Below are positions 1 to 64,000 of a DNA stretch of 64,000 nucleotides, one piece after another; the first letter of the stretch is position 1, and each line of letters starts with the position of its first letter. Origin of the DNA: a virus. Lineage: Duplodnaviria > Caudoviricetes. The translations under genes and the position numbers were made by a program. The DNA lies in the IMG/VR virus record IMGVR_UViG_3300047157_000186; one strand, given 5' to 3'. The notes beneath the pieces are model-generated. The model was not told the origin of the DNA. It did no database searches and was given only the letters and a program-made list of their open reading frames with translations.

Positions 1-1
1 G

Positions 2-355
2 AACATTGATCTTGACCAACCACATGATGCTGTAATTAAGATGGCACAAATGTTAGATGCAGCTGGACACATGATTGTTATTTTTAGTGGAAGATCTAAA
101 GCCACTAAAGATGCTACTACAGCTTGGTTAAAAAAGTTTGATGTACCATTTAATGTATTGAAAATGAGACCAACTGGTAAAGATTTTAAGTTTATGCCAG
201 ACGATGATCTTAAAAAGAAATGGTTTAACGACTTATTTCCAACACAAGATCATGTTGACGATGTAGTTTGTGTATTTGACGATAGACAAAAAGTAGTTGA
301 TATGTGGAGAGATATGGGTTTAACTTGTATGCAAGTTGCACCTGGTAATTTTTAA
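2..355 (+). CDS. HAD-family phosphatase similar to the 3'-phosphatase domain of T4 polynucleotide kinase (5'-truncated by window edge)
   Basis: Frame is open from base 2. Motifs VIFSGR, LKMRP..D..K, VFDDRQKVVDMWR..G..C.QVAPGNF. Confidence 0.8.
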   Translation, partial: NIDLDQPHDAVIKMAQMLDAAGHMIVIFSGRSKATKDATTAWLKKFDVPFNVLKMRPTGKDFKFMPDDDLKKKWFNDLFPTQDHVDDVVCVFDDRQKVVDMWRDMGLTCMQVAPGNF

Positions 356-366
356 AATAAAACAAT

Positions 367-651
367 ATGAAATTCAAAGATTTAAAATTTAAGAAACAAC
401 ATCACGGTGGCATCGGAGCTACTGCAAAATTTAAAGATGTTACAGTAAGTATTCAAGCTGGTAAGTTTGTTTACAGTACTCCACGCGAGGACTTAAGTAG
501 TGCTAGTAAATTCAGTTCATTCGAAGTTGCTATATGGGAGAATTCTGAGGAAGGAAGTTTTGTCACTGATAAGTTTTTAGACACTAATGACGAAGTTGCT
601 GGATGGACTGGTAAAGATGACATCGATAATCTTTTACAGAAACTAAGTTAA
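367..651 (+). CDS. hypothetical protein
   Basis: 94-aa ORF, A-rich leader, tightly packed with neighbours. Confidence 0.7.
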   Translation: MKFKDLKFKKQHHGGIGATAKFKDVTVSIQAGKFVYSTPREDLSSASKFSSFEVAIWENSEEGSFVTDKFLDTNDEVAGWTGKDDIDNLLQKLS

Positions 652-881
652 TGGGAATAGAAGGATTATTTTTAACAATTTTCTTAGGAGCATTTGCATT
701 CGTAATGGGATGGATGAAAGGATGTGAAGACGAGCAATCGAGAATTAGAGAAGCTTTCAGATCTGAGGACTACACATATAGTGGGTTTTTAGATGTTCTA
801 GAAAAATACGAACAAGAGAAAGAAGCTGCTAGATATTGGGCTAAACACGAAAAAAAGAAAAGAAAAAGAAAAAACAAATAA
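651..881 (+). CDS. hypothetical protein with N-terminal transmembrane helix
   Basis: Hydrophobic N-terminus LFLTIFLGAFAFVMGW, basic tail, stop/start overlap. Confidence 0.65.
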   Translation: MGIEGLFLTIFLGAFAFVMGWMKGCEDEQSRIREAFRSEDYTYSGFLDVLEKYEQEKEAARYWAKHEKKKRKRKNK

Positions 882-882
882 T

Positions 883-1245
883 ATGATTAAGGATATACAA
901 CCTCAAATTCCCTTAACCAAAGACGAAAGGGGTAATTTACAAATTGACAACGAATTCGTAGATCTTTTTTATAAAGAAACCGAAAGAAATTGGAAACTAG
1001 TAAGAGAGCGAGATGGTATGACTAAGTATTCGAGAGATGTATTATGGGTGGAGTGGCAAGAAGATGGTACATTTAAGGAGCAGTTTAAGGAGATTGCAAT
1101 AGGAAGAAGTTTGATTATGTCACCATTCAATGAATATTATACGTGGATGACAACAGTGTTAACAGAGATTTTAGGATCTGATGAAACTTTTGTTAAATTT
1201 AGAACTAACAATTCAATATACACATTATACAAAACAAATGAGTAG
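883..1245 (+). CDS. hypothetical protein
   Basis: 120-aa ORF in a packed operon. Confidence 0.7.
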   Translation: MIKDIQPQIPLTKDERGNLQIDNEFVDLFYKETERNWKLVRERDGMTKYSRDVLWVEWQEDGTFKEQFKEIAIGRSLIMSPFNEYYTWMTTVLTEILGSDETFVKFRTNNSIYTLYKTNE

Positions 1246-1831
1246 ACAATTTACATGGTGGCGCAGATTTCACGGAGTTGTTAAATTGCCCAAGAAATAT
1301 TTATTTAAAGGTGCAAGTGAGCTTCAACAAAGAATAGAATTTGGTGAATATGAATTCAATCATTTGGGCAGAGAAGTATACTTAGAAGAAAGTATTTACG
1401 AAGCTAAAGTTGAGGCTATTAAAAAGGAAAGTCCTTGGTTAAATGGTGAAACTTTAATTGAAGCTATAGATTATGATAGAAAACAATATAATAAGCGTAA
1501 AGCTATTATGATGAAAAATCATTTAGAAACAGAGCAAAAACTTCTTTGGAAATTGGCTGAAGATTTAGCCAAGGAATTTGACATGACAAAAGAAGAAGTG
1601 TCAGATATAATGGAAATATTTGATGGCAGCACTAGAGATTTATATTTTAAATGTAAAAGTATTGCGTTAGGTAAAAAGTTTGATCCAGAAAAAATGCAAA
1701 GATTTGTCAACGAGCAACCTCGACACATTCTAAAACCTAAAGAAAGAAAATACATTAAGCTTTGGACTAAATTAATTAAAGAACATAATTGGAAAAGGTA
1801 TTTAAACTGGGAACAATTAAACAATTCATAA
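1238..1831 (+). CDS. hypothetical protein
   Basis: ORF track starts at 1181; ATG 1238 (MSRQFTWW) overlaps the upstream stop and has an A-rich leader, so it is the likelier start. Confidence 0.65.
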   Translation: MSRQFTWWRRFHGVVKLPKKYLFKGASELQQRIEFGEYEFNHLGREVYLEESIYEAKVEAIKKESPWLNGETLIEAIDYDRKQYNKRKAIMMKNHLETEQKLLWKLAEDLAKEFDMTKEEVSDIMEIFDGSTRDLYFKCKSIALGKKFDPEKMQRFVNEQPRHILKPKERKYIKLWTKLIKEHNWKRYLNWEQLNNS

Positions 1832-1849
1832 AAACCACATATAACTTAA

Positions 1850-2053
1850 GTGACTATTAACACACTTTCATATTATCTTTTATTTGGTGTCATTGTAAAT
1901 GCACTATATGATTTCTTAATTTCTACAATAGACAGAGAGGATTTAAGATTTAATATGCTAGAAAGAATTTTAGTGGGTCTCTTTTGGCCAGCATATTTGG
2001 TACTACTTACTATTAACTTTATAATAAACTATATAAATGGAAAAAACAAATAA
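1850..2053 (+). CDS. small membrane protein
   Basis: GTG start, two hydrophobic segments. Confidence 0.55.
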   Translation: MTINTLSYYLLFGVIVNALYDFLISTIDREDLRFNMLERILVGLFWPAYLVLLTINFIINYINGKNK

Positions 2054-2969
2054 TTACGGATATTGTTGTATCAATACTACTTTACAGAAATCTGAAAAAG
2101 TTACTACTAATCGTAGCATGATTAAACGTACGTTTGCAGCTAAAGGTATTGAGTATGCATCAGAGCTTGCATTATTAAATGTAAAAGATTTAGTTAAAGT
2201 AATTAATTGGAATAATCGTAATGGCATCAAACTCTTTCGTATTAGTTCTGACATGTTTCCATGGATGAGCGAGTATGAATTGTCTGATTTACCAGATTAC
2301 AATAAAATTGTGAATGTTCTTAAAGGTGCTGGTAAAATTGCAATGGATAATGGCCAACGTTTGACATTCCACCCTGGCCCATTCGATGTATTGGCATCGC
2401 TTACACAACGAGTAGTTGACAAATGTATTATTGATCTCAACAAACATGGTGAAATTATGGATTTACTTGGTTTACCAAGAGATCACTCTGCACCAATCAA
2501 TATACATGTCAATACCACACAAGGTGGTAAAGAAGAAGCAATGCAAAGATTTGTGGATAATTTCAAATTACTTGACGATTCTGTACGTACTCGATTAGTT
2601 GTAGAAAACGATGACAAAGAAAGTCAGTACACGACTGAAGATCTATACGAAGGCGTATTCAGTAAAGTTGGTGTTCCTATCACATTTGATTATCATCACC
2701 ATTGGTGCCATCCAGGTGTATTATCGCAAGAAGAAGCACTTAAACTTGCAGCTAAATCATGGCCAAAAGGTATCAAACAATTAGTACATTATTCTTCATG
2801 TCAACAATTACATGAAGACGAGACTCAAACGAATAAGCGTGCGCATGCAGATTATATTTATGAGTATATAGAAACATATGGCCTGTATCTGGATATTGAG
2901 TTAGAAGTAAAAGCAAAAGAATTGGCTCTACAAAAATATTTGAAACAATATCAATTAGAGTTAGTATAA
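2037..2969 (+). CDS. uvsE: UV damage endonuclease (UVDE/UvsE)
   Basis: GYCCIN, FRISSDMFP, RLTFHPG, INIHV, RLVVENDD, FDYHHH, HYS, HADY, EVKAKE motifs. Confidence 0.93.
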   Translation: MEKTNNYGYCCINTTLQKSEKVTTNRSMIKRTFAAKGIEYASELALLNVKDLVKVINWNNRNGIKLFRISSDMFPWMSEYELSDLPDYNKIVNVLKGAGKIAMDNGQRLTFHPGPFDVLASLTQRVVDKCIIDLNKHGEIMDLLGLPRDHSAPINIHVNTTQGGKEEAMQRFVDNFKLLDDSVRTRLVVENDDKESQYTTEDLYEGVFSKVGVPITFDYHHHWCHPGVLSQEEALKLAAKSWPKGIKQLVHYSSCQQLHEDETQTNKRAHADYIYEYIETYGLYLDIELEVKAKELALQKYLKQYQLELV

Positions 2970-2988
2970 CCATTATAAAAATTAGTAT

Positions 2989-3195
2989 ATGAAAAAAATT
3001 AAAAATGTATTGAGAAAATTGTCTAACAGAGCAGTTGGTGTACAAGGAACATTATTCTTGGTATTTGCCATTGTATCATTAATTGCGGGCCAAGAATCTA
3101 CTAGATTTTGGATGTTTATGATAGCATCAATCGTATTTAGTGCATTACAGACAATCATTGATCAATTAAAAGAATTAAATAACAACAAATTATGA
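2989..3195 (+). CDS. small membrane protein
   Basis: Two hydrophobic helices in 68 aa. Confidence 0.6.
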   Translation: MKKIKNVLRKLSNRAVGVQGTLFLVFAIVSLIAGQESTRFWMFMIASIVFSALQTIIDQLKELNNNKL

Positions 3196-3437
3196 GTTTA
3201 AAAGTAGACGCTCTTAGAGCTAAGTATGTCGCTATGAGATTAGAGGCAATTGCAACATTAGAAGTGTATTCTAAAAATGCAGTGGGAATTGGTGAACACC
3301 CACAAGTCATTGAAGAAATGGATAAATTAGTAAGAACAGTAGCCGATGCAAATGGGTATATAGAAGTTCTAGATCAAATTTTCGTTGATAGCGATGAAGG
3401 TACACAAGTAGGCAAAACCGGTCAAGTAAACGGTTAA
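3192..3437 (+). CDS. conserved phage hypothetical protein
   Basis: AVGIGEHP motif, which I recall from marine T4-like phage small proteins. Confidence 0.65.
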   Translation: MSLKVDALRAKYVAMRLEAIATLEVYSKNAVGIGEHPQVIEEMDKLVRTVADANGYIEVLDQIFVDSDEGTQVGKTGQVNG

Positions 3438-3457
3438 CAAAGTCTCAACTAACCATG

Positions 3458-3489
3458 AAAATGAGGTTCTAACGAACCTCATTTTTTTT
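3458..3489 (+). terminator. Rho-independent terminator, possibly bidirectional
   Basis: aaaatgaggttc-taac-gaacctcatttt stem-loop followed by a T run, right after the 3437 stop. Confidence 0.85.
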
Positions 3490-3515
3490 GCTTTAAAGTG
3501 CAGTTAAATTTAAAT

Positions 3516-3524
3516 GATATATAA
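3516..3524 (+). promoter_or_regulatory. putative late promoter motif GATATATAA
   Basis: Recurrent motif; the G lies 12 nt before ATG 3528. Confidence 0.6.
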
Positions 3525-3527
3525 TAC

Positions 3528-4226
3528 ATGAAACATATTAGAACATATGAAAGTTTTATTGGTGAAGGAAGATCTGCATATGACGGATTAGCTTCTAAAT
3601 TAACTAAAGCTATATTCAATAAATGGGTTAAATCATATAAAGGCGGGAACGCTACAATAAATTATGGAGACCAAATTGAAGAGAGAGGTTTAGAGTTTGA
3701 TATTGAAGCTACTATTGATATTGATAAAAAATATGAAGGATTTCAAGTATTAGATTCAACAGGTGCCGATGGCAGAGACGATGATGATCACGGTGACTTT
3801 CAAACACCTTATATTATTATAGACTTTGCTTTAAATCCTGAGTGGATTCCAGGAGAATGGTCAACAGTATATTTTCATTTAGCGGATGTTGTTCGCCATG
3901 AAATGGAACATATTACACAAGATGGGATTGACACTGGAAATTACAGAAACGGCAAACCTAATGAAGACGATAGTGAACTAAGAGCCTATATAAAAATGGG
4001 ACTTTTACCAAAATCTCAATATCTAATGTTACCTAAAGAGGTAGATGCTAATTTACAAGGATTAAGATATGAGGCTAAGAAGAGAAAAGAAAACATGAGT
4101 GATACTGTTCGTAGATATTTAGATACGCAACAGGAACAGGGTGTTATTAACGACGAAGAAAGAGAACAAGTATTAGATCTTTGGAGACGAAGAGCAGCAA
4201 AAATAGGAGGTATACCTAAATTTTAA
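3528..4226 (+). CDS. putative capsid-internal zincin metallopeptidase-like protein
   Basis: HExxH (RHEMEH) plus a downstream E (PKEVDA); N-terminus MKHIRTYESFIGE resembles a capsid-targeting leader. Confidence 0.6.
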   Translation: MKHIRTYESFIGEGRSAYDGLASKLTKAIFNKWVKSYKGGNATINYGDQIEERGLEFDIEATIDIDKKYEGFQVLDSTGADGRDDDDHGDFQTPYIIIDFALNPEWIPGEWSTVYFHLADVVRHEMEHITQDGIDTGNYRNGKPNEDDSELRAYIKMGLLPKSQYLMLPKEVDANLQGLRYEAKKRKENMSDTVRRYLDTQQEQGVINDEEREQVLDLWRRRAAKIGGIPKF

Positions 4227-4227
4227 T

Positions 4228-4683
4228 ATGAAATACATAAAACTATTCGAAGAGTTTACAGCAAACAAGGTATCTTGTGATAACTGTGGTTGGTCTTGGG
4301 AAATAGAAGACGGTGGACACGATGTGTTTATTTGTCATAAATGTAATCATGATAATACACCTATTTTAGGAGAACAATTTATCTTACAGGAATTAGAAGA
4401 TCAATTCAATATAGAATTAGATTTATATGATAACGGTAAATACTTACAACTTAGTAAAATAAAAATACAAAAAGAGGACCGAAATAAAGGAATCGGTTCT
4501 AAGGTTATGTCAAGAATTACTGACTATGCCGACACACAAAATTTAAAAATATATCTAACACCTTCTAAAGATTTTGGAGCAACTTCTATTTCTAGATTAA
4601 ATAAGTTTTATAAAAACTTTGATTTTGTCAAGAATACAGATAAAAGCCAAACTAAAGATACTATGGTTAGATTACCAAAATAA
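4228..4683 (+). CDS. zinc-ribbon plus GNAT acetyltransferase, putative capsid-internal protein
   Basis: CDNC..CHKC ribbon; acetyl-CoA motif RNKGIGSKVM and LNKFYKNFDF; N-terminus MKYIKLFEEF. Confidence 0.75.
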   Translation: MKYIKLFEEFTANKVSCDNCGWSWEIEDGGHDVFICHKCNHDNTPILGEQFILQELEDQFNIELDLYDNGKYLQLSKIKIQKEDRNKGIGSKVMSRITDYADTQNLKIYLTPSKDFGATSISRLNKFYKNFDFVKNTDKSQTKDTMVRLPK

Positions 4684-4693
4684 TAAAAACAAC

Positions 4694-7654
4694 ATGAGCA
4701 ATTTTAACGATTTCCTAGGAATGCAAGCCGCAAAACTAAACATGACAAGAGAAGAGTATACTGCATACTATTTGTCAGAAGCAAAACCTGGTCCAAAACC
4801 ATATCACAGAGGATTAGATGACGATGAGATTGAAGATAAAAAAGATCAGATAAAAAAACAATCAGACATGGATGACGATGATTCTAGTGCATATAAAGAA
4901 ATGCCAGGTGATAAAGAAGCTAGAGAAAAAGGTGAAGTTAAAACATCTAAGCATGTAAAGAAATATCATGAATTATATGGTGATAAAAAAGATGAGTCAG
5001 TGGATGAAGCAACATTCAGACCAAACTCAGGTACTATGAGTGGAGGTACATATACTTTAGATAATAGAAAATATAAATTAAAAAAAGATATTGAAGGTGT
5101 TCAAATTGGTAATTATACAAATATAGTGTTACCAAAGGGAACTATTATATACAACATTCCGGGCGGTGTGTTTGCAGATCACCCTTCATTAAAAAGATAC
5201 GAGAACGGAAACAACAAATATTTTAACAAACCAACATTTAAGGGAATTTCTATTATAAGAAAAGAGGAAACTATCTTTTCAATAGATAAAAATTCAAAGA
5301 TATTAGAATCAGTAGTTACTGAAGCTAAAGCATATAAGTTAAAAGCTTCTGAATTCGGTGGAGATACACACTCAGCACCGTACAACGTAAAGGGCGAACC
5401 TACATGGAGAGTTCATAGTACTTATGCTATTGATCAAGTATCTGGAGAAAATGATGCAAGTGAAAGAGACGTAGTTTTCTTTGAAGCAATGCCTATTAAT
5501 AATGACATATACATTAAGATTGGTGGAATCAATAACCTTAAAAGAACTAATGGTTCTACATACGGTAATAACTTTGGCACTACTATTGAAGAATGGAAAA
5601 AGGATCCAAAGAGAATTGCAAAAGAAGCTTCCGAGTTTCTTACTGATGCAACGCATCTTAAATGGATAAACAAAAAAGCAAGAAGTCAGGGTCAAACAAT
5701 TAAATGGGCTTTGAAGGACGATTACTCTAGTGTGATTGTAGATCTAGTTAATAAATCATTAGGTCTTACTGAATCTCAAGTTAATGAGTTTTATTTTGAG
5801 AAAGATGAAGAAGAAAGATTACAAAAATTTGTAGATCAACTTTCTTTTGGAGATGAACTAGAATACAGAGATGGTTTTTCTACAGGTCGTGGAAGCTTTC
5901 CAAATACAAGACAACTTAAAAATGAATTAGATTCTAATTTTCAATTATTACTAACTCAAAAATCAGGTAGAAATTGGGATCTTTATGTTGGTAGTGATGA
6001 TTTAGTTTTTCTTATACAGCCAGATTTAGGTGCAAAGAATTATATGCAAGTTTCAATAAGTAGTACTAAAGAACAATGGAACGATGAGTCTAGTGTTTTT
6101 GCTAGATCCAATGGATATTCAGTATATGAATCAGTAGTTAACGAAAGAGCTAAACACACATCAACTGATTTTTCTAAACCAGGTAATGATGGTGATATTT
6201 ACTTTTCAAAAAGAGAAGGTGATGCCGTCGGCGTTAGATTAGGAGATAAATTACAAATGATTTATGTTTTTCAAGAAGAACCTAAATTAGGAAGAATTCA
6301 AAAAACTGATAAACGTTGGGAAAACATGGGTCCAGCTTCTGAAGAACTTTTAATTGATTTAAGAGGTAGAGAAGAAGGTAAAATATTATTTGACTTTGTT
6401 TCAACTCTTGAAGAATCAGTAGTTAATGAAGAAAAGATTAAATATGCTAAAGGAAAAACATATCAATCTTCTGGTCATTGGACTGTACAAGTTGATAGTA
6501 ATTCAAGTATGTGTGATATTAGAGTAAATCATTCAGCTGGTTGGAGATTAGATCCACATGATGATAGAGAAGAAACTTGGGAATTATTAGATAATGGAAG
6601 ACAAAGAGCTACAATATATTTTAAATCTGGTAATATTGATAAGTTTGCTAAACAGATGTTTGATCTTAATGATAGAACAACTTGGGGTAATAAAACAAAA
6701 TTAACTGCTAAAGATTATGCAGATATTATTAGAGTTTGGATCGATATGAAAATGGCTAATGAAGGTAATTATAACTTAGAAGATATTTATGATTTAATAG
6801 CACATCACAGATTTGATAAAGATTATAAAAAACTTTCTTCTAAAGACAGAGAGTGGATAGAGAATGATGCTGAAGAAAGAGGATTCGTAGAATCTTTATC
6901 ACCCAGATTTTTTAATTCTTTATTAGTAAAGTTAAACGAAGATTTAATTACAGAAAGTAAAGTGCCTAATTTTAAATTCGGTATGAAAAAACAATATGAC
7001 GCTGATGATATTAATCAAATGTATGGTTTTTGGGGAACTCTAGATGTTCATATGGACACTTATGAAATTGAAGAAATATGGAACGATGTATGGGGAATAT
7101 TGACAAGGGGTTGGAAGTTCTCAGATGCTGGAGCGCTATATTATCTAAACGCAAAAGCTGGTAGATGGTTAGCAGATAAAGTATGGAACGATATTAATTC
7201 TCAGATTTCTCAACCAGATGCCATTGATATGATTTTATCTGATTATGCTAGACCATCTAAATGGAAGGCATGGTCAAAAGAATATAATACATTTGCTCAG
7301 GAAGAATTGGCAGAATGTGTTATTCTAGAAAAGGCTGAAGGCGATAGAGGTCCAATCAGTGATCCTAAAATTGAAAAAGCACTTAAGACAAAATCAGAAG
7401 AAACTGGTGTGCCAATTGGTATCATTAGAATTATTATGAGAAGAGGAATGGCAGCATGGAAAACTGGTCATAGACCTGGTGCAACTGAACAACAATGGGG
7501 ATATGCTCGAGTAAATGCATTTTTAACAAAAGGTAAAGGAACTTGGGGAGATGCTGATAAAGATGTCGCTAAAGAAGTTAGAGATGAAGGTCATGATGAC
7601 GGGTTAAAGGAACAGAATTACTTTGATCAATCACACAGAAAACAAAATATATAA
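4694..7654 (+). CDS. modular putative internal-head polyprotein with repeated ESVV(T/N)E-type linkers
   Basis: ATG 4694 is preferred over TTG 4619. Linkers at 4994, 5306, 5771, 6128 and 6413; C-terminal RGMAAWKTGHRPGATEQQWGYARVNAF (DUF5824-like, from recollection). Confidence 0.7.
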   Translation: MSNFNDFLGMQAAKLNMTREEYTAYYLSEAKPGPKPYHRGLDDDEIEDKKDQIKKQSDMDDDDSSAYKEMPGDKEAREKGEVKTSKHVKKYHELYGDKKDESVDEATFRPNSGTMSGGTYTLDNRKYKLKKDIEGVQIGNYTNIVLPKGTIIYNIPGGVFADHPSLKRYENGNNKYFNKPTFKGISIIRKEETIFSIDKNSKILESVVTEAKAYKLKASEFGGDTHSAPYNVKGEPTWRVHSTYAIDQVSGENDASERDVVFFEAMPINNDIYIKIGGINNLKRTNGSTYGNNFGTTIEEWKKDPKRIAKEASEFLTDATHLKWINKKARSQGQTIKWALKDDYSSVIVDLVNKSLGLTESQVNEFYFEKDEEERLQKFVDQLSFGDELEYRDGFSTGRGSFPNTRQLKNELDSNFQLLLTQKSGRNWDLYVGSDDLVFLIQPDLGAKNYMQVSISSTKEQWNDESSVFARSNGYSVYESVVNERAKHTSTDFSKPGNDGDIYFSKREGDAVGVRLGDKLQMIYVFQEEPKLGRIQKTDKRWENMGPASEELLIDLRGREEGKILFDFVSTLEESVVNEEKIKYAKGKTYQSSGHWTVQVDSNSSMCDIRVNHSAGWRLDPHDDREETWELLDNGRQRATIYFKSGNIDKFAKQMFDLNDRTTWGNKTKLTAKDYADIIRVWIDMKMANEGNYNLEDIYDLIAHHRFDKDYKKLSSKDREWIENDAEERGFVESLSPRFFNSLLVKLNEDLITESKVPNFKFGMKKQYDADDINQMYGFWGTLDVHMDTYEIEEIWNDVWGILTRGWKFSDAGALYYLNAKAGRWLADKVWNDINSQISQPDAIDMILSDYARPSKWKAWSKEYNTFAQEELAECVILEKAEGDRGPISDPKIEKALKTKSEETGVPIGIIRIIMRRGMAAWKTGHRPGATEQQWGYARVNAFLTKGKGTWGDADKDVAKEVRDEGHDDGLKEQNYFDQSHRKQNI
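4994..6430 (+). repeat. dispersed in-frame direct repeats encoding the ESVV(T/N)E linker, locus 1
   Basis: gaatcagtagttactgaagct 5306-5326, gaatcagtagttaacgaa 6128-6145, gaatcagtagttaatgaa 6413-6430; degenerate copies at 4994 and 5771. Confidence 0.85.
7646..7654 (+). promoter_or_regulatory. putative late promoter motif variant AATATATAA
   Basis: Followed by TACATG exactly as at 3516 and 53398; starts 12 nt before ATG 7658. Confidence 0.5.
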
Positions 7655-7657
7655 TAC

Positions 7658-8344
7658 ATGAAGTATATTAAATTGTTTTTAGAATCTGAAGTCAGAGATG
7701 ACGATACTTACAGCGATTATCCAGAAGCGGCAAAGAAAAATGCTCAAATGGCAATCGATTGGAAAGAAAAGTATGGTCGCGAAGAAGTGGACGCTGGAAC
7801 TGCAGTTGGTTGGGCAAGAGCACATCAATTAGCTAAAGGTGAAAACATATCTGGAGATACAGTAAAACGTATGGCTTCATTTAATAGACATAGAAAAAAT
7901 TCATCTATTAAACCTGAATTAAAAGAAACTCCATGGAAAGATAAAGGTTATGTTTCTTGGTTAATATGGGGTGGAGATGAAGGAGTTGATTGGGCAATGG
8001 AACTATCTAAAAAGATGAGTAAAGTTGAAGAAATGGTTAGTGTTTTATCTTTAGATCAATTTATTCTAGAGAAAAAGAAAAGTAAACCAAAAACAGATAA
8101 AGAAAAAATAAAAGATCTTTCTAAAAAACAAAAGAGTTTATCTAAGAAAAACAAAGATTTTATTGAGAAAATAAATAAGATGTCTAAAGATAAATCAAAA
8201 GAACCAGCTGATAAAATAGAAACGGCATTGTTAAAATCACAAATGCAACAAACTTCTGTTGATGGCATGAAAATAGCTGTTCAAAAAAACCAATTAGCTT
8301 TGAAAGCAAAGCTAAAGACGATTAAAAAAAGATCAAAGGCATAA
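7658..8344 (+). CDS. putative capsid-internal protein: conserved phage domain plus Lys-rich C-terminal module
   Basis: MKYIKLFLESE leader; GTAVGWARAHQLA..RMASF..RH..WLIWGG domain; internal SLDQFILE followed by a basic region. Confidence 0.65.
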   Translation: MKYIKLFLESEVRDDDTYSDYPEAAKKNAQMAIDWKEKYGREEVDAGTAVGWARAHQLAKGENISGDTVKRMASFNRHRKNSSIKPELKETPWKDKGYVSWLIWGGDEGVDWAMELSKKMSKVEEMVSVLSLDQFILEKKKSKPKTDKEKIKDLSKKQKSLSKKNKDFIEKINKMSKDKSKEPADKIETALLKSQMQQTSVDGMKIAVQKNQLALKAKLKTIKKRSKA

Positions 8345-8348
8345 TAAT

Positions 8349-8831
8349 ATGAAATATATTAAATTATTTGAATCATTTGTAAATGATAAAGAGATCAAGG
8401 ACTGGGAAAAAGATAACGGTAAACTACCGATTCCCAAGAAGATCATAGAGATATCTAAGGATATGGCAAAGGAAGGTTTTATTAGAAAAGATACTAAGGC
8501 GGTTCAAGCTAAATTATGGATTGGATTAGAAGGAATTTCATGGATAGAAATGAAGCAAAAGTTTGGAGATATAGTAGGTAAATTTTATGGTGGAGAATTC
8601 TATAATGCTATGACAAACCCTATGGCAGAAAAATCAGCCTATTATGCATATGAAGTTTCGAAGCATGTTAGTGATATGGTTGCTAATGAAGAATCAGTAG
8701 AACCTGCTTACTATCTAATGAAAAATTATTTTAATTCATTTGGATTAAATATTAACAGAAATAAACTTTTCGACAGAGCAGAAAGAGAACTAGATGCATG
8801 GATGAAAAACAACAAAATAGAAACGTTATAA
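8349..8831 (+). CDS. putative capsid-internal protein
   Basis: MKYIKLFESF leader, 160 aa. Confidence 0.6.
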   Translation: MKYIKLFESFVNDKEIKDWEKDNGKLPIPKKIIEISKDMAKEGFIRKDTKAVQAKLWIGLEGISWIEMKQKFGDIVGKFYGGEFYNAMTNPMAEKSAYYAYEVSKHVSDMVANEESVEPAYYLMKNYFNSFGLNINRNKLFDRAERELDAWMKNNKIETL

Positions 8832-8839
8832 TATATTAA

Positions 8840-8848
8840 GATATATAA
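8840..8848 (+). promoter_or_regulatory. putative late promoter motif GATATATAA
   Basis: Intergenic copy upstream of ATG 8868. Confidence 0.55.
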
Positions 8849-8867
8849 TAAAAATCAACAACACAAC

Positions 8868-9563
8868 ATGGACAAAAAAATATTATCATTCGAAGAGTAT
8901 GCTGCTAATAAAAATCTAGCAAATACTGACAAATTGGCTGAAGACGAAATCGAAATCAAAGTAGACGGAGAGTATGAAATCGAAGTAGAAAAAGAAGACG
9001 AAGACGAAAAAGAAGCGGAAACTGAAGAAACTGAAGAAAAAGTTGAAGAGGCTGAAGAGGTTGATGAAGATTTTGAAAAAAAATTCAATTCGGCAATGGA
9101 TTCTGTGGATGATGTTCGTACAGAAATTGAAATGACATTAGAAGACACACCTCAGTTAAAATCATTCTATACAGTAGATGCCCAATTAGATAAAGCACTA
9201 GGAAGTTATAGAAAAAAAATTAAGCGTATATTAAGTGCAGTTTCGGAATCAACTAATGAAGCAGAAGAAACTGAAGAGGTTGCAAAAGCGGTTTCAGAAA
9301 TGATGACAGAGGCATATGAATCTGCCGTCAAAGAAGCATGTGAATATGACAAAGATGACTATCCTGACCACACTGTAGAATCATACCTTAAAGAAAACGC
9401 AACATTAGCTGCAACATTAGTTGCTCAATCAGCAGAAGATGCGAACGCTGAGATACATGGAGAAGGACTTACTAAAGAAATGTACGAAGCATGTCTAAAC
9501 GGTATTAAAGAAGCTTATAATAAAAAGATTGATGAGCTTAAAGAAATGTACGAAGCAAAATAA
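8868..9563 (+). CDS. highly acidic putative prohead core/scaffold-like protein
   Basis: Very Glu-rich and helical; leader MDKKILSFEEY. Confidence 0.5.
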   Translation: MDKKILSFEEYAANKNLANTDKLAEDEIEIKVDGEYEIEVEKEDEDEKEAETEETEEKVEEAEEVDEDFEKKFNSAMDSVDDVRTEIEMTLEDTPQLKSFYTVDAQLDKALGSYRKKIKRILSAVSESTNEAEETEEVAKAVSEMMTEAYESAVKEACEYDKDDYPDHTVESYLKENATLAATLVAQSAEDANAEIHGEGLTKEMYEACLNGIKEAYNKKIDELKEMYEAK

Positions 9564-9579
9564 TCCAAGTATCATCGGA

Positions 9580-9608
9580 TTAAACTTTTTAAAGGGTTCA
9601 TGTATAAT
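9580..9608 (+). promoter_or_regulatory. putative early/middle promoter TTAAAC-N17-TATAAT
   Basis: Same 17-nt spacing as the TGAAAC-N17-TATAA(T/G) elements at 54520 and 54744. Confidence 0.5.
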
Positions 9609-9610
9609 AC

Positions 9611-10144
9611 ATGGACCCTTTTTATTTAAGAGACAATATGCCTAGAATTCCAGTAGAATTAATATACATGCAAATGGCTTACCAAATAGCCAAATTATCT
9701 TACGCTAAACGTAGACGCGTTGGATGTATTATTGTAAAAGATACTCAGATTATATCAACGGGTTACAATGGTACGCCATATGACTTTGATAATGACTGTG
9801 AAGAGGAACAAATCAGATATGTAGACAATCCTGATCATATGCAAATTCTAATAGAGAAGGGATATGAATGTGAAGGTGTTTGTTGTTCTAAAGAGGTAAC
9901 TAAACGAGAAGTATTGCATGCAGAATCAAATGCGTTGGCAAAAATCAGTAAATCTACACTTTCTTCTGAGGGTGCAGATATGTACGTGACCACATGTCCA
10001 TGCTTTGACTGCGCAAAATTAATTATTCAATCAGGTATTAAGCGAGTATTTTATTCAGAAGACTATAGAGATATGGGCGGAGTAGAATTATTAAAGAAAG
10101 CTGGTATCGAAGTAAATGAAGTTATATGTTGGAACGATCTATAG
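9611..10144 (+). CDS. cd: dCMP deaminase (true start may be ATG 9638)
   Basis: AKLSYAKRRRVGCIIVKD..IISTGYNG, HAESNA and PCFDCAK zinc motifs. Confidence 0.92.
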   Translation: MDPFYLRDNMPRIPVELIYMQMAYQIAKLSYAKRRRVGCIIVKDTQIISTGYNGTPYDFDNDCEEEQIRYVDNPDHMQILIEKGYECEGVCCSKEVTKREVLHAESNALAKISKSTLSSEGADMYVTTCPCFDCAKLIIQSGIKRVFYSEDYRDMGGVELLKKAGIEVNEVICWNDL

Positions 10145-11856
10145 ATCAAATTATTCAAAAAACATTAGACGAAAATGTATTTGGAGAATCTTTTACATTT
10201 AGAAAAGGACAAAGAGAAATTGTTACTAAGATATGTGAAACATATTTAGAGGATCCAAAATCAACATTAGTCATTGATGCACCCACTGGTGCTGGTAAAT
10301 CACTTATAGCTATGTGGTCAGCACATGTATTAAAAGAACTTGGTAATAGAGGCTATATGGTAACTAGTGACCTGAGTCTCCAGGATCAATATGAGTCTGA
10401 CTTTTATAAATATGGATTACGATGGCCATCAATTAAGGGAGTTGATAATTATGAATGTTCTGTTAATGGTCTGCCATTTTCCCTCGGAGATTGTAAACTA
10501 AAAGGAATGGGATATGAACAAGCAGAATCTTTATCATGTTATGGATCATGTGAATATCTTCAAAATAGACGAAGAGCGATAGATCAACCTATCTCTTTAT
10601 TAAATTATTCTTTTTGGTTAATTCAAAGAAATTATGTTGAGGCCAAAATGGAACAAGAAGAAAGAACAGTGCCATTTGAACAACGTGATTTTGTTTTCTT
10701 TGACGAAGCACATAGAGTTGACGATATAGTTCAAAGTCATTTTAGCCCTAGAATAGATCAAACTATTGTAGACAAAATGGTAACTTTAAATAGATTTGCA
10801 AGTAAGCAAGGATTTCAAGAAGCCACATATACAAAAAATAAAATACAACATCTTGTAAATGAAATGATGTCAGGTGACAAACATGATGTGTTTTCGGCTA
10901 TGAGTGAATTTGAAAGAATATTGCACGGTTTTGGTAAAGTCAGAAAGATTGCTAATAAATTAGCTAAAAGAAGATACGGAAATACTGGAGTACCAAAAGA
11001 TTGGCAAACTTCATTTGGACATTTTGATAGACTTAAGGACGTTCATTGTAAAGTTGAAGATTATTTAAGTTTGATCAAAGAAGTTGGAATTGATAAAATG
11101 GTTTTAGATCAAAACGAACATGAAGCAAAATTCATGTGTGTAGAAGAAAGTTTAATGATTAATAAATATCTACATGAGAAGGCTGACTTTAAAGTTTTTA
11201 TGAGTGCAACTATTGGAGATCCTAAGGCATTTGTTAAGATAATGGGAATTAAGAACGCTAAGTTTATCAGAATGGACAATGTGTTTAATTATGATAAATC
11301 TCCTATTGTATTTGTTAATAGACATAAGCTTTCGTTTAGAGAAAGAGAAAAAAGTTTACCTAAAGTTGTAGAAATCTTAGATCAGATTATATCTAAACAT
11401 AAAGGTCAGCGTGGTGTTATACATACTGGATCTTATGCATTTACTAATTTTATAAAACAAAATTCTAAACATACATTTAGACTTATGGATTATGAAAACT
11501 CCAAAGAGAAATCGGTAATGTTAGATTTGTTTAAAAAGAAAGAAGGTGCTGTATTGATGGGACCTTCGTTATTAGAAGGTTTAGATTTAAAGGATGATAT
11601 AAGTAGATTTCAAATATTCTTTAAAGTTCCATACCCATCATTAGGTGATCCTTTAATTAAAGCTAAAATGCAAACGTCAAATGAGTGGTACGATTGGAAA
11701 ACTGGAATTAGCATTATGCAAGGTGTTGGAAGATCTGTAAGAAATGAAAATGATTGGGCAGTGACTTATGTTTTAGATGCATGCTTCAGAAGTTTGATAT
11801 ATAAACCAGGATTCTTCCCTCCAAGTTTCACAGAGAGGGTTAAGACTATAAAATAA
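10126..11856 (+). CDS. DinG/Rad3-like SF2 helicase
   Basis: Walker A DAPTGAGKS, DEAH, MSAT, EGLD, KVPYP and QGVGRSVR motifs. Confidence 0.88.
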   Translation: MLERSIDQIIQKTLDENVFGESFTFRKGQREIVTKICETYLEDPKSTLVIDAPTGAGKSLIAMWSAHVLKELGNRGYMVTSDLSLQDQYESDFYKYGLRWPSIKGVDNYECSVNGLPFSLGDCKLKGMGYEQAESLSCYGSCEYLQNRRRAIDQPISLLNYSFWLIQRNYVEAKMEQEERTVPFEQRDFVFFDEAHRVDDIVQSHFSPRIDQTIVDKMVTLNRFASKQGFQEATYTKNKIQHLVNEMMSGDKHDVFSAMSEFERILHGFGKVRKIANKLAKRRYGNTGVPKDWQTSFGHFDRLKDVHCKVEDYLSLIKEVGIDKMVLDQNEHEAKFMCVEESLMINKYLHEKADFKVFMSATIGDPKAFVKIMGIKNAKFIRMDNVFNYDKSPIVFVNRHKLSFREREKSLPKVVEILDQIISKHKGQRGVIHTGSYAFTNFIKQNSKHTFRLMDYENSKEKSVMLDLFKKKEGAVLMGPSLLEGLDLKDDISRFQIFFKVPYPSLGDPLIKAKMQTSNEWYDWKTGISIMQGVGRSVRNENDWAVTYVLDACFRSLIYKPGFFPPSFTERVKTIK

Positions 11857-11867
11857 AATCTATTATT

Positions 11868-12788
11868 ATGAAAAAACTACTTGCAATTATCTCGTTAATT
11901 ATGTTATCATCATGCGGAGCCAGTTGGCAATTGTCTACGCTTAACCATGATCCAATATATGAAGACGAAAATTATATAGTGGTTTCAGATGATGTTAAGA
12001 TAGACACATTAAGTGAATTTCAGTTTAGAAATAAATTAAGAACAGATATAGGTTTTAGATTGGACTTTGCACGATATGCTTTGAGTCAACCGAGATCGTT
12101 TGATTGGAATAATAGATTACTAGGAAGGCGATATGATTCTAGATGGAATAACTATTATTGGAGTTGGAATAGAGATCAGATGTGGAATGATTGGGCTTGG
12201 GGTTATACAGGCTGGAATTCTTGGGGCTCTCCTCATAGATGGTCACCATTTGGATATGATAGATGGGGCTATGGAGTCTACTATGGTTGGAATAATCACG
12301 GTTGGGGATATAACAACTGGATGGGCAATGTTCATTATGGAAATGGTTACTATAATAACTGGGGCTGGAACAATGGGTTCTATAGTAGATATAGAGGTAC
12401 TAACGTGCCATACTATAGAAATAGATCAAATACGGTACGTGTTAATGGTCGAAGAGGTTCAATTAGTAATGAAGTAGTTAATAATAGAAGAGTTAGAACT
12501 AATACCAGAGTCAATACTAACACTAATACTAGGACTAATACAAAACCTAGAGTATATCTAAATCAAAACACACCAGTTAATAACAATACAAAACCTAGGG
12601 TTATTAGAGAGAAGCCGAGAGTACCAGTTATTAGAAACAATAATACAAGACCTAGGAATAATACAAGGCCAGTAATTAGAAACAATAACACAAGACCTAC
12701 ATATAACAATAACACAAGACCCACGAATAATTCTAGACCAACTACGACAACTAGAAAAAGTGGATCTAATACTAGAAGAGGTAACTAA
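11868..12788 (+). CDS. predicted lipoprotein with W/G/Y/N-rich and NNNTRP-repeat low-complexity regions
   Basis: Signal peptide II MKKLLAIISLIMLSS-C; aromatic/Gly/Asn-rich middle; basic repeat tail. Confidence 0.7.
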   Translation: MKKLLAIISLIMLSSCGASWQLSTLNHDPIYEDENYIVVSDDVKIDTLSEFQFRNKLRTDIGFRLDFARYALSQPRSFDWNNRLLGRRYDSRWNNYYWSWNRDQMWNDWAWGYTGWNSWGSPHRWSPFGYDRWGYGVYYGWNNHGWGYNNWMGNVHYGNGYYNNWGWNNGFYSRYRGTNVPYYRNRSNTVRVNGRRGSISNEVVNNRRVRTNTRVNTNTNTRTNTKPRVYLNQNTPVNNNTKPRVIREKPRVPVIRNNNTRPRNNTRPVIRNNNTRPTYNNNTRPTNNSRPTTTTRKSGSNTRRGN

Positions 12789-12798
12789 AATAAAATAA

Positions 12799-13029
12799 AT
12801 GGGATTTAACAAATTATGGCTTCCTGAAGTAGAAAGCCTACAAGAACAACTAGAAAAATTAGGTGAAATAGAATTTGGTAAACATTGGCTGAGACGATTT
12901 CAAAAGTCTGATGCCACTATTGGATCAAACGAATCACATATATTTATTAAACCTTTTACAGATTTCGCATATAATGAATACAAACAAATATTTGTAAAAA
13001 ATGAAATGGATACAGATATTAATAAATAA
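12799..13029 (+). CDS. hypothetical protein
   Basis: 76-aa ORF in a packed operon. Confidence 0.6.
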   Translation: MGFNKLWLPEVESLQEQLEKLGEIEFGKHWLRRFQKSDATIGSNESHIFIKPFTDFAYNEYKQIFVKNEMDTDINK

Positions 13030-13033
13030 AATC

Positions 13034-13633
13034 ATGAGTAAAAAAGAGACGAATCAATTTTATGTTTGGGTTAAATCAGAAAGATCAGGTGAAGTTGTAG
13101 AGATATCTGAAATTCAAACAGATAAACAGTGGTTAGAATTTACAGATGGTACTAGATGTAACATAAATGTTGTTACAGAATTTCTACTCCCGGCTTCTGA
13201 TATAGATCAAGCACATCAAATAGCAAAAGATTTTGGTGGAATTGTATCTGAAAACACAGAATCTGCAAGACCAGTAAGACCAAAAAGAGATGCAGAACCT
13301 GAAGCTGCAAGACCAGTAAGACCAAAAAGAGATGCAGAACCAGCAGCTGAGGTTAATGTAATGCAAGAGATGCTCAAAAAAATGAGTGCAAAAAACAAAG
13401 CTTCTATGCCTGTTAAAATTAATATTCCTTCTAAAGAAATATATGCATTGCTTAAAGATCAGATGGACATCACTAAAAAAGACTTGAATGGCCAAATTGG
13501 AGCGCTCGTAGAAGATCAGATAGATAACCTAAGAGAGCAGTTAAAAGAACAAATCGAATCATTTATTAATAATTATTATAATGGAAGAACAAACAACACA
13601 AGCACAAAAGACAGAGACGCAAGCGATTCCTAA
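13034..13633 (+). CDS. hypothetical protein with internal 14-aa duplication
   Basis: ATG 13034 is preferred over 13001; ARPVRPKRDAEP occurs twice. Confidence 0.65.
   Translation: MSKKETNQFYVWVKSERSGEVVEISEIQTDKQWLEFTDGTRCNINVVTEFLLPASDIDQAHQIAKDFGGIVSENTESARPVRPKRDAEPEAARPVRPKRDAEPAAEVNVMQEMLKKMSAKNKASMPVKINIPSKEIYALLKDQMDITKKDLNGQIGALVEDQIDNLREQLKEQIESFINNYYNGRTNNTSTKDRDASDS
13263..13341 (+). repeat. 42-bp-period tandem duplication (2 copies)
   Basis: ctgcaagaccagtaagaccaaaaagagatgcagaacc at 13263 and 13305. Confidence 0.9.
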
Positions 13634-13994
13634 TCGTAGAGAGCGTAGATACAGATTAAAACAACAAGGTGTATTAAAATATCTTAGTAAAAAGAATTTC
13701 TTAGATCCTATTCGTGCAAACTTCAGAGCTGAAAATATGAAAACTGGAGAAAAGATTCAATCTATAAGAAGGGAAGCTATAGATAAACAACTAGAAGCTG
13801 ACTTCATGATTAAATTAGAAAGCATGAAAGAAACATGGTATGAAATTGGATATAACTCTAAAGAAATTGAATTATTAGAAGAGGCTGCAGCTATTCACTT
13901 TGCAAAAGATAAATCTACTTGGAAAGATGATAAAAAAGAAGCAAAAGAATTAAGAAAAAAAGCTAAAGATTCTTTAGCATCTAGAAAACAATAA
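13581..13994 (+). CDS. hypothetical protein
   Basis: 137-aa charged helical ORF. Confidence 0.65.
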   Translation: MEEQTTQAQKTETQAIPNRRERRYRLKQQGVLKYLSKKNFLDPIRANFRAENMKTGEKIQSIRREAIDKQLEADFMIKLESMKETWYEIGYNSKEIELLEEAAAIHFAKDKSTWKDDKKEAKELRKKAKDSLASRKQ

Positions 13995-13997
13995 TAT

Positions 13998-14321
13998 ATG
14001 TTAAGTATTGGTATTGAGCCCGCAGATAATGGTGTAATAAAAACACTAGTAGATGATAACATCAATGGAGGTGGAGAAGACTTTGAGGCTCGTCAAGTTT
14101 ATGAATTTGAAGGGCCAATGAAAAGATCAAATCAAGTTAAGTTTTTAAAAGATTTAATATTTGATTTAGGAATGGACGTAGGAACTGAATTAGACAATGA
14201 TCTTCTTCAGATATATGTCGGATGGGGTGCACAACACATAAGTACGTCTGACAACGAAATTAAAAATAAAATCCAAATCTTAGAGAAAGAAATCAAAAGA
14301 CTTGGATCCATGTTAAAATAA
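13998..14321 (+). CDS. hypothetical protein
   Basis: 107-aa ORF with stop/start coupling. Confidence 0.65.
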   Translation: MLSIGIEPADNGVIKTLVDDNINGGGEDFEARQVYEFEGPMKRSNQVKFLKDLIFDLGMDVGTELDNDLLQIYVGWGAQHISTSDNEIKNKIQILEKEIKRLGSMLK

Positions 14322-14734
14322 TGAATGTAAAAATAGAAGGAGTTTGGTGTAAAACAAGGACAGAGTTTGATAAGTTGTCTAAAAAAGGTGACTATGATTT
14401 GTCAGTGTCTTATTATGATATATTTAATCGTTTGATTAAAAGTGATCCTAATAATGCCGAGCCTTCTAATATTATTATTTCTATATACATTAGAAAAAGT
14501 ATTCAAAAGGTTTTATGGGATTTAGATGAAAAAGAAGAACGCGATGATGTTAAAATTCTTTACATGTTTAAATCCTTAAGTGCAGATACCGTTAATGGTT
14601 TCAGAGACTTTATTAACTCTATGGTTGAAGAAGATTGTGAATTAGATTTACTTGTGGTTAATAGATGCGACTTTCCAAAAACAGGCGTCTTAAGTAAATT
14701 TGACAATGTTCGATTCATAGATAACAATGATTAA
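14321..14734 (+). CDS. hypothetical protein
   Basis: 137-aa ORF with coupled start. Confidence 0.65.
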   Translation: MNVKIEGVWCKTRTEFDKLSKKGDYDLSVSYYDIFNRLIKSDPNNAEPSNIIISIYIRKSIQKVLWDLDEKEERDDVKILYMFKSLSADTVNGFRDFINSMVEEDCELDLLVVNRCDFPKTGVLSKFDNVRFIDNND

Positions 14735-15326
14735 ACACAAACTCTTTTCTAAGGGTGATCAGATTCATGCCCTTATTTCTACTACACAGCAACCTAACTT
14801 ATTAATTCCTGTTAGGGCTACAATTTATGATGTTAAGTTTGATGACGTAAATCCTCAATATCAACTTAGAATTAAAAAGTTCTATGATCCAGTATATTTC
14901 TTAAAAAAGAATCTTTTTGGTGGACGATTTATTAAAAACTTTGAGGGAAAGGACACTAAAATAAATTTAAAAAGAGGTTTATATTCTACAGTTGCAGATA
15001 TTGAGAACAATATATTCAATGGTGCCAAATGGAAACAATATATGATTGTAGTAGACTCTGTGTTCTGTACGAGAACTCGGGTTGAACAAGAAAATCTTTT
15101 TAATAGAATACAAACCTTCCATGTTGAGATGAAACTGAAAGAGTTATATGAGCTAGTAAATAGATCTTCATATAGAAACGGTGAATTTTATTGGCACACA
15201 AAGGGTGAATACGTAAAATCTTTACAAAAATTTTTAGGAGATAAATATCCTAAAGATGACAAATGGTCTGATAATCTACTATATAGACCTGATACCGATG
15301 AGATGGACAACGTTGAATGGGTATAA
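14727..15326 (+). CDS. hypothetical protein
   Basis: 199-aa ORF overlapping the upstream stop. Confidence 0.65.
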   Translation: MIKHKLFSKGDQIHALISTTQQPNLLIPVRATIYDVKFDDVNPQYQLRIKKFYDPVYFLKKNLFGGRFIKNFEGKDTKINLKRGLYSTVADIENNIFNGAKWKQYMIVVDSVFCTRTRVEQENLFNRIQTFHVEMKLKELYELVNRSSYRNGEFYWHTKGEYVKSLQKFLGDKYPKDDKWSDNLLYRPDTDEMDNVEWV

Positions 15327-15351
15327 ATATATTATCCTACTATAATACGTA

Positions 15352-15360
15352 GATATATAT
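15352..15360 (+). promoter_or_regulatory. putative late promoter motif GATATATAT
   Basis: Intergenic copy upstream of the baseplate cluster (ATG 15381). Confidence 0.5.
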
Positions 15361-15380
15361 AAAAAAAGAAATTCATATTT

Positions 15381-17225
15381 ATGTCTGGAATTGGTAATGA
15401 TGCAAATTTTATTTTTAAGAAGGTTTTAAACGTTGTTGATAAAACCACAGGTTTAGAAGTATCTGAATATTTTTATGATGATACTGTAAATGGAAGAGAA
15501 GTTATAACTAGAACACCAAAATCCGGTGCTCTTGATTCTCCTAAACCATCGGCAGCAGACCAGAAAGGAACTGGAAAAACAACTTTAAGTCAAGAAAGTG
15601 TTTTTGGAGAAGCACAAAGCGGAAGTTCAATGTATCCTGAAAAAGGTGTAGATTCCAGAGCATATCCTATAAAATCCGTAGTGAGCGGTGAAAAAGGAGA
15701 CACATATGAAGACAAAGGTGAAACAGTTACTTTTGGAAAAGCTCCTCGAAGTTTATTTAATAATTGGACATTACATAGATATCAAAACAGGGTAGGTACA
15801 GTTTCAGAAGACTCTGGTACAGAATACAATGGTAAAACATATAATAAACCAGTAACTGCTGCATTAGCACAAAACTTACAAAAAAATCCAACAGCAAGAA
15901 ATATTGTAGAGTATTCACAGTCTGTTGGAGGTGCATGCTTCTCTTATAGTTATAGTGATTTTATTCAAATGGAACACTATGGTCAAATATCTAATGATTA
16001 TTTAGTTACACTTAGAAGATTTGCATATCCTGTAGGTGATGACTTATTAAGTCCTAAAACTGCAGGAACCAAAGGTAAAAAGGTAGATTCTTCTGCACCT
16101 GATTTGGCAAGAGCAGTGACGTGGTTATCTCCAGGTTTAGGTAATGATTTAAAAGAAATATTAAAATTCACAACAGGATATCAATGGAAAGAAGCTAAAT
16201 CAGAAATACAAGATGCACAATCAAGACAATCTGATAGAGGTGCAGCTGGAGCCGCAATTGATAATAGTAAATATGGAGCTGCGATTGAATCAGGATTAAA
16301 TGGTTTTACATCGGTTCAAGCTAAAAAACTTAGAAATGCAGGTAACGTAGATCACACTAAAGAAACTTACCCAAATAAAGTATTTGGACCTCTTAATATT
16401 ATAGATAAAGTTCTAGCTAGAGAAAAAGGACTTAAATTTGAACAAGAATTTAAATTATCATTTCATTATGACTTAAAGGCATATCCAGGTACTAGTCCAA
16501 AGGTTGCATTTATGGATACACTAGCCAACGTATTGGCACTTACATATAGTAACGCACCATTTTGGGGAGGAGCTACTAGATTTTCTGGATCTGGTGCAAC
16601 TGGAAAGCCATTCGGTGATACGGCTTTATTAGAGAAAGGTGATTATGCTGGTTATTTAGGTTCTATTGCTGACACTCTTGCAGGTATGGGTGGTAATTTT
16701 ATGGATCAACTTAAGAAAACTGCAAGTAATATTAAAAACGGTGAAGGTATTAATAAAATTCTAGGTGATTCTTCTATTCTTGAAAATATCGTAGGTGGAG
16801 GTTTAATGAAAATGATGGGAGGACCTAGTGGTGGTGATGTAATTAAAGCTTTTTTAACAGGTGATCCTACTGGAAACTGGCATGTGACTATAGGTAATCC
16901 AATGAATCCTATAATGGTATGCGGAAACTTATGTTTAGAAGATACTAATTTTTCATTTGAAGGACCACTCGGTTTTGAAGGATTTCCTACTAAACTGAAA
17001 GTTGAAACTACTTTAAAACCTGGAAGACCAAGAGATAAAACAGATATTGAATCTATGTTTAATGCTGGTCGAGGTAGAATGTATTTACAACCAGAATGGG
17101 GTGAAGGTGAAGGAATAGACATAGATGCAATGTTAAATGTGGATGCATATGGAGATAAATCTGGAAAAGGAAATCTTGCTAATAAACCATATATGAGTAG
17201 ATTATCTGATATGTCTGCTGGTTAA
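15381..17225 (+). CDS. putative baseplate/tail-tube-initiator structural protein
   Basis: First gene of the baseplate cluster, precedes a LysM/gp53-like gene; assignment mainly by position. Confidence 0.4.
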   Translation: MSGIGNDANFIFKKVLNVVDKTTGLEVSEYFYDDTVNGREVITRTPKSGALDSPKPSAADQKGTGKTTLSQESVFGEAQSGSSMYPEKGVDSRAYPIKSVVSGEKGDTYEDKGETVTFGKAPRSLFNNWTLHRYQNRVGTVSEDSGTEYNGKTYNKPVTAALAQNLQKNPTARNIVEYSQSVGGACFSYSYSDFIQMEHYGQISNDYLVTLRRFAYPVGDDLLSPKTAGTKGKKVDSSAPDLARAVTWLSPGLGNDLKEILKFTTGYQWKEAKSEIQDAQSRQSDRGAAGAAIDNSKYGAAIESGLNGFTSVQAKKLRNAGNVDHTKETYPNKVFGPLNIIDKVLAREKGLKFEQEFKLSFHYDLKAYPGTSPKVAFMDTLANVLALTYSNAPFWGGATRFSGSGATGKPFGDTALLEKGDYAGYLGSIADTLAGMGGNFMDQLKKTASNIKNGEGINKILGDSSILENIVGGGLMKMMGGPSGGDVIKAFLTGDPTGNWHVTIGNPMNPIMVCGNLCLEDTNFSFEGPLGFEGFPTKLKVETTLKPGRPRDKTDIESMFNAGRGRMYLQPEWGEGEGIDIDAMLNVDAYGDKSGKGNLANKPYMSRLSDMSAG

Positions 17226-17239
17226 AATAAACTAATAGG

Positions 17240-18130
17240 ATGGAATTTAAAATATTTGTAAATAAAAAAATAGGAGACGGTAAATTATTTTTAGCTCAAC
17301 CTACTATGCTGTTCGGAAGTTTAAATCCCGAAGATTATGTAATGGTTGCTAAACATATCGTTAAAGATGATGATTTAGTAAGACCTGATAGAATTGCTAC
17401 TGAACACTATGGTACTACTTCAGGATTAGACATTATATTAAAATTCAATGGTATTTCTGATCCTTTTTCTATTAACGTAGGTGAAGAACTTTGGATTCCT
17501 ATGGACACTATTCCTTATTTTAGATTAGAATCTCCACAAATGTATGAGGATAATCCTATTAAGAATCAGTTTATAAAAACTAAACGATTAAGTAAAACTG
17601 ATCAAAGAAGATTAAAGGCACTTAAAAAGAAATATAACAAAGAAAACTTATTGCCACCTAATGTTATTCCAGTTGGTAGAAAAAATTACGAGTTTGATGG
17701 TTCTAACATTAGATTTGGTATGGGACCACAAACGGATGCCGTAGTTGATTCTATATTATCTGATATTAGAAATCAAGATAAATTTGATAATTCTTCAGAT
17801 GAAGAAGCAACTGTAGCTGAGCTTATAATAGATGCAAATGACAATTCACAATTAACAAACAGTAGTGGAAACGGAAGCGGAAGTGGAAACGGAGGCGGAA
17901 GTGGAAAATTATATGAAGATCTTTTATCTGAAAATAGTGGAGTAGTTCAAACTGAACGTGGTAGTGGAACGGGTAGTGGAACAGCTAATGGAACAGGTAG
18001 TGGAAACGGAGGCGGAAGTGGAAGAACAGACACTGCTGATAATGTAGGTGGAGATGAACCCGATGGAACTGCACCTGGAAATGCTGACAACAATCCAACA
18101 AATAACCCAGACGCACCTTGCTCTAAATAA
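17240..18130 (+). CDS. LysM-like/gp53-like baseplate wedge protein with G/S/N-rich tail
   Basis: HIVKDDDLVRPDRIATEHYG....DIILKFNGISDPFSINVGEELWIP; GSGNGGGSG repeat at 17882-17906 and 17999-18023. Confidence 0.6.
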   Translation: MEFKIFVNKKIGDGKLFLAQPTMLFGSLNPEDYVMVAKHIVKDDDLVRPDRIATEHYGTTSGLDIILKFNGISDPFSINVGEELWIPMDTIPYFRLESPQMYEDNPIKNQFIKTKRLSKTDQRRLKALKKKYNKENLLPPNVIPVGRKNYEFDGSNIRFGMGPQTDAVVDSILSDIRNQDKFDNSSDEEATVAELIIDANDNSQLTNSSGNGSGSGNGGGSGKLYEDLLSENSGVVQTERGSGTGSGTANGTGSGNGGGSGRTDTADNVGGDEPDGTAPGNADNNPTNNPDAPCSK

Positions 18131-18138
18131 CATACTAT

Positions 18139-20046
18139 ATGGAATTATCTAACAATATATTAGCAGTTGTAGAACCAGCGATTAGGCCAACTGAGATCAA
18201 GATGGATGCACTTGCTGAAGAAAAGAAAGACGAGGCAGAGTACAAGCAATCTACTATGGTTGCAACTCTTAAACCATTTATACTTATTAATGGTTATCAA
18301 TTTGCACCGACTGACGTTATACGTTTTGAGTTAAATTTAATGGGTGATTTACCAGAATGTGAAATTGAATTGAGCGACGAAGCTGGAAAATTTGCAGTTG
18401 GTAGTTATCCAAGAGATGGTGATTTCTTCACAATACTTATAAATTCTAAAAATCAAGAAACATTTAAATCTATTCATATGGATTTTGATATTATAAGCTG
18501 TGAATCCCCAAAAGATGGAAATGTTGGAACTGCTGTATTTGAAATATTTGGAGTTTGTAAAATTCCTAGAATGCAGGCCGAAGATTGTAGAAATTTTGAA
18601 AGTGCAGATTCTTTAACTCATATGGAAGAAGTAGCCCGAGACTTAGAATTGGGTTTAGCAACTAATATTGATGCGGCTGACGATGCACAGTCTAGAATTA
18701 TGGCGTTTGAACCATATCTTAGTTTTATAAAAAAGATAATCAAAGAAAGTTATATAGGTGAAGAATCTTTTCAAAAGTTTTGGATCGATCCATACTACTA
18801 TATGAATTACGTAGATGTAAATGCATTGTTTAATTCACCTAATCCACCGATAGAAGAATTTGCTGAATCATTGGCTTCAGCTGCTGAATCAATGGTGGCT
18901 ACAACTGATGCTGAAAAAAATGCTAAAACAGGAAACGACATTGAGGTACCATTACTATTGACAAATCATGTTGCTTTTATGGGAAATAGTTCATTTATAG
19001 AGAAATCTAATATATTAAATAATTCTGCAAATGTTAGTGCAAAAAACGGATATGCCAGAGAAGTAACTATTTATAATAACAACGGTGATGCTGGTGAGAG
19101 AAAACAAGAATTTAGAATAGAGTCTTTAGGTGGAAATGATTTAAAAGAATTAGAAGAGCCACTAAAGGGTAATAGAAATGATAAAAGACATATTGATCAA
19201 ATCAAATATAAGTATATTGGAAGACAAGAGGCCGGTGATGATGGATTGGGTAACGTACACCCCAATGCTGCATTTTCACAATTGCACAATGCACAAAATG
19301 AGGCTGAAACACAAAAAATGAAATTAGAAGTTACTTTAAATTCATTTAATCCATCTTTATATAAATATCAAAAGATTCCTGTTTTAATGTATATTACTAA
19401 CCCTAAAGCCATACAACAAAACGAAAGAATTAAAGGTGATAAAAAAGAATTAGGCATGGATAAAGATGAGCCTTTTGGATTGGAAGAAGCTAGTGAAGAT
19501 TTAGCAGATGTTGGTAAAAATAGTCCAAGTCAATCTTTAGATTCATTTTTGTCAGGTTATTATATAATTGAAAGTATTATATATGAAGTAGAAGAAGATG
19601 TCACAAAACAAACAATGATACTTCTTAGAAGAGAATGGCCAACAAGAACAGAAAATCTAATTAATCCACCTGGACTTGAAGATGCTACTGATGAAGAAAA
19701 AGCAGATAATGTGGCTGAAAATAGCCCGGAACCAGCACCTGAACCAACTCCAGAACCAACACCAGAACCAACCCCAGAACCAACACCAGAGCCTACACCA
19801 GAGCCTACACCAGAGCCTACACCGGAACCTACACCAGAGTCAACGCCACATGTATATGAAATATTAATAACTGGTAATATGTTGAGAATAGTTGTATTTG
19901 ATGCAAGTGGTGCTGAAGTATATAGAGGTGACCCTAGAATTAGAACAAATACAATATTAGATGAGGGCGGAGTTGTAAATGAAGCTAAAGCATTTTTAGA
20001 TCCATCGAAACAAGACCCTAACGTCCAAAATATGCAAAAAAAATAA
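18139..20046 (+). CDS. putative baseplate hub protein (gp27-like) with PEPT linker
   Basis: Lies between the LysM-like and gp5-like genes; SGYYIIESI motif near the end of the hub domain. Confidence 0.45.
   Translation: MELSNNILAVVEPAIRPTEIKMDALAEEKKDEAEYKQSTMVATLKPFILINGYQFAPTDVIRFELNLMGDLPECEIELSDEAGKFAVGSYPRDGDFFTILINSKNQETFKSIHMDFDIISCESPKDGNVGTAVFEIFGVCKIPRMQAEDCRNFESADSLTHMEEVARDLELGLATNIDAADDAQSRIMAFEPYLSFIKKIIKESYIGEESFQKFWIDPYYYMNYVDVNALFNSPNPPIEEFAESLASAAESMVATTDAEKNAKTGNDIEVPLLLTNHVAFMGNSSFIEKSNILNNSANVSAKNGYAREVTIYNNNGDAGERKQEFRIESLGGNDLKELEEPLKGNRNDKRHIDQIKYKYIGRQEAGDDGLGNVHPNAAFSQLHNAQNEAETQKMKLEVTLNSFNPSLYKYQKIPVLMYITNPKAIQQNERIKGDKKELGMDKDEPFGLEEASEDLADVGKNSPSQSLDSFLSGYYIIESIIYEVEEDVTKQTMILLRREWPTRTENLINPPGLEDATDEEKADNVAENSPEPAPEPTPEPTPEPTPEPTPEPTPEPTPEPTPEPTPESTPHVYEILITGNMLRIVVFDASGAEVYRGDPRIRTNTILDEGGVVNEAKAFLDPSKQDPNVQNMQKK
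19726..19848 (+). repeat. 12-bp coding tandem repeat (PEPT)n
   Basis: About 10 units of cc(a/g)ga(a/g)cc(a/t)ac(a/t/c). Confidence 0.9.
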
Positions 20047-20047
20047 A

Positions 20048-20056
20048 GATAAATAA
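20048..20056 (+). promoter_or_regulatory. putative late promoter motif GATAAATAA
   Basis: The G lies 12 nt before ATG 20060. Confidence 0.55.
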
Positions 20057-20059
20057 TAT

Positions 20060-21487
20060 ATGTCAGACTTTAAACATATTAACGAGTTTAGAAAAGGTTC
20101 TGTTTTAAGTAAGATCAGTGAAGATCCAACTTATCTCAGTTTTTTCTTTATGTTTGACGGTGTAGATAGGGAACATTCTCCTTTATTGGCAGGTCCAGCA
20201 GAAGAGTATCTAGAAAAAATGGTAGATGCTAATATGGGTACAACGTATGCCAAAAAATTAGCTAATTTTAGAAAGGTTCTTTTTAAAATCAATAAAGAAA
20301 TGCCATGGTTTTGGCAAAGTGTTACAGGTTTAGAGTTAGTTGAGACTTATGGTAAAATGGATGAGCCATTTAGAGGACAAGAAACTCCTAAGATAGAAAT
20401 AGAATGTTTAGAAGAAAACGTAGAGTTAACTGCAGTTGCATTGATGACACTATATAAGAATGCATGTTATGATTTTAGAAGATATGTAGAAATCTTACCT
20501 AAAAATTTAAGACACTTTAGAGTTTGGACTGTACTTTCAGAAGTTAGGACATTTCAACAAAGTACGGTCGCTAGGGATTTGAACTTATATGGCGCTGAAA
20601 TGCCAGGTAATGAAGCAGGTACTTCTGTTAATCTTATTCCTAGAGCTAAGGGTTATGAAACTGCAGCTGGTAGAAATGCTGGTAAGTTTGATGCTCCATT
20701 AGTTAAACAATATACTGCTGATGCCAAACCACATATTATGTTTGAATTAGGTTTTTGTGAATGGCAAATAGACACAATTGCTGGCATATTTGCAGATCAA
20801 TCTAAAAACCCTGAAAAGAAAAAACCAAAAGTATCATTTACTTGGAATACTGGCTTTATGTCAGGTTCTAAGTTTGGAGAAAACATATCAGAAGAAGAAA
20901 AAAGTCCATTATTTCCGGATGCAAAACCAGATGATGGTTTATATCCTAATCAGCCTTTTAATCCATTAGCGATTGCACAAAATGCAATAAGCGATAAAGT
21001 TAATGGACTTGCAGGTGGTTTAGTAAATAGATTTAATAATTTAAAAAATGGTTTACCAGGATTTGGTAATAATCCTTTAGGTAGAGTTTATCCAGAAGGT
21101 TTAACAGGAGCTGCAGCCTCTTTAGCAAATAGAGGCATGGATGCTGTAAAAGGATTGTTATTAGATAACGTACATGGAAGTACAGGTTTCTTAGGAAGTT
21201 TAAGTGATATTAATAGTGCGCTAGAAGCAGGAAGTGTAAATGCTATTTTAAATTTAGCTGGACAATTAAATCCAAATAATACTAATGTTCCAAGTAATGG
21301 GAATATTACACCGGTTGGTGTATATGATCCAGGAATAGATAGTTCCCCTGATTTTCCAATTAATCAAAAGGTATATGATCCTGTTGCACAAGAACCAGAA
21401 AGTCAAAACATTACACCTGGAAGAATTCATGAACCTGGTGTTGATAGTAGTCCAGATGATAACATTAACGAGAACGTACACTCATAA
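20060..21487 (+). CDS. putative tail/baseplate structural protein, possibly tube-like fold
   Basis: Position in the baseplate cluster; weak resemblance only. Confidence 0.35.
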   Translation: MSDFKHINEFRKGSVLSKISEDPTYLSFFFMFDGVDREHSPLLAGPAEEYLEKMVDANMGTTYAKKLANFRKVLFKINKEMPWFWQSVTGLELVETYGKMDEPFRGQETPKIEIECLEENVELTAVALMTLYKNACYDFRRYVEILPKNLRHFRVWTVLSEVRTFQQSTVARDLNLYGAEMPGNEAGTSVNLIPRAKGYETAAGRNAGKFDAPLVKQYTADAKPHIMFELGFCEWQIDTIAGIFADQSKNPEKKKPKVSFTWNTGFMSGSKFGENISEEEKSPLFPDAKPDDGLYPNQPFNPLAIAQNAISDKVNGLAGGLVNRFNNLKNGLPGFGNNPLGRVYPEGLTGAAASLANRGMDAVKGLLLDNVHGSTGFLGSLSDINSALEAGSVNAILNLAGQLNPNNTNVPSNGNITPVGVYDPGIDSSPDFPINQKVYDPVAQEPESQNITPGRIHEPGVDSSPDDNINENVHS

Positions 21488-21489
21488 GC

Positions 21490-22206
21490 ATGAATGATAA
21501 AGAATTAGTTGAAGATAATCTAAGAGAAACTCATTGGTTAGGAGAAGTTGTAGTAAACGAAGATCCTTTACTTAATGGTAGATGTCGCGTAAAAGTTTAT
21601 GGTAAATTTGATAAACTGACAGATGATGCTATTCCATGGGCAACTCCTATGAATAGAGATCAAATTGGATCACATGCTGTTCCAAGAGTTGGCGATATTG
21701 TTGCAGTTAGATTTGATAACGGAAACATATACCACCCAGAATATTGGTTTCAGATTGATCAAAATCCAGATTTAAAGACAGATATATTGGAAGCATCTGA
21801 TGCACCACATGATGTAATTAGTTTAGTATATGATGCAGAAAGAAATGTTAGAATATATCATTCACCTGAAGATGGCTTAGTTATTACTCGAGGGAGTGGA
21901 GCCAAGGAAAGACCGATGATACAGATAGACGAAGAAGGATTCATTAAAATAAGCACAGATGCGAAGATGTTCTTAGACTGTGGTGATATATTCGTTTCAA
22001 ATGAAGGTGAACCAGGTGCTGATGAAACAGAGCCAGCAGTGAGAGGTCAATCTTTACAAGATTGGTTACAAACATGGTTAGATGATTATAATGCACATAT
22101 TCACCCAACTGGAGTTGGACCATCTGGTCCTCCCATGCCACCTACACCAGCAACCGTAGGTAAATTATCAAGTTCTCATATTAAGTATCAACAAAAGAAT
22201 AAGTAG
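21490..22206 (+). CDS. gp5/VgrG-like baseplate central spike protein
   Basis: OB-fold start HWLGEVVVNEDPLLNGRCRVKVYG..IPWA..VPRVGDIVAVRF; C-terminal HIHPTGVGPSGPP apex motif. Confidence 0.8.
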   Translation: MNDKELVEDNLRETHWLGEVVVNEDPLLNGRCRVKVYGKFDKLTDDAIPWATPMNRDQIGSHAVPRVGDIVAVRFDNGNIYHPEYWFQIDQNPDLKTDILEASDAPHDVISLVYDAERNVRIYHSPEDGLVITRGSGAKERPMIQIDEEGFIKISTDAKMFLDCGDIFVSNEGEPGADETEPAVRGQSLQDWLQTWLDDYNAHIHPTGVGPSGPPMPPTPATVGKLSSSHIKYQQKNK

Positions 22207-22208
22207 TT

Positions 22209-24005
22209 ATGCCTGCACTGTGGCCAACATTCATACCAAATTTAGCAGCTGATATTGCTGGGCGAGAATTTACAAAACCAGGTGGTGCTATAGTTTCATA
22301 TGCTCTTCCAAAGGTTGGTGTTAATCAAGTTCCTATTTTTCCTCCATCTTTAGATCTAATAAAATCTATTAAACCTGGAAATCCACTAAACGTATCATTA
22401 ACAACAGATCCTACTGCAATGATAAATGCTATTAATCTTGCACCTCTAAGTGGAAGATATGATTTTGGTGTAAGAGTTGCTGAAAGATATTTAGAAGCTG
22501 TAAAAGGTTTAGCAATGACACCGTTTGGTGCAACGCATACTAATAATCCTGCTGCTGAATTTCTTTTAAAACAAGGTTATGGCTTAGTATTTGAACGATT
22601 ATTAAAAGAGGGTGATATTCCATTGCAAGATCAATATGATGAAGATGGTAATTTAACTGAAATGGGTAAAGAGTCACATCCTGATTATGCTGATTTTTGT
22701 CCAGATCCAGTTGAGGAACCAGATCCAATTGAGGAACAAAAGAAATTAGATAAGAAATTTAGTAAGTTTATAGACGAGTATAAGAATGATTCTGCTATGG
22801 ATTTAAAAAAGTTTAGATTTTTTGAATTTCCATGTTTAACTGGAGATGAATCGCAAGAGGATTTAGAAAAACTTTTTGCTTCTAGATTATTACAACAATT
22901 TAGCGGTATTACAAACGTAAACACTAAATGGGAATTCTATATTTGGTTAGCATGTCTTGGTTCAGAAAACTATAGTAATTCGAGTGGATTTGGAGGAAAC
23001 TGGTCGGGTTTACCATATCCTAATATTAGTAACGAAACTAGAAGTGATATTGAAGATGCAGGTTATAGTTGGACACAGCTTGCTAATAATGTAAGTAGCA
23101 TATGTGTTGAAGCAATTCATGATGCACATCCAGGTGAAGAATCTGAAAGTGCATTTTTTAACACAAACGCACTAAGACAGAGAATTCAAAAAGATGCCAC
23201 TAATGAAATTGTTTTGCCTATAGAATTAGAATGTCCACTAAATAGGTATAAAATACAGGTTGCATATGATTACGAAACTGATAGTAAAAGACCTAAAATT
23301 TTAACATCACATGTTATTGCGACATTTAGTTGGTATCCTGGTGTAAGAAGCGGATCGTTTAGTGCAAATGCAGAAGGTATTGTTACTAATGCTCCTAAAT
23401 TTACAAAAAATAATAATTGGGTTAAATCAAAGTATAGAGATCAAGAATTAAAAAATGGTTGGCGCAAAATTCCAAATGCAATGAGCAACGCTAGAACACC
23501 TGAACATGTGATTGATATAAACCCAACATCAGGTGGAACTATATTTAAATTTCAAAGACAACAAGTGATCGACGCTAAGGCCGCTGCAGAAGAATGTGAT
23601 GCTGCAGAAGAAGATAGTAATATAGATTATACTTGGCCAGGTGGTGATCCTTATGAAGAAATGGCAGAAATAACTATTGCATATTGGTATGCATGTTTAG
23701 TGAAACCATTTACACCATCTCCATCTGCTTTGCCAGCATTGATTCCTCCTCCACTTACTGGAATTTATATTCCAATTTATTATGGTGGTAAAAAAAGATT
23801 GGCTAAGAATTTAAGAAGAGCATGGAATACCGGGAAAACATTTTCAGTTATTCCTGCTCCAATGCCACCTGCATTAGCAGTTTCAACAGCTGTTGCGGCT
23901 GCGTATATGTTACACTTATTAGAATTTAAATTATTATATCTTGGTGGAATTCCTACACCTGCTGGACCAGTGCCAATGGTTGGAATTGTTCCTGTAGTAT
24001 TCTAA
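22209..24005 (+). CDS. hypothetical structural protein downstream of the spike
   Basis: 598-aa ORF with Pro-rich hydrophobic termini. Confidence 0.5.
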   Translation: MPALWPTFIPNLAADIAGREFTKPGGAIVSYALPKVGVNQVPIFPPSLDLIKSIKPGNPLNVSLTTDPTAMINAINLAPLSGRYDFGVRVAERYLEAVKGLAMTPFGATHTNNPAAEFLLKQGYGLVFERLLKEGDIPLQDQYDEDGNLTEMGKESHPDYADFCPDPVEEPDPIEEQKKLDKKFSKFIDEYKNDSAMDLKKFRFFEFPCLTGDESQEDLEKLFASRLLQQFSGITNVNTKWEFYIWLACLGSENYSNSSGFGGNWSGLPYPNISNETRSDIEDAGYSWTQLANNVSSICVEAIHDAHPGEESESAFFNTNALRQRIQKDATNEIVLPIELECPLNRYKIQVAYDYETDSKRPKILTSHVIATFSWYPGVRSGSFSANAEGIVTNAPKFTKNNNWVKSKYRDQELKNGWRKIPNAMSNARTPEHVIDINPTSGGTIFKFQRQQVIDAKAAAEECDAAEEDSNIDYTWPGGDPYEEMAEITIAYWYACLVKPFTPSPSALPALIPPPLTGIYIPIYYGGKKRLAKNLRRAWNTGKTFSVIPAPMPPALAVSTAVAAAYMLHLLEFKLLYLGGIPTPAGPVPMVGIVPVVF

Positions 24006-24015
24006 AAAATAATAG

Positions 24016-24024
24016 GATATATAT
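24016..24024 (+). promoter_or_regulatory. putative late promoter motif GATATATAT
   Basis: Intergenic copy upstream of the S1 gene. Confidence 0.45.
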
Positions 24025-24051
24025 TATGTTACACCTTTAATATAAAAATAA

Positions 24052-25338
24052 ATGAACAACGAAAAAAACAAAAGGATCAGAATTGGGGAAAAGACACCAA
24101 AAGAGACCGTAGTTGAAGAACTAGATGTAAAAATCGAAAACACAGAAATTGAAGAAGATGCTAATCAAGCATTTTATGATGAGAACGGGGAATTCATGTG
24201 GGATGCATATGAGTCTACTTGCCCGTCAAGAACAAGAAAACCAAATCCACACATTAAAACCAAAGACGGCGATAAAGTCTACTCTAGGGAATCTTATGCC
24301 CAAGAAATGTATGACATGCTTACTGCACATGATGCTAGTATTGGACAATTACTGACTGTAATTAATCCTGGTGAAATTCATGAAGGTAAAATTTATGCAA
24401 TTAATTCTGAGTTTATTAGCGTTGATATTGGTTACAGGGAATTGATCTACGTCAAGTATGATAAAGAACCTGCTGAAATTCAATCGCTAAAACCAGGTGA
24501 TGACACCGCTGTACTAATTACACAATTGGGTAAAAACTCACATATTGTTGGTAGTATTAATGGTGGTGTTAAACACAAAGTGTTTATGGATCTTAGAGCT
24601 GCAGTTGAAGAAGGAAACACAGCGTGGGTCGGTACAGTTACAAATATGATTGAAAATGGAGGTTATATGGTAATGGTACAAGGCATAGAATGTTTTATGC
24701 CAGGATCTTTAGCTGGAATTAATAAACTACATGACTTTAGTTCTATTATTGGAACGGAAATGTATGTAGTTCCTGTTAGTTTCTCACCGGATAGAGGTAC
24801 GTTAGTAGTTTCTCATAGAAAATATTTACAAGCTTTAATACCTGGAGAAATTGAAAACTTAAAACAAACACAAGGTGAAACAGTGACTGGAAATGTTACG
24901 GGTACTGCAAAATACGGAGTATTTGTAGAATTTAATAAGTGTTTAACTGGTATGATTCATAATAATGATTTAGATGAAGATACATTAGCCAAGTTTAGAG
25001 CCAGAGAAATTAAACCAGGTGATGAAATTTCATTTATGGTTAAAGATATTATAAGTAATACTAAAATAACATTAACTCAAAAGGCAAATATAGTTGTTAA
25101 TCCATGGGTAGATATTATTTCTAGATATCAAATTCCTTCTGTGGTACAAGCTACTGTTAAAACTAAAAAGGATTACGGATTATTTATCACAATAGAAGAT
25201 GGAGTGACTGGTTTGCTACATGTTAGCGAATTAAGTGAAGAAGTAATGAGCGTATTTAAAGCTGGTGACCCAATCACGGTACAGATTACAAGAATCGATG
25301 TTGATTCGATGAAAGTCTTTTTAAAGATGCCGCAATAA
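24052..25338 (+). CDS. rpsA: phage-encoded ribosomal protein S1 homologue (four S1 domains)
   Basis: Repeated S1 cores (IECFMPGS, TGTAKYGVFVEF..TGMIH, KDYGLFITIEDGVTGLLHVSEL); N-terminal EFMWDAYE resembles the Bacteroidota S1 DFxWDAYE motif. Confidence 0.85.
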   Translation: MNNEKNKRIRIGEKTPKETVVEELDVKIENTEIEEDANQAFYDENGEFMWDAYESTCPSRTRKPNPHIKTKDGDKVYSRESYAQEMYDMLTAHDASIGQLLTVINPGEIHEGKIYAINSEFISVDIGYRELIYVKYDKEPAEIQSLKPGDDTAVLITQLGKNSHIVGSINGGVKHKVFMDLRAAVEEGNTAWVGTVTNMIENGGYMVMVQGIECFMPGSLAGINKLHDFSSIIGTEMYVVPVSFSPDRGTLVVSHRKYLQALIPGEIENLKQTQGETVTGNVTGTAKYGVFVEFNKCLTGMIHNNDLDEDTLAKFRAREIKPGDEISFMVKDIISNTKITLTQKANIVVNPWVDIISRYQIPSVVQATVKTKKDYGLFITIEDGVTGLLHVSELSEEVMSVFKAGDPITVQITRIDVDSMKVFLKMPQ

Positions 25339-25356
25339 CTATTGCAACGAGAGTGT

Positions 25357-25365
25357 GATATATAA
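25357..25365 (+). promoter_or_regulatory. putative late promoter motif GATATATAA
   Basis: Intergenic copy upstream of ATG 25392. Confidence 0.55.
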
Positions 25366-25391
25366 TCAAACGGTAATATCATAATCTTAGT

Positions 25392-26702
25392 ATGCAAAAA
25401 TTAACTATAGATTCTCCGAGAGAATCAATCCTAAACGCAGCACTCATGGGTGTTGAGTTTGAGTTCTATTCTAACCTCGATCTAGAAGTAACCAGAAAAG
25501 CTCTGGAAAAACTTCTAGATCGAAAGATTAGATTAGAAGATAAAGCCCATTCTGATTTTGTACCATCTGCTGAAGAATTTAAAATTGAGCCAGATATGTC
25601 TGGTGGTAAAGGATTAGCAGAGTTGGTTACGGGACCTATCTCGTATAGAAATGCCAGATTAGTGGTTATTAAGATGTTAAAATGGATATCTGAAAATGGA
25701 TATACTAATGACAGAGCATCAATTCATATAAATTTATCTTTCGATAAAAAGTATCTCGAAGATAAAGATCTTGTTTCTAAAATGAATGTTCTTAAATTTA
25801 TTTTAGAATTTGATGAAAAACAAATCTATAAGTTTTTCCCTGAACGTGAAAATTCTACATATGCAAAGAGTGTAAAATGGGTAATGCCAAAAATTGAAGC
25901 ATTTCATTTTGATGGTAATCATATAGCGTCAAACAATTTTAAATTTGCTGACACAAAATATTATGGAATTAATTTTTCCAAAAAAGAAAAGAATTACTTA
26001 GAATTTAGGTATATTGGTGGAGCTGATTATGAGAAAAAATCAGATGATATTCTTTATTTAACTGAAAGATTTTTAATGCAAATGTGGAATTCGTGTAATG
26101 ACTCCAGGTTTAATGATGAGAATAAAATAGAATTACAGAGAATTTTAAATAAAAATAAACCTATCTCAGATATACTAAAGGACTACTCTAAGGTATCTGA
26201 ACATTATCCCGACATAACTATATTGGTAGATTTAGTAGATAACCCAGTCATTATTAAATTGCAATGGGAAAGGTTTAAGAATAGAGTAGTAGATCTTATA
26301 GTAAATGGATCTATGACTGCCGGCTTAATTAATTATGATTCTAATTATGGAGCCACACAAATAAAAGATGGAAAGTTTCCAACTGTTTATCAATTAGAAG
26401 ATTTTGAATTTATAGATTGTGAAATAGCTGGGAATGTAACTAATTCTAGTTTTTATGGGTGTGAAATAACTGGGTCTGCTATCATGTATGGTAGTTTATA
26501 CAAAGGCACTAAGGTAAAAGAATCAAAAGTAGAATCTAGTTATACACATGGTAGTTGTGAATTAATAAACTGTTATGTTGCGGGTAGAGATACTATGTTT
26601 AAAGGTAAAATGATTGGAGGTATATTCAGAGAGGGTTTCAAAACAAAAGATGCCAGATTTGAAGATACTGAGATTGTTGTAAGTAAAAAAATAAGAGAAT
26701 AA
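25392..26702 (+). CDS. putative amidoligase (COOH-NH2 ligase family) with C-terminal beta-helix-like repeats
   Basis: GVEFEF, IEPDMSGG, ELVTGP, ASIHINLS, KYYGIN and EFRYIGG motifs. Confidence 0.75.
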   Translation: MQKLTIDSPRESILNAALMGVEFEFYSNLDLEVTRKALEKLLDRKIRLEDKAHSDFVPSAEEFKIEPDMSGGKGLAELVTGPISYRNARLVVIKMLKWISENGYTNDRASIHINLSFDKKYLEDKDLVSKMNVLKFILEFDEKQIYKFFPERENSTYAKSVKWVMPKIEAFHFDGNHIASNNFKFADTKYYGINFSKKEKNYLEFRYIGGADYEKKSDDILYLTERFLMQMWNSCNDSRFNDENKIELQRILNKNKPISDILKDYSKVSEHYPDITILVDLVDNPVIIKLQWERFKNRVVDLIVNGSMTAGLINYDSNYGATQIKDGKFPTVYQLEDFEFIDCEIAGNVTNSSFYGCEITGSAIMYGSLYKGTKVKESKVESSYTHGSCELINCYVAGRDTMFKGKMIGGIFREGFKTKDARFEDTEIVVSKKIRE

Positions 26703-26703
26703 A

Positions 26704-27546
26704 ATGAGTGAAATTAGAAGCGGTTCAAACCAAGATTTAACTTCTGGTAGAAATTTCGATCCAAATTGTCTAAATACTTTTTTAGAAGAAATAGGTGATG
26801 ATATTACTGGGGCATGTATGGTACCTATTAATTTGCCACAAAAAGAGATTGTTAATATAATTAAAAGAGCCAAAAAATGGTTTTATAAAAAATATGAATA
26901 TTCTGTAAAAGAAAATTTATACCATATTCCAAATAGTGTATTTAGTACATCACACTTTAAAAGCCACAGAGCACTTACGTTGCCTGGGCCAAGTGCAGAC
27001 GGAGGTGGAGGTGTATATTCAGTATATGGTTTATATGACTTAGCTTCAGGTTGGAATGGAGGCGGAGGCGGAATGGATGTGAGATTCCAAGGTGGTTCTG
27101 ACTTTTCAATGGAGCGAATGTTATTTAGAGGAATGTATGAAGGTTCTGGTATGGCTGAAGCCGCAGAAGAACTACAGTATTATGTATTGAACGCTTCTAT
27201 GGCAGATTTGTCTAGACAAATACTTGAAAACCCTATTTCATTTCATTATTCTAGTTTAACTGGAGAATTAAAATTTATGGGTGATACACCAAAGGGTGAT
27301 GTTATTTTAGAGATATATGAAACTATCCCTGATTGTGCATTATATTCAGATGAAATATTCTTTAGATATGTGAGTGCAAAAATAAAACAATCTATTGGTT
27401 CTAAATTAGCAATTTTTAAATTTGCCCTTCCTGGTAATGTTGATTTTGATTATGATGCCATTAAAAGTATGGGTGATGATGAGCTATCAGAGATTAACGA
27501 AGAGATTCAAGGAGACGAAGGTGTTGATTGGATGATGCATTCATAA
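26704..27546 (+). CDS. putative neck protein (gp13-like)
   Basis: PINLPQKEIVNIIKRAKKWFY start; size and position; weak. Confidence 0.4.
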   Translation: MSEIRSGSNQDLTSGRNFDPNCLNTFLEEIGDDITGACMVPINLPQKEIVNIIKRAKKWFYKKYEYSVKENLYHIPNSVFSTSHFKSHRALTLPGPSADGGGGVYSVYGLYDLASGWNGGGGGMDVRFQGGSDFSMERMLFRGMYEGSGMAEAAEELQYYVLNASMADLSRQILENPISFHYSSLTGELKFMGDTPKGDVILEIYETIPDCALYSDEIFFRYVSAKIKQSIGSKLAIFKFALPGNVDFDYDAIKSMGDDELSEINEEIQGDEGVDWMMHS

Positions 27547-27555
27547 ATAAAAGAA

Positions 27556-27564
27556 GATAAATAA
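27556..27564 (+). promoter_or_regulatory. putative late promoter motif GATAAATAA
   Basis: The G lies 13 nt before ATG 27569. Confidence 0.5.
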
Positions 27565-27568
27565 ATAA

Positions 27569-27925
27569 ATGGAATTATATATAAAATATCCTAGCGATCC
27601 TAATTACGACGAAGATCAAGTTCAGACTAATGGTGAAATAGAAATGTTGATCACACAGATTCAAACAATTTTATTCACTAATAGTGGTGAAGTTATGGGG
27701 GATCATAAGTTTGGATGTGATTTAGAAACACTTATATATGATTTCAATTCTAGTGAACATAATATTAAATCAGTGATAGTAGATCAGATTAATGCATATT
27801 GCCCATTAGCATCAAAATACAATGTTCAAGTGAACATTGACTTTGTTCGAGGTGAAGTTAGAGATATTGCGTTCATAGATATTACGATAGATAGTAGATA
27901 TGCTATAAAAATAAGCATGCTATAA
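27569..27925 (+). CDS. baseplate wedge protein, gp25-like
   Basis: IQTILFTNSGEVMGDHKFGCDLETLIY..I..QINAYCP, the gp25/GPW pattern. Confidence 0.8.
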   Translation: MELYIKYPSDPNYDEDQVQTNGEIEMLITQIQTILFTNSGEVMGDHKFGCDLETLIYDFNSSEHNIKSVIVDQINAYCPLASKYNVQVNIDFVRGEVRDIAFIDITIDSRYAIKISML

Positions 27926-27942
27926 AAAAGTATACATAAATA

Positions 27943-29772
27943 ATGGCAGAATTAAAATTTTTAAGTACAATTAGAACGGGAGCAGAGTCTATTAAGGCTG
28001 ATGCTAGAACTTATATTTCTAGGGTATACAATAGAGCTAACACTTTGTTTACTTTAGCTTCACCGTTTGCACAAATAATAGCTGTACTATCAGAAATGAT
28101 GGATCTTATTATGTATTATATTGAGGATTCTGTAGTAGAACAAAACATATATACTGCACAGCAACCAGAATCAATATATGGTATGTCAAGATTGACAGGT
28201 CATGATGCGACAAGAGGATTTGCTTCTACTGGTGAAATTATATTTAGATGGAAACCTGGTGCTGATATGGCAAAAATAGCAGGAAGTTTATTAAATATTA
28301 ATGGTAGATCAGAAATTAAATTTGATGCTAACGGAATGACGTATACTTTATTAAATTCTGTTGAATTATTTAAATTAGAAAAAACAAATTATAATGCATT
28401 TAAAAGTGCAATAATTCAAGGTAAATTTGAATCACAAACTGTGACTTCTAATGGTGAAAAATTACAATCATTTAACATTAATACTGGTGGAATCACTGAT
28501 CATAGTAAAGTTACTGTAAGTGTTAATGGTGAGCAATGGACAAAGCATGAATCTCTTTATGATCTATTATCTGATGAGAAAGCATATTTAATTAAAACTG
28601 GTATTAGCGGAGGTTTAGATCTTTATTTTGGAAATGGAAGTTTTGGAATGGTGCCACCAAATGGTGCTAGTATTAAAGTGGAATATGTAAAACATTCTGG
28701 AATTGCTGGTAATTTAGATGATTCACCTGATCTAACTATTAAGTGGGATGCAACTGGTTATGATTCTAATGGAACAGAACATGATTTAAATGAATTCTTA
28801 GATGTAACTGTTACTTCATCTCCAAAAATGGGTAGTGATAGAGAGAATACTCAATTTACAAAAATAATGACACCACTTGCAAGTAAATCATTTGTATTAG
28901 CTACACCTGATAACTATGAATACTTTTTGTCAAGATATAATATGTTTTCTTACATAGATGCATATAACACTACTGACGATCAATATTTAGATGATGATAA
29001 TGTTATTTATATTTTTGCGGTGCCAGATGTTAATAAAAAATTAGCTAAAAATCAAGATTACTTTACTGTACCACAAGAAGAAATGTTCTTTGATCAAGGT
29101 GAGTATGATGCAATGCATAAGGTTTTAGAAGATAGCGGCCAACAAATGGTAACAACTGAAGTTGTTTTTGTTAAGCCACAGATAAGAAAATATAGTATTG
29201 ATATTAATATTAGATTCTTTGAAGGTTATACTAAGGATGAAATTTACACAGCTGTAAGAGAGAGAATGTCAACATACTTATTAAATATAACAAGAAGAGA
29301 TAAACTGCCTAAGTCTGATATTATTTATATCTTAGAAGAAGTAGCAGGTATTGACGCTGTAAATGTTAGGTTCATTTCAGAGACAGAAGAAACAGCAAGA
29401 AGACTTGGTTATTATGAATCAATTACTACTACCGTGGTTCCACAAGAACCAGTAACACTGGAAACTGTAGGAAATGGAAAACAAAAATATGTTTTCTTTA
29501 AGAAAATAGAGGATGTAAAGGTGGTTCCAGTTGATGAAAATACTGTTATTCCTCCTAAGGTAAAAGGATTAGATCAGTGGGGTGATATTATAATGGAAAA
29601 AGAAGAAGTTGCTGTTTTTAGAGGCGGATGGTTAGATAGAGATGGTGACGTTATGGAAGATGATGTGTTAATTAACGCTGAAGCTGCGGTAAGTATAAAC
29701 TTTGAAGCAGATCCTGTGCCTAGAACAATATACACTAGAGTACAAGCTGGAAATAGAAAGGCACTTAAATAA
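27943..29772 (+). CDS. baseplate wedge protein, gp6/J-like
   Basis: IYTAQQPESIYGMSRLTGH, YFGNGSFGMVPPNG, GSDRE, TPDNYEYFL; follows the gp25-like gene. Confidence 0.8.
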   Translation: MAELKFLSTIRTGAESIKADARTYISRVYNRANTLFTLASPFAQIIAVLSEMMDLIMYYIEDSVVEQNIYTAQQPESIYGMSRLTGHDATRGFASTGEIIFRWKPGADMAKIAGSLLNINGRSEIKFDANGMTYTLLNSVELFKLEKTNYNAFKSAIIQGKFESQTVTSNGEKLQSFNINTGGITDHSKVTVSVNGEQWTKHESLYDLLSDEKAYLIKTGISGGLDLYFGNGSFGMVPPNGASIKVEYVKHSGIAGNLDDSPDLTIKWDATGYDSNGTEHDLNEFLDVTVTSSPKMGSDRENTQFTKIMTPLASKSFVLATPDNYEYFLSRYNMFSYIDAYNTTDDQYLDDDNVIYIFAVPDVNKKLAKNQDYFTVPQEEMFFDQGEYDAMHKVLEDSGQQMVTTEVVFVKPQIRKYSIDINIRFFEGYTKDEIYTAVRERMSTYLLNITRRDKLPKSDIIYILEEVAGIDAVNVRFISETEETARRLGYYESITTTVVPQEPVTLETVGNGKQKYVFFKKIEDVKVVPVDENTVIPPKVKGLDQWGDIIMEKEEVAVFRGGWLDRDGDVMEDDVLINAEAAVSINFEADPVPRTIYTRVQAGNRKALK

Positions 29773-30056
29773 TGGGTTTATTTACAAATTTATTTAACTA
29801 TAGACAACGTAGAAGATATGATTCTGCTAAATCTAGAAAGGATGATAGATTACACACGGGATTTAACTACGATGATGAGTTGGCTCCAGGAGAATTTATT
29901 AGTAAGTCTTTGTCTGGTCACATTCAAAGAAATCAAACTATGCAACATTTTTTAATATTCTTAGATGACGCATTAAAGAATTTATTAAAGGGTGCAAGAT
30001 ATTTAAATAATTTTAAAAATTACACCGTTGACGAAAACACAAAGAAAACTAAATAA
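29772..30056 (+). CDS. hypothetical baseplate-associated protein
   Basis: Coupled to both neighbours. Confidence 0.55.
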   Translation: MGLFTNLFNYRQRRRYDSAKSRKDDRLHTGFNYDDELAPGEFISKSLSGHIQRNQTMQHFLIFLDDALKNLLKGARYLNNFKNYTVDENTKKTK

Positions 30057-32800
30057 TGTACGATAATTTAAGATTTTTTAAAGGATTAGAATATGATTTA
30101 AACTTCGTAAAGGATAACTCTGATGTTTATCAGGGAACTGTGCATTTATCTGAGGTTTCTGCTGGTTTATATGAAACTATTAATTTATTTATATTAGAAG
30201 AGTGTGAATTATTCGGAGACCCTATTATAAATTTCCCAGTATCTGAAACACCAGATAACGATAAATTTATATTTGAATGGAGTGAAGATACTAGATTTGG
30301 TAGTAAAGATATTACACTATATAATATAGATCATTCTGGAAATCTTCCAGTAATTAAAGAATTAAAATCTCAAACTATTGATCTAATAGATTTTAGTAAA
30401 GTTGCGGTATTTAATGATGGTACTAAGGCGTTGTGGGAACAAGATAGTACCGCTATTCAAATTAATATAGCGTTAAATTCATTAAAAGCTGGACCACATG
30501 TTAGAAACTTGCACATTTATCATAGCGCAGCGGGTGTAAAAACACTTATAGCAGATATTGAAGTTTATGGTGAAGTAGTTGCTGAAGATGAAAGAACCAA
30601 AATTCTTCTTCAAAACTTTGGAGCTACATTAGATGAATCTGATTTTATGTTATTTAAAGATCATGACATTAGTGAAATGTCACCTGATTATAAATTACTG
30701 AATAAGAAAAGAAAGGAATTACTTTTAGAATTACACAACATAAAACCATTTGTTGGTACATATAAAGCAATATTGAATGCAATAGATTTCTTTGGTTATG
30801 ACAAAATAACACTTAAGGAATATTGGTTAAATGTTAATAATTCTGTTAAGAACTTTGGTAAATTATTTGCAGTTCCAGTTCCTAACTCTTCTGTTAGGGG
30901 TGAAAACACTAGAAAGAAATTAGCGTTTAAACTGCCTTCTAGTACAATGAAAAAAACTAGTAAGTTTAGTCTTGTATATAGATTAAACGAGCCGAATGGA
31001 ACATTTGATCATTGGGATATTCCTAATGTTGATGAGGTTTTTGATTATACACCAGAAGAAGTACTTATTAAACTATATGGTTTAAAGGCAAAGTTACAAA
31101 AAGATTATTTACCGCTTCAAGCAAAAATTATAGATATTACTGCCGAAGGAGATTACTTCTCTCAAAGAAATATAAATGTATGGAATATTCAAAATGGCAT
31201 TGATTTCTTTAGTGAAGGACATGATATTAAGTTTAATGTATTTCCTAACGATAGACAGTTATTTATAGAAGATATGTCAATGGTTTTAAAACCATCGCTT
31301 AATCAAGATGATGATTCTAATAACTATAATTTATTCTTAAATACTAAAAGCGGACAAGAACATACATTAACCCCAAATAATAGAACAGAATTAAAGAGTA
31401 TATTTAGAGAGTTTTATGAAACATATCATAATCAAGAATTATATTCTTATAACCCTAACATTCCAATTGGATGTCCTGTATTATTAGACGGTACAGAATC
31501 ATTTGATGATATTTGGGATGAAGCTAAATTTACTTGGGAAGATGCTCACAATCCAAACGATACTTTGTTAATTACATGGAACGATTGGTGGAAAGCATGG
31601 GTTTATGAAATAGAATGGATTATTACAAGTAAAAATAAAGGGTATGATCAGACTTATAGGGGTGCGATAGATGATTATTTGATTCTTCCATTGATATTAC
31701 CACATGATGACATATATACTGTCGAGATGAGAACATATGATCTCTTTGGGCACAGATCTCATTATAGAATGAAAGATCTAATAGATGTAAAACTTAAAAA
31801 TCTAGAATTATACGGTATTTATAAGTGGTTAGAAGATGATTCATGGGATAATAAAAATCTACCGTGGCAAAAATCAGGTGGTTATTGGAATCAACCTCAA
31901 GATAATGTAACAACTATCGATGATGATATTGCTACTCTTTATTTAACATTAGATAGAGCAAATTACATTCACTTTGAAGAAGATCAAGGAGTTAGATTTT
32001 CAACTGTTAGTAGGTATTTAGATATTTATTCTGAAACTGCATATAGTGAAACTACTGGACCATATACATGGGACGAATCAACGTTTGATTGGAAAGACAC
32101 TGAGCATTTAGCGTGGCATTTCATGAGAGTTGGACCTGATTTAACTTCAAGTTTCAAAATAAATGATATACAACAAGGTGATACCTTAGTAATAACACAT
32201 AAAGATCCAAAAACTGGAGAAATAAGCACAGGATCTCATCAAATAGTTAATGCTACACCAACCACGTTTAATGATGTAAATGGTTGGACTCAAATAATGA
32301 ATGAATTACAACAAAGTGAAGACTATGTTATTAGTAAATTTAATTATAACGCAATATTTGAAGATTCTGACGATAATGATGTAAGTGATGTTTTTAAATT
32401 CATATTGGTTGTAGGAAAAGAATACTCAAAAACTTATGATTTTGAAGACGCTTCGATAATAAAAATTAATAATTCATCAAACGCTAATATTAGCGGTGAA
32501 ATTCACGTACAACATTACAATCCAACATGGGACGACACCAGAGTATTTAATGATTATGCAGAGGTTGAAAGATCTACACATGTTACATTTTCAACAGATA
32601 TTTCTAGATTCCCTGGAAGTAAAAATGCTAAATGGACTATCACAAATATAACTAACCCAAAAATCACTGATATATACTATAATAATATGTGGCTTACATA
32701 TATCTTTAAAGAACCTGGGTACTACAATATTCAGCTAGAAACTGAAGATACAAATGGAAATAAAAACCTTGTAAATAGGAACATGTTAAAAGTAAAATAA
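30056..32800 (+). CDS. large baseplate wedge protein (gp7-like?) with C-terminal PKD-like domain
   Basis: GTYKAILNAIDFFGY tail-P2-I-like motif; YIFKEPGYYNIQLETED PKD-like end. Confidence 0.5.
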   Translation: MYDNLRFFKGLEYDLNFVKDNSDVYQGTVHLSEVSAGLYETINLFILEECELFGDPIINFPVSETPDNDKFIFEWSEDTRFGSKDITLYNIDHSGNLPVIKELKSQTIDLIDFSKVAVFNDGTKALWEQDSTAIQINIALNSLKAGPHVRNLHIYHSAAGVKTLIADIEVYGEVVAEDERTKILLQNFGATLDESDFMLFKDHDISEMSPDYKLLNKKRKELLLELHNIKPFVGTYKAILNAIDFFGYDKITLKEYWLNVNNSVKNFGKLFAVPVPNSSVRGENTRKKLAFKLPSSTMKKTSKFSLVYRLNEPNGTFDHWDIPNVDEVFDYTPEEVLIKLYGLKAKLQKDYLPLQAKIIDITAEGDYFSQRNINVWNIQNGIDFFSEGHDIKFNVFPNDRQLFIEDMSMVLKPSLNQDDDSNNYNLFLNTKSGQEHTLTPNNRTELKSIFREFYETYHNQELYSYNPNIPIGCPVLLDGTESFDDIWDEAKFTWEDAHNPNDTLLITWNDWWKAWVYEIEWIITSKNKGYDQTYRGAIDDYLILPLILPHDDIYTVEMRTYDLFGHRSHYRMKDLIDVKLKNLELYGIYKWLEDDSWDNKNLPWQKSGGYWNQPQDNVTTIDDDIATLYLTLDRANYIHFEEDQGVRFSTVSRYLDIYSETAYSETTGPYTWDESTFDWKDTEHLAWHFMRVGPDLTSSFKINDIQQGDTLVITHKDPKTGEISTGSHQIVNATPTTFNDVNGWTQIMNELQQSEDYVISKFNYNAIFEDSDDNDVSDVFKFILVVGKEYSKTYDFEDASIIKINNSSNANISGEIHVQHYNPTWDDTRVFNDYAEVERSTHVTFSTDISRFPGSKNAKWTITNITNPKITDIYYNNMWLTYIFKEPGYYNIQLETEDTNGNKNLVNRNMLKVK

Positions 32801-32814
32801 TAAAAACAATAAAA

Positions 32815-33381
32815 ATGGCAAACATTACTGAAATTTTAGGAACTGATTCAGTTTCTTCATCGAGACCGATCATCAATAGCAACTTTGAGTTGTTAAATGA
32901 TGAGTTAGCATCTGTTACGGCCTTGTTAAACCCAACTACCTTAATTTTAAGTGGAGTCGCTAGCGTATCTACTTCATCGTTAACTGTTACACAGAACGGT
33001 GCTAACTTATTATTAGTAAATAATTTAGGTGCCGCGTTTAACACTGCTGCAATTTTTAATTCATCTGTAAAATTAGATGGAGATTTAGTAAAAAGCGGAG
33101 TCTTAGGAACTGCTGCTACACCAACAACACAAGTTACACCAGTTTCAATAACTGCGGTTACTTACTTTATTGATAGTCACTTTACATTACCAGAAGCGGT
33201 AGATGGACAAGAGGTAACAATTATTAATGTTGACGGTAGTTCTAAATCTGTGTTATCAGGTACAGGAGCTACTTTAGGTGCTACATCTATTACACTCGAA
33301 GGATTAAACTCAACAGTTACATTAAGATGTTTTGATAATAAATGGTATATTATCTCATCGCACAACACAACAATAGTATAA
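32815..33381 (+). CDS. putative tail fibre/baseplate protein with gp9/gp10-like N-terminal anchor
   Basis: MANITEILGTDSVSSSRPIINSNFELL start. Confidence 0.45.
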   Translation: MANITEILGTDSVSSSRPIINSNFELLNDELASVTALLNPTTLILSGVASVSTSSLTVTQNGANLLLVNNLGAAFNTAAIFNSSVKLDGDLVKSGVLGTAATPTTQVTPVSITAVTYFIDSHFTLPEAVDGQEVTIINVDGSSKSVLSGTGATLGATSITLEGLNSTVTLRCFDNKWYIISSHNTTIV

Positions 33382-33399
33382 ACAAAACTTAAAGAATAG

Positions 33400-35337
33400 A
33401 TGGCAACTCCTCTAGTTAGAATACCGCAGCCAATGGGCGGCACAATGTATGCTTTCGCATCTTCTGCGAGAGACATGACTAGGGCTTTTAATAGTTCAGA
33501 TTTAAATTTTGAGTTTAGTAAATACGCTTTATTAGATCTTCCAGATTTTACTGATTCTGTTAATGGCTCTAACACAATAGATTTTGAATTAAATCTTAAA
33601 CAACCTTCAGGTGATGCATATGTTGCTGGAATGCCTAATGTGGATTTTGCACAAACATTCCAAAATTATGCGCTTAACTTAGAAGAGCTGTTATTAAAAG
33701 ACGATGATTATGATCCAATAATATTACAATCAGATTCTGAAAAGATATTTTTTAAATGGTTAAGTTCTTTGGGTGCAGTAGATTTTATTGCAGCTGATTC
33801 TAACCAGACACTTGTTGGTAATTATACCGAAAAAGTTAATGGTACGTTTGCTAGTGATAACTACGATAGAGTTGTTAAATATTTAGGAACAATAGATGCT
33901 GAAAACGATGTTGCATATCAAGGTAACACGTATCATGAAGTCTATATTAATGTACCTACTTCAGTAGGTTATACTCCGACTGTTTTATTTAAACCAACAA
34001 ATTATAATACGACTGCAACAAAATTATATGCAAGTGATTATGTAGAGGGCAGAGAGGCACAATTACACCCTGATCCAAACATAAACATGAATACTGTTGT
34101 TGATGAATATACGTCAAGTAGTGGAGCTTATTATAATATTCAAACTAATGCTACTAACAGTGTTGGAATTAATTTCGATGCAACTGCATATGAAGAAATT
34201 AATAATGACGTTGAAGTAGAATCACTATTAGATTTTGCTAAAAAGGGACAAAGGTTTACATTTAATGCCATTCTTGTATACTATGATATTTATAGCGAAT
34301 CTATTTCTGCGAATAGAGCAACTAACTTATATGGAATATTAATTTTAGATGATATACAAGATGCTTATGGACCTGGTTCTAAAATTAACGAACAAATTAA
34401 ATTTAAACCAAACGAGGTTACAGGTTTAAATGGTAATGCATTTTCTTTAAAATTAAATCTTAAATTTAATTCTTCATTAGATAATGTTGGTGTAGAAACA
34501 AGTGTAAATGATTTTACAACTTTCTCTATGGATTTATTCATGGACACAACAACTGCTCTTGAAAATGCAACTGAATTGTTAATACAAGCTAATAATAGAT
34601 ATGCTGCTATTGTAGAAAGATTAGATTCTATAGAAAATATTGTTTCTTCTACTGAAGACACAACTGCTTTATCACAAAAGGTTCAAGTATTAGAAGATGA
34701 TTTTCAAAGTAGTTCTCTTCAATTAGCGGATTCAAATTCTCTTTTAGAATTAATAACAAAGGCACATACTAAAATTAATTCTTTAATTGATGGAACTATT
34801 CCAGTAGAATTACAATACAATACAGATATTATATTTGCTGGAAAGGGTACAGAAGTTGATAAAACTATTCCTAATAAAATTAAAATTGACAGTACAGTTG
34901 ACGGTTATACATTAAATAGCCCATACTTGTGGAATATAGCAGCAAGAACAATCGCTACTAAATTATCTACAACAGAGCAATTTGATGCAGGTGTAGCAGG
35001 GAATGGATCTTCTAAGTTTGCAATTTGGTCTAGACTTGAAGAATTTTCAAACAGATTAAGTTTAAAAGGATTATTCTCATCTGAGCCTGAAAGTGACCTT
35101 AATATATACATTGACGATAGTTTAGTTTCGTGGAAAAACGGACAAACTTTCAAAATTACATTTGATGAAATAAATATGTCAGGAAATAATATTAAATTTT
35201 GGACAAACTCAGTTGGAGGTTTTGATCAATTAATATTTAATGTTGACTCAACTCAATTAATAACAAATAAACCATATATTGAATTAGTGTGTATTGATTA
35301 CACTAACTATCAATTTGAAGCCGATATTTTAAGATAA
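33400..35337 (+). CDS. putative structural protein
   Basis: 645 aa in the tail cluster, contains a coiled-coil segment. Confidence 0.5.
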   Translation: MATPLVRIPQPMGGTMYAFASSARDMTRAFNSSDLNFEFSKYALLDLPDFTDSVNGSNTIDFELNLKQPSGDAYVAGMPNVDFAQTFQNYALNLEELLLKDDDYDPIILQSDSEKIFFKWLSSLGAVDFIAADSNQTLVGNYTEKVNGTFASDNYDRVVKYLGTIDAENDVAYQGNTYHEVYINVPTSVGYTPTVLFKPTNYNTTATKLYASDYVEGREAQLHPDPNINMNTVVDEYTSSSGAYYNIQTNATNSVGINFDATAYEEINNDVEVESLLDFAKKGQRFTFNAILVYYDIYSESISANRATNLYGILILDDIQDAYGPGSKINEQIKFKPNEVTGLNGNAFSLKLNLKFNSSLDNVGVETSVNDFTTFSMDLFMDTTTALENATELLIQANNRYAAIVERLDSIENIVSSTEDTTALSQKVQVLEDDFQSSSLQLADSNSLLELITKAHTKINSLIDGTIPVELQYNTDIIFAGKGTEVDKTIPNKIKIDSTVDGYTLNSPYLWNIAARTIATKLSTTEQFDAGVAGNGSSKFAIWSRLEEFSNRLSLKGLFSSEPESDLNIYIDDSLVSWKNGQTFKITFDEINMSGNNIKFWTNSVGGFDQLIFNVDSTQLITNKPYIELVCIDYTNYQFEADILR

Positions 35338-35338
35338 T

Positions 35339-38300
35339 ATGAATACTAATAACTCTATTTCTAATTCGCTCAAGAAACTACTTGAAATTAATTCAAATTC
35401 TTTAAAGACATTTGAAAGAATCAATGAGGCGATAACTACAGATCAAAAGGATGTACCTCTTGAATTGCTAACTGAAGACGGAACTAAAACTGTTTATGTG
35501 CCTTCCTTTGGTTACATGAAAAGAGAATTAGAAAGATTAGATGTTAATTTAAAATCTTTAGCAGGTTTAGGAAAAGGAAATACTAGGATTAAATTACCAG
35601 ACGGTACTTACCAAAGTATTATTACAACACGATTAAAAACTCCTGCAAATGACATAACTAGTTTTGTTAGACCAGTTAATTTTGGTACAAAACCTAACTA
35701 TTTCTTTGAAGACTTTTTAAATCCTTTACTTACAACTAGTATTAATGTTAGTGGACAAATTCCAAATGAAACTGAAAGAGTTTTAGTAAAACGAATTTTA
35801 TTTGATTCTACAAGTGCAGTCACTGTTGAATATTTTAACACTAATTTTAAAAACAAAGAAAACCTAGATTATAATACTGTAATTAGAGATATTGCAAATA
35901 ATAGTTTAACATACATACTAGATGAAGATACTCGTGATCTTCCATATAGAACTGCACAATTTACTGGTAAATTTGATGTATTAAAAATTAGTAATTCTAA
36001 AAGAGAAGTTTTAGTCGATGGCGTTACTAAAAAGAAAGCTATAAAATTATACACTATAGATTCTTTAACATATTCTGATTCTAATAAAGATCTAAAAGAT
36101 ACTGAAGCACTTAAGGTTGGAGATGAATTAATGGTTCAAAGCGGTGCTAGAAATACTAGATATAAAATAACTAGAATCGATGGTTCGGCTAATCAGGTTG
36201 AATTATTAATAGTAGAAGGATATGAATCTATTAAGATCGGAGCCAATCAACTGGGCATATATAAAAACGATGAGGCCAACTTAAGCATAGATATTAATGT
36301 AGGATTTAATGAAAGAGCATTAGTTTTTGTTAAAGCTATAGATTCAGATTCTAAAATATTGGCAGAAAATTGGTCACCTGGTATTGGATTTTATTCAAAC
36401 GAATTAACATTAATCCAAGCTGATGGGTCATCAATTAGATTAGATGATTATTACAAAGCAGAAGTTGCTGATTTTGGGAAATATATTACAGCACTTAAAG
36501 AAGATGCTATCCCTCCAGCAGCACAAGGTATTACACCTGATGCTCCTTCTTTAAACAATAACAACTTTAAAGTAGTTCAAATTAATTCTCATTTGACGGC
36601 TAACGATACTGCTGATAAAATTAAGAAGCTATCTGCTGATAAAATTAATGTAGAAGAGAAGATTAAGAAATTAGATGAAACTATAGTTAAAAAACGTTCT
36701 GAAATTTCTACTAAAAAATATGAATCTTCGATACAACAAGATAAAGATAAAAATGAATTAAACTCACTTATTACAGAGAGAACAAGTGAAACTAGTTTAT
36801 ACAATAGTATTGTAAATCAAATTCAATCATTAGCTTCTGGAAGCAATGCACCAAAAATTGCCCCTAAGTATAGGGTTAGAGGATTCTGGGAAATTCCAGT
36901 GGCAAAGAAAGTTGCTGATACATTAGATCAAAACATTGTTAGATTTGTTGTACAATATAGATACTTGTCAACTAGCGGAAAAGCAAGTGAAGTTACTCAA
37001 CTACCGTTTACTGATGGAACAAGAGAAAAAACAGCAGTCTTTTCTAACTGGAATGAAATGGAAACTAAAGTTAGATCTAGATATAGAAACTCGATCACTA
37101 GAAAATTTGAGTGGAAAGATAGTTTAGTAGAGGATGCACAAGAGGTAAACTTTAACCAACTAGATCTTGCAATTAACGAAGGTGAATTAGTTGAAATTAG
37201 AGTTAAATCAGTATCTGAAGCTGGATATCCTGCAAACCCAATATATTCTGATTGGTCAGAATCAATTACAATTGATTTTCCTATTACAGAAATCGATACT
37301 ACTAATGTTGACGCATTGTTAATGTCAAATGCGGCTGAAACAGCATCCGTTAAAATATCACAAGAACTTACCTCTAAAGGTGTGTTTACACATATTGATG
37401 ATTCATTTAGTGCTAACGAAAAATATTATGCACATAACGCAACATCAATTGCATCAGGATTCTTATCAGCTGAACAAAAACCAATCTCAGTATATGATAA
37501 AATTGCTGAGTTAGAATTACAAATTTCAGAGCTTAAGGGTACGGTAGAAGTTGAAATAGGTGAATTAGTTGTTAAAATAATGGATGAGGACGGTACAATT
37601 ACCGTTATTAACAATGACACCAAAAACCAAATATTTGCTGGTTATTATACAGATGAGGTTGCAAGTCTTACTGTTAAAAAAGGTCACATTGTTACAAAGA
37701 CGTTTAAACTTCTATTAGAAAACACAAAAGCTACTAAACTTGAATTAGTTTCAAGATTAGTTGGAGATAGAAACTTACCAGCATATAGATCTAGTGCATC
37801 AGGTACTAGTATTGCTGATAATGGGTTTGGTGTAAAATTAAATGATTTAGGAGTTGCTGACACCGATAATAAAATTTCGTCAGACAATTATTACACATCT
37901 GAAGGTAAATACGATTTAGTTCCTATTCAGTTTCAAAATATAAGTACATCTTCTATTAATTCTTATGATTTATTAGCTGAAGCACCGTATCAATCAGCAC
38001 AAAGACGTGGTCAATTTGTTTATTCTAGATTTATGGATGTTTCAAATCAAAATCCGCTATATGTTACTGAATCATTACTTGGTAGTGGGTCGGTAGATTT
38101 TAATAGTTATGAATATGGTTTAGGGTATGCTATTTTTGAAGGTGATTCAAGTGCAATTAACATTAAAGCATCAACAGGTAACGGTGATTCGGTAGATTTC
38201 ATATGGACTGGAACGTTCGGTACACATGGTAATTCTACAAATGCAGACTTAAGTGGAGGTTTTCAATCTGACAAAATAGATGTATGTAGTGTTGGAACTA

Positions 38301-39055
38301 TAGGTGCTGCGAATTATAATAATGGTTTATATCTTCACAAGGATCATCCTGATTTAGAGAACATATATTCATCATATGTTGAAGCTGTGCCTAATTCAAG
38401 TAGTGTTTCAGACGCGGATCAAAAAGATAATTTACAAGATGTTGTAGATAATGCACTTTATACAATGCCGATTCCTTCTACATATGCAACTGGAACAACG
38501 TTTGTTTATAACAATCCATTAATAGGAAATAGCTTTTCATCTCCACTGGTGGATGCAGTTAAAGCTACAAAACAATTAGCGTTTCAAAAAACTGATAATA
38601 ATTTCATCAAATCGGGCGACAGAACATTTAAAATGTCATTTGATGCAAATGACCAATTTCTTTTAGGTGGACGCTCATGTGGTGCATTCTTATTTTTATC
38701 GCCTATTAATTTAGATACTTTAAAAGTTGAAGGTGATGCTAAACAAAGTAGAAAAAGTATTAAAAAGAAAGTCGGTACTTTAGACAGTTCTAGCGCTCTT
38801 TCAGTTGATATTATATTCCAATATAGAATGACTGATTATTTTGGTAACGATCCTGATTCTGATATCGGTAGAGTAGGTGGTCAAGCTAAATTAAGATTCC
38901 CAAATCTTACATACACTAAGAAAATAGGATTAGATATTTTTGACAAATATGATCAACAATTCTCATTTGATTTAGAAGTGTTTGCTAAATATAGAGCTAA
39001 AGGTAAAAACTTAAATTCTATTAGAGCTGCGAAGCTAACTAGATTCGCTAGATAA
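35339..39055 (+). CDS. large putative structural protein
   Basis: 1238 aa in the tail cluster; central coiled coil and an FN3-like segment. Confidence 0.5.
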   Translation: MNTNNSISNSLKKLLEINSNSLKTFERINEAITTDQKDVPLELLTEDGTKTVYVPSFGYMKRELERLDVNLKSLAGLGKGNTRIKLPDGTYQSIITTRLKTPANDITSFVRPVNFGTKPNYFFEDFLNPLLTTSINVSGQIPNETERVLVKRILFDSTSAVTVEYFNTNFKNKENLDYNTVIRDIANNSLTYILDEDTRDLPYRTAQFTGKFDVLKISNSKREVLVDGVTKKKAIKLYTIDSLTYSDSNKDLKDTEALKVGDELMVQSGARNTRYKITRIDGSANQVELLIVEGYESIKIGANQLGIYKNDEANLSIDINVGFNERALVFVKAIDSDSKILAENWSPGIGFYSNELTLIQADGSSIRLDDYYKAEVADFGKYITALKEDAIPPAAQGITPDAPSLNNNNFKVVQINSHLTANDTADKIKKLSADKINVEEKIKKLDETIVKKRSEISTKKYESSIQQDKDKNELNSLITERTSETSLYNSIVNQIQSLASGSNAPKIAPKYRVRGFWEIPVAKKVADTLDQNIVRFVVQYRYLSTSGKASEVTQLPFTDGTREKTAVFSNWNEMETKVRSRYRNSITRKFEWKDSLVEDAQEVNFNQLDLAINEGELVEIRVKSVSEAGYPANPIYSDWSESITIDFPITEIDTTNVDALLMSNAAETASVKISQELTSKGVFTHIDDSFSANEKYYAHNATSIASGFLSAEQKPISVYDKIAELELQISELKGTVEVEIGELVVKIMDEDGTITVINNDTKNQIFAGYYTDEVASLTVKKGHIVTKTFKLLLENTKATKLELVSRLVGDRNLPAYRSSASGTSIADNGFGVKLNDLGVADTDNKISSDNYYTSEGKYDLVPIQFQNISTSSINSYDLLAEAPYQSAQRRGQFVYSRFMDVSNQNPLYVTESLLGSGSVDFNSYEYGLGYAIFEGDSSAINIKASTGNGDSVDFIWTGTFGTHGNSTNADLSGGFQSDKIDVCSVGTIGAANYNNGLYLHKDHPDLENIYSSYVEAVPNSSSVSDADQKDNLQDVVDNALYTMPIPSTYATGTTFVYNNPLIGNSFSSPLVDAVKATKQLAFQKTDNNFIKSGDRTFKMSFDANDQFLLGGRSCGAFLFLSPINLDTLKVEGDAKQSRKSIKKKVGTLDSSSALSVDIIFQYRMTDYFGNDPDSDIGRVGGQAKLRFPNLTYTKKIGLDIFDKYDQQFSFDLEVFAKYRAKGKNLNSIRAAKLTRFAR

Positions 39056-39087
39056 ACCACAACATACGATAGTCTATAATAAATCTG

Positions 39088-39096
39088 GATATATAA
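39088..39096 (+). promoter_or_regulatory. putative late promoter motif GATATATAA
   Basis: Intergenic copy upstream of ATG 39136. Confidence 0.55.
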
Positions 39097-39135
39097 TACA
39101 GACAAAAGTATTGTATGCAAAAAAGATTTTAATAG

Positions 39136-42100
39136 ATGTCACAAATTACATTAAGAAATTCTAATACGGGAGCAGATCCAGCCAATGGAGCTAATAGTTT
39201 ATGTTTTAGTGGCCTAGATGGTATATTAGATTTATATTACACTGGTACATTAACTGCAAATGGTGGAAGTTCAGCCACAGGAACAATATTAAATACCGAT
39301 AGTGCTAACCCCACTCCATGGGATGGACAGAATAAATTGTACATTGATGAGTTAGGTTGTAATATATTAAGAATATCCAGTGCCGGTGAAGTAATGGAGT
39401 TATTTTCAAATGACACGGGTACAGGTGTGCCAGTGTGTACTCCTGTAATTACTGTAACAGGTCCTAATCTTATTGATGATCACTTAGAAGGTACAGTATA
39501 TACTGACCAAGGTGCTACTTTAGAGGAAGAGTGCCCATCTGGTGGTAGTATAACGGTAACAGGTGTACCCGATGGCATGACAGTTGGAAATTATACTATA
39601 ACATATACATATCCTAACGCAGTAGATAAAATTAGAACTGTAAATGTGGTTCCAGCTCCGACACCAGTTCCACCAACAGCAACGCCTGTGCCAACACCCG
39701 TGCCAGATACAACGCCTCCGGTAATATCGCTTACTGGAAATGCTATAATAACTATCGAGGTAGATCCATCTTTTACAGGTCCATATATTGAAGATGGTGC
39801 TACGGCATTGGATGATGTAGATAATGACATTTCATCGCTCATAGTAATTGGAAATTTAAATAATGTAGATCCAACTAACGTTGGCGTTTACACGATTACA
39901 TATAATGTTAGTGATACCGCAGGAAATCCCGCAGTTGAAGTTACTAGAGAAATTCAAGTTGTAGATACTACAATACCTGTAATTGTACTTCAAGGGGATA
40001 ATCCTTTAAACATTAATATTGGTGCTGCATATAGTGAACCTGGTTTCGCCGCAACTGATAATTATGACGACAATGCAACTCTTACTGGTGCTGTAGTTGT
40101 AGGAGGTGATACTGTGGATAACTCAACAGTTGGTCAATATAATATAACATATAATGTAACTGATTCAAGTAATAATAATGCAGTAGAGGTAATTCGCGTT
40201 GTTAATGTAAACGACACTTCAGCTCCAATTCCAGAAAACGAGACATATGATGTGGCTTGGAATGCAACGCTCGCTATTATATTAGAAGCTTCAGATAACG
40301 TAGATTCTTCTGGTAGTTTAACATATACTATAGTAGATCAGCCAACTAAGGGACAATTAAATGCAGATGGAGGTGATCTCTTTACATATACTCACACTGC
40401 AACAGTATACGGACAAGATTCTTTTACTTTTACAGCGACTGATTCAGAAGGGAACGTTTCTCTTCCTGGCACAATAACAATAAATCCAATAAACAGTGCA
40501 CCTGTTTTAACAGATCCTGGATCAATACAATTACAACAAAATTCAAGCGTTGTATTTAATGTTGGTATACAGGATGCTGATGGCGACGCAATAACAATTA
40601 TTGAAGATACTGCTGTTTCAAATGGTACAATTCAACTTATACAAACGTCTAGCAACTTAGAGGTAACATATACACCTAATCTTGGTCATTTTGGTGGAGA
40701 CACATGGGTCATCATAGGTGAGGATAGTAAATCAGAGCAATCAATTCCACTAACTATTAACTTTGCTATTGAGGCCGTTCCGTATTTTGAAATGGATGCT
40801 TCATCATTTGGTAGTGATCCAGATGCCATGTGTATTGCACCTAAAACTACAAATGTTTACGGTGGAACAACATACGCAAATAATGTTAGTGAATTATCAA
40901 TAGGTGATACGGTTTATTATGATCAAAATTTAACTAATAAAGTTACAAGACCTAGTAATACTGCAATATACATAAAGGTTTCTGATTCTAGTAAAACCAG
41001 AGTATTAGGTATTAATGCCAATGGAGCAATTACAAGTATTAAAGAATGTGAAAGTAATGCTAATTCTGTATTTACACCAGTTAGATATGCAAGTAGTGAA
41101 AACGCATTCTGTGATAATGATGTACAAATCACAAATCTTTGGTATAATGATGATGGAAGTGGTTCAAAAACTTTACTTGAATTAGTAAACGGTTTTGTAA
41201 ATGTATTTTCTAACGAATATGACTCAGATTTATTTACTGTTACTAATACAGTACAGAGTTCTATAGAAAGCGGAGTTTATGGAGATGTAGATATTACTTT
41301 GAATAAATTTTATAAAAGATCATCTATTAATACATGGGGAGAAAACAATGAGGCAAACTCAGGTGGGTTTGATTTTGAGTGTGAGGAAGAAGTGCCACAG
41401 GAAACGTTTCCAATAACTGTTCAGTATTTACCAAACTTTGAGGATCCAAATTTAAATGAATTTTGTGCGGGTCAAATTGATAATGAACTCACAAATGTTA
41501 CTCTATGGTTTAGTAGAGATTTAGGTGCGTCAGCAATTAGTAACTTGTTAGAATTAGCACAGTCAAATATTGCCATATACAAATCTCAATTAGGTGCACA
41601 ATCACAAGATCCTTTAGATTTATTTGAATCTAACATATTTGCACAAGGTGGTGACGGACATTTAGCGTGGGATAATCTTGGTGATGGTAAAAATTTAAAT
41701 TGGTATGGATATGATATTAATAATAGGCTAGTTGTTGGAACTGATATTGTAAGTTGGGGCTCGTGTTCAACATATAATGATAGACCTGAGATTAATGGTC
41801 TAAATGATATAACAAGTGGTAATAATGATGTAAATATGTTTTACGCATTCTACTCTTATATGCCTGAAATAGAAGGACCCGAAGGTAGTGATCAAAATGA
41901 TTCAGAAGATATATTTTGGCCAATATATGTAATAGATGGTCTACATACGATTAGTTCAGGAGACACTGGTAGTTATATAAAAGATTTTATAGATAATTTA
42001 ACGATAGGAAATGTAGTTACATCTAATAACACTGGAGAATGTTTGGCATATGTTTCTAATATTGTAGCCGAAGACATAGATGATGCTGTATTATTACTAA

Positions 42101-45100
42101 AAAATAATTTATTAGATTCTAGGCAAAGGCCAGTTGTTTCTAGTGGAATTCAACTAGGTTTTGCTAGTGAAGAGGTTATTAAGGTTTATGAAGATTCCGA
42201 AGCTACTAAATGTGTTCTCGGTAATGAAGCTGAAATTATTAGTACATACACGTTCCCGTTTGTTAGTGATTATGATTCTGTTAAAGCAGGTCCAAATTTT
42301 AACACAGAAACTAATTACAAGTTAGATAATGTCGCCAAGCCTTTATTAAGAACTAATCCTAAATTATCTGGAAATATAAAAATAGTTACAGATTCTAGCG
42401 GTACAGTATATTTAGAGAGTATAAATGCAAGTGAAAAACTAGCAGGAATAAAGTACAAAAAACATCCTATTAATCCAAATGGAAATTACGCTAAAGATGT
42501 GGCTTCTTTTTTTAGAGCCACTGGAACTCCATCTGATTTAATTTATTTAACTAAAAGGGCTAATTCTGATTTAACGGTTCATGATTCTTATAATAAACAA
42601 GTAGAAGAGGAATATCAATATGGAACAACTTATAATTATTCTAAAAATTATGATGAAGGCTATAAAATGTTTGCACCTATATGGGCAGATAACAATATGC
42701 CAAATAATTTTGTAATATTTAAAGTAAAAGATCCTAGTCTATTGGATTCTACTCATACAAATAGTAGTAATGCTGAAAGAATTTCCAGTATGTTGAAAAA
42801 TGCTGAGATAATTAAATCATTTGATTTATCAAAAGAATCAGATTTAGGAAAATATATCAGAACTCATGTACAACAGGAAACTTTCCCTAAAGCACCTTTA
42901 ACTGTTTCGTTTAATAAAAATGAAAATACTAATTACAACGGTATAGATTTAAAATCGGGTGAATTAACAAGTAAGGGCGAATATATTTACAAGGATTTTG
43001 TAGAAACTGACAAACCTCTTATTGAGGCTAATGATTTTATAACTGATGGTTTTAAAAGAAACGACATGTTATGTGCCAATTTATTGAATTTAGAATTCTT
43101 ATTCGATGATGATAGTGGAGCAGATTATAGTGTTAGTAGATATTTTGGATTATATGTTGACACAATAGATTCGGGTGTAGGTGAGATTAGTTCTATTAAT
43201 AATAACAATGTAATTACTTTTGGTAAAATTGATTCATTAGTTGATAGTACAAATCCAGTTACGGCAATCCCTAGTTATAAACAAATGTCTACATCACCAA
43301 CTTTAGGTTACGTGAAGATAAATGATATTTTCTATAAGATATCAAACACTGGTCTTTATGATCCATTTAAGTTAGAGGTTAAAGTAGACGGTGATAATGA
43401 AATTATATCAAATACTATAGGTATTTCACATGTTGGTAGATCTGTCAATTTAACCAGAAATGAAGATCAAGGTTTTGATTTTGTTAAAATGACAATAATA
43501 GGAACACCTGATGGTGCTGATAAAATAGCGGTATTAGAATCAAGAGAAGAATCATACAAGTTTACGTTTGTTAAACACACACCTGGAGAACTAATTAATA
43601 TTGAAATAGAAGACAATGGTGTGATATCTAATTTGTTTAATAATGATGTACAATTAGGTGTTGATTTTGAGACTACTGCAGCTAACATTATAACTACACC
43701 AAAAGATGCAAACTTAAATATTACATTTGATTATAATACTAAATCTGTAATTATAACCGAAATCAAAACAAATTTAGGTGATCTTAACATGAGAATCACG
43801 GGTGCTATTAGTTCTATTGTTAGGGTTGATCAACTTCAGTCTAATGTTAATTTACAAGACAGAACATATGTTTCTAATTACACATTACCAAAGGGTACTT
43901 ATAAAGGACAGCAGTTTTCTAATCAAGGGACTACAGGTGATATAGCATCCGCGTTGGCATCTGCAATACATGATGATGATAGTGAATTAGATTCGTATAA
44001 CGTAGGTTCAGACATTTTTGTAAAAACAAAGATACCTGGTTATAGATTAAATCAACATGTTATATTGGTTAACAAAGAGAACGTTACTGATTTTATCAAA
44101 GTAGAAAATGAAGATTTAAATAATATACTAAATCTTAAAGAAAGTAGTAATTCTATAAAAGAAAATTGGAGATCTCATTATTTAAGTGGTGGTAACACAC
44201 GTAATAGATCAGTGTTTGTTGATAATACTACTTTAAGTGAAATATCTACCGGAGATTATTTAGAAACCAATTATGAGGGTATTTACAATAAGGTATTAGA
44301 TATTGTTGAAGATATTGATTCTATTGATTCTACTAAATCTAAAATAATATTATCTTTAGATTCAGATATTAATGATGGAGAAACAAGAGTTTTTAATAAT
44401 AATATAGTACATGTTGGTTTATTCTCAGCATATAATCTATATGATATGGATTTTGATTTTTATGACACTTCAAATTCTGATCTAAAAGAGTTATCTTTAG
44501 AAACTAGAGAGAATATAAATTACGAACCATATGAAAATGCTATATTAAACATAGATCCAATTACTTCTGAGTTTAATTCAGTATTAGCTGCGAGTGACAT
44601 ATTTGATGATAATTATGCATTAGAGCCGATTGATTATTTTTCTAATTTATCCGGAATATTATCTGAAGAAACTATAGATGAAGAGTTATCTGAAAATATT
44701 ACAAGTGAATTTGATAGACTAAAAGAAAACGAGTTAAAAGAATTTGCTACTAAATCTAGAGTAGTTCCTAATATTAACAAATGGGTTTTAAAAGATTCAT
44801 TAAATATTAAAGAACAGCCATATTATTTGAATATTAATGAAGCCTTTGGTAGAACTAATTTCTCCCCTGATTTAAGTGCGGTCGGTCGTAGTAAAAACGA
44901 TATGACACATGAATGGTTTTATATGGATAAAAATCCAAAGTATTTAAGATATGATGAATTAAACCAAGGATTTTCATATGTAAACTTCATTGAAGATTTT
45001 GAATTAACATCTGATTTATTTAAAAGTACTAAAAACAATTACTTTGATAAATTTATGATTTCTGAAGGATTTGAAAAAAATCTAAATAAAGAAGATCTCG

Positions 45101-47211
45101 ATTCTATATTTCAAAAATTCGGAGAGTACACAGAGGGTTACTTAAATCCTGATGATATTAATAATACATTCTTTAAAACAGAATTAAAGAAGAAATATAC
45201 GTTGATAGATGGCGGTGATACAAATGCGTTTGCTAACACTATATTTAAGGGTTTAAAGGTTGTATTAAAAAATAGAAAGGAATTTGCCAATAAAACTGCA
45301 CTTGATTTTGTTAAAAGTAGTGAGTTTAATGGTTATAAATTTAGTGTTTTATTAAAGACAAATACAGATACTGAAACCAATGATATAGAGTTTGAGGTTA
45401 TTCAAAATAAGAAGTTTAAATTTGTAATATTTTTTATCACAATGAATCTTAGTGATTATTGGGTAAAAGGAAATATGAATAGAAAATTGTTATATGAACT
45501 AAATCATAAAATAGTATATGATCATACTAATGAAGATTATATTTATGCTAATACGTCATTTGACGGTGCATTGAATTGGAATCAAGCTGATTTTTCAGGG
45601 GATTTACCATATACAATAGATGGCATTACACATATTGATGGAAGTACACCTAAGTTTGATGATCAAATTTTATTGGGAGAGAATGGATTATATGGTGAGG
45701 TTTTAATGGATTTATATCCTGAAACACCTGGAAATACAATTTATAAGTTTTCAATTTATACAGTAGAAGATGATAATTCAATTAAAGTACAAGGGAAACC
45801 TGTAAACGTAAATGATCCATATGATGTTTTAGATGTTGAGTTTTTACCTAACTATTTACAAAGTAAAATAAAGTATTACTATAAGGACGGAGGTACAAAC
45901 ATACACAAAGCTCTTCTAGAAAAGTTATCTATTAACAGTGTTGCTGAAATGATAAACTTAAATGATGATAGTGTTAAGTATACTACGGTAGAAGAAAATG
46001 GAGAAATAAATGCAAATAGATTTACTATTAATTTTGAAGATGGAAATGAAATTGTAAAATATGCAACACTTTCTGTAGAAGAAGATAATGATAAACCGAA
46101 AAGTTTTAAATTGTTTAAAGGTATTATTGGTTATAATTTAATTAAATCAAGTGAGGCTGAATATTATCCATTCTTAATAAGACACAGTGGATCATATACT
46201 GTAGGATTTAAACCAGTTGTTACATTTACTGACATGTATGCTCATTTTAAATCTAATAGAGTACAAGCCACTGTAGATAACAGAGAGTCTGTATTTGAGT
46301 CATTTTTATACAAACATGCCATGAATAACTCATATGAATTAAAAACTGCCAAATCATATTATAATAGATATAATAGATGTGGTACTACGTTCAATGTAGG
46401 TCTTATTATAGATAATGATATACATGATTCTAATTGGGGCATTATAAAAAATCATTTTTATCATAAAGTAAATGAAATAAATCCAAACGGTATTACCAAA
46501 CTCTCAGAATCTTCTGATAAATTACCATTGTACCCTCGTATTAATGAAATCGCTATTTCTAAAAAAGATGTAAACGTATTTAGATCTTCATGGGATGCAA
46601 ATTATTATACTAGAGCATTATCAGGTGGAAAATCTGAAGATATACCAGGTACATTAGATAATACAGAGGAAAAATCTTATCTTGGATCTACTACGATGAA
46701 GATTAAAAACGAGTATGATGTTACTTCTTTTACATATGAAAATGTAGATAGTCAAGAAGATTTAGATTTTATTTTAAAGAATGGTATAAATAAGGCTGAA
46801 GTAACTGTATTTGAGGATGAAAAACAAATAGTTGCAGATTTTTATATTACTGATGCTGCTACTAGATTACTAAGAAATGACGGAGTGTTTGATGTAATAA
46901 ATAAGTATGTGAATGCTGAAGATTCAGCTGGGGATAAAACAACTTTGATCGATGACGCAAATTTCTATATTAATAATAATATTATTGAAAAATTTGTAGT
47001 AGATTCTATATCGTTATATACTAGAGACTTTAAAGGAAGACCTTCATCAATAATAAATATAGGTGAAGATATTCGTGCTGGTGGGTTTACACCAGACAAC
47101 AATTTTAGATTTAAATCTCATAAACAAAAGCCTATGAATTTTAGATTGATATATAATAAAAGATTAGGATATTCTTACGACATTAAACCTATGATAAAAA
47201 TAAAGTCATAA
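39136..47211 (+). CDS. giant structural protein: N-terminal adhesin region (DUF5011-like and cadherin/Ig-like repeats) fused to a large virion-protein core
   Basis: DTTPPVISLTG..YIEDGATALDDVD..VGVYTITYNVSDTAGN..VTREIQV repeats; Big/cadherin-like YGQDSFTFTATD; core begins near PLLRTNPKLSGNIK. Confidence 0.7.
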   Translation: MSQITLRNSNTGADPANGANSLCFSGLDGILDLYYTGTLTANGGSSATGTILNTDSANPTPWDGQNKLYIDELGCNILRISSAGEVMELFSNDTGTGVPVCTPVITVTGPNLIDDHLEGTVYTDQGATLEEECPSGGSITVTGVPDGMTVGNYTITYTYPNAVDKIRTVNVVPAPTPVPPTATPVPTPVPDTTPPVISLTGNAIITIEVDPSFTGPYIEDGATALDDVDNDISSLIVIGNLNNVDPTNVGVYTITYNVSDTAGNPAVEVTREIQVVDTTIPVIVLQGDNPLNINIGAAYSEPGFAATDNYDDNATLTGAVVVGGDTVDNSTVGQYNITYNVTDSSNNNAVEVIRVVNVNDTSAPIPENETYDVAWNATLAIILEASDNVDSSGSLTYTIVDQPTKGQLNADGGDLFTYTHTATVYGQDSFTFTATDSEGNVSLPGTITINPINSAPVLTDPGSIQLQQNSSVVFNVGIQDADGDAITIIEDTAVSNGTIQLIQTSSNLEVTYTPNLGHFGGDTWVIIGEDSKSEQSIPLTINFAIEAVPYFEMDASSFGSDPDAMCIAPKTTNVYGGTTYANNVSELSIGDTVYYDQNLTNKVTRPSNTAIYIKVSDSSKTRVLGINANGAITSIKECESNANSVFTPVRYASSENAFCDNDVQITNLWYNDDGSGSKTLLELVNGFVNVFSNEYDSDLFTVTNTVQSSIESGVYGDVDITLNKFYKRSSINTWGENNEANSGGFDFECEEEVPQETFPITVQYLPNFEDPNLNEFCAGQIDNELTNVTLWFSRDLGASAISNLLELAQSNIAIYKSQLGAQSQDPLDLFESNIFAQGGDGHLAWDNLGDGKNLNWYGYDINNRLVVGTDIVSWGSCSTYNDRPEINGLNDITSGNNDVNMFYAFYSYMPEIEGPEGSDQNDSEDIFWPIYVIDGLHTISSGDTGSYIKDFIDNLTIGNVVTSNNTGECLAYVSNIVAEDIDDAVLLLKNNLLDSRQRPVVSSGIQLGFASEEVIKVYEDSEATKCVLGNEAEIISTYTFPFVSDYDSVKAGPNFNTETNYKLDNVAKPLLRTNPKLSGNIKIVTDSSGTVYLESINASEKLAGIKYKKHPINPNGNYAKDVASFFRATGTPSDLIYLTKRANSDLTVHDSYNKQVEEEYQYGTTYNYSKNYDEGYKMFAPIWADNNMPNNFVIFKVKDPSLLDSTHTNSSNAERISSMLKNAEIIKSFDLSKESDLGKYIRTHVQQETFPKAPLTVSFNKNENTNYNGIDLKSGELTSKGEYIYKDFVETDKPLIEANDFITDGFKRNDMLCANLLNLEFLFDDDSGADYSVSRYFGLYVDTIDSGVGEISSINNNNVITFGKIDSLVDSTNPVTAIPSYKQMSTSPTLGYVKINDIFYKISNTGLYDPFKLEVKVDGDNEIISNTIGISHVGRSVNLTRNEDQGFDFVKMTIIGTPDGADKIAVLESREESYKFTFVKHTPGELINIEIEDNGVISNLFNNDVQLGVDFETTAANIITTPKDANLNITFDYNTKSVIITEIKTNLGDLNMRITGAISSIVRVDQLQSNVNLQDRTYVSNYTLPKGTYKGQQFSNQGTTGDIASALASAIHDDDSELDSYNVGSDIFVKTKIPGYRLNQHVILVNKENVTDFIKVENEDLNNILNLKESSNSIKENWRSHYLSGGNTRNRSVFVDNTTLSEISTGDYLETNYEGIYNKVLDIVEDIDSIDSTKSKIILSLDSDINDGETRVFNNNIVHVGLFSAYNLYDMDFDFYDTSNSDLKELSLETRENINYEPYENAILNIDPITSEFNSVLAASDIFDDNYALEPIDYFSNLSGILSEETIDEELSENITSEFDRLKENELKEFATKSRVVPNINKWVLKDSLNIKEQPYYLNINEAFGRTNFSPDLSAVGRSKNDMTHEWFYMDKNPKYLRYDELNQGFSYVNFIEDFELTSDLFKSTKNNYFDKFMISEGFEKNLNKEDLDSIFQKFGEYTEGYLNPDDINNTFFKTELKKKYTLIDGGDTNAFANTIFKGLKVVLKNRKEFANKTALDFVKSSEFNGYKFSVLLKTNTDTETNDIEFEVIQNKKFKFVIFFITMNLSDYWVKGNMNRKLLYELNHKIVYDHTNEDYIYANTSFDGALNWNQADFSGDLPYTIDGITHIDGSTPKFDDQILLGENGLYGEVLMDLYPETPGNTIYKFSIYTVEDDNSIKVQGKPVNVNDPYDVLDVEFLPNYLQSKIKYYYKDGGTNIHKALLEKLSINSVAEMINLNDDSVKYTTVEENGEINANRFTINFEDGNEIVKYATLSVEEDNDKPKSFKLFKGIIGYNLIKSSEAEYYPFLIRHSGSYTVGFKPVVTFTDMYAHFKSNRVQATVDNRESVFESFLYKHAMNNSYELKTAKSYYNRYNRCGTTFNVGLIIDNDIHDSNWGIIKNHFYHKVNEINPNGITKLSESSDKLPLYPRINEIAISKKDVNVFRSSWDANYYTRALSGGKSEDIPGTLDNTEEKSYLGSTTMKIKNEYDVTSFTYENVDSQEDLDFILKNGINKAEVTVFEDEKQIVADFYITDAATRLLRNDGVFDVINKYVNAEDSAGDKTTLIDDANFYINNNIIEKFVVDSISLYTRDFKGRPSSIINIGEDIRAGGFTPDNNFRFKSHKQKPMNFRLIYNKRLGYSYDIKPMIKIKS

Positions 47212-47212
47212 A

Positions 47213-48553
47213 ATGGCAATTAACATTCAAGAGATACTACACCCGAGTGATTCGAACTCTATTAAGTTTGAAAAAATCAACTATAACTTTGACCAAATAT
47301 TGGCAAATGGAGGTGGACCTGTCGGTCCCAAGGGACAAAAAGGAGATCAAGGTCAAGTTGGTTCTACTGGACAAAAAGGAGAAAAAGGTGAGATTGGTAA
47401 TACTGGTTTAAAAGGAGATTCAGGGGCAACTGATAGTCCATGGTATAAAGTTGAATTAGATGCTAATTCAGATGGCCAAAATGAGGTTACTATTCTAAAA
47501 CCAAAAAGAGGAACTGATTTACAACTTCCTATAATTTGGTTAGGGGATTCTACATTTGAAGAAGATTCTAATGACGGTGATATTTCAACAAATGCAAGAT
47601 TAACAATAGCAACCGATGGTGTTTTTGCAAATTATCTAAAATTATTTCATGACTCTGTTCATGGTTTAGTATTAACTAGTGAAGAAAGTGGAGCTTATAA
47701 AAGATTTGCTTTTAAAAATAATTTTGGTAGCAGTAACATAGAGTTCGGCGCAACTACTAATAAGATATCTTTAGTTGCTACAAGTTCTAATGCTTATTTT
47801 CAAGGTGAAGGCGTAACAATTAAAACAACTGGATCAAATAACCTTAGTTTAGAAACTTCTGGTAATGGTATATTGGATGTAGATATAAATGCTGAATTTA
47901 AAGGTTACGTAAGGTTGCCTTATGGTGGAACTGGACAAAGACCATTAAATCCACAAGTAGGTATGATAAGATTTAATAGTGATTTAGATATCGCTGAAGC
48001 TTATTATTACAACGGTGGTTCACCAGAGTGGAGAGAATTGTGTACAGATTGTGGTAGCGGAGTAGCAGATAGTATTGGAATTATAGGTGGAAACATTGAT
48101 GCATATGCTGATGGAAGTCCAGTAGTAACTGACACTATTTCTATTGGAGGTGGAAACATTAATGCAAATAGTGACGGGTCACCAAGTTCAAGTGTGCCTA
48201 ATCCGACTGCAACACCAAATCCAACGGCACAACCAACCCCAGCCCCAACTAGTGGATCGGGTAGTGGTTCGGGACCAAATCCAACTGCAACGCCAACTAG
48301 TGGATCAGGCAGTGGATCAGGGCCAAATCCAACTGCAACGCCAACTAGTGGATCAGGCAGTGGATCAGGGCCAAATCCAACTGCAACGCCAACTAGTGGT
48401 GGTGGTTCAGGAACAGGATCAGGAACAGGTTCAGGTGGTGATAACGAAATTATCGAAGATGATGGTGAAAGCTTAGGCGGAGGAGGAACTAGTTCGGGAA
48501 CTGGAAGCGGAGGAACTAGCTCTGGAACAGGTTCGGGAACTAATAGTTATTAA
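47213..48553 (+). CDS. collagen-like tail fibre protein with P/T/G/S-rich tail
   Basis: Anchor IQEILHPSDSNSIKFEKINYNF; 13 Gly-X-Y triplets; LPYGGTGQRP..GMIRFN fibre motif. Confidence 0.75.
   Translation: MAINIQEILHPSDSNSIKFEKINYNFDQILANGGGPVGPKGQKGDQGQVGSTGQKGEKGEIGNTGLKGDSGATDSPWYKVELDANSDGQNEVTILKPKRGTDLQLPIIWLGDSTFEEDSNDGDISTNARLTIATDGVFANYLKLFHDSVHGLVLTSEESGAYKRFAFKNNFGSSNIEFGATTNKISLVATSSNAYFQGEGVTIKTTGSNNLSLETSGNGILDVDINAEFKGYVRLPYGGTGQRPLNPQVGMIRFNSDLDIAEAYYYNGGSPEWRELCTDCGSGVADSIGIIGGNIDAYADGSPVVTDTISIGGGNINANSDGSPSSSVPNPTATPNPTAQPTPAPTSGSGSGSGPNPTATPTSGSGSGSGPNPTATPTSGSGSGSGPNPTATPTSGGGSGTGSGTGSGGDNEIIEDDGESLGGGGTSSGTGSGGTSSGTGSGTNSY
47315..47431 (+). repeat. collagen (Gly-X-Y)13 repeat
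   Basis: GPV GPK GQK GDQ GQV GST GQK GEK GEI GNT GLK GDS GAT. Confidence 0.9.
48245..48397 (+). repeat. 48-bp coding tandem repeat (about 3.2 copies)
   Basis: ccaactagtggatcaggcagtggatcagggccaaatccaactgcaacg units at 48245, 48293, 48341 and a partial at 48389; encodes PTSGSGSGSGPNPTAT. Confidence 0.9.
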
Positions 48554-48564
48554 AATAAAAACAA

Positions 48565-48573
48565 GATAAATAT
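48565..48573 (+). promoter_or_regulatory. putative late promoter motif GATAAATAT
   Basis: Intergenic copy upstream of ATG 48592. Confidence 0.45.
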
Positions 48574-48591
48574 AAAAACATAAATAATAAA

Positions 48592-49956
48592 ATGAGCTAC
48601 GATTATACAAGAACTGTCTCAATTACACCGGTAAGTACATCCTATTCATGGGATGCTACTCCTAATTGGATTACTATAACAAGAGTTTCTGTTAACTCCG
48701 ATGACTGGACAATTACACTTCAAGAAAACACAGGTGATGCACGTAGTGCGACACTTACTGTTAGACATGCTAATTCAACAACGGTTGACACTATAACTGT
48801 GAATCAAGCTGAGGGTGTAGGTGTGCCTGATCCAACTGCAACGCCAGTTCCGACTTCGGTTCCGACTGCAACGCCAGCTCCGACGAACGTACCAAATCCA
48901 ACGCCAGTTCCACCAACTGCAACGCCAGTTCCACCAACTGCAACGCCAGTTCCAACTGTTCAACCAACACCTGGTCCAAACCCAACGTTTACATTTGCAA
49001 CTAATACAACGTCTGGTAATAGATTTATATTTGCACCTAGTAGTCTTAATACTGATGTATCATATACAATCGTAGCAGATGGTAACACTAGTCCAGCTGC
49101 GCCAAGTAATTTTAGTACCAATGGTGTTAGTGGTTCAAATCAAACTGGACCAACTGTAACAAACAATTCGAACGTATTTACTGGAACTTATAGGTTTACA
49201 AAAACTTTTTCACCAATTGCTGATCTGAATGTTAACTGTACAGTAAGTGCACCATATGGCACATCAGATACTTGGTATTGTACGCTTGAAGCAGATTCAG
49301 GTCCTAAAAATACAGCTACGCCAAGTCCAACTAATAGTTCAGGCTCTGGTTCAGGTTCGGGACCAACTGCAACACCAATTCCTAATCCAACTGCAACACC
49401 AGTTCCATCTTCAACGCCATCGTATAGTGGCGGAGGCGGCGGAGGCGGATGTCACGTAGCTGGAGAATTACTTACGTTAGCTAATGGTGAAACTAAATTA
49501 GTAGAAGATGTAGTTGTAGGAGATAACTTATTATCTGTTAATTTTGATGGATTTAGTTTAGATGGAGAGTGGAAATCATGGAAAAGAAGAGAAGAAACTC
49601 TTGGATCTGTGTATACAAACACGACTGTTACTAATGTTACTGTTTTAGAATTCGATAAATATTATGACTTCAATAATGGATTATTAAAAATCACAGAAGA
49701 ACATCCTGTCCTAGTAAAAGATACTGTAGGAGATATTTACTTCAAACAAGTAAGAGATATTGTTAATTCTGATTGGCTCTTAAATGAAGACAATGAATGG
49801 GTAGATATTACATCTATAGAATTGATAGCGGTACCTGAGAGATTTACAACATATTCCTTTAACGTAGAAGAAGCTGATGTTTATTTTGCAAATGGTATAA
49901 TAGTACACAATGTTGAGGATCTTGAAGAGGATCGCGAAAAACAATTTATGCAATAA
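48592..49956 (+). CDS. BACON-domain, Pro/Thr-linker adhesin with C-terminal Hint (intein-like) domain
   Basis: SWDATPNWIT..ITLQENTGDARSATLTV..ITVNQ (BACON); PTATPV repeats; Hint C-HVAG ... TEEH ... YSFNV ... VHN. Confidence 0.8.
   Translation: MSYDYTRTVSITPVSTSYSWDATPNWITITRVSVNSDDWTITLQENTGDARSATLTVRHANSTTVDTITVNQAEGVGVPDPTATPVPTSVPTATPAPTNVPNPTPVPPTATPVPPTATPVPTVQPTPGPNPTFTFATNTTSGNRFIFAPSSLNTDVSYTIVADGNTSPAAPSNFSTNGVSGSNQTGPTVTNNSNVFTGTYRFTKTFSPIADLNVNCTVSAPYGTSDTWYCTLEADSGPKNTATPSPTNSSGSGSGSGPTATPIPNPTATPVPSSTPSYSGGGGGGGCHVAGELLTLANGETKLVEDVVVGDNLLSVNFDGFSLDGEWKSWKRREETLGSVYTNTTVTNVTVLEFDKYYDFNNGLLKITEEHPVLVKDTVGDIYFKQVRDIVNSDWLLNEDNEWVDITSIELIAVPERFTTYSFNVEEADVYFANGIIVHNVEDLEEDREKQFMQ
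49450..49911 (+). other. Hint/BIL autoprocessing domain (154 aa, no homing endonuclease)
   Basis: Cys1 follows a poly-Gly linker; block B KITEEHPVLV; block F/G YSFNVEEADVYFANGIIVHN; the +1 residue is Val. Confidence 0.88.
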
Positions 49957-50760
49957 ATGAGTATTATAAATAAAATTATTAGTAATAAGAACACCCTCAC
50001 TTTTGTGTTGGGTGCTCTTTTTGTTTTAATGTTTTTAAAACAATGTGACAGTATATCTTCTTTGAAACAAGACGTTAAATTAGCACAAGAAGATGCTGGT
50101 AGACAACTTAATAATTTTAAAGCGGCTCAAGATTCTGTTACTATATTAAGAAATGATAATGGTGATCAGCTTGCTCAGATTAGATCTTATGAATTTGATT
50201 TATCAAATATGGAATCTAGCCAAACTAAGTTGACTAAAAAATATAAGAAAGTGCTAGCACTTAATGATGACTTAAAAGAAGTTAACTCATTAATTTCGGC
50301 TAACCTAGAAATTACAGATAGTTTAGATGTAACTACTACAACTGAGACCATTGACACAACAACTACTAAAGTTACGTTTGCATCATCAGAAGATTTTGGT
50401 AATGGTAACTCTAGAAAACTAACAGGGTTTTCTACCTTTAAATATGAATTTGAAAAATTTAAAGTATTGGAAACTAAGTTTGAATTGACACAAACTTTAA
50501 GTTTAATGGCTGCAATTGAGAACGTAAATGGAGCCGATAGATTAAAGTTATCGACAAGCTATCCTGGATTAGAGATTAAAGATATTGAAAATATAAACTT
50601 AGTTAATAGCAGATTAAATAGAAAAGACCAAAAGAAATCTAGATGGCTAGTTGGTTTTGGTGTTGGATATGGAATTAATTTAAACAATAACCAAGTGATT
50701 AGTACTGGACCATCTATTGGTGTAGGACTTTATTGGTCACCTAAATTTTTACAATTTTAA
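49957..50760 (+). CDS. membrane-anchored coiled-coil protein with C-terminal amphipathic beta-hairpin (spanin candidate)
   Basis: N-terminal TM, coiled coil, end RWLVGFGVGYG..GPSIGVGLYWSPKFLQF. Confidence 0.55.
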   Translation: MSIINKIISNKNTLTFVLGALFVLMFLKQCDSISSLKQDVKLAQEDAGRQLNNFKAAQDSVTILRNDNGDQLAQIRSYEFDLSNMESSQTKLTKKYKKVLALNDDLKEVNSLISANLEITDSLDVTTTTETIDTTTTKVTFASSEDFGNGNSRKLTGFSTFKYEFEKFKVLETKFELTQTLSLMAAIENVNGADRLKLSTSYPGLEIKDIENINLVNSRLNRKDQKKSRWLVGFGVGYGINLNNNQVISTGPSIGVGLYWSPKFLQF

Positions 50761-50763
50761 AAC

Positions 50764-52828
50764 ATGGCTCAATCAAGCAGATATTTTTACTTAGATTCAA
50801 GATATTTTATTAGAATTTATTTATCATGACCAAGGAAATCCTTCTAAATATCAAATAGAAGTTGACGATAATGGTAGTGAGGTAAAATTCTTAGACACAG
50901 TAAAAGGAATTACTTCAGAAAAAAGACACTTAATTAATGAATTAGGTAGTGCTGTTGTAAACTTTGATGTAACAGAAACTTCAGGATATTTATCAGTTGA
51001 AAACTTTGCATCAAGAACTTTACTTTTACAAAACGGAAAAACTTATAAATTTAATTTAAGTTTATTAACAGATCCTAGTTTATTTCAAATCAGTGGAGCT
51101 TTAGGGATATACTCTTATTCTGATGTAACTAAGATTGCTCAATTTACACCTAATCAAAATGGGATAATTGAATATTCTTACGAAGGTTTAATTGGAGGTA
51201 AAATAATAGTAGACACAAGAGCAAATCCATTATTTGCAAATCCAGATGAAAATACAGGAAACGATATTAATCAAACTATTGGAAGATATCACGCTATAAA
51301 ATCTGGTAATACTGGTACTAAATATGCACTACTAGGCTATGATTCGACAGGAGATTATGAAATGTTTAATTACGTTAATAATAACGTTGAGTGGGCCGGT
51401 GGAAATGAAACTGATCTTTTAAACAACCAAACTAATGCAACTGCAAATATTAATTATATCAAATACGATAGTATTAGGTTACATCTTAGAAGTGGGTATA
51501 GTTTTGCTGCCAGAGGATATGAAGGGTTTTTATTCGAAATAGCAACTAAAAGAAATTCAGGTGTCAGGAACAATTTAACACAATTAGTATACTTAAATAC
51601 TAGTAACTATGAATACGCTAATCCTAAACCTTTTATTTTAGGTGAGACATTATATAGTAAATTTATTGATATTAAAATTCCTACTCTTGTAGAACAGAAT
51701 GAAGAGTTTAATGATTTATTTTATGGAGATGGAAGTGTAGGTTCTAGTGATTTAGATCCAACTTCTAATTATGAAATGACATTTAAATTAATAGATACAT
51801 TACAAACTATTAATGGATTTGATTATTTCCTTACAGGTGAAGAGAATAGTTTTACTATTTCTAGAGAAGATGAATTTCAAGATTTTACTGTGGTAGTAGA
51901 AGATGCTACTGATGGTGATTACTTTAAGATATACGGAGAAAAAGATAATTCTATAGGAGCCTTTGAAGCGTACATACTAAATCAAATAACTAAGACTTCA
52001 GATGATATAGTTGTAATGTTTGATGTTGATGTTTTCGAAACTATAGGAAGTGTTGATATTAAAACATTCCAAACATCGTATACACAATATGAAGATTTCA
52101 ATACACCTATTGTTTTTAGACCAGTGATTATTAATAGTAATACTGCTTCTAGTTTTTCAGTAGATGTAACTATGAGAATTTGGAATCAAACTGATAATAC
52201 ACAAATAGTAAAAAGAGCTAGTTTAACTTTAACACAGGCTGCAAAGTATGGTAAAAGATTAAACAAGTTAAAAATTAATTCCCCAAATCAGTTAACTGAA
52301 GTTTATAATGTTTTACCTGAATTATCTTCTAATAAAATTATAGAAGGAATATTCACAGACAACTTGCCTAAAAGTATAAAATATGTTCCTACATTTATAG
52401 AAAGACACAATGTTATTGCATCAAAATCAAAAATAGTGTTTGATTCTTCTAATGAAAATATAATGACACAGAGTATTACTGAGGTAGATACTTCTGAGTT
52501 TGTGAATGAAACTAAACTAAATATTGATATACCTCCATTTACTTCATATTATAAATTTGTGATTGCTAAAAGAAAAGGTGATGATGTAGAATTTATTTCT
52601 TTTACAAATGCAGAAAATGTAATATTAACATTCGGTGATGGAAAACAAAAATTAAAATTTAATCATATATCAAACAAGGATATTGATATGGGTGAAGGTG
52701 AAGTTTTGTTTAAAATAAGTGAAGCTAATGCTAATACTATTAGAGGTATGAAAAACAATAAGTTTTATATTAGTGTTAATAATGGCATTGACGAGAATAT
52801 GATCATGTCTGGTAAATTTAAGAAATAA
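50764..52828 (+). CDS. putative structural protein with one apparent +1 frameshift at 50800
   Basis: ATG 50764 MAQSSRYFYLDS; removing the extra a at 50800 gives an open frame joined to the 51362 ORF (561 nt upstream extension). Confidence 0.65.
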
Positions 52829-52837
52829 TAAAAAACA

Positions 52838-53392
52838 ATGATCTTAAATAGTAGAAATAATTCATTCGACTTTAGGTTTCCTAGAGGATTTGTACCTAAA
52901 GAAGTTGCTGATAAATATAAAAAATATATTAATAATGTGCCAGGTGGTTTATTATCTGAACCTGTAGATTTTATAAATTATAGCATTCAAGGTATTAATA
53001 TACCTGGTGTTTCTTTTAATCCGTTAACACAAGAAGATAATGACGGTTCTATAAGATATCACAGGGGTGCTATTCCAATACAAAACACAATTAATAGAGA
53101 ATTTACAGTTAGTATGCAATTACTAGATGGGTTTATTAATTATTGGATTATGATGGATACACTTTTATGGTATTACGCTAGATCTACTAAGCAATCTCAT
53201 ATAGAATCTCCATTAACTTTAAGAATATTAGATGCAGAAGGAGCATCAGTAGCATATATGGAATTCACAGATTGTATCATGAACTCTATTAATGAATTAA
53301 ATTTAAATTTTGCAGAAAACGTTGCATCTTTTCAAACATTTGAAGTTACGTTCTTTTATAATAGATTAAACCTTAGATTAGAATTAGAATAA
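52838..53392 (+). CDS. tail tube-like protein (gp19/gp3 family)
   Basis: SIQGINIPGVSF, REFTVSMQLLDGFINY, LRILD, FTDC, FEVTFFYN pattern. Confidence 0.6.
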   Translation: MILNSRNNSFDFRFPRGFVPKEVADKYKKYINNVPGGLLSEPVDFINYSIQGINIPGVSFNPLTQEDNDGSIRYHRGAIPIQNTINREFTVSMQLLDGFINYWIMMDTLLWYYARSTKQSHIESPLTLRILDAEGASVAYMEFTDCIMNSINELNLNFAENVASFQTFEVTFFYNRLNLRLELE

Positions 53393-53397
53393 AATAA

Positions 53398-53406
53398 GAT
53401 ATATAA
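53398..53406 (+). promoter_or_regulatory. putative late promoter motif GATATATAA
   Basis: The G lies 12 nt before ATG 53410. Confidence 0.6.
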
Positions 53407-53409
53407 TAC

Positions 53410-53778
53410 ATGAAAACATTTAATACATATTTAATTGAAAACGCTGTTAACGAACAGGATTTGGAACTTATTAATGAAGGTCTTCAAGAAACTTGGACTC
53501 CGGAGTTAGAAGAGAAAATAGATGCAGCATTAGAATCTTTTGCTTCAGAATATCAAAATGAAGATGGTTCTTATGATATTGAGAGACTTAATGAAGAGAT
53601 GACTAATGAAGGTTTCTTTGGATCAATTATTGGTGGACTTACCGGTTTTGCTTTAGGGAAATCTATTGGTAAAATGCTAGCAAAAGTTCTTGGTATTCAA
53701 AAAGGTGTGTTTTACGATTTATTAACTTCTAGACTTGTAGGTGCCGCATTAGGTGCAGCTCTAGGTAAAAAACTGTAA
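53410..53778 (+). CDS. putative capsid-internal protein with glycine-zipper C-terminus
   Basis: MKTFNTYLIE leader; acidic propeptide with VNE/INE/LNE/TNE sites; GSIIGGLTGFALGKSIG..GAALGAALG. Confidence 0.6.
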   Translation: MKTFNTYLIENAVNEQDLELINEGLQETWTPELEEKIDAALESFASEYQNEDGSYDIERLNEEMTNEGFFGSIIGGLTGFALGKSIGKMLAKVLGIQKGVFYDLLTSRLVGAALGAALGKKL

Positions 53779-54429
53779 ATGAATTACTTAGCAGTAGATT
53801 TTTCTTTAAATTCTCCAGGTTTAGCCATATATAATGATAAAAAAAAGAGTTATCATTTTATTAGTTACATAAAACCAAAAACAGGAACTAAAGCAGAACA
53901 AAGACTTCAAGAAGAGATTTCTTTATTAGAAGATGTTACTTTAGTTAATCAACCTGATTTTACAAACAATGAATCTTTCTCAAGTGCCGAACTCTTAAAG
54001 GTAAAGAGATATGATAAAATGGCTGATGATTTAATCAACCTAATATTACAAAATTCTTTTGAAGGTGATGGTTTCACTATAGCATTTGAAGGTACTTCTT
54101 ATGGTTCTAAGATGGGAACTAATAATATGATTGACATGGCAGCAGGAGCCGCAATCTTAAAGCTTAAACTTTTAAAGACCTTAAATCCAGAAGATTTACT
54201 TACTGTTGCTCCTACCACAATTAAGAAGTTTGCAGGTAAAGGTAATATGAATAAACTACAATTATTTGAAGCTTACCAAAAAAATGTGAACGAAGACCAA
54301 ATCTTGGCTAAAAGCCCTTTGTGGAAAATAGTTAAAGACCTAGAAATTGGGAAGAAGATCCCGAAGCCTTTGGATGACTTAGTTGACGCTTATTTTCTCG
54401 CAGCATACGTTTCAAACCTCCAAGCCTAA
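53779..54429 (+). CDS. ruvC: RuvC-like Holliday junction resolvase
   Basis: LAVDFSLNSPG, IAFEGTSYGS, PTTIKKFAGKGN..K and DDLVDAY catalytic pattern. Confidence 0.8.
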   Translation: MNYLAVDFSLNSPGLAIYNDKKKSYHFISYIKPKTGTKAEQRLQEEISLLEDVTLVNQPDFTNNESFSSAELLKVKRYDKMADDLINLILQNSFEGDGFTIAFEGTSYGSKMGTNNMIDMAAGAAILKLKLLKTLNPEDLLTVAPTTIKKFAGKGNMNKLQLFEAYQKNVNEDQILAKSPLWKIVKDLEIGKKIPKPLDDLVDAYFLAAYVSNLQA

Positions 54430-54455
54430 TCTAACTTCTGGCTTAACTAACATTT

Positions 54456-54485
54456 GTTATATGCACTTGCCGAAAAACTGTTTCA
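54456..54485 (-). promoter_or_regulatory. putative leftward promoter TGAAAC-N18-TATAAC
   Basis: Reverse complement of gttata(54456)..gtttca(54485); points antisense into the RuvC gene. Confidence 0.45.
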
Positions 54486-54519
54486 TTTTATTTTAAAAAA
54501 AATTAAAATTAATCCCAGG

Positions 54520-54548
54520 TGAAACAAATTAAAGGTTAGATATATAAT
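54520..54548 (+). promoter_or_regulatory. putative promoter TGAAAC-N17-TATAAT overlapping GATATATAA
   Basis: Exact elements at 54520-54525 and 54543-54548, with an upstream A/T tract. Confidence 0.65.
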
Positions 54549-54575
54549 AAGTATAATAACAAAAGTATTAATTAC

Positions 54576-54746
54576 ATGTTAGTTACAACAGATTACCTTC
54601 GTTTATTAAGCATCCTACAAAAAATGGTGATAGCGAACCAGCTTACTGAAAAGCAAGCGTCAGAGTTACTTCACAAATCAGGACTGATTAAGTTAAAGGA
54701 GAATAAATGGAAGGAACCTTCTGGAGCAATCTTAACAATTAATTGA
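54576..54746 (+). CDS. small hypothetical protein (56 aa, below the ORF-track cutoff)
   Basis: MLVTTDYLRLLSILQKMVIANQLTEKQASELLHKSGLIKLKENKWKEPSGAILTIN; directly downstream of a promoter. Confidence 0.55.
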   Translation: MLVTTDYLRLLSILQKMVIANQLTEKQASELLHKSGLIKLKENKWKEPSGAILTIN

Positions 54747-54772
54747 AACTATTTATTATTATACAATATAAG
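54744..54772 (+). promoter_or_regulatory. putative promoter TGAAAC-N17-TATAAG for the ssb gene
   Basis: Same spacing as 54520; the TGA is also the stop of the small ORF. Confidence 0.6.
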
Positions 54773-54835
54773 GAAACGAAAGAACATTAAAGTAATTTCA
54801 AGGTATTAACAAAACAAACTAAACAATTTAAAGGT

Positions 54836-55758
54836 ATGAGTGATTCATTTGACATTTTTAACTTGGGCGTGGAAGACGTAGAAACGCACCAAGTGAAAGC
54901 AAGTAGTTCTACTAACGAAGATCTACAAACCAACAGCAGACGATGGTAAAGACGGAACTTACAAAGCATTAATACGTTTTGTGCCAAATCCAGAAAACCC
55001 TCGTAATTCCCTAATCCAAAAATATGTACACTGGTTAACAAACTCTAGTGGCGATGGTAAATTAGTTGATTCTCCAGCAACAATCGGAGAAAAATGCCCT
55101 ATCGCAGATGTATTCTGGAAGTTGCGTAAATCAGATTCAGCTGTAGATAGAAAATCTTCAGATAAACTAAAAAGACGCCAACAGTACTATTCTTTAGTAA
55201 AGATCGTAAAAGATCCACAAAATCCAGAACTAGAAGGTACTTACAAAGTATTTAAATTTGGATATAAAATTAAAGAAAAGATAGACGCAGAATTAAAACC
55301 AAACTTTGGTGAGCCAACACAAGTATTCGACCTATTCGAAGGTAAGAACTTTGAGTTAGTTATCACTAGACAAGGTGAATATAATAACTACGATAATCTA
55401 AATTTTCTTCTAGTAAGTCAGCTATTATTATGGGCGATGCTCCAGCAGAAAGTAGTAAAGAAACTATGACTACTATCAAAGAAGAGTTAGAAGCAGCTCC
55501 TTCATTAAAAGGATATGATTATCAAAGCATGGGACGAAGATACAAGATCATTTGTAAATGATGTATTAAGAATGTATCTTAATCCGGGTGATTCTATTGC
55601 ATCGAGTGACATCAAGTGCTCCAAAGGCAGCAACTAAAACTGCAACAGCAGTAAAAGAAAAACCAGCGGCAGCACCAGTGACTTCAACGTCGGAATCAAC
55701 TTCAAGTGTATCAACAGATGATGATCTAGATTCTTTCTTGAATGACCTCGACATCTAA
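54836..55758 (+). CDS. T4 gp32-like single-stranded DNA-binding protein with about 4 apparent single-base indels
   Basis: IYKPTADDGKDGTYKALIRFVP, CPI, YKVFKFGYKIKEKI, FDLFEGKNF and acidic tail DDDLDSFLNDLDI are recovered by shifting frame near 54918, 55396, 55526 and 55605. Confidence 0.8.
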
Positions 55759-56824
55759 TAACAATATAGAACTTACTGAAGAGCTTAAAGGATAAAATAA
55801 GATATGCACTTAACAAGTAGTATCTCAAATACATTCTACTCCTAATAAGAAGCTACTAAAGGACATGCATGGGCGAATAACCTGTGCATGTCCTTATTGT
55901 GGTGATTCTCACTGAAGACGATACCAAGAAAAGAGGTAATATATTTTGGGATACACTACAGTATCATTGTTATAATTGTAGTTATCATACTAATCTATAT
56001 TCTTTTTTAAAAGATCATGATGTTAAGATGCCTAACATCTAATGACTCTTTTATGGTTATCGACTATATCAAACAAAATAAAATACAGGTAAACCCAGAG
56101 TCTGTATTGAAACACCAGGCGCTAGAAAAGATACATAATCTAGCAATTGATGTTGAAGAATTCAAGAAACATTTTAAAGCTAAAGTAATAGAACCAGGTG
56201 ATTGGATTTGGTTTCAATTAAAGATAGGTTATTACATAAAAAATCTGAAGAATTTCTATATTCAGATAAAGAGTTTCGTTTTGGATTCTTAAATATAGTA
56301 CAGATGGTAAAATTATAGGTGCACAACCAGTAGAATGAAAGGGTATGGGACAGAGATATTTAACTTATGATTTGCCAAAATTATATGAAGAAATGGGTAA
56401 GCCATTAGAAATGAGCAATGAGGAACTAAACACACTTGCAAAGATATCAACACTTTTTGGAATTATGCAATTAAATTTCCAAAGACCAGTAACAATGTTC
56501 GAAGGTCCTTTAGATGCTAAAGTTTATGCATAACTCGTTGGCCTTAGCAACTGCAGGTAGATCAACTGATGAATTTGATGAGATACCAACTGTAGGTATA
56601 TGTTTGATAATGACGCAACGGGTAAAAAGAAAATGGCAGAAAAGTTAAAGAAAGGCAGACCCGTTTTTATGTGGTCTAAATTTCTTAGCGAAAATAAACT
56701 AGATACATATAATATTAAGGATCTAAATGATTTAATATTGAAGTGTTTTGAGCTTAAAATCGATGCTCACAAAAAGATCGATAATTATTTCACTTCTAAT
56801 CAATTAGATTTATGGTATGTATAG
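55742..56824 (+). CDS. T4 gp61-like DNA primase with many apparent single-base indels
   Basis: Zn finger CPYCGDS..KKRGN..YHCYNC; TOPRIM FEGPLDAK, MFDND and KDLND spread over several frames. Confidence 0.78.
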
Positions 56825-57033
56825 AAACGATTAACAACATGGTTGAGGATAACTTTGATGAGTTCCAAAAAGACAGTGATAGATTTAAGGGTATGAAACT
56901 TTTGATAGATTTCAAGCCATTAGATCTTAGCGTCAATTCTCCAGAAATGGAAATGCCAAAACCTAAATTTAAGAAGAGGCAAATAACATCAAAATTTATT
57001 AAACCAAATCCTAACAAGAAATCATTATTTTAA
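56812..57033 (+). CDS. hypothetical protein
   Basis: 73-aa ORF between primase and the uvsY-like gene; lies in the noisy region. Confidence 0.5.
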   Translation: MVCIETINNMVEDNFDEFQKDSDRFKGMKLLIDFKPLDLSVNSPEMEMPKPKFKKRQITSKFIKPNPNKKSLF

Positions 57034-57034
57034 T

Positions 57035-57457
57035 ATGACTAAAGAAAACATACTAGCATTAGACGGAAAAGTTAAGTAGACAAAGAACTGAGTGGACAAA
57101 CAATATAAAAAAGTTGGCACAGAGTTTGAGAAACTTAAATTTAATGGAAGAAACAATTGCTGAAGTTTTATCTTCGCGTCAATCTCTAGTAGAACAAATG
57201 CATATTTAAATATGAAAGTAAAAGAACAAAAAGCAAAAGTAGCTATTAGATATAGAGAAGCCTATATTAGATACTATGAATATGATTATAAACTCGGTGA
57301 AAAACAAAAAGAAAGATTTATAGAGACAGACTTAGCAGACGAAAACATGATATTGTCTCATCTAGAAAATCAAGTTGAGTTTTTTAAAGATTCGGTAAAA
57401 ACCCTAGATAATATGGGATTTGCCATTCGTAATAGACTAGCATTAAAAGATCTATAA
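57035..57457 (+). CDS. uvsY: UvsY-like recombination mediator with about 2 apparent indels
   Basis: Helical protein ending VKTLDNMGFAIRNRL, directly upstream of uvsW; N-terminal half (MTKENILALDGK..) is in other frames. Confidence 0.6.
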
Positions 57458-57482
57458 CGAAAAATAAAAATGCTCTAACAAT

Positions 57483-58991
57483 GTGGAGCTTAGTTTAACT
57501 GAAAATAAACAGTTGCTACGTATTGATGAAGCAACTGAATTAGAACTGGAACAACTCAATATTTCTTTAAATAGAAGAATTGATTCATGGCGATTTAATC
57601 CTTTGGTTAAAAAGGGTTTATGGGATGGATATGTTTCATATATAAAAGATGATAAATGGATTCCTTCAGGATTATGGAGAGAAGTCATGCAGATATGTAA
57701 AGAATATAAATTTGAGTTTAAACTCAATGGTATTACTGACATGTTTGATACCAATATTAATCAAGAAAAATTTACAAAATGGGCTTTAGACTTTTTCGAA
57801 AAGTCAGAGATAACTCCAAGAGATTATCAAATAGAGGCAGCATTTAATATACTAAAATTTAGAAGATGCTTAAGTGAGCTTGCAACTTCTGCGGGTAAAA
57901 CACTGATATCATTCTTAACAGTATCATATTTACTAGAACAACAAAAAGCAAAAAAGATTTTATTTATTGTACCCAATGTATCATTAGTTGTACAAGCGAG
58001 TGAAGATTTTCTAGACTATAATTATAGAAATGCAATAGATATTAAGGTACAGCAAATATACAGTGGTCAAAAATTAAGGCCAGGTAGGAATGTTATTATT
58101 GGAACATATCAATCACTTGTTAAAAAAGATAAAGCATATTTTGCAGAATTTGATGCAGTAATTGTTGATGAAACACACAAAGCAAAATCAGCCTCTATTA
58201 AAACTATTTTACAAAAGTGTATTAATGCAGATTATAAATATGGTTTATCTGGAACTATTCCAAAAGAAGGCACATTAGATAGATTAACACTAATGGCATA
58301 TACTGGTCCATTAATTACAGAAATAAGTGCACATTATTTACAAAACGAAGGGCATATAGCAGGTTGTAAAGTAAAGGTAATTAAAATGGACTATGCACCT
58401 CAATCTACAAAAGACGCATTTAGAGAAATGTCCCAGAATAGATATGAAAGTAAAGACGTTTTTAAATTTGAGCAAAACTATGTGATCAATTCACCTGGAA
58501 GACTTAATTTTATAACAAGTATTATCTCCAGGGTTAAGGGTAATAGTTTAGTTCTTTTTCATAGAATTGAACATGGTAAAAAAATATATGAAAAACTCAG
58601 ACAAGAGAGTGATAAATCTGTTTATTATGTTGATGGTGGAATTGATAAAGATATTAGGGAAGAACACAAAAAGAAAATGGAAGCTGGAAACCAAGTCGTC
58701 ATTGTCGCTTCATATGGTACATTCTCAACTGGTATATCCATCAAGAAAATCCACAACATATTCTTCACAGAATCATTTAAATCGGAAGTAATTATTAGAC
58801 AATCTATCGGTAGAGGTTTAAGGCAACATAGCTCTAAAGACTCGGTCAATATTATAGATTTTGTAGATGATTTAAGTTCTCCTGATTGGGACAACTATCT
58901 AATAAGACACTCCAAAGAAAGACAAAGGATCTACAAGGAACAGAAGTTTAAGTATGATATAAAAAATGTAGATTTTGAAGGAGATATATAA
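57483..58991 (+). CDS. uvsW: UvsW-like DNA helicase
   Basis: PRDYQ, LATSAGKTLI, IVPNVSLV, VDETH, GLSGT, STGISIK and QSIGRGLR motifs. Confidence 0.92.
   Translation: MELSLTENKQLLRIDEATELELEQLNISLNRRIDSWRFNPLVKKGLWDGYVSYIKDDKWIPSGLWREVMQICKEYKFEFKLNGITDMFDTNINQEKFTKWALDFFEKSEITPRDYQIEAAFNILKFRRCLSELATSAGKTLISFLTVSYLLEQQKAKKILFIVPNVSLVVQASEDFLDYNYRNAIDIKVQQIYSGQKLRPGRNVIIGTYQSLVKKDKAYFAEFDAVIVDETHKAKSASIKTILQKCINADYKYGLSGTIPKEGTLDRLTLMAYTGPLITEISAHYLQNEGHIAGCKVKVIKMDYAPQSTKDAFREMSQNRYESKDVFKFEQNYVINSPGRLNFITSIISRVKGNSLVLFHRIEHGKKIYEKLRQESDKSVYYVDGGIDKDIREEHKKKMEAGNQVVIVASYGTFSTGISIKKIHNIFFTESFKSEVIIRQSIGRGLRQHSSKDSVNIIDFVDDLSSPDWDNYLIRHSKERQRIYKEQKFKYDIKNVDFEGDI
58983..58991 (+). promoter_or_regulatory. 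putative late promoter motif GATATATAA
   Basis: Overlaps the uvsW stop; upstream of ATG 59025. Confidence 0.55.
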
Positions 58992-59024
58992 TAAAATAAT
59001 AACATACAAAAAAATAACAACACT

Positions 59025-61322
59025 ATGTATAAATTAAAATCTTTTGATCAGTTTTCTACTGAATCACAAATCAATAGATCTAGACAAGTAGAAGAAGAAA
59101 ACTCTACTAAAAGAAGTACTGAAGCAGAAACATATAAAAATTTACTTGGTGAATTTAAAGTTACTTCTATCAAAGAATTAACTGAAGAGCAAAGAATCGA
59201 ATTTTTTACTAAGTTAAGAGGCGCTGAGATTAACGAAGCAACTGTTTTAATTGAAGAAGGAACTAGAGGACAAATTGGTAAAATCGATAAAAAAGGAAAT
59301 ATCACTTCTGTATATATGCATTATGATTCATATCCTGAAAACATATTACCTATTATAACTTCAACTTTTAAAGATGGTAAAAATGTAGATTTTATTCTTA
59401 AGAATGGAGACAGTTCGGGTTTAGATAAAGATGTTAAGAAGATTAATTTCTACGGGAACTTTACAGCGTCTAAGGGTAAAATTGCTAATATATCTAAATA
59501 TCTAAGGGATGTTGCTGATGGCGGCGGCGCTGAATTCGTATACTTATGGGATGAAGCCAACAAAGAATGGTTAATGGCAGACATTTACGGTAAAGGATAT
59601 GATGATGTTTACCCAGCGTTTGAATCTTTAACTACTTCAGTAAATGAAGCTATTTCAGTTCAATATAAAAGAGACGCAAAAAAAGTTTTAACAGTTTATA
59701 AAAATTTATTTACTAAGAAACTAACAGATTTTGGTGCAATGGACAAAGTAGGTACATTAGGTTGTATTAAGTATCTTTTTGAAGAAGCGATGACAGATGC
59801 TAATTTCCACAGAGAGAAAGTTATATCTAAGAATATTAAAGGTAGAATAGGTTCATTTGAATTAAAAGTAGCAGGTTTAGGTAATCACTTTTTAACAATA
59901 GGTGCTACTACTACAAAAAGAATTTTAGATAAACATTATAGTGACCTTGCAAATGCAGCTGGTTGGTCAGGAATCGGAATTGTTGAAGGTACTGCTCTTT
60001 ATTTAGAGAGTATTAAAGAAGAAGCTTCAGGTCAAGCTTTATTAAATGCGTTTAACATGTTTGAGTCATTTGCGTATGACGAAGGAGATGCTATCAATGA
60101 GAAATCATATGATAAAAAGTCTTTAATGAAAGCTATGAAAGCAGATGATGGCATGATTCAATTAGGAAATGGACAAGAGTATGTTATTTATGCATATGGT
60201 AATGGCAACGATAACAATGATGATATGTGGGGAGATAAAACAATCTTTGGATTAGATCAAGACGGAGAAGAACATGAGATTAAATATTCTGACATTGTAA
60301 GTTATAATGAAGCTACTGTAGTAATGGATGCAATGGATCCTAAATCAAAGATACTTAAAAAACTTTTAAAGAAACATAACGTTAAAATGAAAGTTTTAGA
60401 TCCTAGTGGACCAAGTGGTTGGCCAGAGGTTGAAATGACAGGTTCAAGAGAAGATCTGCAAGCAGTTTTAGCATCTGAAGATGGTTGGGACGACGCTGGT
60501 CTAGAAGAATATATTGAAGAATCAGTAGTTACTGAATCACACCCAAAATGTTCAAATAAAAAAGGACATGCATACAAAGAAATTGACAAAGACGGAACTG
60601 TAGAATGTGAATATTGTGGTTTAAGAAATTCATTAAGCGAATCAGGGGTTACTGAAGCTAAATTTGTTAAAGAGTTTGACGAGGCTGTTTTAAAAGCAAC
60701 TACACAAGAAGAGGTTCTTGAAATTTATCCAAACGCAGAATTCTTTATTGGCAAATCAGATCATTTCTTTGGAGAGTTTGATGAAAATTTATTCTTTAAA
60801 GCATATTATACCAAAGGACAAAAAGAATTTGAAATCAAGTCAATTTATTCTGAAAAAAACAGTAACTATGTTCACTTATATAATGAATCAGTAGTTACTG
60901 AAGCTAAAGGCTTTAAAAACACAACAGATTTCGAAAAATTCTTAATAGAAATTGATGGAATGGGAGAAGCTCAAATTAAAAAGATAATGGGTAAAGATTA
61001 TATCGATACTCCTGGTTATTATCAAGATGAAAAAGATGATTATGATGATGTGGAAGATTTTATGAGATCTAATATGGGCACTTCAGAATTTGAAAAACTT
61101 GAATCATGGTGGGAAAGCAACGTTGCAGAATCAGTAGTTACTGAAGCTGAAGTTAATTCAGATGAAGAATTTGAAGAATATGCGGTAACTGTTTTACAAA
61201 AAGCATTTGGAGAAGATTTTGACGAAGCTAAATCTAAAAAAGTTATAGACGGTATTTTATCTAAAGCAGATGGAGATTATGGTACTGCAGTTGGTATGCT
61301 AACTAGCTCGTTAGGACAATAA
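59025..61322 (+). CDS. second modular putative internal-head polyprotein with ESVVTE linkers
   Basis: Leader MYKLKSFDQFSTE; linkers at 60519, 60639, 60885 and 61128; modules include a VYMHYDSYP domain and a C/H zinc finger. Confidence 0.7.
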   Translation: MYKLKSFDQFSTESQINRSRQVEEENSTKRSTEAETYKNLLGEFKVTSIKELTEEQRIEFFTKLRGAEINEATVLIEEGTRGQIGKIDKKGNITSVYMHYDSYPENILPIITSTFKDGKNVDFILKNGDSSGLDKDVKKINFYGNFTASKGKIANISKYLRDVADGGGAEFVYLWDEANKEWLMADIYGKGYDDVYPAFESLTTSVNEAISVQYKRDAKKVLTVYKNLFTKKLTDFGAMDKVGTLGCIKYLFEEAMTDANFHREKVISKNIKGRIGSFELKVAGLGNHFLTIGATTTKRILDKHYSDLANAAGWSGIGIVEGTALYLESIKEEASGQALLNAFNMFESFAYDEGDAINEKSYDKKSLMKAMKADDGMIQLGNGQEYVIYAYGNGNDNNDDMWGDKTIFGLDQDGEEHEIKYSDIVSYNEATVVMDAMDPKSKILKKLLKKHNVKMKVLDPSGPSGWPEVEMTGSREDLQAVLASEDGWDDAGLEEYIEESVVTESHPKCSNKKGHAYKEIDKDGTVECEYCGLRNSLSESGVTEAKFVKEFDEAVLKATTQEEVLEIYPNAEFFIGKSDHFFGEFDENLFFKAYYTKGQKEFEIKSIYSEKNSNYVHLYNESVVTEAKGFKNTTDFEKFLIEIDGMGEAQIKKIMGKDYIDTPGYYQDEKDDYDDVEDFMRSNMGTSEFEKLESWWESNVAESVVTEAEVNSDEEFEEYAVTVLQKAFGEDFDEAKSKKVIDGILSKADGDYGTAVGMLTSSLGQ
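60519..61148 (+). repeat. dispersed in-frame direct repeats encoding the ESVVTE(A) linker, locus 2
   Basis: gaatcagtagttactgaa at 60519; gaatcaggggttactgaagct at 60639; gaatcagtagttactgaagct at 60885 and 61128 (identical to 5306). Confidence 0.9.
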
Positions 61323-61330
61323 TAAAATAA

Positions 61331-61339
61331 GATAAATAC
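61331..61339 (+). promoter_or_regulatory. putative late promoter motif GATAAATAC
   Basis: The G lies 12 nt before ATG 61343. Confidence 0.55.
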
Positions 61340-61342
61340 CTT

Positions 61343-62617
61343 ATGAAGATCTTTACTAATTTCAATGAATTTATAACTGAGAGTGTACGTACTAGTACAA
61401 CTGAGTCCCTTATTTTAGAAGGTGGAGCAGCGGGCCATATGTCACATCCATTTGATGAAAAAGATTTAACATTCGGTGACTTTAAAAAAATTGTTGAAGC
61501 TGGTCTTCAAGGAGAATTAAACTTTGAAGAGGTTGCAACAGAAAAAACAGACGGCCAAAATTTATTTGCCACCGTAAGAAACGGAGTTACTCTATTTTCT
61601 AGAAATAAAGGCCAATTAATTAGCCCAGTCGATTTAGCCGGTATTATAAAAATGTTTGAACAGCATGAAGTTCCCTTAGTAAGAGAAACATACGTGTTTG
61701 CTGCTAAAGACCTAAATGAAGCTCTTCCAAAGATGAAGGATCAGTCTATATTTAATGAAGGTAAGAACTTTATTAATATGGAATTAATTTACTCTAAGAA
61801 TCCTAATGTTATTTATTATGAAAGAGATGTTTTACAATTCCATGATATTAAGGAAACTGATGGAAATGGAAATATTATTGGAGAGCAAAAAATAGCAGGA
61901 GAGCTGGTTTCCGCATTAAAAGAAGTTGATGCTGATGTTCAAAAAACATTTACAATAATTCCCCCTCAAATATTAAAATTAGGAAAAGATATTGATTTCG
62001 AAAAAAATCAATCTAAATTCATCAAAAAGATTGAAGCACTAAGAGATCGTTATGGTTTATTAGATACTGATTCAGTTTCAAGATATCACGAAATGTGGTG
62101 GAGAGAAACTATAGATAGAAACTTTCCAGATACAGAACAAGATTATAAAGAAGGTTTATTATTAAGATGGGCTTATGGTGATAAGAAGACTTTAAACATG
62201 AGATCTTTAGACAAATCGTTAGGTAAAGATAAAGCATCTCTTATTAAGAAATTTGACAAAGAAGATGTTAAAAAGAAATATAAAGAAAACATTAGACCGT
62301 TTGAAGATTTATTCTTAGAACTAGGATCTATAATTCTTAAAAATGCTTCTAATTTTGTAGCAGCAAATCCAGACAAGGAAATGCAAAGATTACATAATCA
62401 AATAAGAACAGAAGCTGAAGCTATTAAAAAAACCGGAGGTGAAGCTCAAATTGCAAGAGTAGAAGCTGAACTTGCCAGATTAGATAGAATTGGAGGAATA
62501 GAATCTATTATACCAACTGAAGGAATAGTTTTTGTGTACAAAGGAAAAACAATGAAATTAACAGGTACGTTTGCAGCCATTAATCAATTAATGGGTATCA
62601 TAAAATACGGAAGATAA
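61343..62617 (+). CDS. ligase-fold (covalent nucleotidyltransferase) protein with capsid-targeting-like leader (DUF6267-like, from recollection)
   Basis: Motif I EKTDGQN, III NMELIY, IIIa LQFHD, IV EGIVF, V MKL; leader MKIFTNFNEFITE..SLILE. Confidence 0.65.
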   Translation: MKIFTNFNEFITESVRTSTTESLILEGGAAGHMSHPFDEKDLTFGDFKKIVEAGLQGELNFEEVATEKTDGQNLFATVRNGVTLFSRNKGQLISPVDLAGIIKMFEQHEVPLVRETYVFAAKDLNEALPKMKDQSIFNEGKNFINMELIYSKNPNVIYYERDVLQFHDIKETDGNGNIIGEQKIAGELVSALKEVDADVQKTFTIIPPQILKLGKDIDFEKNQSKFIKKIEALRDRYGLLDTDSVSRYHEMWWRETIDRNFPDTEQDYKEGLLLRWAYGDKKTLNMRSLDKSLGKDKASLIKKFDKEDVKKKYKENIRPFEDLFLELGSIILKNASNFVAANPDKEMQRLHNQIRTEAEAIKKTGGEAQIARVEAELARLDRIGGIESIIPTEGIVFVYKGKTMKLTGTFAAINQLMGIIKYGR

Positions 62618-64000
62618 TGGCATTACAAAATTTAAGAACATATTTTCAATCAACTAACATTAATGACTTTAATTCAATGTTGAAATTAACATGTGTTGTA
62701 TCGGAAAAAATACAAGCATCTTCGTTTCATGTTAAAAGTACTAGTACCGGTTATGAATATTTTAAAAGCGGTTCTAAACATAAAATGGATAAAGTAGATA
62801 GAACTATGGTAAGATACTATGAAAATGGTATTAATTACTTTAAGGCTATTCCTAAAGATGTAAAAGAAGATATGCCACATGATTGGAAATTCGGATTTGA
62901 CTACATGATAGACAACAAAACAGTAGATATCGAATACGAAAGTCTTCCTAAAAACCATCTAATACTAACACACATACAAATATTAAATCCTAAAAACCCT
63001 ACACAAATTAAAAAAGTTATTAGAGATCCACAGATCTTAAATAAGTGGGCAGAATTATTAGGGGTACAAAAACCACCTGTTATATTTCAAGGAGTTTTAC
63101 AATCAAATCAAAAAGATGACTTAATTAGATTACTAGAACTTTCTGATTCTGATTTTAAAATCAAATTCAAAGATCAATCTTTTACAAGAGCCATATTTAA
63201 TATATTCAACATAGGTCTTAATAATCCAACTTTAAATTCTAATTTAGATAATGACATAGACGGTTTAATAGTAAACTTCTATGAAGGTAAAAATCCAAAA
63301 AGTTTTAAACTTGAAAGATTTGACAGAAAGGATATTCAAAAAAGAGAGCCATCTGACATGTATCAGATCGCTATATTAGATTTAGTAGAGTATATTACAG
63401 AGTTTAATCTTGAAGAAATTTCTTTAGAATCAGAAGATTCAGCAGAAAGATATATTGAATTAATTTCACACATCTTCAATGCATACATTGAAAAGAATGC
63501 TTCTAAATATGTAGGAGCTAGCTTTAATTCTGCAGATTTTTCAGAAAACAAAGGTTTTAAATTAAACCCAGCCTTTATCACAAATGAAAAAACACTATCA
63601 TTAATACAAAATAAAGTTTTATCAGAATTGTATAAAATAGCTTTAGGTAGTTTTAGAAAAAAGAGAAACAAAGAAACAGATATTATTAATAAAGATTTAA
63701 TGTCACAGATCAATGAAATAGTTGATAGTATAGATGCAATAGTAATGGCAAAAACAAATGAAAATGATGTTCTTAATTTTAAATCATATTTGTTAAATCA
63801 AAAATTACAATATAATGAATCTCCTGTTTTAGAAGCGTTAAAGGTAGATTATCCAGAACACGGTAAGAAATTAGTAAATATGTTTGTTGGTAGATTCCAG
63901 CCCTTTACATTGGGTCATGCTAAAGTAGTTGAAACTATTCATAAGCAAAATGGCCACCCGGTTGTAATCTTATTAGTAAAAGCCAAGAACAAGAAAAAAG
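62617..64000 (+). CDS. degenerate ligase-fold domain fused to a HIGH-family cytidylyl/nucleotidyltransferase (3'-truncated by window edge)
   Basis: Open frame from ATG 62617 to the window end, absent from the ORF track; SEKIQASSF, IDGLIV..FKL, then FVGRFQPFTLGH. Confidence 0.75.
   Translation, partial: MALQNLRTYFQSTNINDFNSMLKLTCVVSEKIQASSFHVKSTSTGYEYFKSGSKHKMDKVDRTMVRYYENGINYFKAIPKDVKEDMPHDWKFGFDYMIDNKTVDIEYESLPKNHLILTHIQILNPKNPTQIKKVIRDPQILNKWAELLGVQKPPVIFQGVLQSNQKDDLIRLLELSDSDFKIKFKDQSFTRAIFNIFNIGLNNPTLNSNLDNDIDGLIVNFYEGKNPKSFKLERFDRKDIQKREPSDMYQIAILDLVEYITEFNLEEISLESEDSAERYIELISHIFNAYIEKNASKYVGASFNSADFSENKGFKLNPAFITNEKTLSLIQNKVLSELYKIALGSFRKKRNKETDIINKDLMSQINEIVDSIDAIVMAKTNENDVLNFKSYLLNQKLQYNESPVLEALKVDYPEHGKKLVNMFVGRFQPFTLGHAKVVETIHKQNGHPVVILLVKAKNKKK

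Follow-up and report, generated by a model that had tools for sequence, protein, structure and literature searches.

A leader resembling the T4 capsid targeting sequence on unrelated, putative capsid-cargo proteins of an uncultured marine jumbo phage

The window, i.e. the whole stretch of 64,000 nt analysed here (32% G+C, with 59 proteins counted in the motif test), derives from an uncultured marine jumbo phage related to T4, presumably one that infects a marine bacterium of low G+C. An earlier note had singled out nine genes for an N-terminus similar to the capsid targeting sequence (CTS) of T4, and all nine open reading frames were found, with their N-termini, where it had placed them (Table 1). 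Both gene clusters it described (3.5-9.6 kb, 59-64 kb) were confirmed, and the one at 59-64 kb extends to ~67.5 kb in a matching contig, whose 59025 and 61343 proteins are exactly those of the window over the residues printed.

Table 1. Positions of the leader genes and related features in the window; in the text genes are named by their first nucleotide.
Feature	Position	Strand	Description
ATATATAATA late-promoter-like motif	3517..3526	+	1 nt upstream of the gene 3528 start codon
Leader gene 1	3528..4226	+	232 aa; leader MKHIRTYESFIGE at 3528-3566, strict motif
Leader gene 2	4228..4683	+	151 aa; leader MKYIKLFEEFTAN at 4228-4266, Asn replaces Glu
Multidomain protein	4694..7654	+	986 aa; N-terminal module 4694-4780; DUF5824 C-terminal
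Leader gene 4	7658..8344	+	228 aa, basic, pI ~9.7; variant leader MKYIKLFLESE at 7658-7690
Leader gene 5	8349..8831	+	160 aa; leader MKYIKLFESFVND at 8349-8387, Asp replaces Glu
Leader gene 6	8868..9563	+	231 aa, very acidic, pI ~4.2; leader MDKKILSFEEYAAN at 8868-8909
Leader gene 7	53410..53778	+	122 aa, acidic; leader MKTFNTYLIE at 53410-53439, strict motif
Leader gene 8	59025..61322	+	765 aa; leader MYKLKSFDQFSTE at 59025-59063, strict motif
Leader gene 9	61343..62617	+	424 aa; leader MKIFTNFNEFITE at 61343-61381, strict motif
Internal leader-like segment	63769..63834	+	VLNFKSYLLNQ...SPVLE inside the 62617 ORF, directly before a cytidylyl/NMNAT-like domain
Other ATATATAATA copies before leader genes	7647-7656, 8841-8850, 53399-53408, 58984-58993		

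In the first cluster, the body of the 3528 protein contains an invariant HEMEH (HExxH) motif, and M1, F10 and E13 are invariant across its 14 orthologues (alignment A2). Its structure model is of fair quality (pLDDT 77), with values below 50 for the first 14 residues, which precede the folded body; nothing was found for this protein in Pfam or PHROGs, and neither a convincing Foldseek or VIA-align match nor a clear PDB match was obtained. The 4228 protein, which matches phrog_10691 (3925 positions), has a Cys4 zinc-ribbon-like segment and a weak GNAT-like region (GNAT families, all under the Pfam cut-offs). The 7658 protein matches phrog_2859, and its orthologues begin with either the canonical MKYIKLFEDFVNE or MKYIKIFEDFIKE, while an 8349 orthologue carries the leader MKYIKLFERFITD. 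Gene 8868, with no Glu at the cutting position, always closes its cluster and is followed by a dCMP deaminase gene.

The claim that all nine genes share a CTS-like N-terminus holds for eight of them. The N-terminus of the 4694 protein (MSNFNDFL...) was rejected as a leader, being a separate 29-residue module (NF..MTREEY..YYLSE) that ends in YTAYYLSE and that, in another lineage (loci L006-L025, L056 and L058), also heads the ligase-like enzyme, before an internal leader. The domains of this protein are shuffled or fused in G002, a 212-kb contig of a syntenic relative, where a 1330-aa ORF joins domains that the window has as separate tagged genes, with leader-like remnants at the junctions.

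As for the remaining genes, the leader of 53410 has ten residues, the T4 length, and its family comprises 32 unique orthologues with 15 different leaders; the 59025 family comprises 42 unique relatives with 22. Sequence and structure model suggest that the body of the 61343 protein is a ligase-type nucleotidyltransferase, probably an RNA ligase: the EKTDGQN segment (motif I, KxDG) is invariant, as is E13, and F10 is nearly so (alignment A1). The protein had no Pfam, PHROG or PDB sequence match, and the matches to the ligase fold are weak (5cot_A, Z 6.2, 111 residues aligned; Rnl1 at the top of the Foldseek list, E 0.2). Relatives are encoded in 230 IMG/VR stretches, the leader varies in sequence while keeping its pattern in 80 loci, and in the 462-kb phage LR756500.1 a homologue of 33% identity begins with MKFLKSYEEFLNE. 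The leader-like segment inside the 62617 ORF is a possible tenth tagged or cut site.

The leader has 10-13 residues, with the consensus M-K-[HKY]-[IVL]-K-[LT]-F-E-[QED]-F-[ILV]-[NT]-E, and in the structure models a short helix spans residues 7-15 of the 61343 protein and residues 7-11 of the 3528 protein; a linker of low confidence leads from it to the folded body. A motif for the leader, as the earlier note had proposed, was defined strictly as [FY]xx[FY][ILVMFTASC]xE with its start among the first 9 residues. In the window it is found in four of the 59 proteins, within their first 13 residues (YESFIGE in 3528, FNTYLIE in 53410, FDQFSTE in 59025 and FNEFITE in 61343), against 0.16 expected from the internal rate (Poisson P=2.6e-5); G002, which stood in for a genome-wide scan, has eight such matches against 0.72 expected. 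In three further genes the leader is the same except that Glu is replaced, by N in 4228, by D in 8349 and by N in 8868; their orthologues hold N, D, S or K at this position, those of 4228 retaining N or D. The simpler pattern [FY]xx[FY] was tried and dropped as too weak, its N-terminal excess being only ~2-fold (12 seen, ~5.8 expected). After [FY]xx[FY]hx, E comes next in 164 of the 279 unique N-terminal occurrences (59%), as against 118 of 1412 internal ones (8%), and the signal resides in the full motif, Glu included. The baseplate, tail-fibre, helicase and deaminase genes are all without a strict match.

Beyond the close relatives, a DNA pattern for the 13-residue leader gave 20 matches in LR756500.1, with none for the reversed control, and none in T4 or in Tenacibaculum phage PTm1, the nearest cultured relative examined. 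The whole PTm1 genome has no leader enrichment (9 loose matches, 5.1 expected), and therefore its biology is not transferable to this clade; PTm1 was for this reason rejected as a proxy for the virion proteome. It does have a protease-scaffold fusion.

The CTS of T4 is the N-terminal tag of IPI, IPII and IPIII (Mullaney and Black 1996, via PMC9026906, PMC3012670), a propeptide of 10-19 residues with aromatic residues at positions 4 and 7, a hydrophobic residue at 8 and Glu at 10; mutagenesis of the IPIII CTS assigned residues 4 and 7 to targeting and 8 and 10 to processing, and Asp at position 10 blocks cutting and leaves targeting intact (PMC9026906). In the T4 record the leaders read MKTYQEFIAE (IPII, IPIII), MKTFKEFTST... 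(IPI) and MKTFKEFIKE (a 54-aa ORF), and the motif also covers the site at which gp23 is cleaved, FGSFLTE|A. The proposed likeness to the T4 internal proteins thus extends to the functionally mapped positions: aromatics three apart are followed by hydrophobic-x-Glu (YQEFIAE in T4, FEQFINE here). All four mapped residues occur in 3528, 53410, 59025 and 61343; 4228, 8349 and 8868 keep the targeting half only, 7658 has a variant and 4694 does not fit. Natural variants without Glu exist in T4 as well, since IPI lacks Glu at position 10 and is cut downstream. The leader differs from the T4 CTS in its usual length of 13 residues, with three extra after MK, although ten-residue forms exist (53410, and MKKFEEFIGE in G002), and in that it can be internal, behind a second module. 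Judged by title and abstract, none of the 21 papers that contain the phrase "capsid targeting sequence" concerned marine or uncultured jumbo phages, and PMC13326640 was discarded as a lead, having the phrase in its reference list only.

As in T4, the tag sits on otherwise unrelated proteins. The bodies behind the leaders of the window have no pairwise BLASTP similarity at E<=0.01, in agreement with the note's view of the downstream domains, and in relatives the leader precedes 43 BLAST-unrelated body families (sampled loci), far more than in T4, including ATP-grasp, GNAT-like and Acb1/2H-like proteins. Unlike the small basic proteins of T4, the tagged set includes large enzymes and the 765-aa protein. 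Most of these families lie in hypervariable clusters, e.g. between the gene-3528 orthologue and the dCMP deaminase gene, where 16 relatives have 3-8 leader genes of changing content, and which resemble in this respect the hypervariable internal-protein loci of T-even phages (PMC3012670). At the conserved F, E and K positions codons are chosen as in the genome as a whole (180 different leader DNAs), which shows that selection acts on the leader peptide.

The sequence ATATATAATA occurs in nine exact copies in the window (eight on the + strand), against 1.55 expected; it lies upstream of five of the nine flagged genes, mostly ahead of the first gene in a leader cluster, and in G002 it also lies upstream of capsid and tail-fibre genes. 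Some leader genes in relatives follow another upstream motif, TATATTAGTA, so the timing of those genes is uncertain.

No head or protease genes lie within the 64-kb window, and the link to head assembly therefore comes from relatives. Relatives with conserved synteny, whose 61343 proteins are 79-91% identical to that of the window, encode Portal_T4, Peptidase_S77 (gp21-type) and Gp23, as well as a gp55-like late sigma factor, the DNA end protector gp2 and the clamp loader gp44; homologues of gp20, gp21, gp23 and gp55 are a T4-like property of the lineage. In a 38-kb contig of a 91%-identical relative, the leader-tagged ligase-like gene and the T4-type head module occur together, and the gp21-type protease and scaffold were found in this contig and in G002, G003 and G005. 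The protease is fused to a scaffold-like tail in which the motif is repeated in tandem: each of the 36 unique protease-scaffold ORFs has 3-5 strict copies at residues ~265-365 (e.g. YVEYLKE, YAEYIAE), where the internal rate predicts ~0.2 per protein. A small ORF between portal and protease, the position held in T4 by the prohead core proteins gp67 and gp68, begins with MKIIKTFEDFISE and in G002 has an acidic tail, as does gp67, and the ORF after the capsid gene begins with MKLKSKLKLYEEFVNE. Homology to gp67, gp68 or Alt was not detected at the sequence level, and in the T4 record gp67 and gp68 have N-termini without the aromatic pattern. YLDFVYE (residue 120), the sole strict match in the G002 capsid protein, was rejected as a gp23-type cleavage site, since its BLASTP counterpart lies in the mature part of T4 gp23. 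A complex prediction that paired the scaffold repeats (residues 240-375 of A3) with residues 1-40 of the 3528 protein (A2) scored 0.00, which speaks neither for nor against binding.

We infer core binding, cutting, packaging and injection of the tagged proteins by analogy with T4. The leader would be an N-terminal helix of 10-13 residues, whose two aromatics (T4 positions 4 and 7) may dock the protein on the scaffolding core during prohead assembly, and whose hydrophobic-x-Glu end (T4 positions 8 and 10) may be where a prohead protease of the gp21 type cleaves the tag off; the mature protein would stay inside the head alongside the DNA, ready to be delivered into the next host. Genes 3528, 53410, 59025 and 61343 probably encode canonical cargo with the Glu. 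The 7658 protein, with a variant leader ending in Glu, is probably cargo too, and its cutting place is uncertain, whereas 4228, 8349 and 8868 probably encode cargo that would either be kept uncut, like the T4 Asp-10 mutant, or be cut further downstream, like T4 IPI. The figure of nine cargo genes is an upper estimate of what the motif supports, because the Glu of the canonical site is present in only four of the nine and one has a different module; in relatives, the predicted cargo set is larger than nine.

The motif, the head module of relatives, the spread over families and the codon use make the reading of these proteins as capsid cargo well supported by comparison, and we consider it likely that the leader of the flagged genes is the local version of the T4 CTS and that the tagged proteins travel in the capsid. 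Counting against this is that an RNA-ligase-like enzyme is no classical virion protein. The leader could instead be a shared docking or processing helix with a role outside the capsid, either in timed cytoplasmic proteolysis or activation or in binding another phage or host machine, the scaffold repeats then reflecting a helical habit of sequence. Several tagged proteins do resemble cytoplasmic enzymes (the ligase-type protein here and the ATP-grasp, GNAT-like and Acb1/2H-like proteins of relatives), and the upstream motif of some tagged genes looks non-late. We hold such a role to be unlikely, as gp21 processing in T4 takes place within prohead assembly, the motif agrees with the mapped CTS positions, and it recurs on the protein in the gp67/68 position and three to five times in the protease-scaffold ORF. 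T4 moreover offers a precedent for an enzyme in the head in Alt, an ADP-ribosyltransferase that is packaged and trimmed at both ends by the prohead protease gp21 (PMC9026906).

A boundary at the DNA level, serving the recombinational swapping of accessory gene cassettes and leaving the peptide as a by-product, would account for 5' ends that stay alike where cluster content differs among close relatives, and for the remnants at the junctions of the 1330-aa fusion in G002. It is nevertheless quite improbable: synonymous codons at the conserved positions vary as elsewhere in the genome, Glu is specifically selected, the leader is kept on a single-copy enzyme even where body identity falls to 33%, and the motif is also present inside scaffold proteins. 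Least probable by far is chance or translational bias, by which initiation-favouring AT-rich codons in a genome of 32% G+C would enrich N-termini in K, I, F, Y, N and E. The modest excess of [FY]xx[FY] alone and the many unrelated genes that begin with MK are what such a bias would give, but it is already contradicted by the counts, with the full motif 25-fold (window) and 11-fold (G002) above expectation, the reversed DNA pattern unmatched in LR756500.1, and no enrichment in the equally AT-rich PTm1.

A broader version of the capsid-cargo reading, which we regard as tentative and on balance doubtful, is that the tag makes capsid cargo predictable from sequence across dozens of unrelated families (RNA-ligase-like, ATP-grasp, GNAT-like, Acb1/2H-like, HExxH and mosaic proteins), in an abundant clade of marine T4-related jumbo phages and at least one 462-kb huge phage, with docking onto CTS-like heptads of the scaffold tail (Y-x-E-Y-[LI]-A-E), tag and scaffold pairing like with like. 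Such pairing, if true, would provide a physical mechanism for CTS recognition, which to our knowledge has not been worked out in T4 either.

In the jumbo phages SPN3US and phiKZ, a protease of the gp21 family reportedly trims many head-internal proteins at motifs of the A/S/G-x-E type, and many proteins are said to be packed with the DNA. We know of no short common N-terminal address tag described for these phages, and the head genes of the present phage are, in comparison, much closer to T4. The polyvalent proteins of phages and conjugative elements, as reported by Iyer et al. 2017, are large mosaics built from domains of the counter-defence type that probably accompany the DNA. The 4694 protein (986 aa) and the G002 fusion of 1330 aa look similar, and the match of gene 4228 to phrog_10691 fits this likeness, whereas most domains here are split into small genes, each with its own leader; neither MuF nor another hallmark polyvalent domain was detected.

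Since the leader matches the T4 head-loading signal at the key positions, the phage probably packs tagged enzymes with its DNA, and perhaps injects them along with it. That diverse internal proteins share a conserved CTS is already known from T-even phages, and the present case therefore extends established biology and adds no new principle. If the tag works as in T4, the head contents of an uncultured, evidently common marine jumbo phage can be read from its genome. Packaged proteins of this kind face the defences of the host before any other phage product, and a tagged set that includes enzymes, and not small inhibitors only, would broaden the view of what phages bring into the cell in finished form. 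In metagenomes, the 13-residue tag could also be used to search for packaged proteins, and in engineering it could provide a handle for packaging.

The resemblance of nine window genes, named here by their start coordinates, to the N-terminal capsid targeting sequence (CTS) of T4 internal proteins, proposed in the earlier note, is real for eight of them and strict for four; the exception is 4694, whose N-terminus is a different 29-residue module (NF...MTREEY...YYLSE). All nine N-terminal sequences were confirmed exactly as given. A strict motif that sums up the resemblance, [FY]xx[FY][ILVMFTASC]xE starting within the first nine residues, is carried by four window proteins (3528, 53410, 59025 and 61343), where the internal rate predicts 0.16 (P=2.6e-5). 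In G002, a 212-kb IMG/VR contig with an estimated completeness of 76% and synteny to the entire window, it occurs at eight N-termini, where 0.72 are expected. The leaders of 4228, 8349 and 8868 are the same except for N or D replacing the Glu, and that of 7658 is a variant whose canonical form is present in its orthologues. As the earlier note also stated, the nine bodies are unrelated (no mutual similarity by BLASTP). No baseplate, fibre or replication protein within the window starts with the strict motif. In the structure models the leader is a short helix, and the linker behind it has low confidence.

In the T4 record, IPIII and IPII start with MKTYQEFIAE, IPI with MKTFKEFTST...ITE and a 54-aa ORF with MKTFKEFIKE; the same seven-residue pattern is common to these leaders and to the gp23 maturation site, FGSFLTE|A. 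Packaging of IPIII needs no more than its first ten residues, residues 4 and 7 of the CTS mainly governing targeting and residues 8 and 10 processing, and Asp at position 10 blocks cutting while targeting is kept (PMC9026906). The positions mapped in T4 are exactly those conserved in the present leaders. Given the Asp-10 result and IPI, the natural reading, by analogy, of the N/D variants (4228, 8349 and 8868) is that they would be targeted and would either escape cutting there or be cut further downstream, like IPI.

Among 61343 orthologues (80 loci), about 27 different leaders were observed, all fitting M-K-x-h-x-x-[FY]-x-x-F-h-x-E; the Glu never varies, and the linker behind them differs in length and sequence. 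The fetched loci together contain 180 different leader DNAs, in which the codons used for the conserved F, E and K residues follow the genome-wide choice (F as TTT, 78% in leaders vs 77% genome-wide; E as GAA, 79% vs 82%), and the residue after [FY]xx[FY]hx is Glu in 59% of N-terminal cases vs 8% of internal occurrences. Since codon choice is that of the genome and Glu is in excess at N-termini, selection acts on the leader peptide, and on the Glu in particular.

The leader is also modular. In loci fetched around two window genes, the strict motif heads 223 unique proteins belonging to 43 families with unrelated bodies, and three to eight tagged genes, differing in content between relatives, lie between the 3528 orthologue and the dCMP deaminase gene. 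The second window cluster runs past the window end, with three more tagged genes at window-equivalent 66.1–67.5 kb, as read from a contig that encodes 59025 and 61343 proteins identical to those of the window over the residues compared. A DNA pattern for the 13-residue leader was found at 20 gene starts in the uncultured phage LR756500.1 (reversed control, 0), where the homologue of the 61343 protein (33% identical) starts with MKFLKSYEEFLNE, and at none in T4, whose tag is shorter, or in PTm1, which has the protease-scaffold fusion but no enrichment of the leader. The 4694-type module, about 30 residues long (NF.DF....A....MTREEY.A.Y[LM]SE), is found at the N-terminus of two unrelated proteins, namely the 986-aa mosaic 4694 and the ligase-like enzyme of another lineage, in which it precedes an internal CTS-like segment (KVLSFDEYIVE).

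One 1330-aa ORF of G002 fuses the domains of 4228, 7658 and 8349 with parts of 4694, in a different order, and its junctions hold leader-like remnants (MKYVKPLNEAE) and repeated ESVVTE/ESVVNE sites. We regard it as the outcome of fusion or fission of genes in a hyperplastic locus; alternatively, the head protease may cut it as a polyprotein.

PHROG and Pfam scans, by which window gene content was assigned, found no head gene in the window. In G002, Portal_T4, a Peptidase_S77 domain opening an 820-aa ORF and the Gp23 capsid protein follow the T4 gene order, and relatives further have genes for a gp55-like late sigma factor, a gp2-like DNA end protector and a gp44 clamp loader. Each of the 36 unique protease ORFs fetched has three to five strict motif copies behind the protease domain, at about residues 265–365 (e.g. 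YVGYIAE, FANYLAE, YVEYLKE, YAEYIAE), with looser ones between (e.g. QYSEHVAE), then an extended acidic region and a C-terminal domain that is conserved, a layout that looks scaffold-like. A small ORF between portal and protease, the place of T4 gp67/gp68, starts with MKIIKTFEDFISE, and the ORF 3' of the capsid gene starts with MKLKSKLKLYEEFVNE in several relatives; with the protease-ORF repeats, both tie the motif to head assembly. A single 38-kb contig of a relative (61343 homologue 91% identical) unites the head module with five tagged genes, among them the ligase-like one. The sole strict hit in the G002 capsid protein was rejected as a cleavage site, since its counterpart in T4 gp23 lies within the mature part. 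In every relative inspected, a TnsA-like endonuclease ORF (E 4e-18) separates the gp55-like gene from the gp2-like one, and in some relatives the gp55-like ORF is called shorter (93–94 aa vs about 126 aa).

From weak but recurrent RNA ligase fold matches, 61343, in which EKTDGQN is invariant, is a putative ligase-type nucleotidyltransferase. The next ORF, 62617, has a C-terminal cytidylyl/NMNAT-like domain with an internal leader-like segment just ahead of it, and in Microcystis phage Mel-JY01 cytidylyltransferase-like and ligase-like parts form one annotated fusion protein. The 3528 protein has an invariant HEMEH motif and received no assignment in fold searches; 4228 has a Cys4 segment and a weak GNAT-like region. 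Tagged proteins of relatives include ATP-grasp enzymes, GNAT-like proteins and an Acb1/2H-phosphoesterase-like protein, with nearly all of the underlying hits under Pfam cut-offs.

Nine copies of ATATATAATA (eight on the + strand) are present in the window vs 1.55 expected, located upstream of 3528, 7658, 8868, 53410, 59025, two fibre genes and one small ORF, and in G002 upstream of capsid and tail-fibre genes. It resembles the T4 late promoter, TATAAATA, and a late-promoter-like role would fit the gp55-like sigma factor of relatives. Where it abuts the ATG, a promoter with T4-like spacing would give leaderless mRNAs that begin at the start codon or within it; failing that, the motif would serve some other purpose at these sites. 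A second motif, TATATTAGTA, likewise abuts start codons in relatives, and G002 upstream regions are enriched in TTTGTGGTATATTAGTA, like an extended -10 promoter, which may represent an early or middle class and a clue to the host sigma factor.

Location of features in the window, in G002 and in loci fetched from relatives (L numbers)
Feature	Location	Remarks
1330-aa ORF	G002 56207-60199 (L086/L087)	counterpart of window 4228-8831, four separate genes
Second N-terminal module	window 4694-4780; L006-L025, L056, L058 (e.g. L012:9887-9985)	
ATATATAATA ending one base before ATG (…TAATAC-ATG)	window 3517-3530, 7647-7660, 53399-53412	three genes
TnsA-like endonuclease ORF	L146:2862-3335, L158:2873-3346, G002 144004-144477	PF08722
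Internal leader-like segment LNFKSYLLN...SPVLE	window 63769-63834	directly ahead of nucleotidyltransferase domain of 62617 ORF
dCMP deaminase and two helicases	window	PHROG/Pfam
RuvC-like resolvase	window	PHROG/Pfam
Baseplate and tail-fibre block	window ~15-53 kb	gp5-, gp6-, gp25-like wedge/hub proteins; 2691-aa fibre-like ORF

The window has about 32% G+C, and its called genes are all encoded on the + strand. The closest deposited phages are distant (<=38% identity), namely LR756500.1 (462 kb), the Tenacibaculum phages PTm1 and PTm5, the Sphingomonas phage PAU and the Lak phages; relatives of the 61343 protein are encoded on 230 IMG/VR stretches. At window 54981-57033 a gene looks broken by frameshifts, stops or insertion: the short ORFs 56017, 56345 and 56600 match consecutive stretches of a single 359-aa protein in G002, and ORF 54981 matches part of another. 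Window 48000-50000 (G+C 0.40 vs about 0.31 in the surroundings) may be a swapped receptor-binding tip beside the fibre genes; the G002 match of its 454-aa ORF (48592-49956) is confined to the first 75 residues. A 306-aa ORF with a lipoprotein-type signal (MKKLLAIISLIMLSSC; 11868-12788) has no homologue in G002, and a similar ORF occupies the same position in other relatives.

No description of such a leader in marine or uncultured jumbo phages was found in the searchable literature. T-even internal proteins are a highly diverse, defence-countering set with the CTS as the only shared feature (PMC3012670). We consider capsid targeting the best explanation of the present leader, and a reasonably probable one, because it matches the mapped T4 signal position by position, syntenic relatives have T4-type head machinery, the motif is present in scaffold- and core-position proteins, and its spread is modular, with selection at the peptide level. 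We infer that the tagged proteins would be cut, packaged and injected.

Follow-up and report, generated by a model that had tools for sequence, protein, structure and literature searches.

Among the closest described counterparts of the locus treated here are the internal head proteins of T4, in which the targeting sequence is the sole shared part (PMC3012670), and the polyvalent proteins of phages and conjugative elements described in 2017 by Iyer, Burroughs, Anand, de Souza and Aravind (PMC5512222). The T4 protease gp21 cleaves after L/I-x-E and gp22 is cleaved at a Glu-Ala bond (PMC9026906), and phage polyvalent proteins have 2-15 domains in variable arrangement, some of them being packaged or transferred whole (PMC5512222). 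The array presented below is a real and probably protease-processed capsid-cargo polyprotein and a variant of the T4-type internal proteins.

The window, i.e. the whole stretch of 64,000 nucleotides that was analysed, contains at 4694-7654 an ORF in which an earlier sequence-only reading had placed the linkers ESVDE, ESVVTE, ESQVNE and, twice, ESVVNE, and the translation agrees with these positions. The ORF divides into nine modules of 58-149 aa (7.7-17.4 kDa including linkers), and the mutual dissimilarity which the same reading had claimed for the segments holds for all pairs of modules, every BLASTP E being above 0.2. From the N-terminus onwards the array is built as follows:

4694..7654, + strand: array ORF P0001, 986 aa, 113 kDa, a single uninterrupted frame on translation
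4694..4780, + strand: N-terminal segment (aa 1-29, MSNFNDFL...YYLSE), a variant leader ending LSE-A; breakpoint at aa 25-27
4781..4993, + strand: M1 (aa 30-100), acidic and of low complexity; internal in many other arrays
4994..5008, + strand: linker 1, ESVDE (aa 101); breakpoint peak at aa 100-108
5009..5305, + strand: M2 (aa 106-204), a beta-rich compact domain; AlphaFold model, weak SH3-like resemblance
5306..5323, + strand: linker 2, ESVVTE (GAATCAGTAGTTACTGAA, aa 205); contig loose end at 5330 in RNA-library assemblies
5324..5770, + strand: M3 (aa 211-359); stand-alone in P0148 and P0210
5771..5788, + strand: linker 3, ESQVNE (aa 360); breakpoints, loose ends at 5771 and 5787
5789..6127, + strand: M4 (aa 366-478); breakpoints on both sides
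6128..6145, + strand: linker 4, ESVVNE (GAATCAGTAGTTAACGAA, aa 479); left end of a 285-nt indel, loose end at 6130
6146..6412, + strand: M5 (aa 485-573); variably present among near-identical phages
6413..6430, + strand: linker 5, ESVVNE (GAATCAGTAGTTAATGAA, aa 574); loose ends at 6408-6431
6431..6751, + strand: M6 (aa 580-686); stand-alone in P0208 and P0241
6752..6763, + strand: degenerate linker MANE (aa 687); breakpoint peak at aa 690-699, loose end at 6763
6764..6937, + strand: M7 (aa 691-748); breakpoints, helical model of low confidence
6938..6955, + strand: degenerate linker EDLITE (LITES at aa 751); aligns with ESIVTE, ESMITE and ESVNE of relatives (alignment A4)
6956..7312, + strand: M8 (aa 755-873), a helical domain; pLDDT 70-88
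7313..7330, + strand: degenerate linker ECVILE (VILE at aa 876); aligns with ESVINE and ESIINE of relatives
7331..7612, + strand: M9 (aa 880-973), DUF5824 (PF19141) by Pfam match; usual C-terminal module of these arrays

The three sites that had been listed as weaker ones, MANE, LITES and VILE, are genuine junctions, since they coincide with breakpoints and align with canonical linkers in A4; P0164 has MANESVINE at the position of MANE, and P0085 and P0086 have at the ECVILE position an additional module closed by ESVVTE or ESVVNE (A4). Contigs in 60 blocks of public assemblies contain the identical 986-aa protein, and the array stretch is present in 16 marine RNA libraries, judged by which the source phage is common.

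Scanning all six frames of the whole window places ES-x-V-(T/N)-E in this ORF and in one further array only:

59025..61322, + strand: second array P0122, 765 aa, with the leader MYKLKSFDQFSTE and the linkers ESVVTE (three times), ESGVTE and ESNVAE

Among 120 relatives ES-x-V-x-E occurs 361 times, compared to 2.9 occurrences expected from composition. The consensus of the linker family is (L/V/I)(N/D)-E-S-V-V-(T/N)-E-(A/E/G)-K, Ala being the most frequent residue after the linker Glu, and the variants ESLVTE, ESIVNE, ESKVNE and ESQVNE keep S, V and the final E invariant even though their DNA differs.

The same element recurs in the leaders that many small stand-alone genes of this phage group have, the leader consensus being MK(Y/H)IKLFE-x-F-(V/I/L)-(N/T)-E, one form being MKYIKLFEEFVNE. 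This leader has the gp21-type motif (I/L/V)-x-E at its end and resembles the T4 capsid-targeting sequence, and its tail, i.e. its C-terminal half, is the linker. Leader-bearing genes lie on either side of the array, the upstream ones in the same gene run (the first two features are read from the sequence):

3459-3489, + strand: putative terminator hairpin with a T-run
3516-3527, + strand: promoter-like GATATATAATAC abutting an ATG
3528-4226, + strand: leader-bearing gene (MKHIRTYESFIGE) with a HEMEH motif, upstream of the array
4228-4683, + strand: leader-bearing gene (MKYIKLFEEF) with a zinc ribbon and a weak GNAT match, upstream of the array
7658..8344, + strand: stand-alone cassette gene with the leader MKYIKLFLESEV, its module being internal to arrays in more than 40 relatives

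The transcription unit to which the array belongs probably starts at 3459..3527, and TATAAATA, the T4 late promoter, shows no excess over expectation in the window (13 matches vs 16 expected). In relatives the module of the 7658-8344 gene follows MKYI-ESVLNE or MLYIK-ESVLNE when N-terminal and ...LK-ESVLNE when inside arrays, and other modules are preceded by MKHFKLFEEFVNE or MMKTFNQFVNE. The leaders of the neighbouring genes and of stand-alone module homologues are clear, whereas the N-terminus of the array itself, MSNFNDFLGM...YYLSE-A, is a weak version of the leader, kept in many relatives. The array gene furthermore sits outside the head module, among genes of nucleotide metabolism and replication (UvdE-like endonuclease, dCMP deaminase, helicase). 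This position, the weak leader and the fact that the protease is so far seen on related contigs only count against capsid cargo.

At the linker, modules are exchanged, lost and rearranged among related phages. When the array is compared with about 250 relatives, HSP ends cluster at aa 25-27, 100-108, 205-215, 355-368 and 480-495 and further at aa 565-580, 675-697, 735-765 and 870-880, and these homology breakpoints coincide with the linkers. Each module is known also as a small stand-alone ORF (for M2 the leader-bearing P0227 and P0220, for M5 P0161 and P0246), and the pool comprises at least 66 module families in about 250 proteins. M3 is found at differing positions in more than 60 proteins, and contig G002 has a copy of 92% identity within a different protein; M4 is the rarest module among relatives. 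The order is likewise permuted, M6 preceding M3 in P0039 and P0053 and following it in the array at 4694-7654. In P0003/L022, the flanks of which are 98% identical in DNA, M5 is missing as exactly 285 nt and one hybrid linker remains, and the same 285-nt skip, from 6142 to 6428, is found in an RNA-library contig (run X3). In four metatranscriptome assemblies the loose ends of contigs (5330, 5771/5787, 6130, 6408-6431 and 6763) likewise fall on linkers. The notion of a string of independent modules, as put forward in the sequence-only reading, is thus borne out by the recurrence of each module alone or in other architectures, and the gain and loss of whole modules at linkers, which it had proposed to look for among relatives, is seen in alignments as well as in the M5 indel. 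Cargo modules are hypervariable among related phages while the leader is kept, as in T4-type internal proteins, and the nine modules in variable architecture also fall within the 2-15 unrelated domains of polyvalent proteins.

Conservation of the 18-nt linker DNA, GAATCAGTAGTTA[A/C]TGAA, extends to the level of codons. All six canonical linkers in the window (6/6) use GAA TCA GTA GTT, the genome-wide usage of TCA, GTA and GTT being 0.27, 0.40 and 0.48, and the same codons are found in the second array and the same bias in the linkers of relatives; a synonymous-site comparison with the orthologues L005 and L006 was uninformative, since 85-91% of all codons are identical. Both alternative frames of the linker, as read from this 18-nt element, contain stop codons. 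This codon bias and the stops could mean that the element acts in nucleic acid only, as a recombination or homing site or as a signal for translation or transcription, the encoded peptide being incidental, and the promoter-like ATATATAATAC, which directly abuts the ATG of several leader genes, is in agreement with a signal of that kind. The leaders are however widely diverse in DNA and nevertheless keep the pattern hydrophobic-E-x-hydrophobic-hydrophobic-(N/T)-E, the linker variants likewise retain their amino-acid pattern, and a pure DNA signal leaves the depletion of (I/L/V)-x-E inside modules, described in the following, unexplained. An exclusive role in nucleic acid seems highly improbable.

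The total number of (I/L/V)-x-E sites in the ORF is ordinary (17 vs 13.5 expected) and it is their placement alone that is unusual, 15 of the 17 lying no more than 8 residues from breakpoints that were mapped independently (binomial P = 3e-10). Inside module bodies there are 2 such sites vs 8.7 expected (P = 0.003) and across the 66 module families 35 vs 60.7 (z = -3.8), a moderate depletion to about 0.2-0.6 of expectation with shuffled sequences as nulls; for other proteins of the window the ratio of observed to expected is about 1 or higher. The sequence-only reading had likened the linkers to the sites of T4 gp21 and of the phiKZ and SPN3US proteases alike, and whereas they do fit the gp21-type (I/L/V)-x-E, the second comparison is less apt, since P3 of the linker is Val, Ile or Leu and not a small residue. 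The linker also conserves E-S at P6-P5, which to our knowledge is not a requirement of T4 gp21; this conservation counts against cleavage, as does that of the codons, which could mean a role in recombination only.

It may indeed be asked whether the protein is cut at all, since an uncleaved multidomain protein of the polyvalent kind, in which the linker is a flexible joint and recombination scar and no protease takes part, would account for several of the observations. The conserved linker codons and an indel bounded by two linkers point to a role of the DNA that needs no cleavage, phage polyvalent proteins vary in a similar manner and some travel whole, as mentioned above, and the location of the array gene outside the head module is in accordance with this. 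On the other hand, the linker is kept as protein where the DNA differs, it forms the end of the leader at the N-terminus of stand-alone genes, a place where no recombination scar would be expected, and (I/L/V)-x-E is depleted within modules. Furthermore, the domains characteristic of polyvalent proteins (zincin peptidase, ParB-like, methylases, ArdC-N, lysozyme) were found neither in the Pfam scan nor in PHROGs or PDB profiles, and we consider an uncleaved protein unlikely.

Cleavage in the prohead is suggested by the related contigs G002-G004, which carry arrays with the same linker and a Peptidase_S77 prohead protease above the Pfam cut-off, fused to an acidic scaffold-like region; the nearest fragment, G001, is without Peptidase_S77. 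These contigs likewise encode a gp23-type capsid protein with INE-A near its N-terminus and a scaffold end with VETVNE-A, and they have small leader-bearing genes within the head-gene block. We put at roughly 0.55 the probability that the array is a nine-module precursor which is loaded into the prohead, cut by the S77 protease at the linkers and thereby releases modules for injection. The precursor would resemble beads on a string, nine unrelated modules of about 8-17 kDa being joined by copies of E-S-x-V-(N/T)-E, some of them degenerate. It would enter the prohead core, where a T4 gp21-type (Peptidase_S77) prohead protease would cut after each (V/I/L)-x-E, and the freed modules would be separate internal head proteins that exit with the DNA at infection.

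A different protease might instead act outside the capsid, either the HEMEH protein encoded at 3528-4226 or one of the host, in which case the modules would work in the producing cell and not be injected. This ORF has H-E-x-x-H and is kept in front of the arrays of close relatives as well as, with 54% identity, in L013 and L015, and zincin-type peptidases have been proposed as processors of polyvalent proteins (PMC5512222). The HEMEH protein does however not match any peptidase family in Pfam or PHROGs, nor a solved structure by sequence, and its peptidase nature is thus a guess from five residues. In addition, T4-type prohead proteases are characterised by Glu at P1 together with a hydrophobic P3, and the related contigs have this motif in their capsid and scaffold proteins. 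Processing outside the capsid is given little credence, and processing in the prohead is preferred.

AlphaFold models of the array regions aa 693-986 and 98-214 are in agreement with separate modules. The M2 model has pLDDT > 90 at aa 118-207 and < 50 in both flanking linkers, and M8 and M9 are parted by a dip in pLDDT to 35 at ECVILE, and the predicted domains of these two regions end at linkers, none spanning them. Of the structure prediction and profile searches per module that had been suggested, the former gave compact domains in these two regions; DUF5824 alone was recognised. It is the only Pfam match at E up to 1 (aa 898-957, E = 3.2e-14, 53.6 bits vs a Pfam cut-off of 25), covers positions 61-125 only of the 127 of the profile, and lies in M9, which is highly conserved in A4 and is the only part of the array with cultured-phage relatives (HTVC008M, Melnitz, C48C1). 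PHROGs likewise returned nothing but the DUF5824 part and one family without known function. There was no match in PDB profile searches with alignments A4 and A5, none at E <= 0.001 in Foldseek against the PDB for either model, and no usable one in an ESM Atlas feature search with M3. AlphaFold DB clusters contained unnamed or DUF5824 proteins only, M8 matching small unnamed stand-alone proteins, and the best VIA-align Z of 4.5 (M2, SH3-like) is below the level that would mean more than a common arrangement. Weak matches to anti-Thoeris Tad2, AcrIIA7 and an integron cassette protein (Z < 3 or E > 0.3) were not counted in favour of an anti-defence function.

Since the codons of the linker are conserved and an indel of module size both begins and ends in it, it may double as a processing site and a junction for cassette exchange, and the swapping, loss and reordering of modules at this point may represent an undescribed way of loading changeable small proteins into a capsid. 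We tentatively suggest, with somewhat more doubt than belief, that huge marine phages keep a large pool of small capsid-cargo cassettes in which the 18-nt element is prohead-protease site and in-frame recombination junction at once. With such a dual role any cassette could be added, removed or moved and still be packaged, released and injected, and if true this would amount to a translated, integron-like system for the injected arsenal of a phage. Should cleavage of the linkers take place in the prohead, a tailed DNA phage would employ a polyprotein strategy, by which a single targeting event loads many small proteins and the repertoire is re-dealt by recombination at the DNA of the cleavage site. 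This would account for the means by which large marine phages not yet cultured carry many small proteins of obscure function and diversify them, and the simple rule that a leader or linker ends in V-(N/T)-E would predict virion-delivered proteins from metagenomes and so list candidates for proteins that act early, anti-defence or takeover factors for example. Even if nothing is cleaved, the exchange of cassettes in frame at an 18-nt junction is a clear and datable case of domain shuffling in progress.

With T4 the system shares a short leader of amphipathic pattern (in the array itself a weak version) that ends in (L/I/V)-x-E, often followed by Ala, as in IPI, IPII, IPIII and Alt, the attachment of otherwise unrelated small proteins, which differ from one related phage to another, and, on related array contigs, a gp21-type S77 protease together with a gp23-type capsid protein. 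It differs in that T4 has one gene and one leader per internal protein, whereas here as many as nine modules, or more, make up a single ORF, in that the leader tail is reused as internal linker with far more leader/linker units per genome, and in that packaging and cleavage of the array are predicted. Polyvalent proteins are alike in joining many unrelated domains in one phage polypeptide of extremely variable architecture, and in their proposed delivery together with DNA and, for some, proposed cutting into pieces (PMC5512222). The array modules are however much smaller and without the described domain repertoire, and that description includes neither a uniform conserved linker nor its connection with a capsid-targeting leader; 'linker' as a word is absent from PMC5512222.

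Gp130 of Pelagibacter phage HTVC008M ('cytidyltransferase', PHROG 3041) has a C-terminal DUF5824 (42% identity) behind a stretch that is acidic and M1-like, and its junctions, which follow an N-terminal enzyme domain, are of the TVNE-E and VDEE-A type, but it consists of two or three units without canonical ESVV(T/N)E, and tblastn matches it in the DUF5824 module only. The phages phiKZ, 201phi2-1 and SPN3US are likewise large and have big internal cargo that is cut after Glu at short motifs, and the redundancy of sites in some of these proteins looks like that of doublets in the array such as ILE-S-V-VTE; they differ in preferring a small P3 (S/A/G-x-E) and in using cleavage mostly for propeptide removal and not for separating cassettes. 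We know of no description of shuffling at their cleavage sites. Finally, the array resembles the integron attC cassettes and the promoter-stem-loop cassettes of T4-type phages, which are shuffled at short conserved DNA junctions, in that interchangeable units are flanked by such an element, and its own presence/absence polymorphism falls exactly on the repeat. What sets it apart from both kinds of cassette is that its junction is translated and lies within a reading frame, that no dedicated recombinase is evident and that exchange preserves the frame.

The window, AT-rich at a G+C of about 32% and with every long ORF on the same strand, looks like a section of the genome of a large tailed phage, and its ORFs encode, among others, a baseplate wedge protein, helicases, a dCMP deaminase and a UvdE-like endonuclease. 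Array 1 runs for 986 codons without interruption and contains all five strong motifs claimed by the sequence-only reading, here linkers 1-5 (ESVDE at 4994, ESVVTE at 5306, ESQVNE at 5771, ESVVNE at 6128 and ESVVNE at 6413). In a six-frame scan of the whole window ES-x-V-(T/N)-E was confined to this ORF and ORF 59025-61322. The nine segments (M1-M9) are mutually unrelated, as had likewise been claimed, none of their pairs being similar, and DUF5824 at aa 898-957 is the sole recognisable family in array 1.

A word-indexed search gave 744 relatives of 572-1717 aa, many of them partial query matches of high identity, and an exhaustive search with aa 1-830 gave 386 cluster representatives, each matching one or a few discrete segments. 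When array 1 was compared by BLASTP with all fetched proteins, internal alignment ends peaked narrowly at aa 25-27, 100-108, 205-215, 355-368, 480-495, 565-580, 675-697, 735-765 and 870-880, with almost none in between, and these peaks fall on the five strong linkers and on MANE, EDLITE and ECVILE, the weaker sites proposed earlier. In an alignment of the C-terminal third the EDLITE and ECVILE columns furthermore hold canonical ESIVTE, ESVINE and ESIINE in relatives, and two relatives have a complete additional module, with ESVVTE or ESVVNE at its end, inserted where ECVILE stands. M6 precedes M3 in the relatives P0039 and P0053-P0055 and follows it in array 1 and P0058, M1 occupies an internal position in many longer relatives, a stand-alone small ORF version was found for every module, and the inter-linker pieces of about 250 proteins comprise at least 66 unrelated families. 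In our view array 1 is established as a true string of exchangeable cassettes with a conserved linker.

Contigs encoding the relative P0003 are 98% identical to the window in DNA on both flanks and lack exactly 285 nt, comprising M5; at the junction one linker remains, bordered on the left by the flank of linker 4 (6128) and on the right by that of linker 5 (6413), the product expected if the two 18-nt linker copies had recombined. The identical 285-nt skip (6142 to 6428) is found in one marine RNA library contig, and contigs diverging from the window, from four marine RNA libraries, split at 5330, 5771/5787, 6130, 6408-6431 and 6763, all of them linker positions. Invariant module content across relatives, which had been named as evidence against the array, is clearly not what is found.

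All six canonical linkers of the window read GAA TCA GTA GTT A(A/C)(T/C) GAA, the usage of TCA, GTA and GTT in the window being only 0.27, 0.40 and 0.48, and linkers between other modules at related loci share the same codon bias. Amino-acid variants with differing DNA (ESLVTE, ESIVNE, ESKVNE and ESQVNE) always keep S, the second V and the final E, and the 115,189 residues of the relatives contain 361 instances of ES-x-V-x-E where 2.9 would be expected. Since DNA and protein pattern are both kept, the linker appears to be constrained at both levels; a purely nucleic-acid role would suit the codon bias, but with the protein pattern kept as well it seems improbable. The linker DNA GAATCAGTAGTTA(A/C)TGAA (e.g. 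5306-5323) also has stop codons in both alternative frames (TAG; TAA or TGA), so that an out-of-frame junction would terminate immediately; this may be a coincidence and is given no weight.

Two regions of array 1 were folded, aa 98-214 (59 sequences) and 693-986. M2 with both its linkers (aa 98-214) is predicted to form a compact beta-rich domain, with pLDDT above 90 at aa 118-207 that falls below 50 in each linker, and region 693-986 contains two helical domains, M8 (pLDDT 70-88) and M9 with DUF5824 (57-86), with a dip to 35 at ECVILE between them and with M7 poorly modelled. Folds spanning the linkers, a contrary outcome foreseen by the sequence-only reading, are absent from the two predicted regions, and fold and profile searches gave nothing on the function of the modules.

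Array 1 is flanked by, and thus embedded in, a run of tightly spaced genes bearing a leader, an N-terminal MKYIKLFExF(V/I/L)(N/T)E-type stretch resembling the capsid-targeting sequence of T4.

Features around array 1
3459-3489: terminator hairpin, then GATATATAATAC abutting the ATG of gene 3528
3528-4226: leader gene with HEMEH motif
4228-4683: leader gene with zinc ribbon and weak GNAT match, upstream of array 1
4694-7654, plus strand: array 1
7658-8344: leader gene after array 1
8349-8831: leader gene

The 3528-4226 product (232 aa, capsid-targeting-like leader MKHIRTYESFIGE, HEMEH motif) has no sequence match in Pfam, PHROG or PDB, is conserved upstream of relatives' arrays down to 54% identity (loci L013 and L015), and could be a small zincin-type peptidase. 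The 4228-4683 product (151 aa) has a leader and an N-terminal zinc-ribbon-like CxxC...CxxC; its GNAT acetyltransferase matches are weak and sub-threshold, and it also matches part of the 3925-position PHROG profile phrog_10691. A promoter-like (G/A)ATATATAATAC at 3516-3527, 7646-7657 and 53398-53409 abuts the ATG of leader genes 3528, 7658 and 53410, and since this leaves no room for a ribosome-binding site, it suggests that their mRNAs are leaderless or near-leaderless. The window shows no enrichment of the classical T4 late box TATAAATA. Stretch 3400-8400 is present in 16 marine metatranscriptome runs (at least 15 studies), with contigs from four covering it, which fits transcription, DNA carry-over also being possible.

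Stand-alone module copies start with MKHFKLFEEFVNE, MKNLHTFEEFLNE, MMKTFNQFVNE or MKKLHTYKQFVNESVNE, the module body following directly. The clearest case is the module of gene 7658-8344, which is preceded by MKYIKLFLESEV in the window, N-terminally by MKYI-ESVLNE (P0059) or MLYIK-ESVLNE (P0135), and inside the arrays of P0038, P0190 and P0017 by ...LK-ESVLNE or ...LN-ESILNE. In the related contig G002 a complete former leader, Met included, stands in frame ahead of an M3 copy (92% identical). From these shared ends and the embedded leader it follows that a stand-alone leader gene can turn into an array module and vice versa; the N-terminus of array 1 is itself a weak leader.

In T4, gp21 cleaves after L/I-x-E, cleavage of gp22 falls on a Glu-Ala bond, and the first 10 residues of IPIII are enough to direct packaging, after which they are removed (PMC9026906); the internal proteins share nothing except the targeting sequence and are otherwise unrelated (PMC3012670). 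The family linker consensus is (L/V/I)(N/D)-E-S-V-V-(T/N)-E, then A, E or G, with V/I/L at P3 and Glu at P1, although the conserved E-S exceeds what gp21 is known to require. A second (I/L/V)-x-E often lies five residues upstream of the linker site, e.g. ILE-S-V-VTE, matching the redundancy described for giant-phage propeptides (PMC9026906). In array 1, 15 of the 17 (I/L/V)-x-E sites lie at most 8 residues from independently mapped breakpoints (P = 3e-10) and module bodies contain 2 against 8.7 expected (P = 0.003); the 66 module families, one representative each, contain 35 against 60.7 (z = -3.8), and in other window proteins observed/expected is about 1 or more. A protease of that specificity would select for such avoidance in the proteins exposed to it. 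An uncleaved multidomain protein, its linker a recombination joint, would agree with the P0003 junction and less well with this avoidance, and we regard it as unlikely. Processing by another protease, for instance the HEMEH protein encoded upstream, is more doubtful still, its conserved position being in favour and the P3 and P1 residues of the linker pointing elsewhere.

The array 1 gene sits outside the head module. Such arrays are also carried by three related IMG/VR contigs (G002-G004; 117-149 kb, estimated 42-49% complete), which encode a gp23-type capsid protein and a Peptidase_S77 domain that scores above the Pfam cut-off and is joined to a long acidic region resembling a scaffold, whereas gp21 and the scaffold gp22 of T4 are separate genes. 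At L017 (G002, 1-1914, minus strand) and L016 (G004, 1432 onward) Peptidase_S77 and the acidic, coiled-coil-like scaffold-type region form one ORF of 615-689 aa. The scaffold C-terminal end reads VETVNE|A or MITE|S. In the capsid protein, INE|AE lies among the first 26 residues (residue 26 in G002, L020; residue 7 in G004, L021), with the Glu lost at the alternative position in each, so that this looks like a candidate propeptide site that has been relocated. Small leader-bearing genes lie between the portal, protease and capsid genes; T4 encodes the core proteins gp67 and gp68 in the equivalent position. The capsid protein is nearest to those of an uncultured phage of 462 kb (52% identity) and Lak megaphages (40%). 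Among the candidate readers of the linker a prohead protease is the most likely, and the array 1 product is, with a probability of roughly 0.55, a putative capsid cargo processed by it.

ORF 59025-61322 is a second cassette array (765 aa, leader MYKLKSFDQFSTE, four to five linkers that use the codons of the array 1 linkers), and one of its modules matches the unannotated family PHROG 1987. ORF 62617-63999 continues past the window end, a cytidylyltransferase-like domain starting in its last 40 residues; gp130 of Pelagibacter phage HTVC008M carries such an enzyme N-terminal to DUF5824 in one fused protein. Downstream of the baseplate genes, the very long ORFs 39136-47211 (2691 aa) and 35339-39055 (1238 aa), the latter strongly matching the unannotated family PHROG 29329, probably encode tail-fibre or host-recognition proteins.

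Full-text literature searches on DUF5824, on polyproteins with prohead proteases and on capsid targeting in jumbo or marine phages turned up no account of such arrays. Closest among known systems are T4 internal proteins and polyvalent proteins, the paper on the latter being silent on linkers and on these phages (PMC5512222). Array 1 is best called a set of putative capsid-targeted internal proteins in variant form, differing from those of T4 in that the cargo is fused into polyproteins, that the tail of the targeting leader is reused between modules, and that the DNA of this tail is the start and end point of a module-sized indel.

Follow-up and report, generated by a model that had tools for sequence, protein, structure and literature searches.

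The large, uncultured, marine T4-like phage whose DNA was analyzed here (IMG/VR record IMGVR_UViG_3300047157_000186; a stretch of 64,000 nucleotides, hereafter the window) carries two long polyprotein genes in which unrelated small modules of approximately 40–270 amino acids are joined by a short linker, and the question raised by these genes is why this linker is conserved as DNA and not only as peptide. Gene 1 (4694..7654) encodes 986 amino acids from the ATG at position 4694, the ORF list extending its start to a TTG at 4619, and contains at least five modules, DUF5824 being the C-terminal one. Gene 2 (59025..61322) encodes 765 amino acids with the module architecture A-B-C-D-E and is directly preceded by a gene for a UvsW-type recombination helicase (57483..58991), which all relatives conserve and which was used as the baseline for synonymous sites. 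All of these features, as well as those described below, are on the plus strand. Neither polyprotein gene has a match in the GenBank phage collection by blastn or tblastn, and an Atlas look-up of a widely shared module (gene 1, residues 237–392) returned no usable match. The position of the phage is indicated by the baseplate wedge alone, which puts it close to huge uncultured phages, Lak phages and Tenacibaculum jumbo phages.

A 21-mer encoding ESVVTEA, GAATCAGTAGTTACTGAAGCT, occurs exactly at 5306..5326 in gene 1 and at 60885..60905 and 61128..61148 in gene 2, the latter two being the left and right copies of a direct repeat around module D (no occurrences are expected, based on 100 shuffles). 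Near copies start at 60519 and 60639 (two mismatches each) and at 6413 (three mismatches). The first 12 bases of the 21-mer, GAATCAGTAGTT, are present exactly at 5306, 6128, 6413, 60519, 60885 and 61128, and eight matches with at most one mismatch were found versus 0.47 expected. Exact search has thereby re-found both identities given in the first-pass annotation, that of the three 21-mers and that of the 12-mer at 6128, 6413 and 60519. All copies are in frame within the two ORFs, with the peptides ESVVTE, ESVVNE and ESGVTE, and the modules that flank them are mutually unrelated; translation of the ORFs thus bears out the description of direct, in-frame repeats at two loci. The linkers at 6128..6145 and 6413..6430 in gene 1 both encode ESVVNE, using the Asn codons AAC and AAT, respectively. 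In gene 2, the linker at 60519..60536 encodes ESVVTE followed by Ser, and the mutated linker GAATCAGGGGTTACTGAAGCT at 60639..60659 encodes ESGVTEA, with GAG (ESEVTEA) at this place in sister strains. An eighth, degenerate linker, GAATCTCAAGTTAATGAG (ESQVNE; 5771..5788), was absent from the earlier description. The exact 21-mer has no match in the representative genomes of 185,579 prokaryote species.

The codon bias of an AT-rich genome might by itself produce such identity, and GAA, GTT and ACT are indeed the commonest codons for their residues, whereas TCA, GTA and GCT are not. Under the window's own codon usage (TCA 26%, GTA 39%, GTT 48%, ACT 46%, GCT 39%), the probability of three independent identical codings of ESVVTEA is 1.6e-5, and that of six identical codings of ESVV is 1.4e-7. 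We further compiled a wider set of 128 linkers from 55 unique related polyproteins, which were retrieved with peptide words taken from other parts of the protein than the linker, and found the silent positions 86–97% fixed; the linker counts include related sequences rather than independent events, a relatedness that the helicase baseline shares. In this set, Ser is encoded by TCA in 86% of linkers (background 36%) and Thr by ACT in 96% (background 53%). The choice of Val codons is position-specific, since position 3 uses GTA in 90% and never GTT, the background share of which is 56%, and position 4 uses GTT in 97%. Even where the residue at position 3 is changed to Leu (TTA), Ala (GCA) or Ile (ATA), its third base is still A.

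Two controls behave differently from the linker. For the UvsW helicase, 65 conserved Ser, Val, Thr and Ala columns were compared over the same 19 loci; the most frequent codon accounts on average for a share of 0.595, compared with 86–97% in the linker, and none of the columns reaches 0.9. Within the window, the leader peptide MKYIKLF common to the genes at 4228, 7658 and 8349 is coded differently in each of them. Thus, 18–21 coding bases are near-identical both between paralogous positions and between lineages that have reached silent-site saturation in their ordinary genes. The joint probabilities, the 128-linker set and the helicase control rule out the codon-bias explanation, which has practically no chance of being correct and which the first-pass annotation had named as an outcome that would speak against its proposal. 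Linkers are also more alike within one protein than between proteins (1.83 vs 2.27 differences per 18 nucleotides), a value reached in only 7 of 5000 permutations.

Comparison with related contigs demonstrates that modules are lost, duplicated, replaced or put in another order, and that the linkers are the joints at which this takes place. A 243-bp unit at 60906..61148, comprising module D and one copy of the 21-mer, is absent from five sister contigs (L003, L004, L076, L099 and L101). Indeed, a sister strain with approximately 98% identity lacks exactly these 243 bp between the two 21-mers, with the junction inside the repeat and both flanks identical. In gene 1, the same strain (sister contig G001/L039) carries two unrelated modules in place of the two at 5789..6412, which enclose the linker at 6128. 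This replacement is bounded by linkers on both sides, the degenerate one at 5771..5788 on the left and the one at 6413..6430, where identity with the sister strain resumes, on the right. The modules of this cassette recur in other contigs with 93–98% amino acid identity, where they have other neighbors and are flanked by linkers. A tandem module duplication with 94.7% nucleotide identity between the copies was found in another relative (L007), and the gene next to UvsW shows the architectures A-B-C-D-E, A-B-C-E, A-F-F-B-E, A-E, A-D-E, A-C-F-E and A-D-C-E-L among the relatives.

The same picture emerges from the joints themselves. In IMG/VR loci, we identified 58 exact 21-mers, all in the ESVVTEA frame, which connect 30 module families on the upstream side with 23 on the downstream side in 34 pairs; for example, one of the downstream families is found behind six different upstream ones. 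The ends of internal blastp HSPs lie within five amino acids of a linker in 20.5% of cases, compared with 3.9% for random positions. At the level of contig layout, where rare variants are invisible, four marine runs contained only the full-length form of the region 59000–61400 and no joints. Presence and absence of modules with breakpoints at the repeat, as the first-pass annotation had proposed, is thus seen as the 243-bp deletion, the cassette replacement, the duplication and the reordering.

These events could also arise through a selection filter, with illegitimate recombination taking place anywhere and only in-frame joints at domain boundaries surviving, so that linker identity would be a by-product of copying along with modules in rapid turnover and not its cause. 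Descent by copying fits the linker variants that are one step away from a single master sequence (GTA to TTA, GCA or ATA), and the replacement event does not place the crossover inside the linker. Its donor may have shared the flanking modules, in which case the recent crossover could lie in long flanking homology and the break at the linker could mark an older joint. However, the joint of the 243-bp deletion falls within a direct repeat of 21 bp, the flanks being identical, and the homogenization of linkers within proteins also speaks against a mere filter. Moreover, the silent sites are fixed across lineages in which those of the helicase are near-saturated, which requires either continual copying or constraint. 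We consider this alternative unlikely.

Constraint might come from RNA or translation, the silent positions being kept to form a small hairpin or to make translation pause between modules, with recombination being incidental. The Thr-type linker forms a hairpin with a stem of 5 bp and a loop of 4 nt (-4.0 kcal/mol), in which four conserved wobble bases pair mutually (6 with 15 and 9 with 12). However, the stem is lost in the Asn-type and Leu-type linkers (0 to -0.7 kcal/mol), approximately 40% of the total; these show no compensating changes and still keep TCA, GTA and GTT, which makes this explanation improbable. The same Thr-type linker contains a 6+6 near-palindrome (TCAGTA-GT-TACTGA) that could be the recognition site of a phage nuclease or recombinase driving cassette exchange. 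This reading is highly improbable, as complementarity is only 52–71% at two of the six arm pairs among the 128 linkers, and no recombinase or homing nuclease was seen beside the arrays. With the stem lost in Asn- and Leu-type linkers and the arms poorly complementary at two pairs, the hairpin and palindrome readings were set aside.

At the peptide level, the linker has the form hydrophobic-x-Glu / Ser-Val-Val-(Thr or Asn)-Glu / Ala, where V-(T/N)-E is invariant. Two positions ahead of the first Glu, 76% of the linkers have a hydrophobic residue, versus 31% in the background, resulting in two tandem hydrophobic-x-Glu sites, and the linker sequence thereby conforms to the cut-site rule of T4-type head cargo. 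T4 Alt is cut at ITE-6 and LTE-619 (PMC5694885), and gp245 of SPN3US shows a preference for Val in the P4 position and for Ser in P1' (PMC10052503). A Peptidase_S77 gene is present in four of the five long related records that carry the linker and was found neither in the window nor in a 65-kb sister contig. Pfam and PHROG scans detected no peptidase domain in either polyprotein. A single-sequence AlphaFold model of gene 2 residues 430–765 has a mean pLDDT of 52.6, which is below what fold searches require. In this weak model, just one linker has flanks that are modeled with confidence, and it appears as a low-confidence gap between helices.

A capsid targeting sequence comprises approximately ten N-terminal residues; those that direct targeting lie near positions 4 and 7, and processing takes place at a hydrophobic-x-Glu site. 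The N-terminus of gene 2, MYKLKSFDQFSTE, resembles that of T4 as judged by eye, as do by the same judgment the starts of neighboring genes (MKYIKLFE.., MKHIRTYESFIGE and MKIFTNFNEFITE); the start of gene 1, MSNFNDFLGMQ, is a poorer fit. A GATATATAATA box at 58986..58996, 39 nt upstream of gene 2, looks late-promoter-like and also precedes other genes with the shared N-terminal leader, at 3519, 7649, 8843 and 53401. Judging from these sequence features, the linker is a candidate cutting site for a T4-type head protease, and the polyproteins may be cleaved and packaged into the capsid. The dual function suggested in the first-pass annotation is accordingly supported on its recombination side by the joints seen between strains, and its protease side is consistent with the T4-type rule and the Peptidase_S77 genes of relatives.

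Taken together, the genes probably encode head-cargo polyproteins, in which the linker would be both a predicted double protease site and a homology patch for module exchange. In this scenario, a CTS-like leader would address the chain to the prohead, where each linker would offer two tandem sites to a prohead protease of the T4 gp21 type, and cleavage of the chain would release the individual modules to travel with the DNA. In the genome, the repeat would provide a short homology patch for the recombination or replication machinery of the phage. A crossover inside it would keep the frame and regenerate a cleavable joint, so that recombinants would survive, and the linkers would stay identical because frequent exchange homogenizes them, a form of concerted evolution. 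A point against this mechanism is that approximately 20 bp is short for efficient homologous recombination; DNA identity may drive the crossover or may only mark the joints that survive.

A broader and more tentative proposal, to which we give somewhat less than even chances, is that the linker is a standard joint across marine giant T4-like phages, being crossover patch, frame keeper and protease site in one. It would then amount to an integron-style cassette system inside a reading frame, with no dedicated recombinase, in which exchange itself keeps the joint identical and any member of the group could plug in capsid-delivered effector modules of another. If the proposed explanation is true, large phages diversify their injected proteins by swapping small modules and not gene by gene, using a standard joint that is functional as DNA and as protein alike. 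The linker also provides a sequence handle for cataloguing hundreds of candidate host-takeover or anti-defense modules in metagenomes, a natural design rule for engineered multi-cargo phage capsids, and a clear case of synonymous sites conserved for reasons tied to recombination and not to translation. We found no published description of a DNA-conserved linker system of this kind.

Several known systems share parts of this organization. The T4 internal proteins IPI, IPII, IPIII and Alt have a capsid targeting sequence and are processed by gp21 (PMC9026906, PMC5694885, PMC3012670). Similar to the polyproteins described here, they combine a short N-terminal leader containing hydrophobic residues and cleavage after Glu in a hydrophobic-x-Glu context with diverse, fast-evolving cargo that is thought to counter host defenses. 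However, T4 cargo proteins are encoded by separate genes with one leader each, whereas here unrelated modules are chained in one frame by an internal, repeated double-site linker conserved as DNA. The polyvalent proteins of phages and conjugative elements (Iyer et al. 2017, PMC5512222) are likewise multi-domain proteins of the invasion stage proposed to be processed into separate units. They differ in carrying their own embedded MPTase peptidase domain and known enzyme domains, the linker polyproteins having no peptidase found in them, and no DNA-conserved standard linker is described for polyvalent proteins.

Among systems of exchange, the PeSL promoter-terminator cassettes of T4-type phages (PMC2839356, PMC4122927) are also short conserved repeats, through which closely related phages gain, lose and replace accessory units. 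However, PeSLs lie between genes as regulatory elements, consisting of a promoter and a stem-loop terminator, and shuffle whole genes, whereas every linker copy lies inside an ORF, in one frame, and shuffles parts of proteins. In the T-even tail-fiber adhesins gp37/gp38, recombination takes place between conserved motifs (Tetart et al. 1998, cited in PMC3157838). As far as this secondary account describes them, short conserved in-frame motifs also separate variable segments there, with exchange in or near the motifs, but these motifs belong to the structural core of a single folded domain, and the segments between them are variants homologous to one another. By comparison, the linker is a putative cleavable spacer between unrelated movable modules that vary in number and order. 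Finally, in bacterial polymorphic toxins, the VENN motif of CdiA and the PxxxxDPxGL motif of Rhs sharply delimit variable effector domains, nucleotide identity drops at the motif, and recombination in motif DNA has been proposed for cassette exchange (PMC3150448). Each of these toxins has a single variable C-terminal domain and comes with an immunity gene and silent orphan cassettes, whereas a phage polyprotein contains many modules, all of which are expressed in one reading frame, and lacks immunity genes. As in such motif shuffling, conserved motif-encoding DNA flanks the variable segments of the polyproteins and nucleotide identity between close relatives breaks there, and the linker system can be regarded as a variant of known motif-mediated domain shuffling.

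The window, a single strand of about 31% GC, comes from a large AT-rich phage; among its genes are those for a baseplate wedge, a helicase of the UvsW type and a protein resembling dCMP deaminase. Judged by the baseplate wedge, the named phages closest to it are huge uncultured ones (LR756500, 40% identity), Lak phages and Tenacibaculum jumbo phages. Two plus-strand genes, gene 1 (4694-7654, 986 aa counted from ATG) and gene 2 (59025-61322, 765 aa), encode polyproteins of modules joined by short linkers. As reported in the first-pass annotation, the 21-mer GAATCAGTAGTTACTGAAGCT is matched exactly at 5306, 60885 and 61128, and its first 12 bases additionally at 6128, 6413 and 60519; a mutated copy lies at 60639, and all copies are on the plus strand. 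Every copy is in frame in one of the two genes and encodes ESVVTE(A/S), ESVVNE or ESGVTEA, whereas the sequence blocks on either side have nothing in common, which confirms the annotated in-frame repeats between unrelated modules. In the copy at 60639, codon 60645-60647 is GGG (Gly) in the window and GAG (Glu) in four sister contigs; since both differ from the GTA consensus, this copy is decaying. The profile PHROG 3041 ('cytidyltransferase', 678 positions) is split between two places in the window, with its N-terminal part matching ORF 62617-63999 at the nucleotidyltransferase end (motif GRFQPFTLGH) and its C-terminal part (DUF5824) matching the final module of gene 1 (7244-7654).

The linker is conserved as DNA at silent sites. 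In the window, Ser is coded by TCA in 26% of cases, Val by GTA in 39% and by GTT in 48%, Thr by ACT in 46% and Ala by GCT in 39%. With this codon usage, the probability of three independent identical ESVVTEA codings is 1.6e-5 and that of six identical ESVV codings 1.4e-7; therefore chance and genome-wide codon bias, the latter named as a competing explanation in the first-pass annotation, were rejected as causes of the identity. The leader motif MKYIKLF, shared by the genes starting at 4228, 7658 and 8349, provides an internal control to the same effect, since, unlike the linker, it has different codons in each. Protein-guided scans of IMG/VR with peptide words outside the linker yielded 38 loci with a gene 2 orthologue and 13 loci with gene 1 relatives, which, together with the window, gave 128 linkers from 55 unique polyproteins. 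In this set the silent positions are almost fixed in a position-specific manner: Ser is TCA in 86% and never AGY (background TCA 36%), Val at position 3 is GTA in 90% and never GTT (background GTT 56%), Val at position 4 is GTT in 97% (background 56%), and Thr is ACT in 96% (background 53%). Residue substitutions at position 3 keep the third base A (Leu TTA, Ala GCA, Ile ATA), and the linker variants therefore each derive in one step from the same DNA sequence. The UvsW helicase adjoining gene 2 (57483-58991), taken from the same 19 loci at 72-99.8% amino acid identity, serves as a baseline of equal relatedness: over 65 conserved Ser/Val/Thr/Ala columns, the top codon accounts on average for a fraction of 0.595, and the maximum stays below 0.9. 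Linker conservation is thus well above what peptide conservation gives. An RNA or translational function could also hold the silent sites, and a hairpin of -4 kcal/mol is possible in the Thr-type linker, but it is abolished in about 40% of linkers with no compensating changes, making this explanation very improbable; even less probable is that a near-palindrome in the linker serves as a nuclease or recombinase site. Linkers within the same protein also differ slightly less than linkers across proteins do (1.83 vs 2.27 differences in 18 nt, a value reached by 7 of 5000 permutations), the signature of copying or conversion among linkers.

The joints of module loss, duplication, replacement and reordering fall at the linker. 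Aligned with the window, the 65-kb sister contig G001 (loci L004 and L039) is collinear, at about 95-98% identity, apart from five structural changes: two in the arrays and three in simple repeats (acidic EETEE, PEPT and Asn-rich). In gene 2, exactly 243 bp, comprising module D and one 21-mer, are absent from G001, L003 and three further contigs; the flanks are identical on both sides and the junction is inside the repeat, the classical outcome of direct-repeat recombination or slippage. In gene 1, two modules of the window (5789-6412) are replaced in G001 by two unrelated ones, with identity ending at a degenerate linker, ESQVNE (5771-5788), and restarting at the linker at 6413. The swapped modules recur in other contigs at 93-98% amino acid identity, linker-flanked and with other neighbours; if the donor had the same flanking modules, the recent crossover could lie there and the break at the linker may mark an older joint. 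Locus L007 has a tandem copy of one module plus linker (94.7% nucleotide identity between copies), and the modules of the gene beside UvsW are ordered in different contigs as A-B-C-D-E, A-B-C-E, A-F-F-B-E, A-F-B-E, A-E, A-D-E, A-C-F-E, A-D-C-E-L and A-B-D-C-N-E. Among related proteins, 20.5% of internal blastp HSP ends are at most 5 aa from a strict linker vs 3.9% for random positions. The module presence/absence variation with breakpoints at the repeat that the first-pass annotation anticipated is therefore borne out by the deletion and the replacement, and its DNA-level interpretation is supported by these joints and by the silent sites.

The repeat probably acts as a short homology patch for a recombination-proficient T4-type replication machinery, or for slippage. 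A crossover anywhere within it would keep the frame and remake a cleavable joint, so that recombinants would be viable, and frequent exchange would homogenise the linkers and sustain their identity. A pure selection filter, with linkers simply copied along with modules, appears unlikely.

Outside the arrays, a 183-bp in-frame segment (9068-9251) of the acidic protein encoded by ORF 8868-9563 is absent from G001; the break falls within repeats coding for EETEE, and the last residues of the missing segment are SESTNEA, resembling the linker. At 19790-19844 (ORF 18139-20046), the window and G001 differ by a Pro-Glu-Pro-Thr repeat tract vs about 330 nt of other sequence, and the Asn-rich repeat region at 12373-12624 is also unlike in the two. 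The longest array seen, with ten linkers in an open frame of >1315 aa, belongs to a relative (L046:6608-10555).

A search of IMG/VR returned 50 stretches with the exact 21-mer. In loci L002 and L060-L108, all 58 copies counted are in the ESVVTEA frame, within open frames of 88-1337 aa. Modules of 30 families precede them and modules of 23 families follow, in 34 different pairings; for example, the downstream family KFVKDF... is preceded by six different upstream families. Among representative genomes for 185,579 prokaryote species, none contained the 21-mer exactly. The 12-mer count proposed in the first-pass annotation, run on long related records, gave 1-9 occurrences per record, always on one strand and clustered in few places, vs 0 for the reversed control pattern.

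At the protein level, 76% of linkers have a hydrophobic residue two positions ahead of the first Glu, vs 31% in the background, so that the linker reads as a tandem pair of hydrophobic-x-Glu sites, the first before Ser and the second, V-(T/N)-E, before Ala. Both fit the rule of the T4 protease gp21 (ITE-6 and LTE-619 in Alt, PMC5694885; logo LIE-9, PMC9026906) and also resemble the preference of SPN3US gp245, which cuts after A-x-E and favors Val at P4 and Ser at P1' (PMC10052503). The protease-site reading of the first-pass annotation is plausible from these motifs, and the polyprotein modules would be cleaved, packaged and injected. A gp21-type Peptidase_S77 gene is present in four out of five long linker-carrying relatives. 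The Peptidase_S77 matches in L052-L055 (relatives G003-G006) belong to open frames of 570-831 aa, which greatly exceed T4 gp21 in length, and the protease may be fused there to further sequence. In a poor single-sequence AlphaFold model (mean pLDDT 52.6), only one linker has flanks modelled with confidence; this linker is a low-confidence gap separating helices, which weakly supports the protease-site reading.

Gene 2 starts with MYKLKSFDQFSTE, and neighboring genes with MKYIKLFE.., MKHIRTYESFIGE, MKIFTNFNEFITE or MKTFNTYLIE (leader-bearing starts at 3528, 4228, 7658, 8349, 8868, 53410, 59025 and 61343). These leaders are reminiscent of the T4 capsid targeting sequence of 10 residues (PMC9026906). 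A GATATATAATA box stands ahead of most leader genes, gene 2 among them. The recurrent form (G/A)ATATATAATA (3519, 7649, 8843, 39091, 47151, 53401, 54542 and 58986) precedes several gene starts by 9-45 nt, above all in leader-bearing genes, and is a candidate late-promoter box for this group of phages.

No account of such polyproteins from large T4-like phages emerged in full-text literature searches. The closest described systems are T4 internal proteins, which bear a capsid targeting sequence and are processed by gp21; T-even adhesins, which recombine at conserved motifs (Tetart 1998, as cited in PMC3157838); CdiA, where recombination was proposed between VENN-encoding sequences, and the analogous Rhs motif (PMC3150448); PeSL cassettes (PMC2839356); and polyvalent proteins (PMC5512222). 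In none of the five is an expressed chain of many modules combined with a repeated double-site cleavage linker that is also conserved as DNA.

Follow-up and report, generated by a model that had tools for sequence, protein, structure and literature searches.

A cassette polyprotein with a recurrent in-frame linker next to uvsW in an uncultured marine T4-like phage

The array 2 locus and its modules

The window, the whole 64,000-nucleotide stretch of DNA that we analysed, comes from an abundant lineage of uncultured marine T4-like phages. At positions 59025 to 61322, on the plus strand like all the features below, it carries a gene, array 2, that starts with MYKLKSFDQFSTE and encodes a polyprotein of 765 aa (86 kDa, pI 4.7). 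The first-pass annotation of this DNA had placed the gene next to uvsW, and the open reading frame indeed directly follows that of a UvsW-type helicase (57483 to 58991), whose product matches PF21241 (UvsW_N), ResIII and Helicase_C, as well as phrog_16 at 9e-82. This left flank is conserved in relatives (identity 72-100%), and so is the right one (71-100%), which encodes a 424-aa protein (61343 to 62617) with a leader of its own, MKIFTNFNEFITE before a Ser, and without a significant match in a sequence search of the PDB. The similar array noticed some 55 kb away is a sister polyprotein (array 1, 4619 to 7654) that uses the same linker DNA, with copies at 5306, 6128 and 6413. Neither the whole array 2 protein nor any of its modules matches a Pfam family above its cut-off. 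A tblastn search with the whole protein gave zero matches in 50,697 cultured-phage records, so that no cultured relative is available. The lineage occurs in seawater metagenomes of 18 studies.

The polyprotein can be described as a leader resembling the T4 capsid targeting sequence (CTS) followed by nine modules (M0 to M8), which would correspond to some nine small proteins unrelated to one another. Acidic modules predominate (eight of nine), and the net charge of the entire chain is -50. The leader (aa 1-13, 59025 to 59063) ends in FSTE/S, where the slash marks a putative cleavage site, and thus in a hydrophobic-x-Glu motif; an aromatic-x-x-aromatic N-terminus is found in 101 of 150 relatives. 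The leader of the 424-aa neighbour shares with it the pattern aromatic-x-x-aromatic ... x-T-E. The CTS string of T4 is MKTYQEFIAE (PMC8442874), and the likeness of the 13-residue leader to these 10 residues is a resemblance only.

The charged module M0 (aa 14-78, 59064 to 59258) ends in INE/A and LIEE/G, and is N-terminal in all 52 relatives that have it. It is followed by M1 (aa 79-208, 59259 to 59648), an alpha/beta domain resembling phrog_1987, with a conserved end PAFE/S at aa 200 and then a degenerate linker, SLTTSVNE/A. M2 (aa 209-359, 59649 to 60101) is basic (pI 9.3), mainly helical, and ends in MFE/S...AINE/K, while the 70 aa of M3 (aa 360-429, 60102 to 60311) end in SYNE/A. The phrog_5922-like M4 (aa 430-504, 60312 to 60536) ends in YIEE/SVVTE/S, the 40-aa M5 (aa 505-544, 60537 to 60656) in LSE/SGVTE/A, and the 82-aa M6 (aa 545-626, 60657 to 60902) in YNE/SVVTE/A. 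M7 (81 aa, aa 627-707, 60903 to 61145) is flanked by identical 21-nt direct repeats. The conserved C-terminal cap, M8 (aa 708-765, 61146 to 61319), is found in 99 of 150 relatives, and 73 of these 99 have it as their very last segment.

These limits agree with the earlier description of the array, in which the boundary motifs LIEE, SVNE, AINE and SYNE (here ending at aa 78, 208, 359 and 429) preceded last modules of 40, 82, 81 and about 57 aa (here 40, 82, 81 and 58). The compact C/H zinc finger in that description corresponds to M5, a zinc-finger-like C/H segment whose match to zf-CHCC is weak (E 8.7e-5, 22.9 bits, under the 27-bit cut-off).

The linker and the exchange of cassettes

The last modules are joined by a short sequence that is conserved as DNA. 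Its reference 18-mer, GAATCAGTAGTTACTGAA (60519 to 60536), encodes ESVVTE and recurs exactly at 60885 to 60902 and 61128 to 61145; a fourth copy (60639 to 60656), with two mismatches, encodes ESGVTE. All four start where the annotation had located them. Allowing up to three mismatches, the window contains seven copies, all within arrays 1 and 2; 0.13 are expected by chance, and none of 100 shuffles had more than one. The recurrence of the linker is therefore beyond chance. At the protein level, the pattern E[ST]x[VILA]xE occurs 452 times in 182 related proteins, against 36 +/- 6 in shuffled sequences. An exact 20-nt form of the linker has 87 occurrences in IMG/VR, all in frame and in long open frames, with 49 different contexts on its upstream side and 47 on its downstream side, so that it joins about 50 module pairs. 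Its codons are fixed to an extent that exceeds what the amino acids need: TCA reaches 87% (background 37%), GTA 94% (36%) and ACT 100% (55%).

The order uvsW, polyprotein, 424-aa protein is kept at no fewer than 30 loci on viral contigs, where the polyprotein varies in length from 496 to 902 aa. The comparison of module order among relatives that the annotation had suggested revealed whole-module differences at this same locus: the M0-M1-M2...M8 frame is mostly constant, and the middle cassettes differ, each bounded by ES[VL][VI][TN]E. The nearest relative (G001), 99% identical, lacks exactly the 81 aa of M7, the module between the identical 21-nt repeats, which is also missing from two other relatives (L005 and L122). 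Another one (L009) carries a tandem duplication of a cassette. In L122, identity with the window begins at nucleotide 60519, the first base of linker copy 1, and the preceding N-terminal part, of 418 aa, is unrelated. The breakpoints thus lie at the linker. Some modules have identities at odds with those of the rest of the protein, a sign of cassette transfer: in L020, identity reaches 92% for M7 and 60-76% for the backbone, and in L014 and L016 it is 95-97% for M5, against 55-86%. Modules of array 2 show 36 different direct adjacencies in other proteins. Relatives of array 2 mostly share nothing with array 1; the exception (P0052) has an array-1 module, at 46% identity, beside M0, M2 and M8. 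The open reading frame is spanned by contigs of four public runs, of which three are RNA libraries; these contigs had no cassette-skipping joint, and they are no proof of transcription. Together, these observations support the view that the segments are independent, exchangeable cassettes.

Structure prediction is in agreement with this modularity. In the models, M1 and M2 fold independently, like beads on a string (pLDDT 90.6 and 91.3), and the linker tails, below 50, are disordered. Neither model had a Foldseek match in the PDB at E <= 0.001; in the ESM Atlas, M1 had only sub-threshold clusters of viral hypothetical proteins and M2 had nothing.

Some modules have relatives outside arrays. 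The impression that one module (GTRGQIG...VYMHYDSYP) resembles stand-alone small phage genes was borne out by M1, which matches phrog_1987, a stand-alone family of 128 positions (E 2.6e-12). M1 has stand-alone relatives with their own CTS-like leader (P0118, 157 aa; P0159, 140 aa and 29 member sequences), and its fold is found at the N-terminus of proteins of 112-250 aa in AlphaFold clusters. The segment-wise search proposed by the annotation was otherwise of mixed outcome: M4 matches phrog_5922 (85 positions), M7 has one stand-alone candidate with a CTS-like leader (P0169), and the search found no stand-alone relative for M2 alone, M3, M5, M6 or M8. The annotation had suggested that free-standing genes were captured in frame. 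The exchangeable cassettes and the stand-alone relatives of M1 fit this idea, but modules may just as well have been released from arrays as captured from free genes. Gene capture is thus only partly supported, and most modules have no stand-alone relative.

Putative head-protease sites and the possible fate of the polyprotein

The linker can be read as a tandem double hydrophobic-x-Glu site, the canonical junction being hydrophobic-x-Glu / Ser-x-Val-(Thr/Asn)-Glu / (Ala/Gly/Ser). Within the linker, P1 is Glu and P3 is Val or Ile; of 363 linkers, 316 have Ala, Gly or Ser at P1'. A hydrophobic residue stands two positions ahead of the first Glu in 88% of cases, for a background of 38%, and its neighbours are variable. 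Degenerate junctions, where the DNA is not conserved, keep hydrophobic-x-Glu as well (AFE/S, VNE/A, MFE/S, INE/K and YNE/A). This is the type of site expected from T4-like head maturation: gp21 of T4 and its homologues in giant phages cleave after Glu in short motifs, and T4 Alt is cleaved at ITE-6 and LTE-619 (PMC5694885). Furthermore, a stretch of ten N-terminal residues is sufficient for IPIII, and also for foreign proteins, to be loaded into the head of T4, and Asp prevents the T4 CTS from being processed (PMC9026906).

A T4-type (S77) head protease is encoded by the relatives. Their contigs with an orthologue of the polyprotein also encode a portal, a Peptidase_S77/phrog_207 protease, which is fused to an acidic scaffold-like region, and a major head protein. 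One genome (G003) has both an orthologue (L033) and a PF03420 match above cut-off (46.6 bits), and one contig carries both L040 and L051. The protease also matches phrog_207 at 3e-35, and in one relative its domain lies at L045:8001-8600; it is seen in relatives only. Their major head protein, detected via phrog_138, keeps LINE[SA] and PIIE[SA] at its N-terminus. The PF07068 (Gp23) profile had no match in five related records, and none in the controls either.

We consider it on balance probable that array 2 is a precursor polyprotein of head cargo that is cut at its junctions and whose modules are delivered with the DNA. The CTS-like leader would carry the entire chain into the assembling prohead core, where a T4-type (S77) head maturation protease would cleave after Glu at every junction, releasing some nine small proteins (4-15 kDa), most of them acidic and each with a fold of its own. 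The freed modules would then be delivered together with the DNA. As DNA, the junctions are nearly constant, and would therefore also serve as in-frame microhomology at which modules are gained, lost, duplicated or swapped as units among related phages. Some observations speak against a cargo. The internal proteins of T4 are small and basic, whereas the modules are mostly acidic, and the gene lies beside replication genes, outside the head module. The exact T4 late promoter box TATAAATA is absent upstream of the array 2 gene and not enriched in the window; a sequence shared by the upstream regions of this gene and the next, TAATAAAATAA, is not enriched.

Recombination or gene conversion alone, without cleavage, could explain the strict conservation of the linker DNA. 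The polyprotein might then be an uncleaved multidomain protein of the 'polyvalent' type, its modules staying together on the chain, packaged or not, with the linker as a flexible spacer whose DNA is kept only as a recombination joint. Conservation at synonymous sites, exact 20-mers shared by about 50 module contexts and exchange breakpoints at the linker would all fit, and phage proteins with many effector domains per chain are documented (PMC5512222). We nevertheless regard an uncleaved protein as rather unlikely: constraint on amino acids extends outside the conserved DNA (the hydrophobic residue before the first Glu, the small P1'), degenerate junctions hold the motif without the DNA repeat, the leader terminates in the same motif, and Pfam searches of the whole protein and its modules found no hallmark domain of polyvalent proteins.

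Cleavage could also take place to another end. T4 gp21 cuts core proteins into short fragments (PMC5694885), and an acidic composition, many putative Glu sites and the retention of M0 and M8 as bookends might be expected from a head core or scaffold-type protein, like T4 gp22, gp67 or gp68, whose fragments would be mostly expelled from the capsid instead of acting as delivered effectors. Such a role seems improbable for modules that are predicted to be compact folded domains, not coiled coils, and whose content varies strongly among near-identical phages, unlike that of an essential scaffold; besides, the relatives encode a separate protease-scaffold fusion. Finally, the proximity to uvsW and the failure to find a late promoter box could mean that the chain is a cytoplasmic polyprotein, processed by another host or phage protease and never in the capsid, the leader having some other role. 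This is very improbable in our view, because we found no other protease beside the array, the leader and the junction motifs fit the known specificity of T4-type head proteases, and the stand-alone relatives of M1, as well as the M7 candidate, have CTS-like leaders of their own.

Comparison with known systems and implications

Among the closest analogues of the proposed head cargo are IPI, IPII, IPIII and Alt of T4, which have a short leader with two aromatic positions and a hydrophobic-x-Glu end, a pattern that the array 2 leader resembles (PMC5694885, PMC9026906). As in T4, the putative cargo behind the leader is unrelated and fast-evolving, and relatives encode a T4-type S77 protease. Yet T4 uses one leader per cargo gene, whereas array 2 has one leader for about nine modules with a standard double-site linker, and differs further in having its recombination breakpoints at this linker, whose DNA is conserved, and in its conserved bookends, M0 and M8. 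In the giant phages phiKZ, 201phi2-1 and SPN3US, head proteins, including ejection and inner-body proteins, are cut after Glu (S/A/G-x-E or A-x-E), sometimes at multiple sites in one protein, and numerous packaged proteins enter the host by ejection (PMC5694885); these cuts take propeptides off single proteins, and no swappable arrays of cassettes with a constant linker are described for these phages.

The polyvalent proteins of phages and conjugative elements (Iyer et al. 2017, PMC5512222) also combine many unrelated domains per polypeptide in highly mosaic architectures, and are proposed to be delivered with the invading DNA. They have two to fifteen distinct domains, a range that includes the nine modules of array 2, two of which were modelled as separate domains. 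However, they are defined by enzymatic domains and by associations with MuF or zincin-type peptidases, none of which was found in array 2, and they have neither a standard inter-domain linker nor a proposed cut by a head protease between every domain. PeSLs, on the other hand, are short conserved DNA elements at module boundaries in hyperplastic regions, where, like the linker, they allow modules to be inserted, deleted and replaced between close relatives (2010, PMC2839356). In array 2, too, a conserved short DNA element marks the points at which close relatives differ by indels and replacements. But PeSLs are intergenic, consist of an early promoter and a stem-loop terminator, and shuffle whole genes, whereas the linker is an in-frame coding sequence of 18-21 nt that shuffles modules within an open reading frame. 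We found no published description of such a linker-joined cassette polyprotein.

More tentatively, and with a confidence a little short of even, we suggest that arrays 1 and 2 both represent a general, undescribed 'protein-level integron' of T4-like phages from marine and fresh waters. The leader and M0 would act as the address, M8 as the cap, and the region between as the cassette slot; the linker would be both a codon-conserved recombination site and a tandem head-protease site, and a single signal would load changeable small proteins, probably with anti-defence roles.

If cleavage of the junctions does take place in the prohead, this lineage has extended the 'one tag, one cargo' principle of T4 to polyproteins, with one tag for many small proteins, and one short sequence would serve both proteolysis and recombination. 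This would explain how phages with 99% identity elsewhere come to have different repertoires of injected proteins. Cleavage would also make hundreds of small, folded, unannotated modules candidate factors of host take-over or anti-defence in the first minute of infection, and the succession of leader, module, ESVVTE and module would provide a natural design rule for the loading of multiple proteins into T4-type capsids.

Architecture of the polyprotein and of its DNA joints

The array-2 polyprotein (59025-61322, plus strand, 765 residues) begins 33 nt after a helicase gene (502 aa; UvsW_N, ResIII and Helicase_C domains). Every boundary motif that the first-pass annotation had placed in the array was confirmed in position. 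A leader (aa 1-13, ending FSTE/S, with slashes marking predicted cuts here and below) precedes nine modules: the charged N-terminal M0 (aa 14-78), the phrog_1987-like M1 (79-208), the helical and basic M2 (209-359), M3 (360-429), the phrog_5922-like M4 (430-504), the Cys/His finger M5 (505-544), M6 (545-626), M7 (627-707) and the C-terminal cap M8 (708-765). Eight of the nine are acidic, M2 being the basic one. The downstream neighbor (61343-62617) encodes 424 aa whose N-terminus, MKIFTNFNEFITE, resembles a capsid targeting sequence (CTS) and ends in a predicted cut (MKIFTNFNEFITE/S). By eye only, its EKTDGQN stretch looks like the KxDG motif seen in ligases and nucleotidyl transferases; sequence searches of Pfam, PHROGs and PDB gave no match. 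This protein may be a second packaged enzyme. A cytidylyltransferase-like gene follows, from 62617 onward.

The modules are cassettes, linkers are their breakpoints, and the linker is a standardized DNA joint. The 18-nt linker, GAATCAGTAGTTACTGAA, is present in array 2 as three exact copies and one with two changes. At up to three mismatches, the 64-kb window has seven copies (0.13 expected), all within array 2 or the sister array at 4.6-7.7 kb. Its codons are much more uniform than the amino acids demand: among 63 linkers from 31 distinct orthologues, Ser is encoded by TCA in 87% (background 37%), the first Val by GTA in 94% (36%) and Thr by ACT in 100% (55%), counts that are not independent events because the linkers share descent. 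The exact 20-mer formed by linker and GC occurs 87 times in IMG/VR, in frame at every occurrence, within long open reading frames whose median is 641 aa. Its flanks comprise 49 different sequences on the upstream side and 47 on the downstream side.

Module order and variation at the same locus

An exhaustive phmmer search returned 938 cluster representatives at E <= 1e-3; 187 of these reached E <= 1e-30. In the best 150 relatives, the order and position of modules vary, as the first-pass annotation had proposed to check, with 36 different direct adjacencies among the nine modules and M1 and M2 found in either order. All 52 proteins with M0 carry it at the N-terminus, and M8, present in 99, forms the exact C-terminus of 73. 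M0 (59064-59258) and M8 (61146-61319) are thus conserved bookends of the array, and may act separately from the variable cargo, for instance in core binding or retention. One array-2-type relative of 806 aa (P0052), which also carries M0, M2 and M8, contains at aa 555-654 an array-1 module (aa 138-235 of P0002, 46% identity), suggesting that both arrays draw on a shared pool of cassettes.

We retrieved 38 IMG/VR loci, about 30 of which share the order uvsW (72-100% identity), polyprotein and 424-aa gene (71-100%). Polyprotein length ranges from 496 to 902 aa across loci. Most same-locus orthologues retain M0-M1-M2 and M8 around a variable middle, and ES[VL][VI][TN]E borders every cassette. The middle is M3-M4-M5-M6-M7 in the window, the same set without M7 in G001 and L005, M4, another cassette twice in tandem and M5 in L009, only M7 in L020, and unknown cassettes in L021 and L027; in L029 cassettes are inserted between M1 and M2. 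G001 is the nearest record, at 99% identity, and its 684-aa polyprotein is shorter by precisely M7 (81 residues), with a junction that falls within the 21-nt repeat bordering M7 in the window. M7 of L020 is 92% identical to that of the window, against 60-76% for M0, M1 and M2, and M5 reaches 95-97% in L014 and L016. Cassettes far closer than their backbone are the pattern expected if they move between diverged phages.

In an ENA contig (L122), an unrelated 418-aa N-terminal part meets M5-M6-M8 at an ESIVTE linker (L122:2775-4574). Identity to the window DNA (99%) starts where a linker starts, at nt 60519, and continues across M5, M6, M8 and the downstream genes. This contig represents a recombinant or rearranged relative. 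Its upstream genes resemble window 12256-12773 and not uvsW, so gene order differs in that phage.

Module folds, stand-alone relatives and occurrence

Models built from 46-sequence alignments gave compact domains for M1 (pLDDT 90.6, pTM 0.86) and M2 (pLDDT 91.3, pTM 0.85), the terminal linker residues dropping under 50. Neither matched a solved structure. M1 resembles AlphaFold clusters of uncharacterized 112-250-aa proteins (TM 0.73-0.75, E down to 3e-7), in which its fold begins at residue 2. M1, which the first-pass annotation likened to a family of stand-alone small phage genes, indeed matches phrog_1987 and exists alone in P0118 (157 aa) and P0159 (140 aa, 29 member sequences), each with its own CTS-like leader (MKHIKLYEEFLNE and MTNIKNFNDFINE, respectively). 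M4 matches the 85-position family phrog_5922, and M7 has a single candidate stand-alone form, P0169; none was found for M3, M6, M8 or M2 alone. The idea that free-standing genes were captured is partly supported, in that M1, M4 and perhaps M7 have stand-alone relatives, though transfer may have run either way. The suggested zinc finger corresponds to M5, which gives a sub-threshold zf-CHCC match.

The stretch is nearly complete in 20 public runs (18 studies; seawater, marine and viral metagenomes), among them six RNA libraries with contigs spanning the array-2 ORF, which is no proof of transcription. Elsewhere in the window, a 454-aa protein (48592-49956) combines an N-terminal BACON domain (E 3.5e-6) with a weak, intein-splicing-like C-terminal match. 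BACON domains are typical of Bacteroidota, and this one hints at a possible host in that phylum. The structural region includes a 428-aa protein (24052-25338) with an S1 RNA-binding domain at its C-terminus (E 1e-22), which is unusual for tail or baseplate genes.

Junctions as putative sites of a head protease

The motif E[ST]x[VILA]xE occurs 452 times in 182 distinct relatives, against 36 +/- 6 in shuffled sequences, at a median spacing of 82 residues and mainly followed by Ala, Gly or Ser. Alignment of 363 linkers shows a hydrophobic residue in 88% (background 38%) at the second position ahead of the first Glu, whereas the adjacent positions vary, and we therefore read the junction as two predicted tandem sites, hydrophobic-x-Glu/Ser-x-Val-(Thr/Asn)-Glu/Ala, Gly or Ser. 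Examples in the window are YIEE/SVVTE/S, YNE/SVVTE/A, VAE/SVVTE/A and LSE/SGVTE/A. In the N-terminal half, where the junction DNA differs from the repeat, the same logic is retained (FSTE/S, INE/A, AFE/S...VNE/A, MFE/S...INE/K and YNE/A), and 46 M1 homologues all share the Glu of PAFE.

Short motifs with Glu, cut after that residue, are recognized by the T4 prohead protease gp21 and its giant-phage homologues, and the cut sites of T4 Alt are ITE-6 and LTE-619 (PMC5694885). For head loading of IPIII, and likewise of foreign proteins, the first 10 residues of IPIII are enough (PMC9026906). Among relatives, a 91-kb record with a polyprotein orthologue (G003) has a Peptidase_S77 match over Pfam's cut-off, and one further contig bears both an orthologue (L040) and a protease (L051). 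In L045, the portal (phrog_213) is followed by the protease (phrog_207, 720 aa), the major head protein (phrog_138) and a Lys/Ala-rich 515-aa protein (L045:11871-13418) with another leader-like N-terminus, MDKFEKWLEVINE, ending INE. The protease is fused to long, extremely acidic repeats of EETE or VEETEE (L045:8001-10163, L041:1468-3168), probably a scaffold; VNE/S directly behind the protease domain is a possible autocleavage site. Fifty-five genes for the major head protein open with MA(N/Q)LINE[SA] and have PIIE[SA] at residues 16-20, which fits the predicted junction specificity without proving it.

A search of the open-access literature for CTS- or prohead-protease-linked polyproteins returned only papers on T4 and giant-phage processing, a survey of polyvalent (multidomain) phage proteins and a paper on PeSL, an intergenic shuffling element; cassette arrays joined by linkers are described in none of them. 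In the main alternative, the mosaic protein stays uncleaved and its linker has a role in recombination alone, a reading opposed by the constraints on amino acids that extend beyond the conserved linker DNA. Motif logic, the protease of relatives and the T4 precedent make processing, on balance, the probable fate of the polyprotein: the leader would target it to the head, the head protease would cleave it, and the modules would be delivered into the host.
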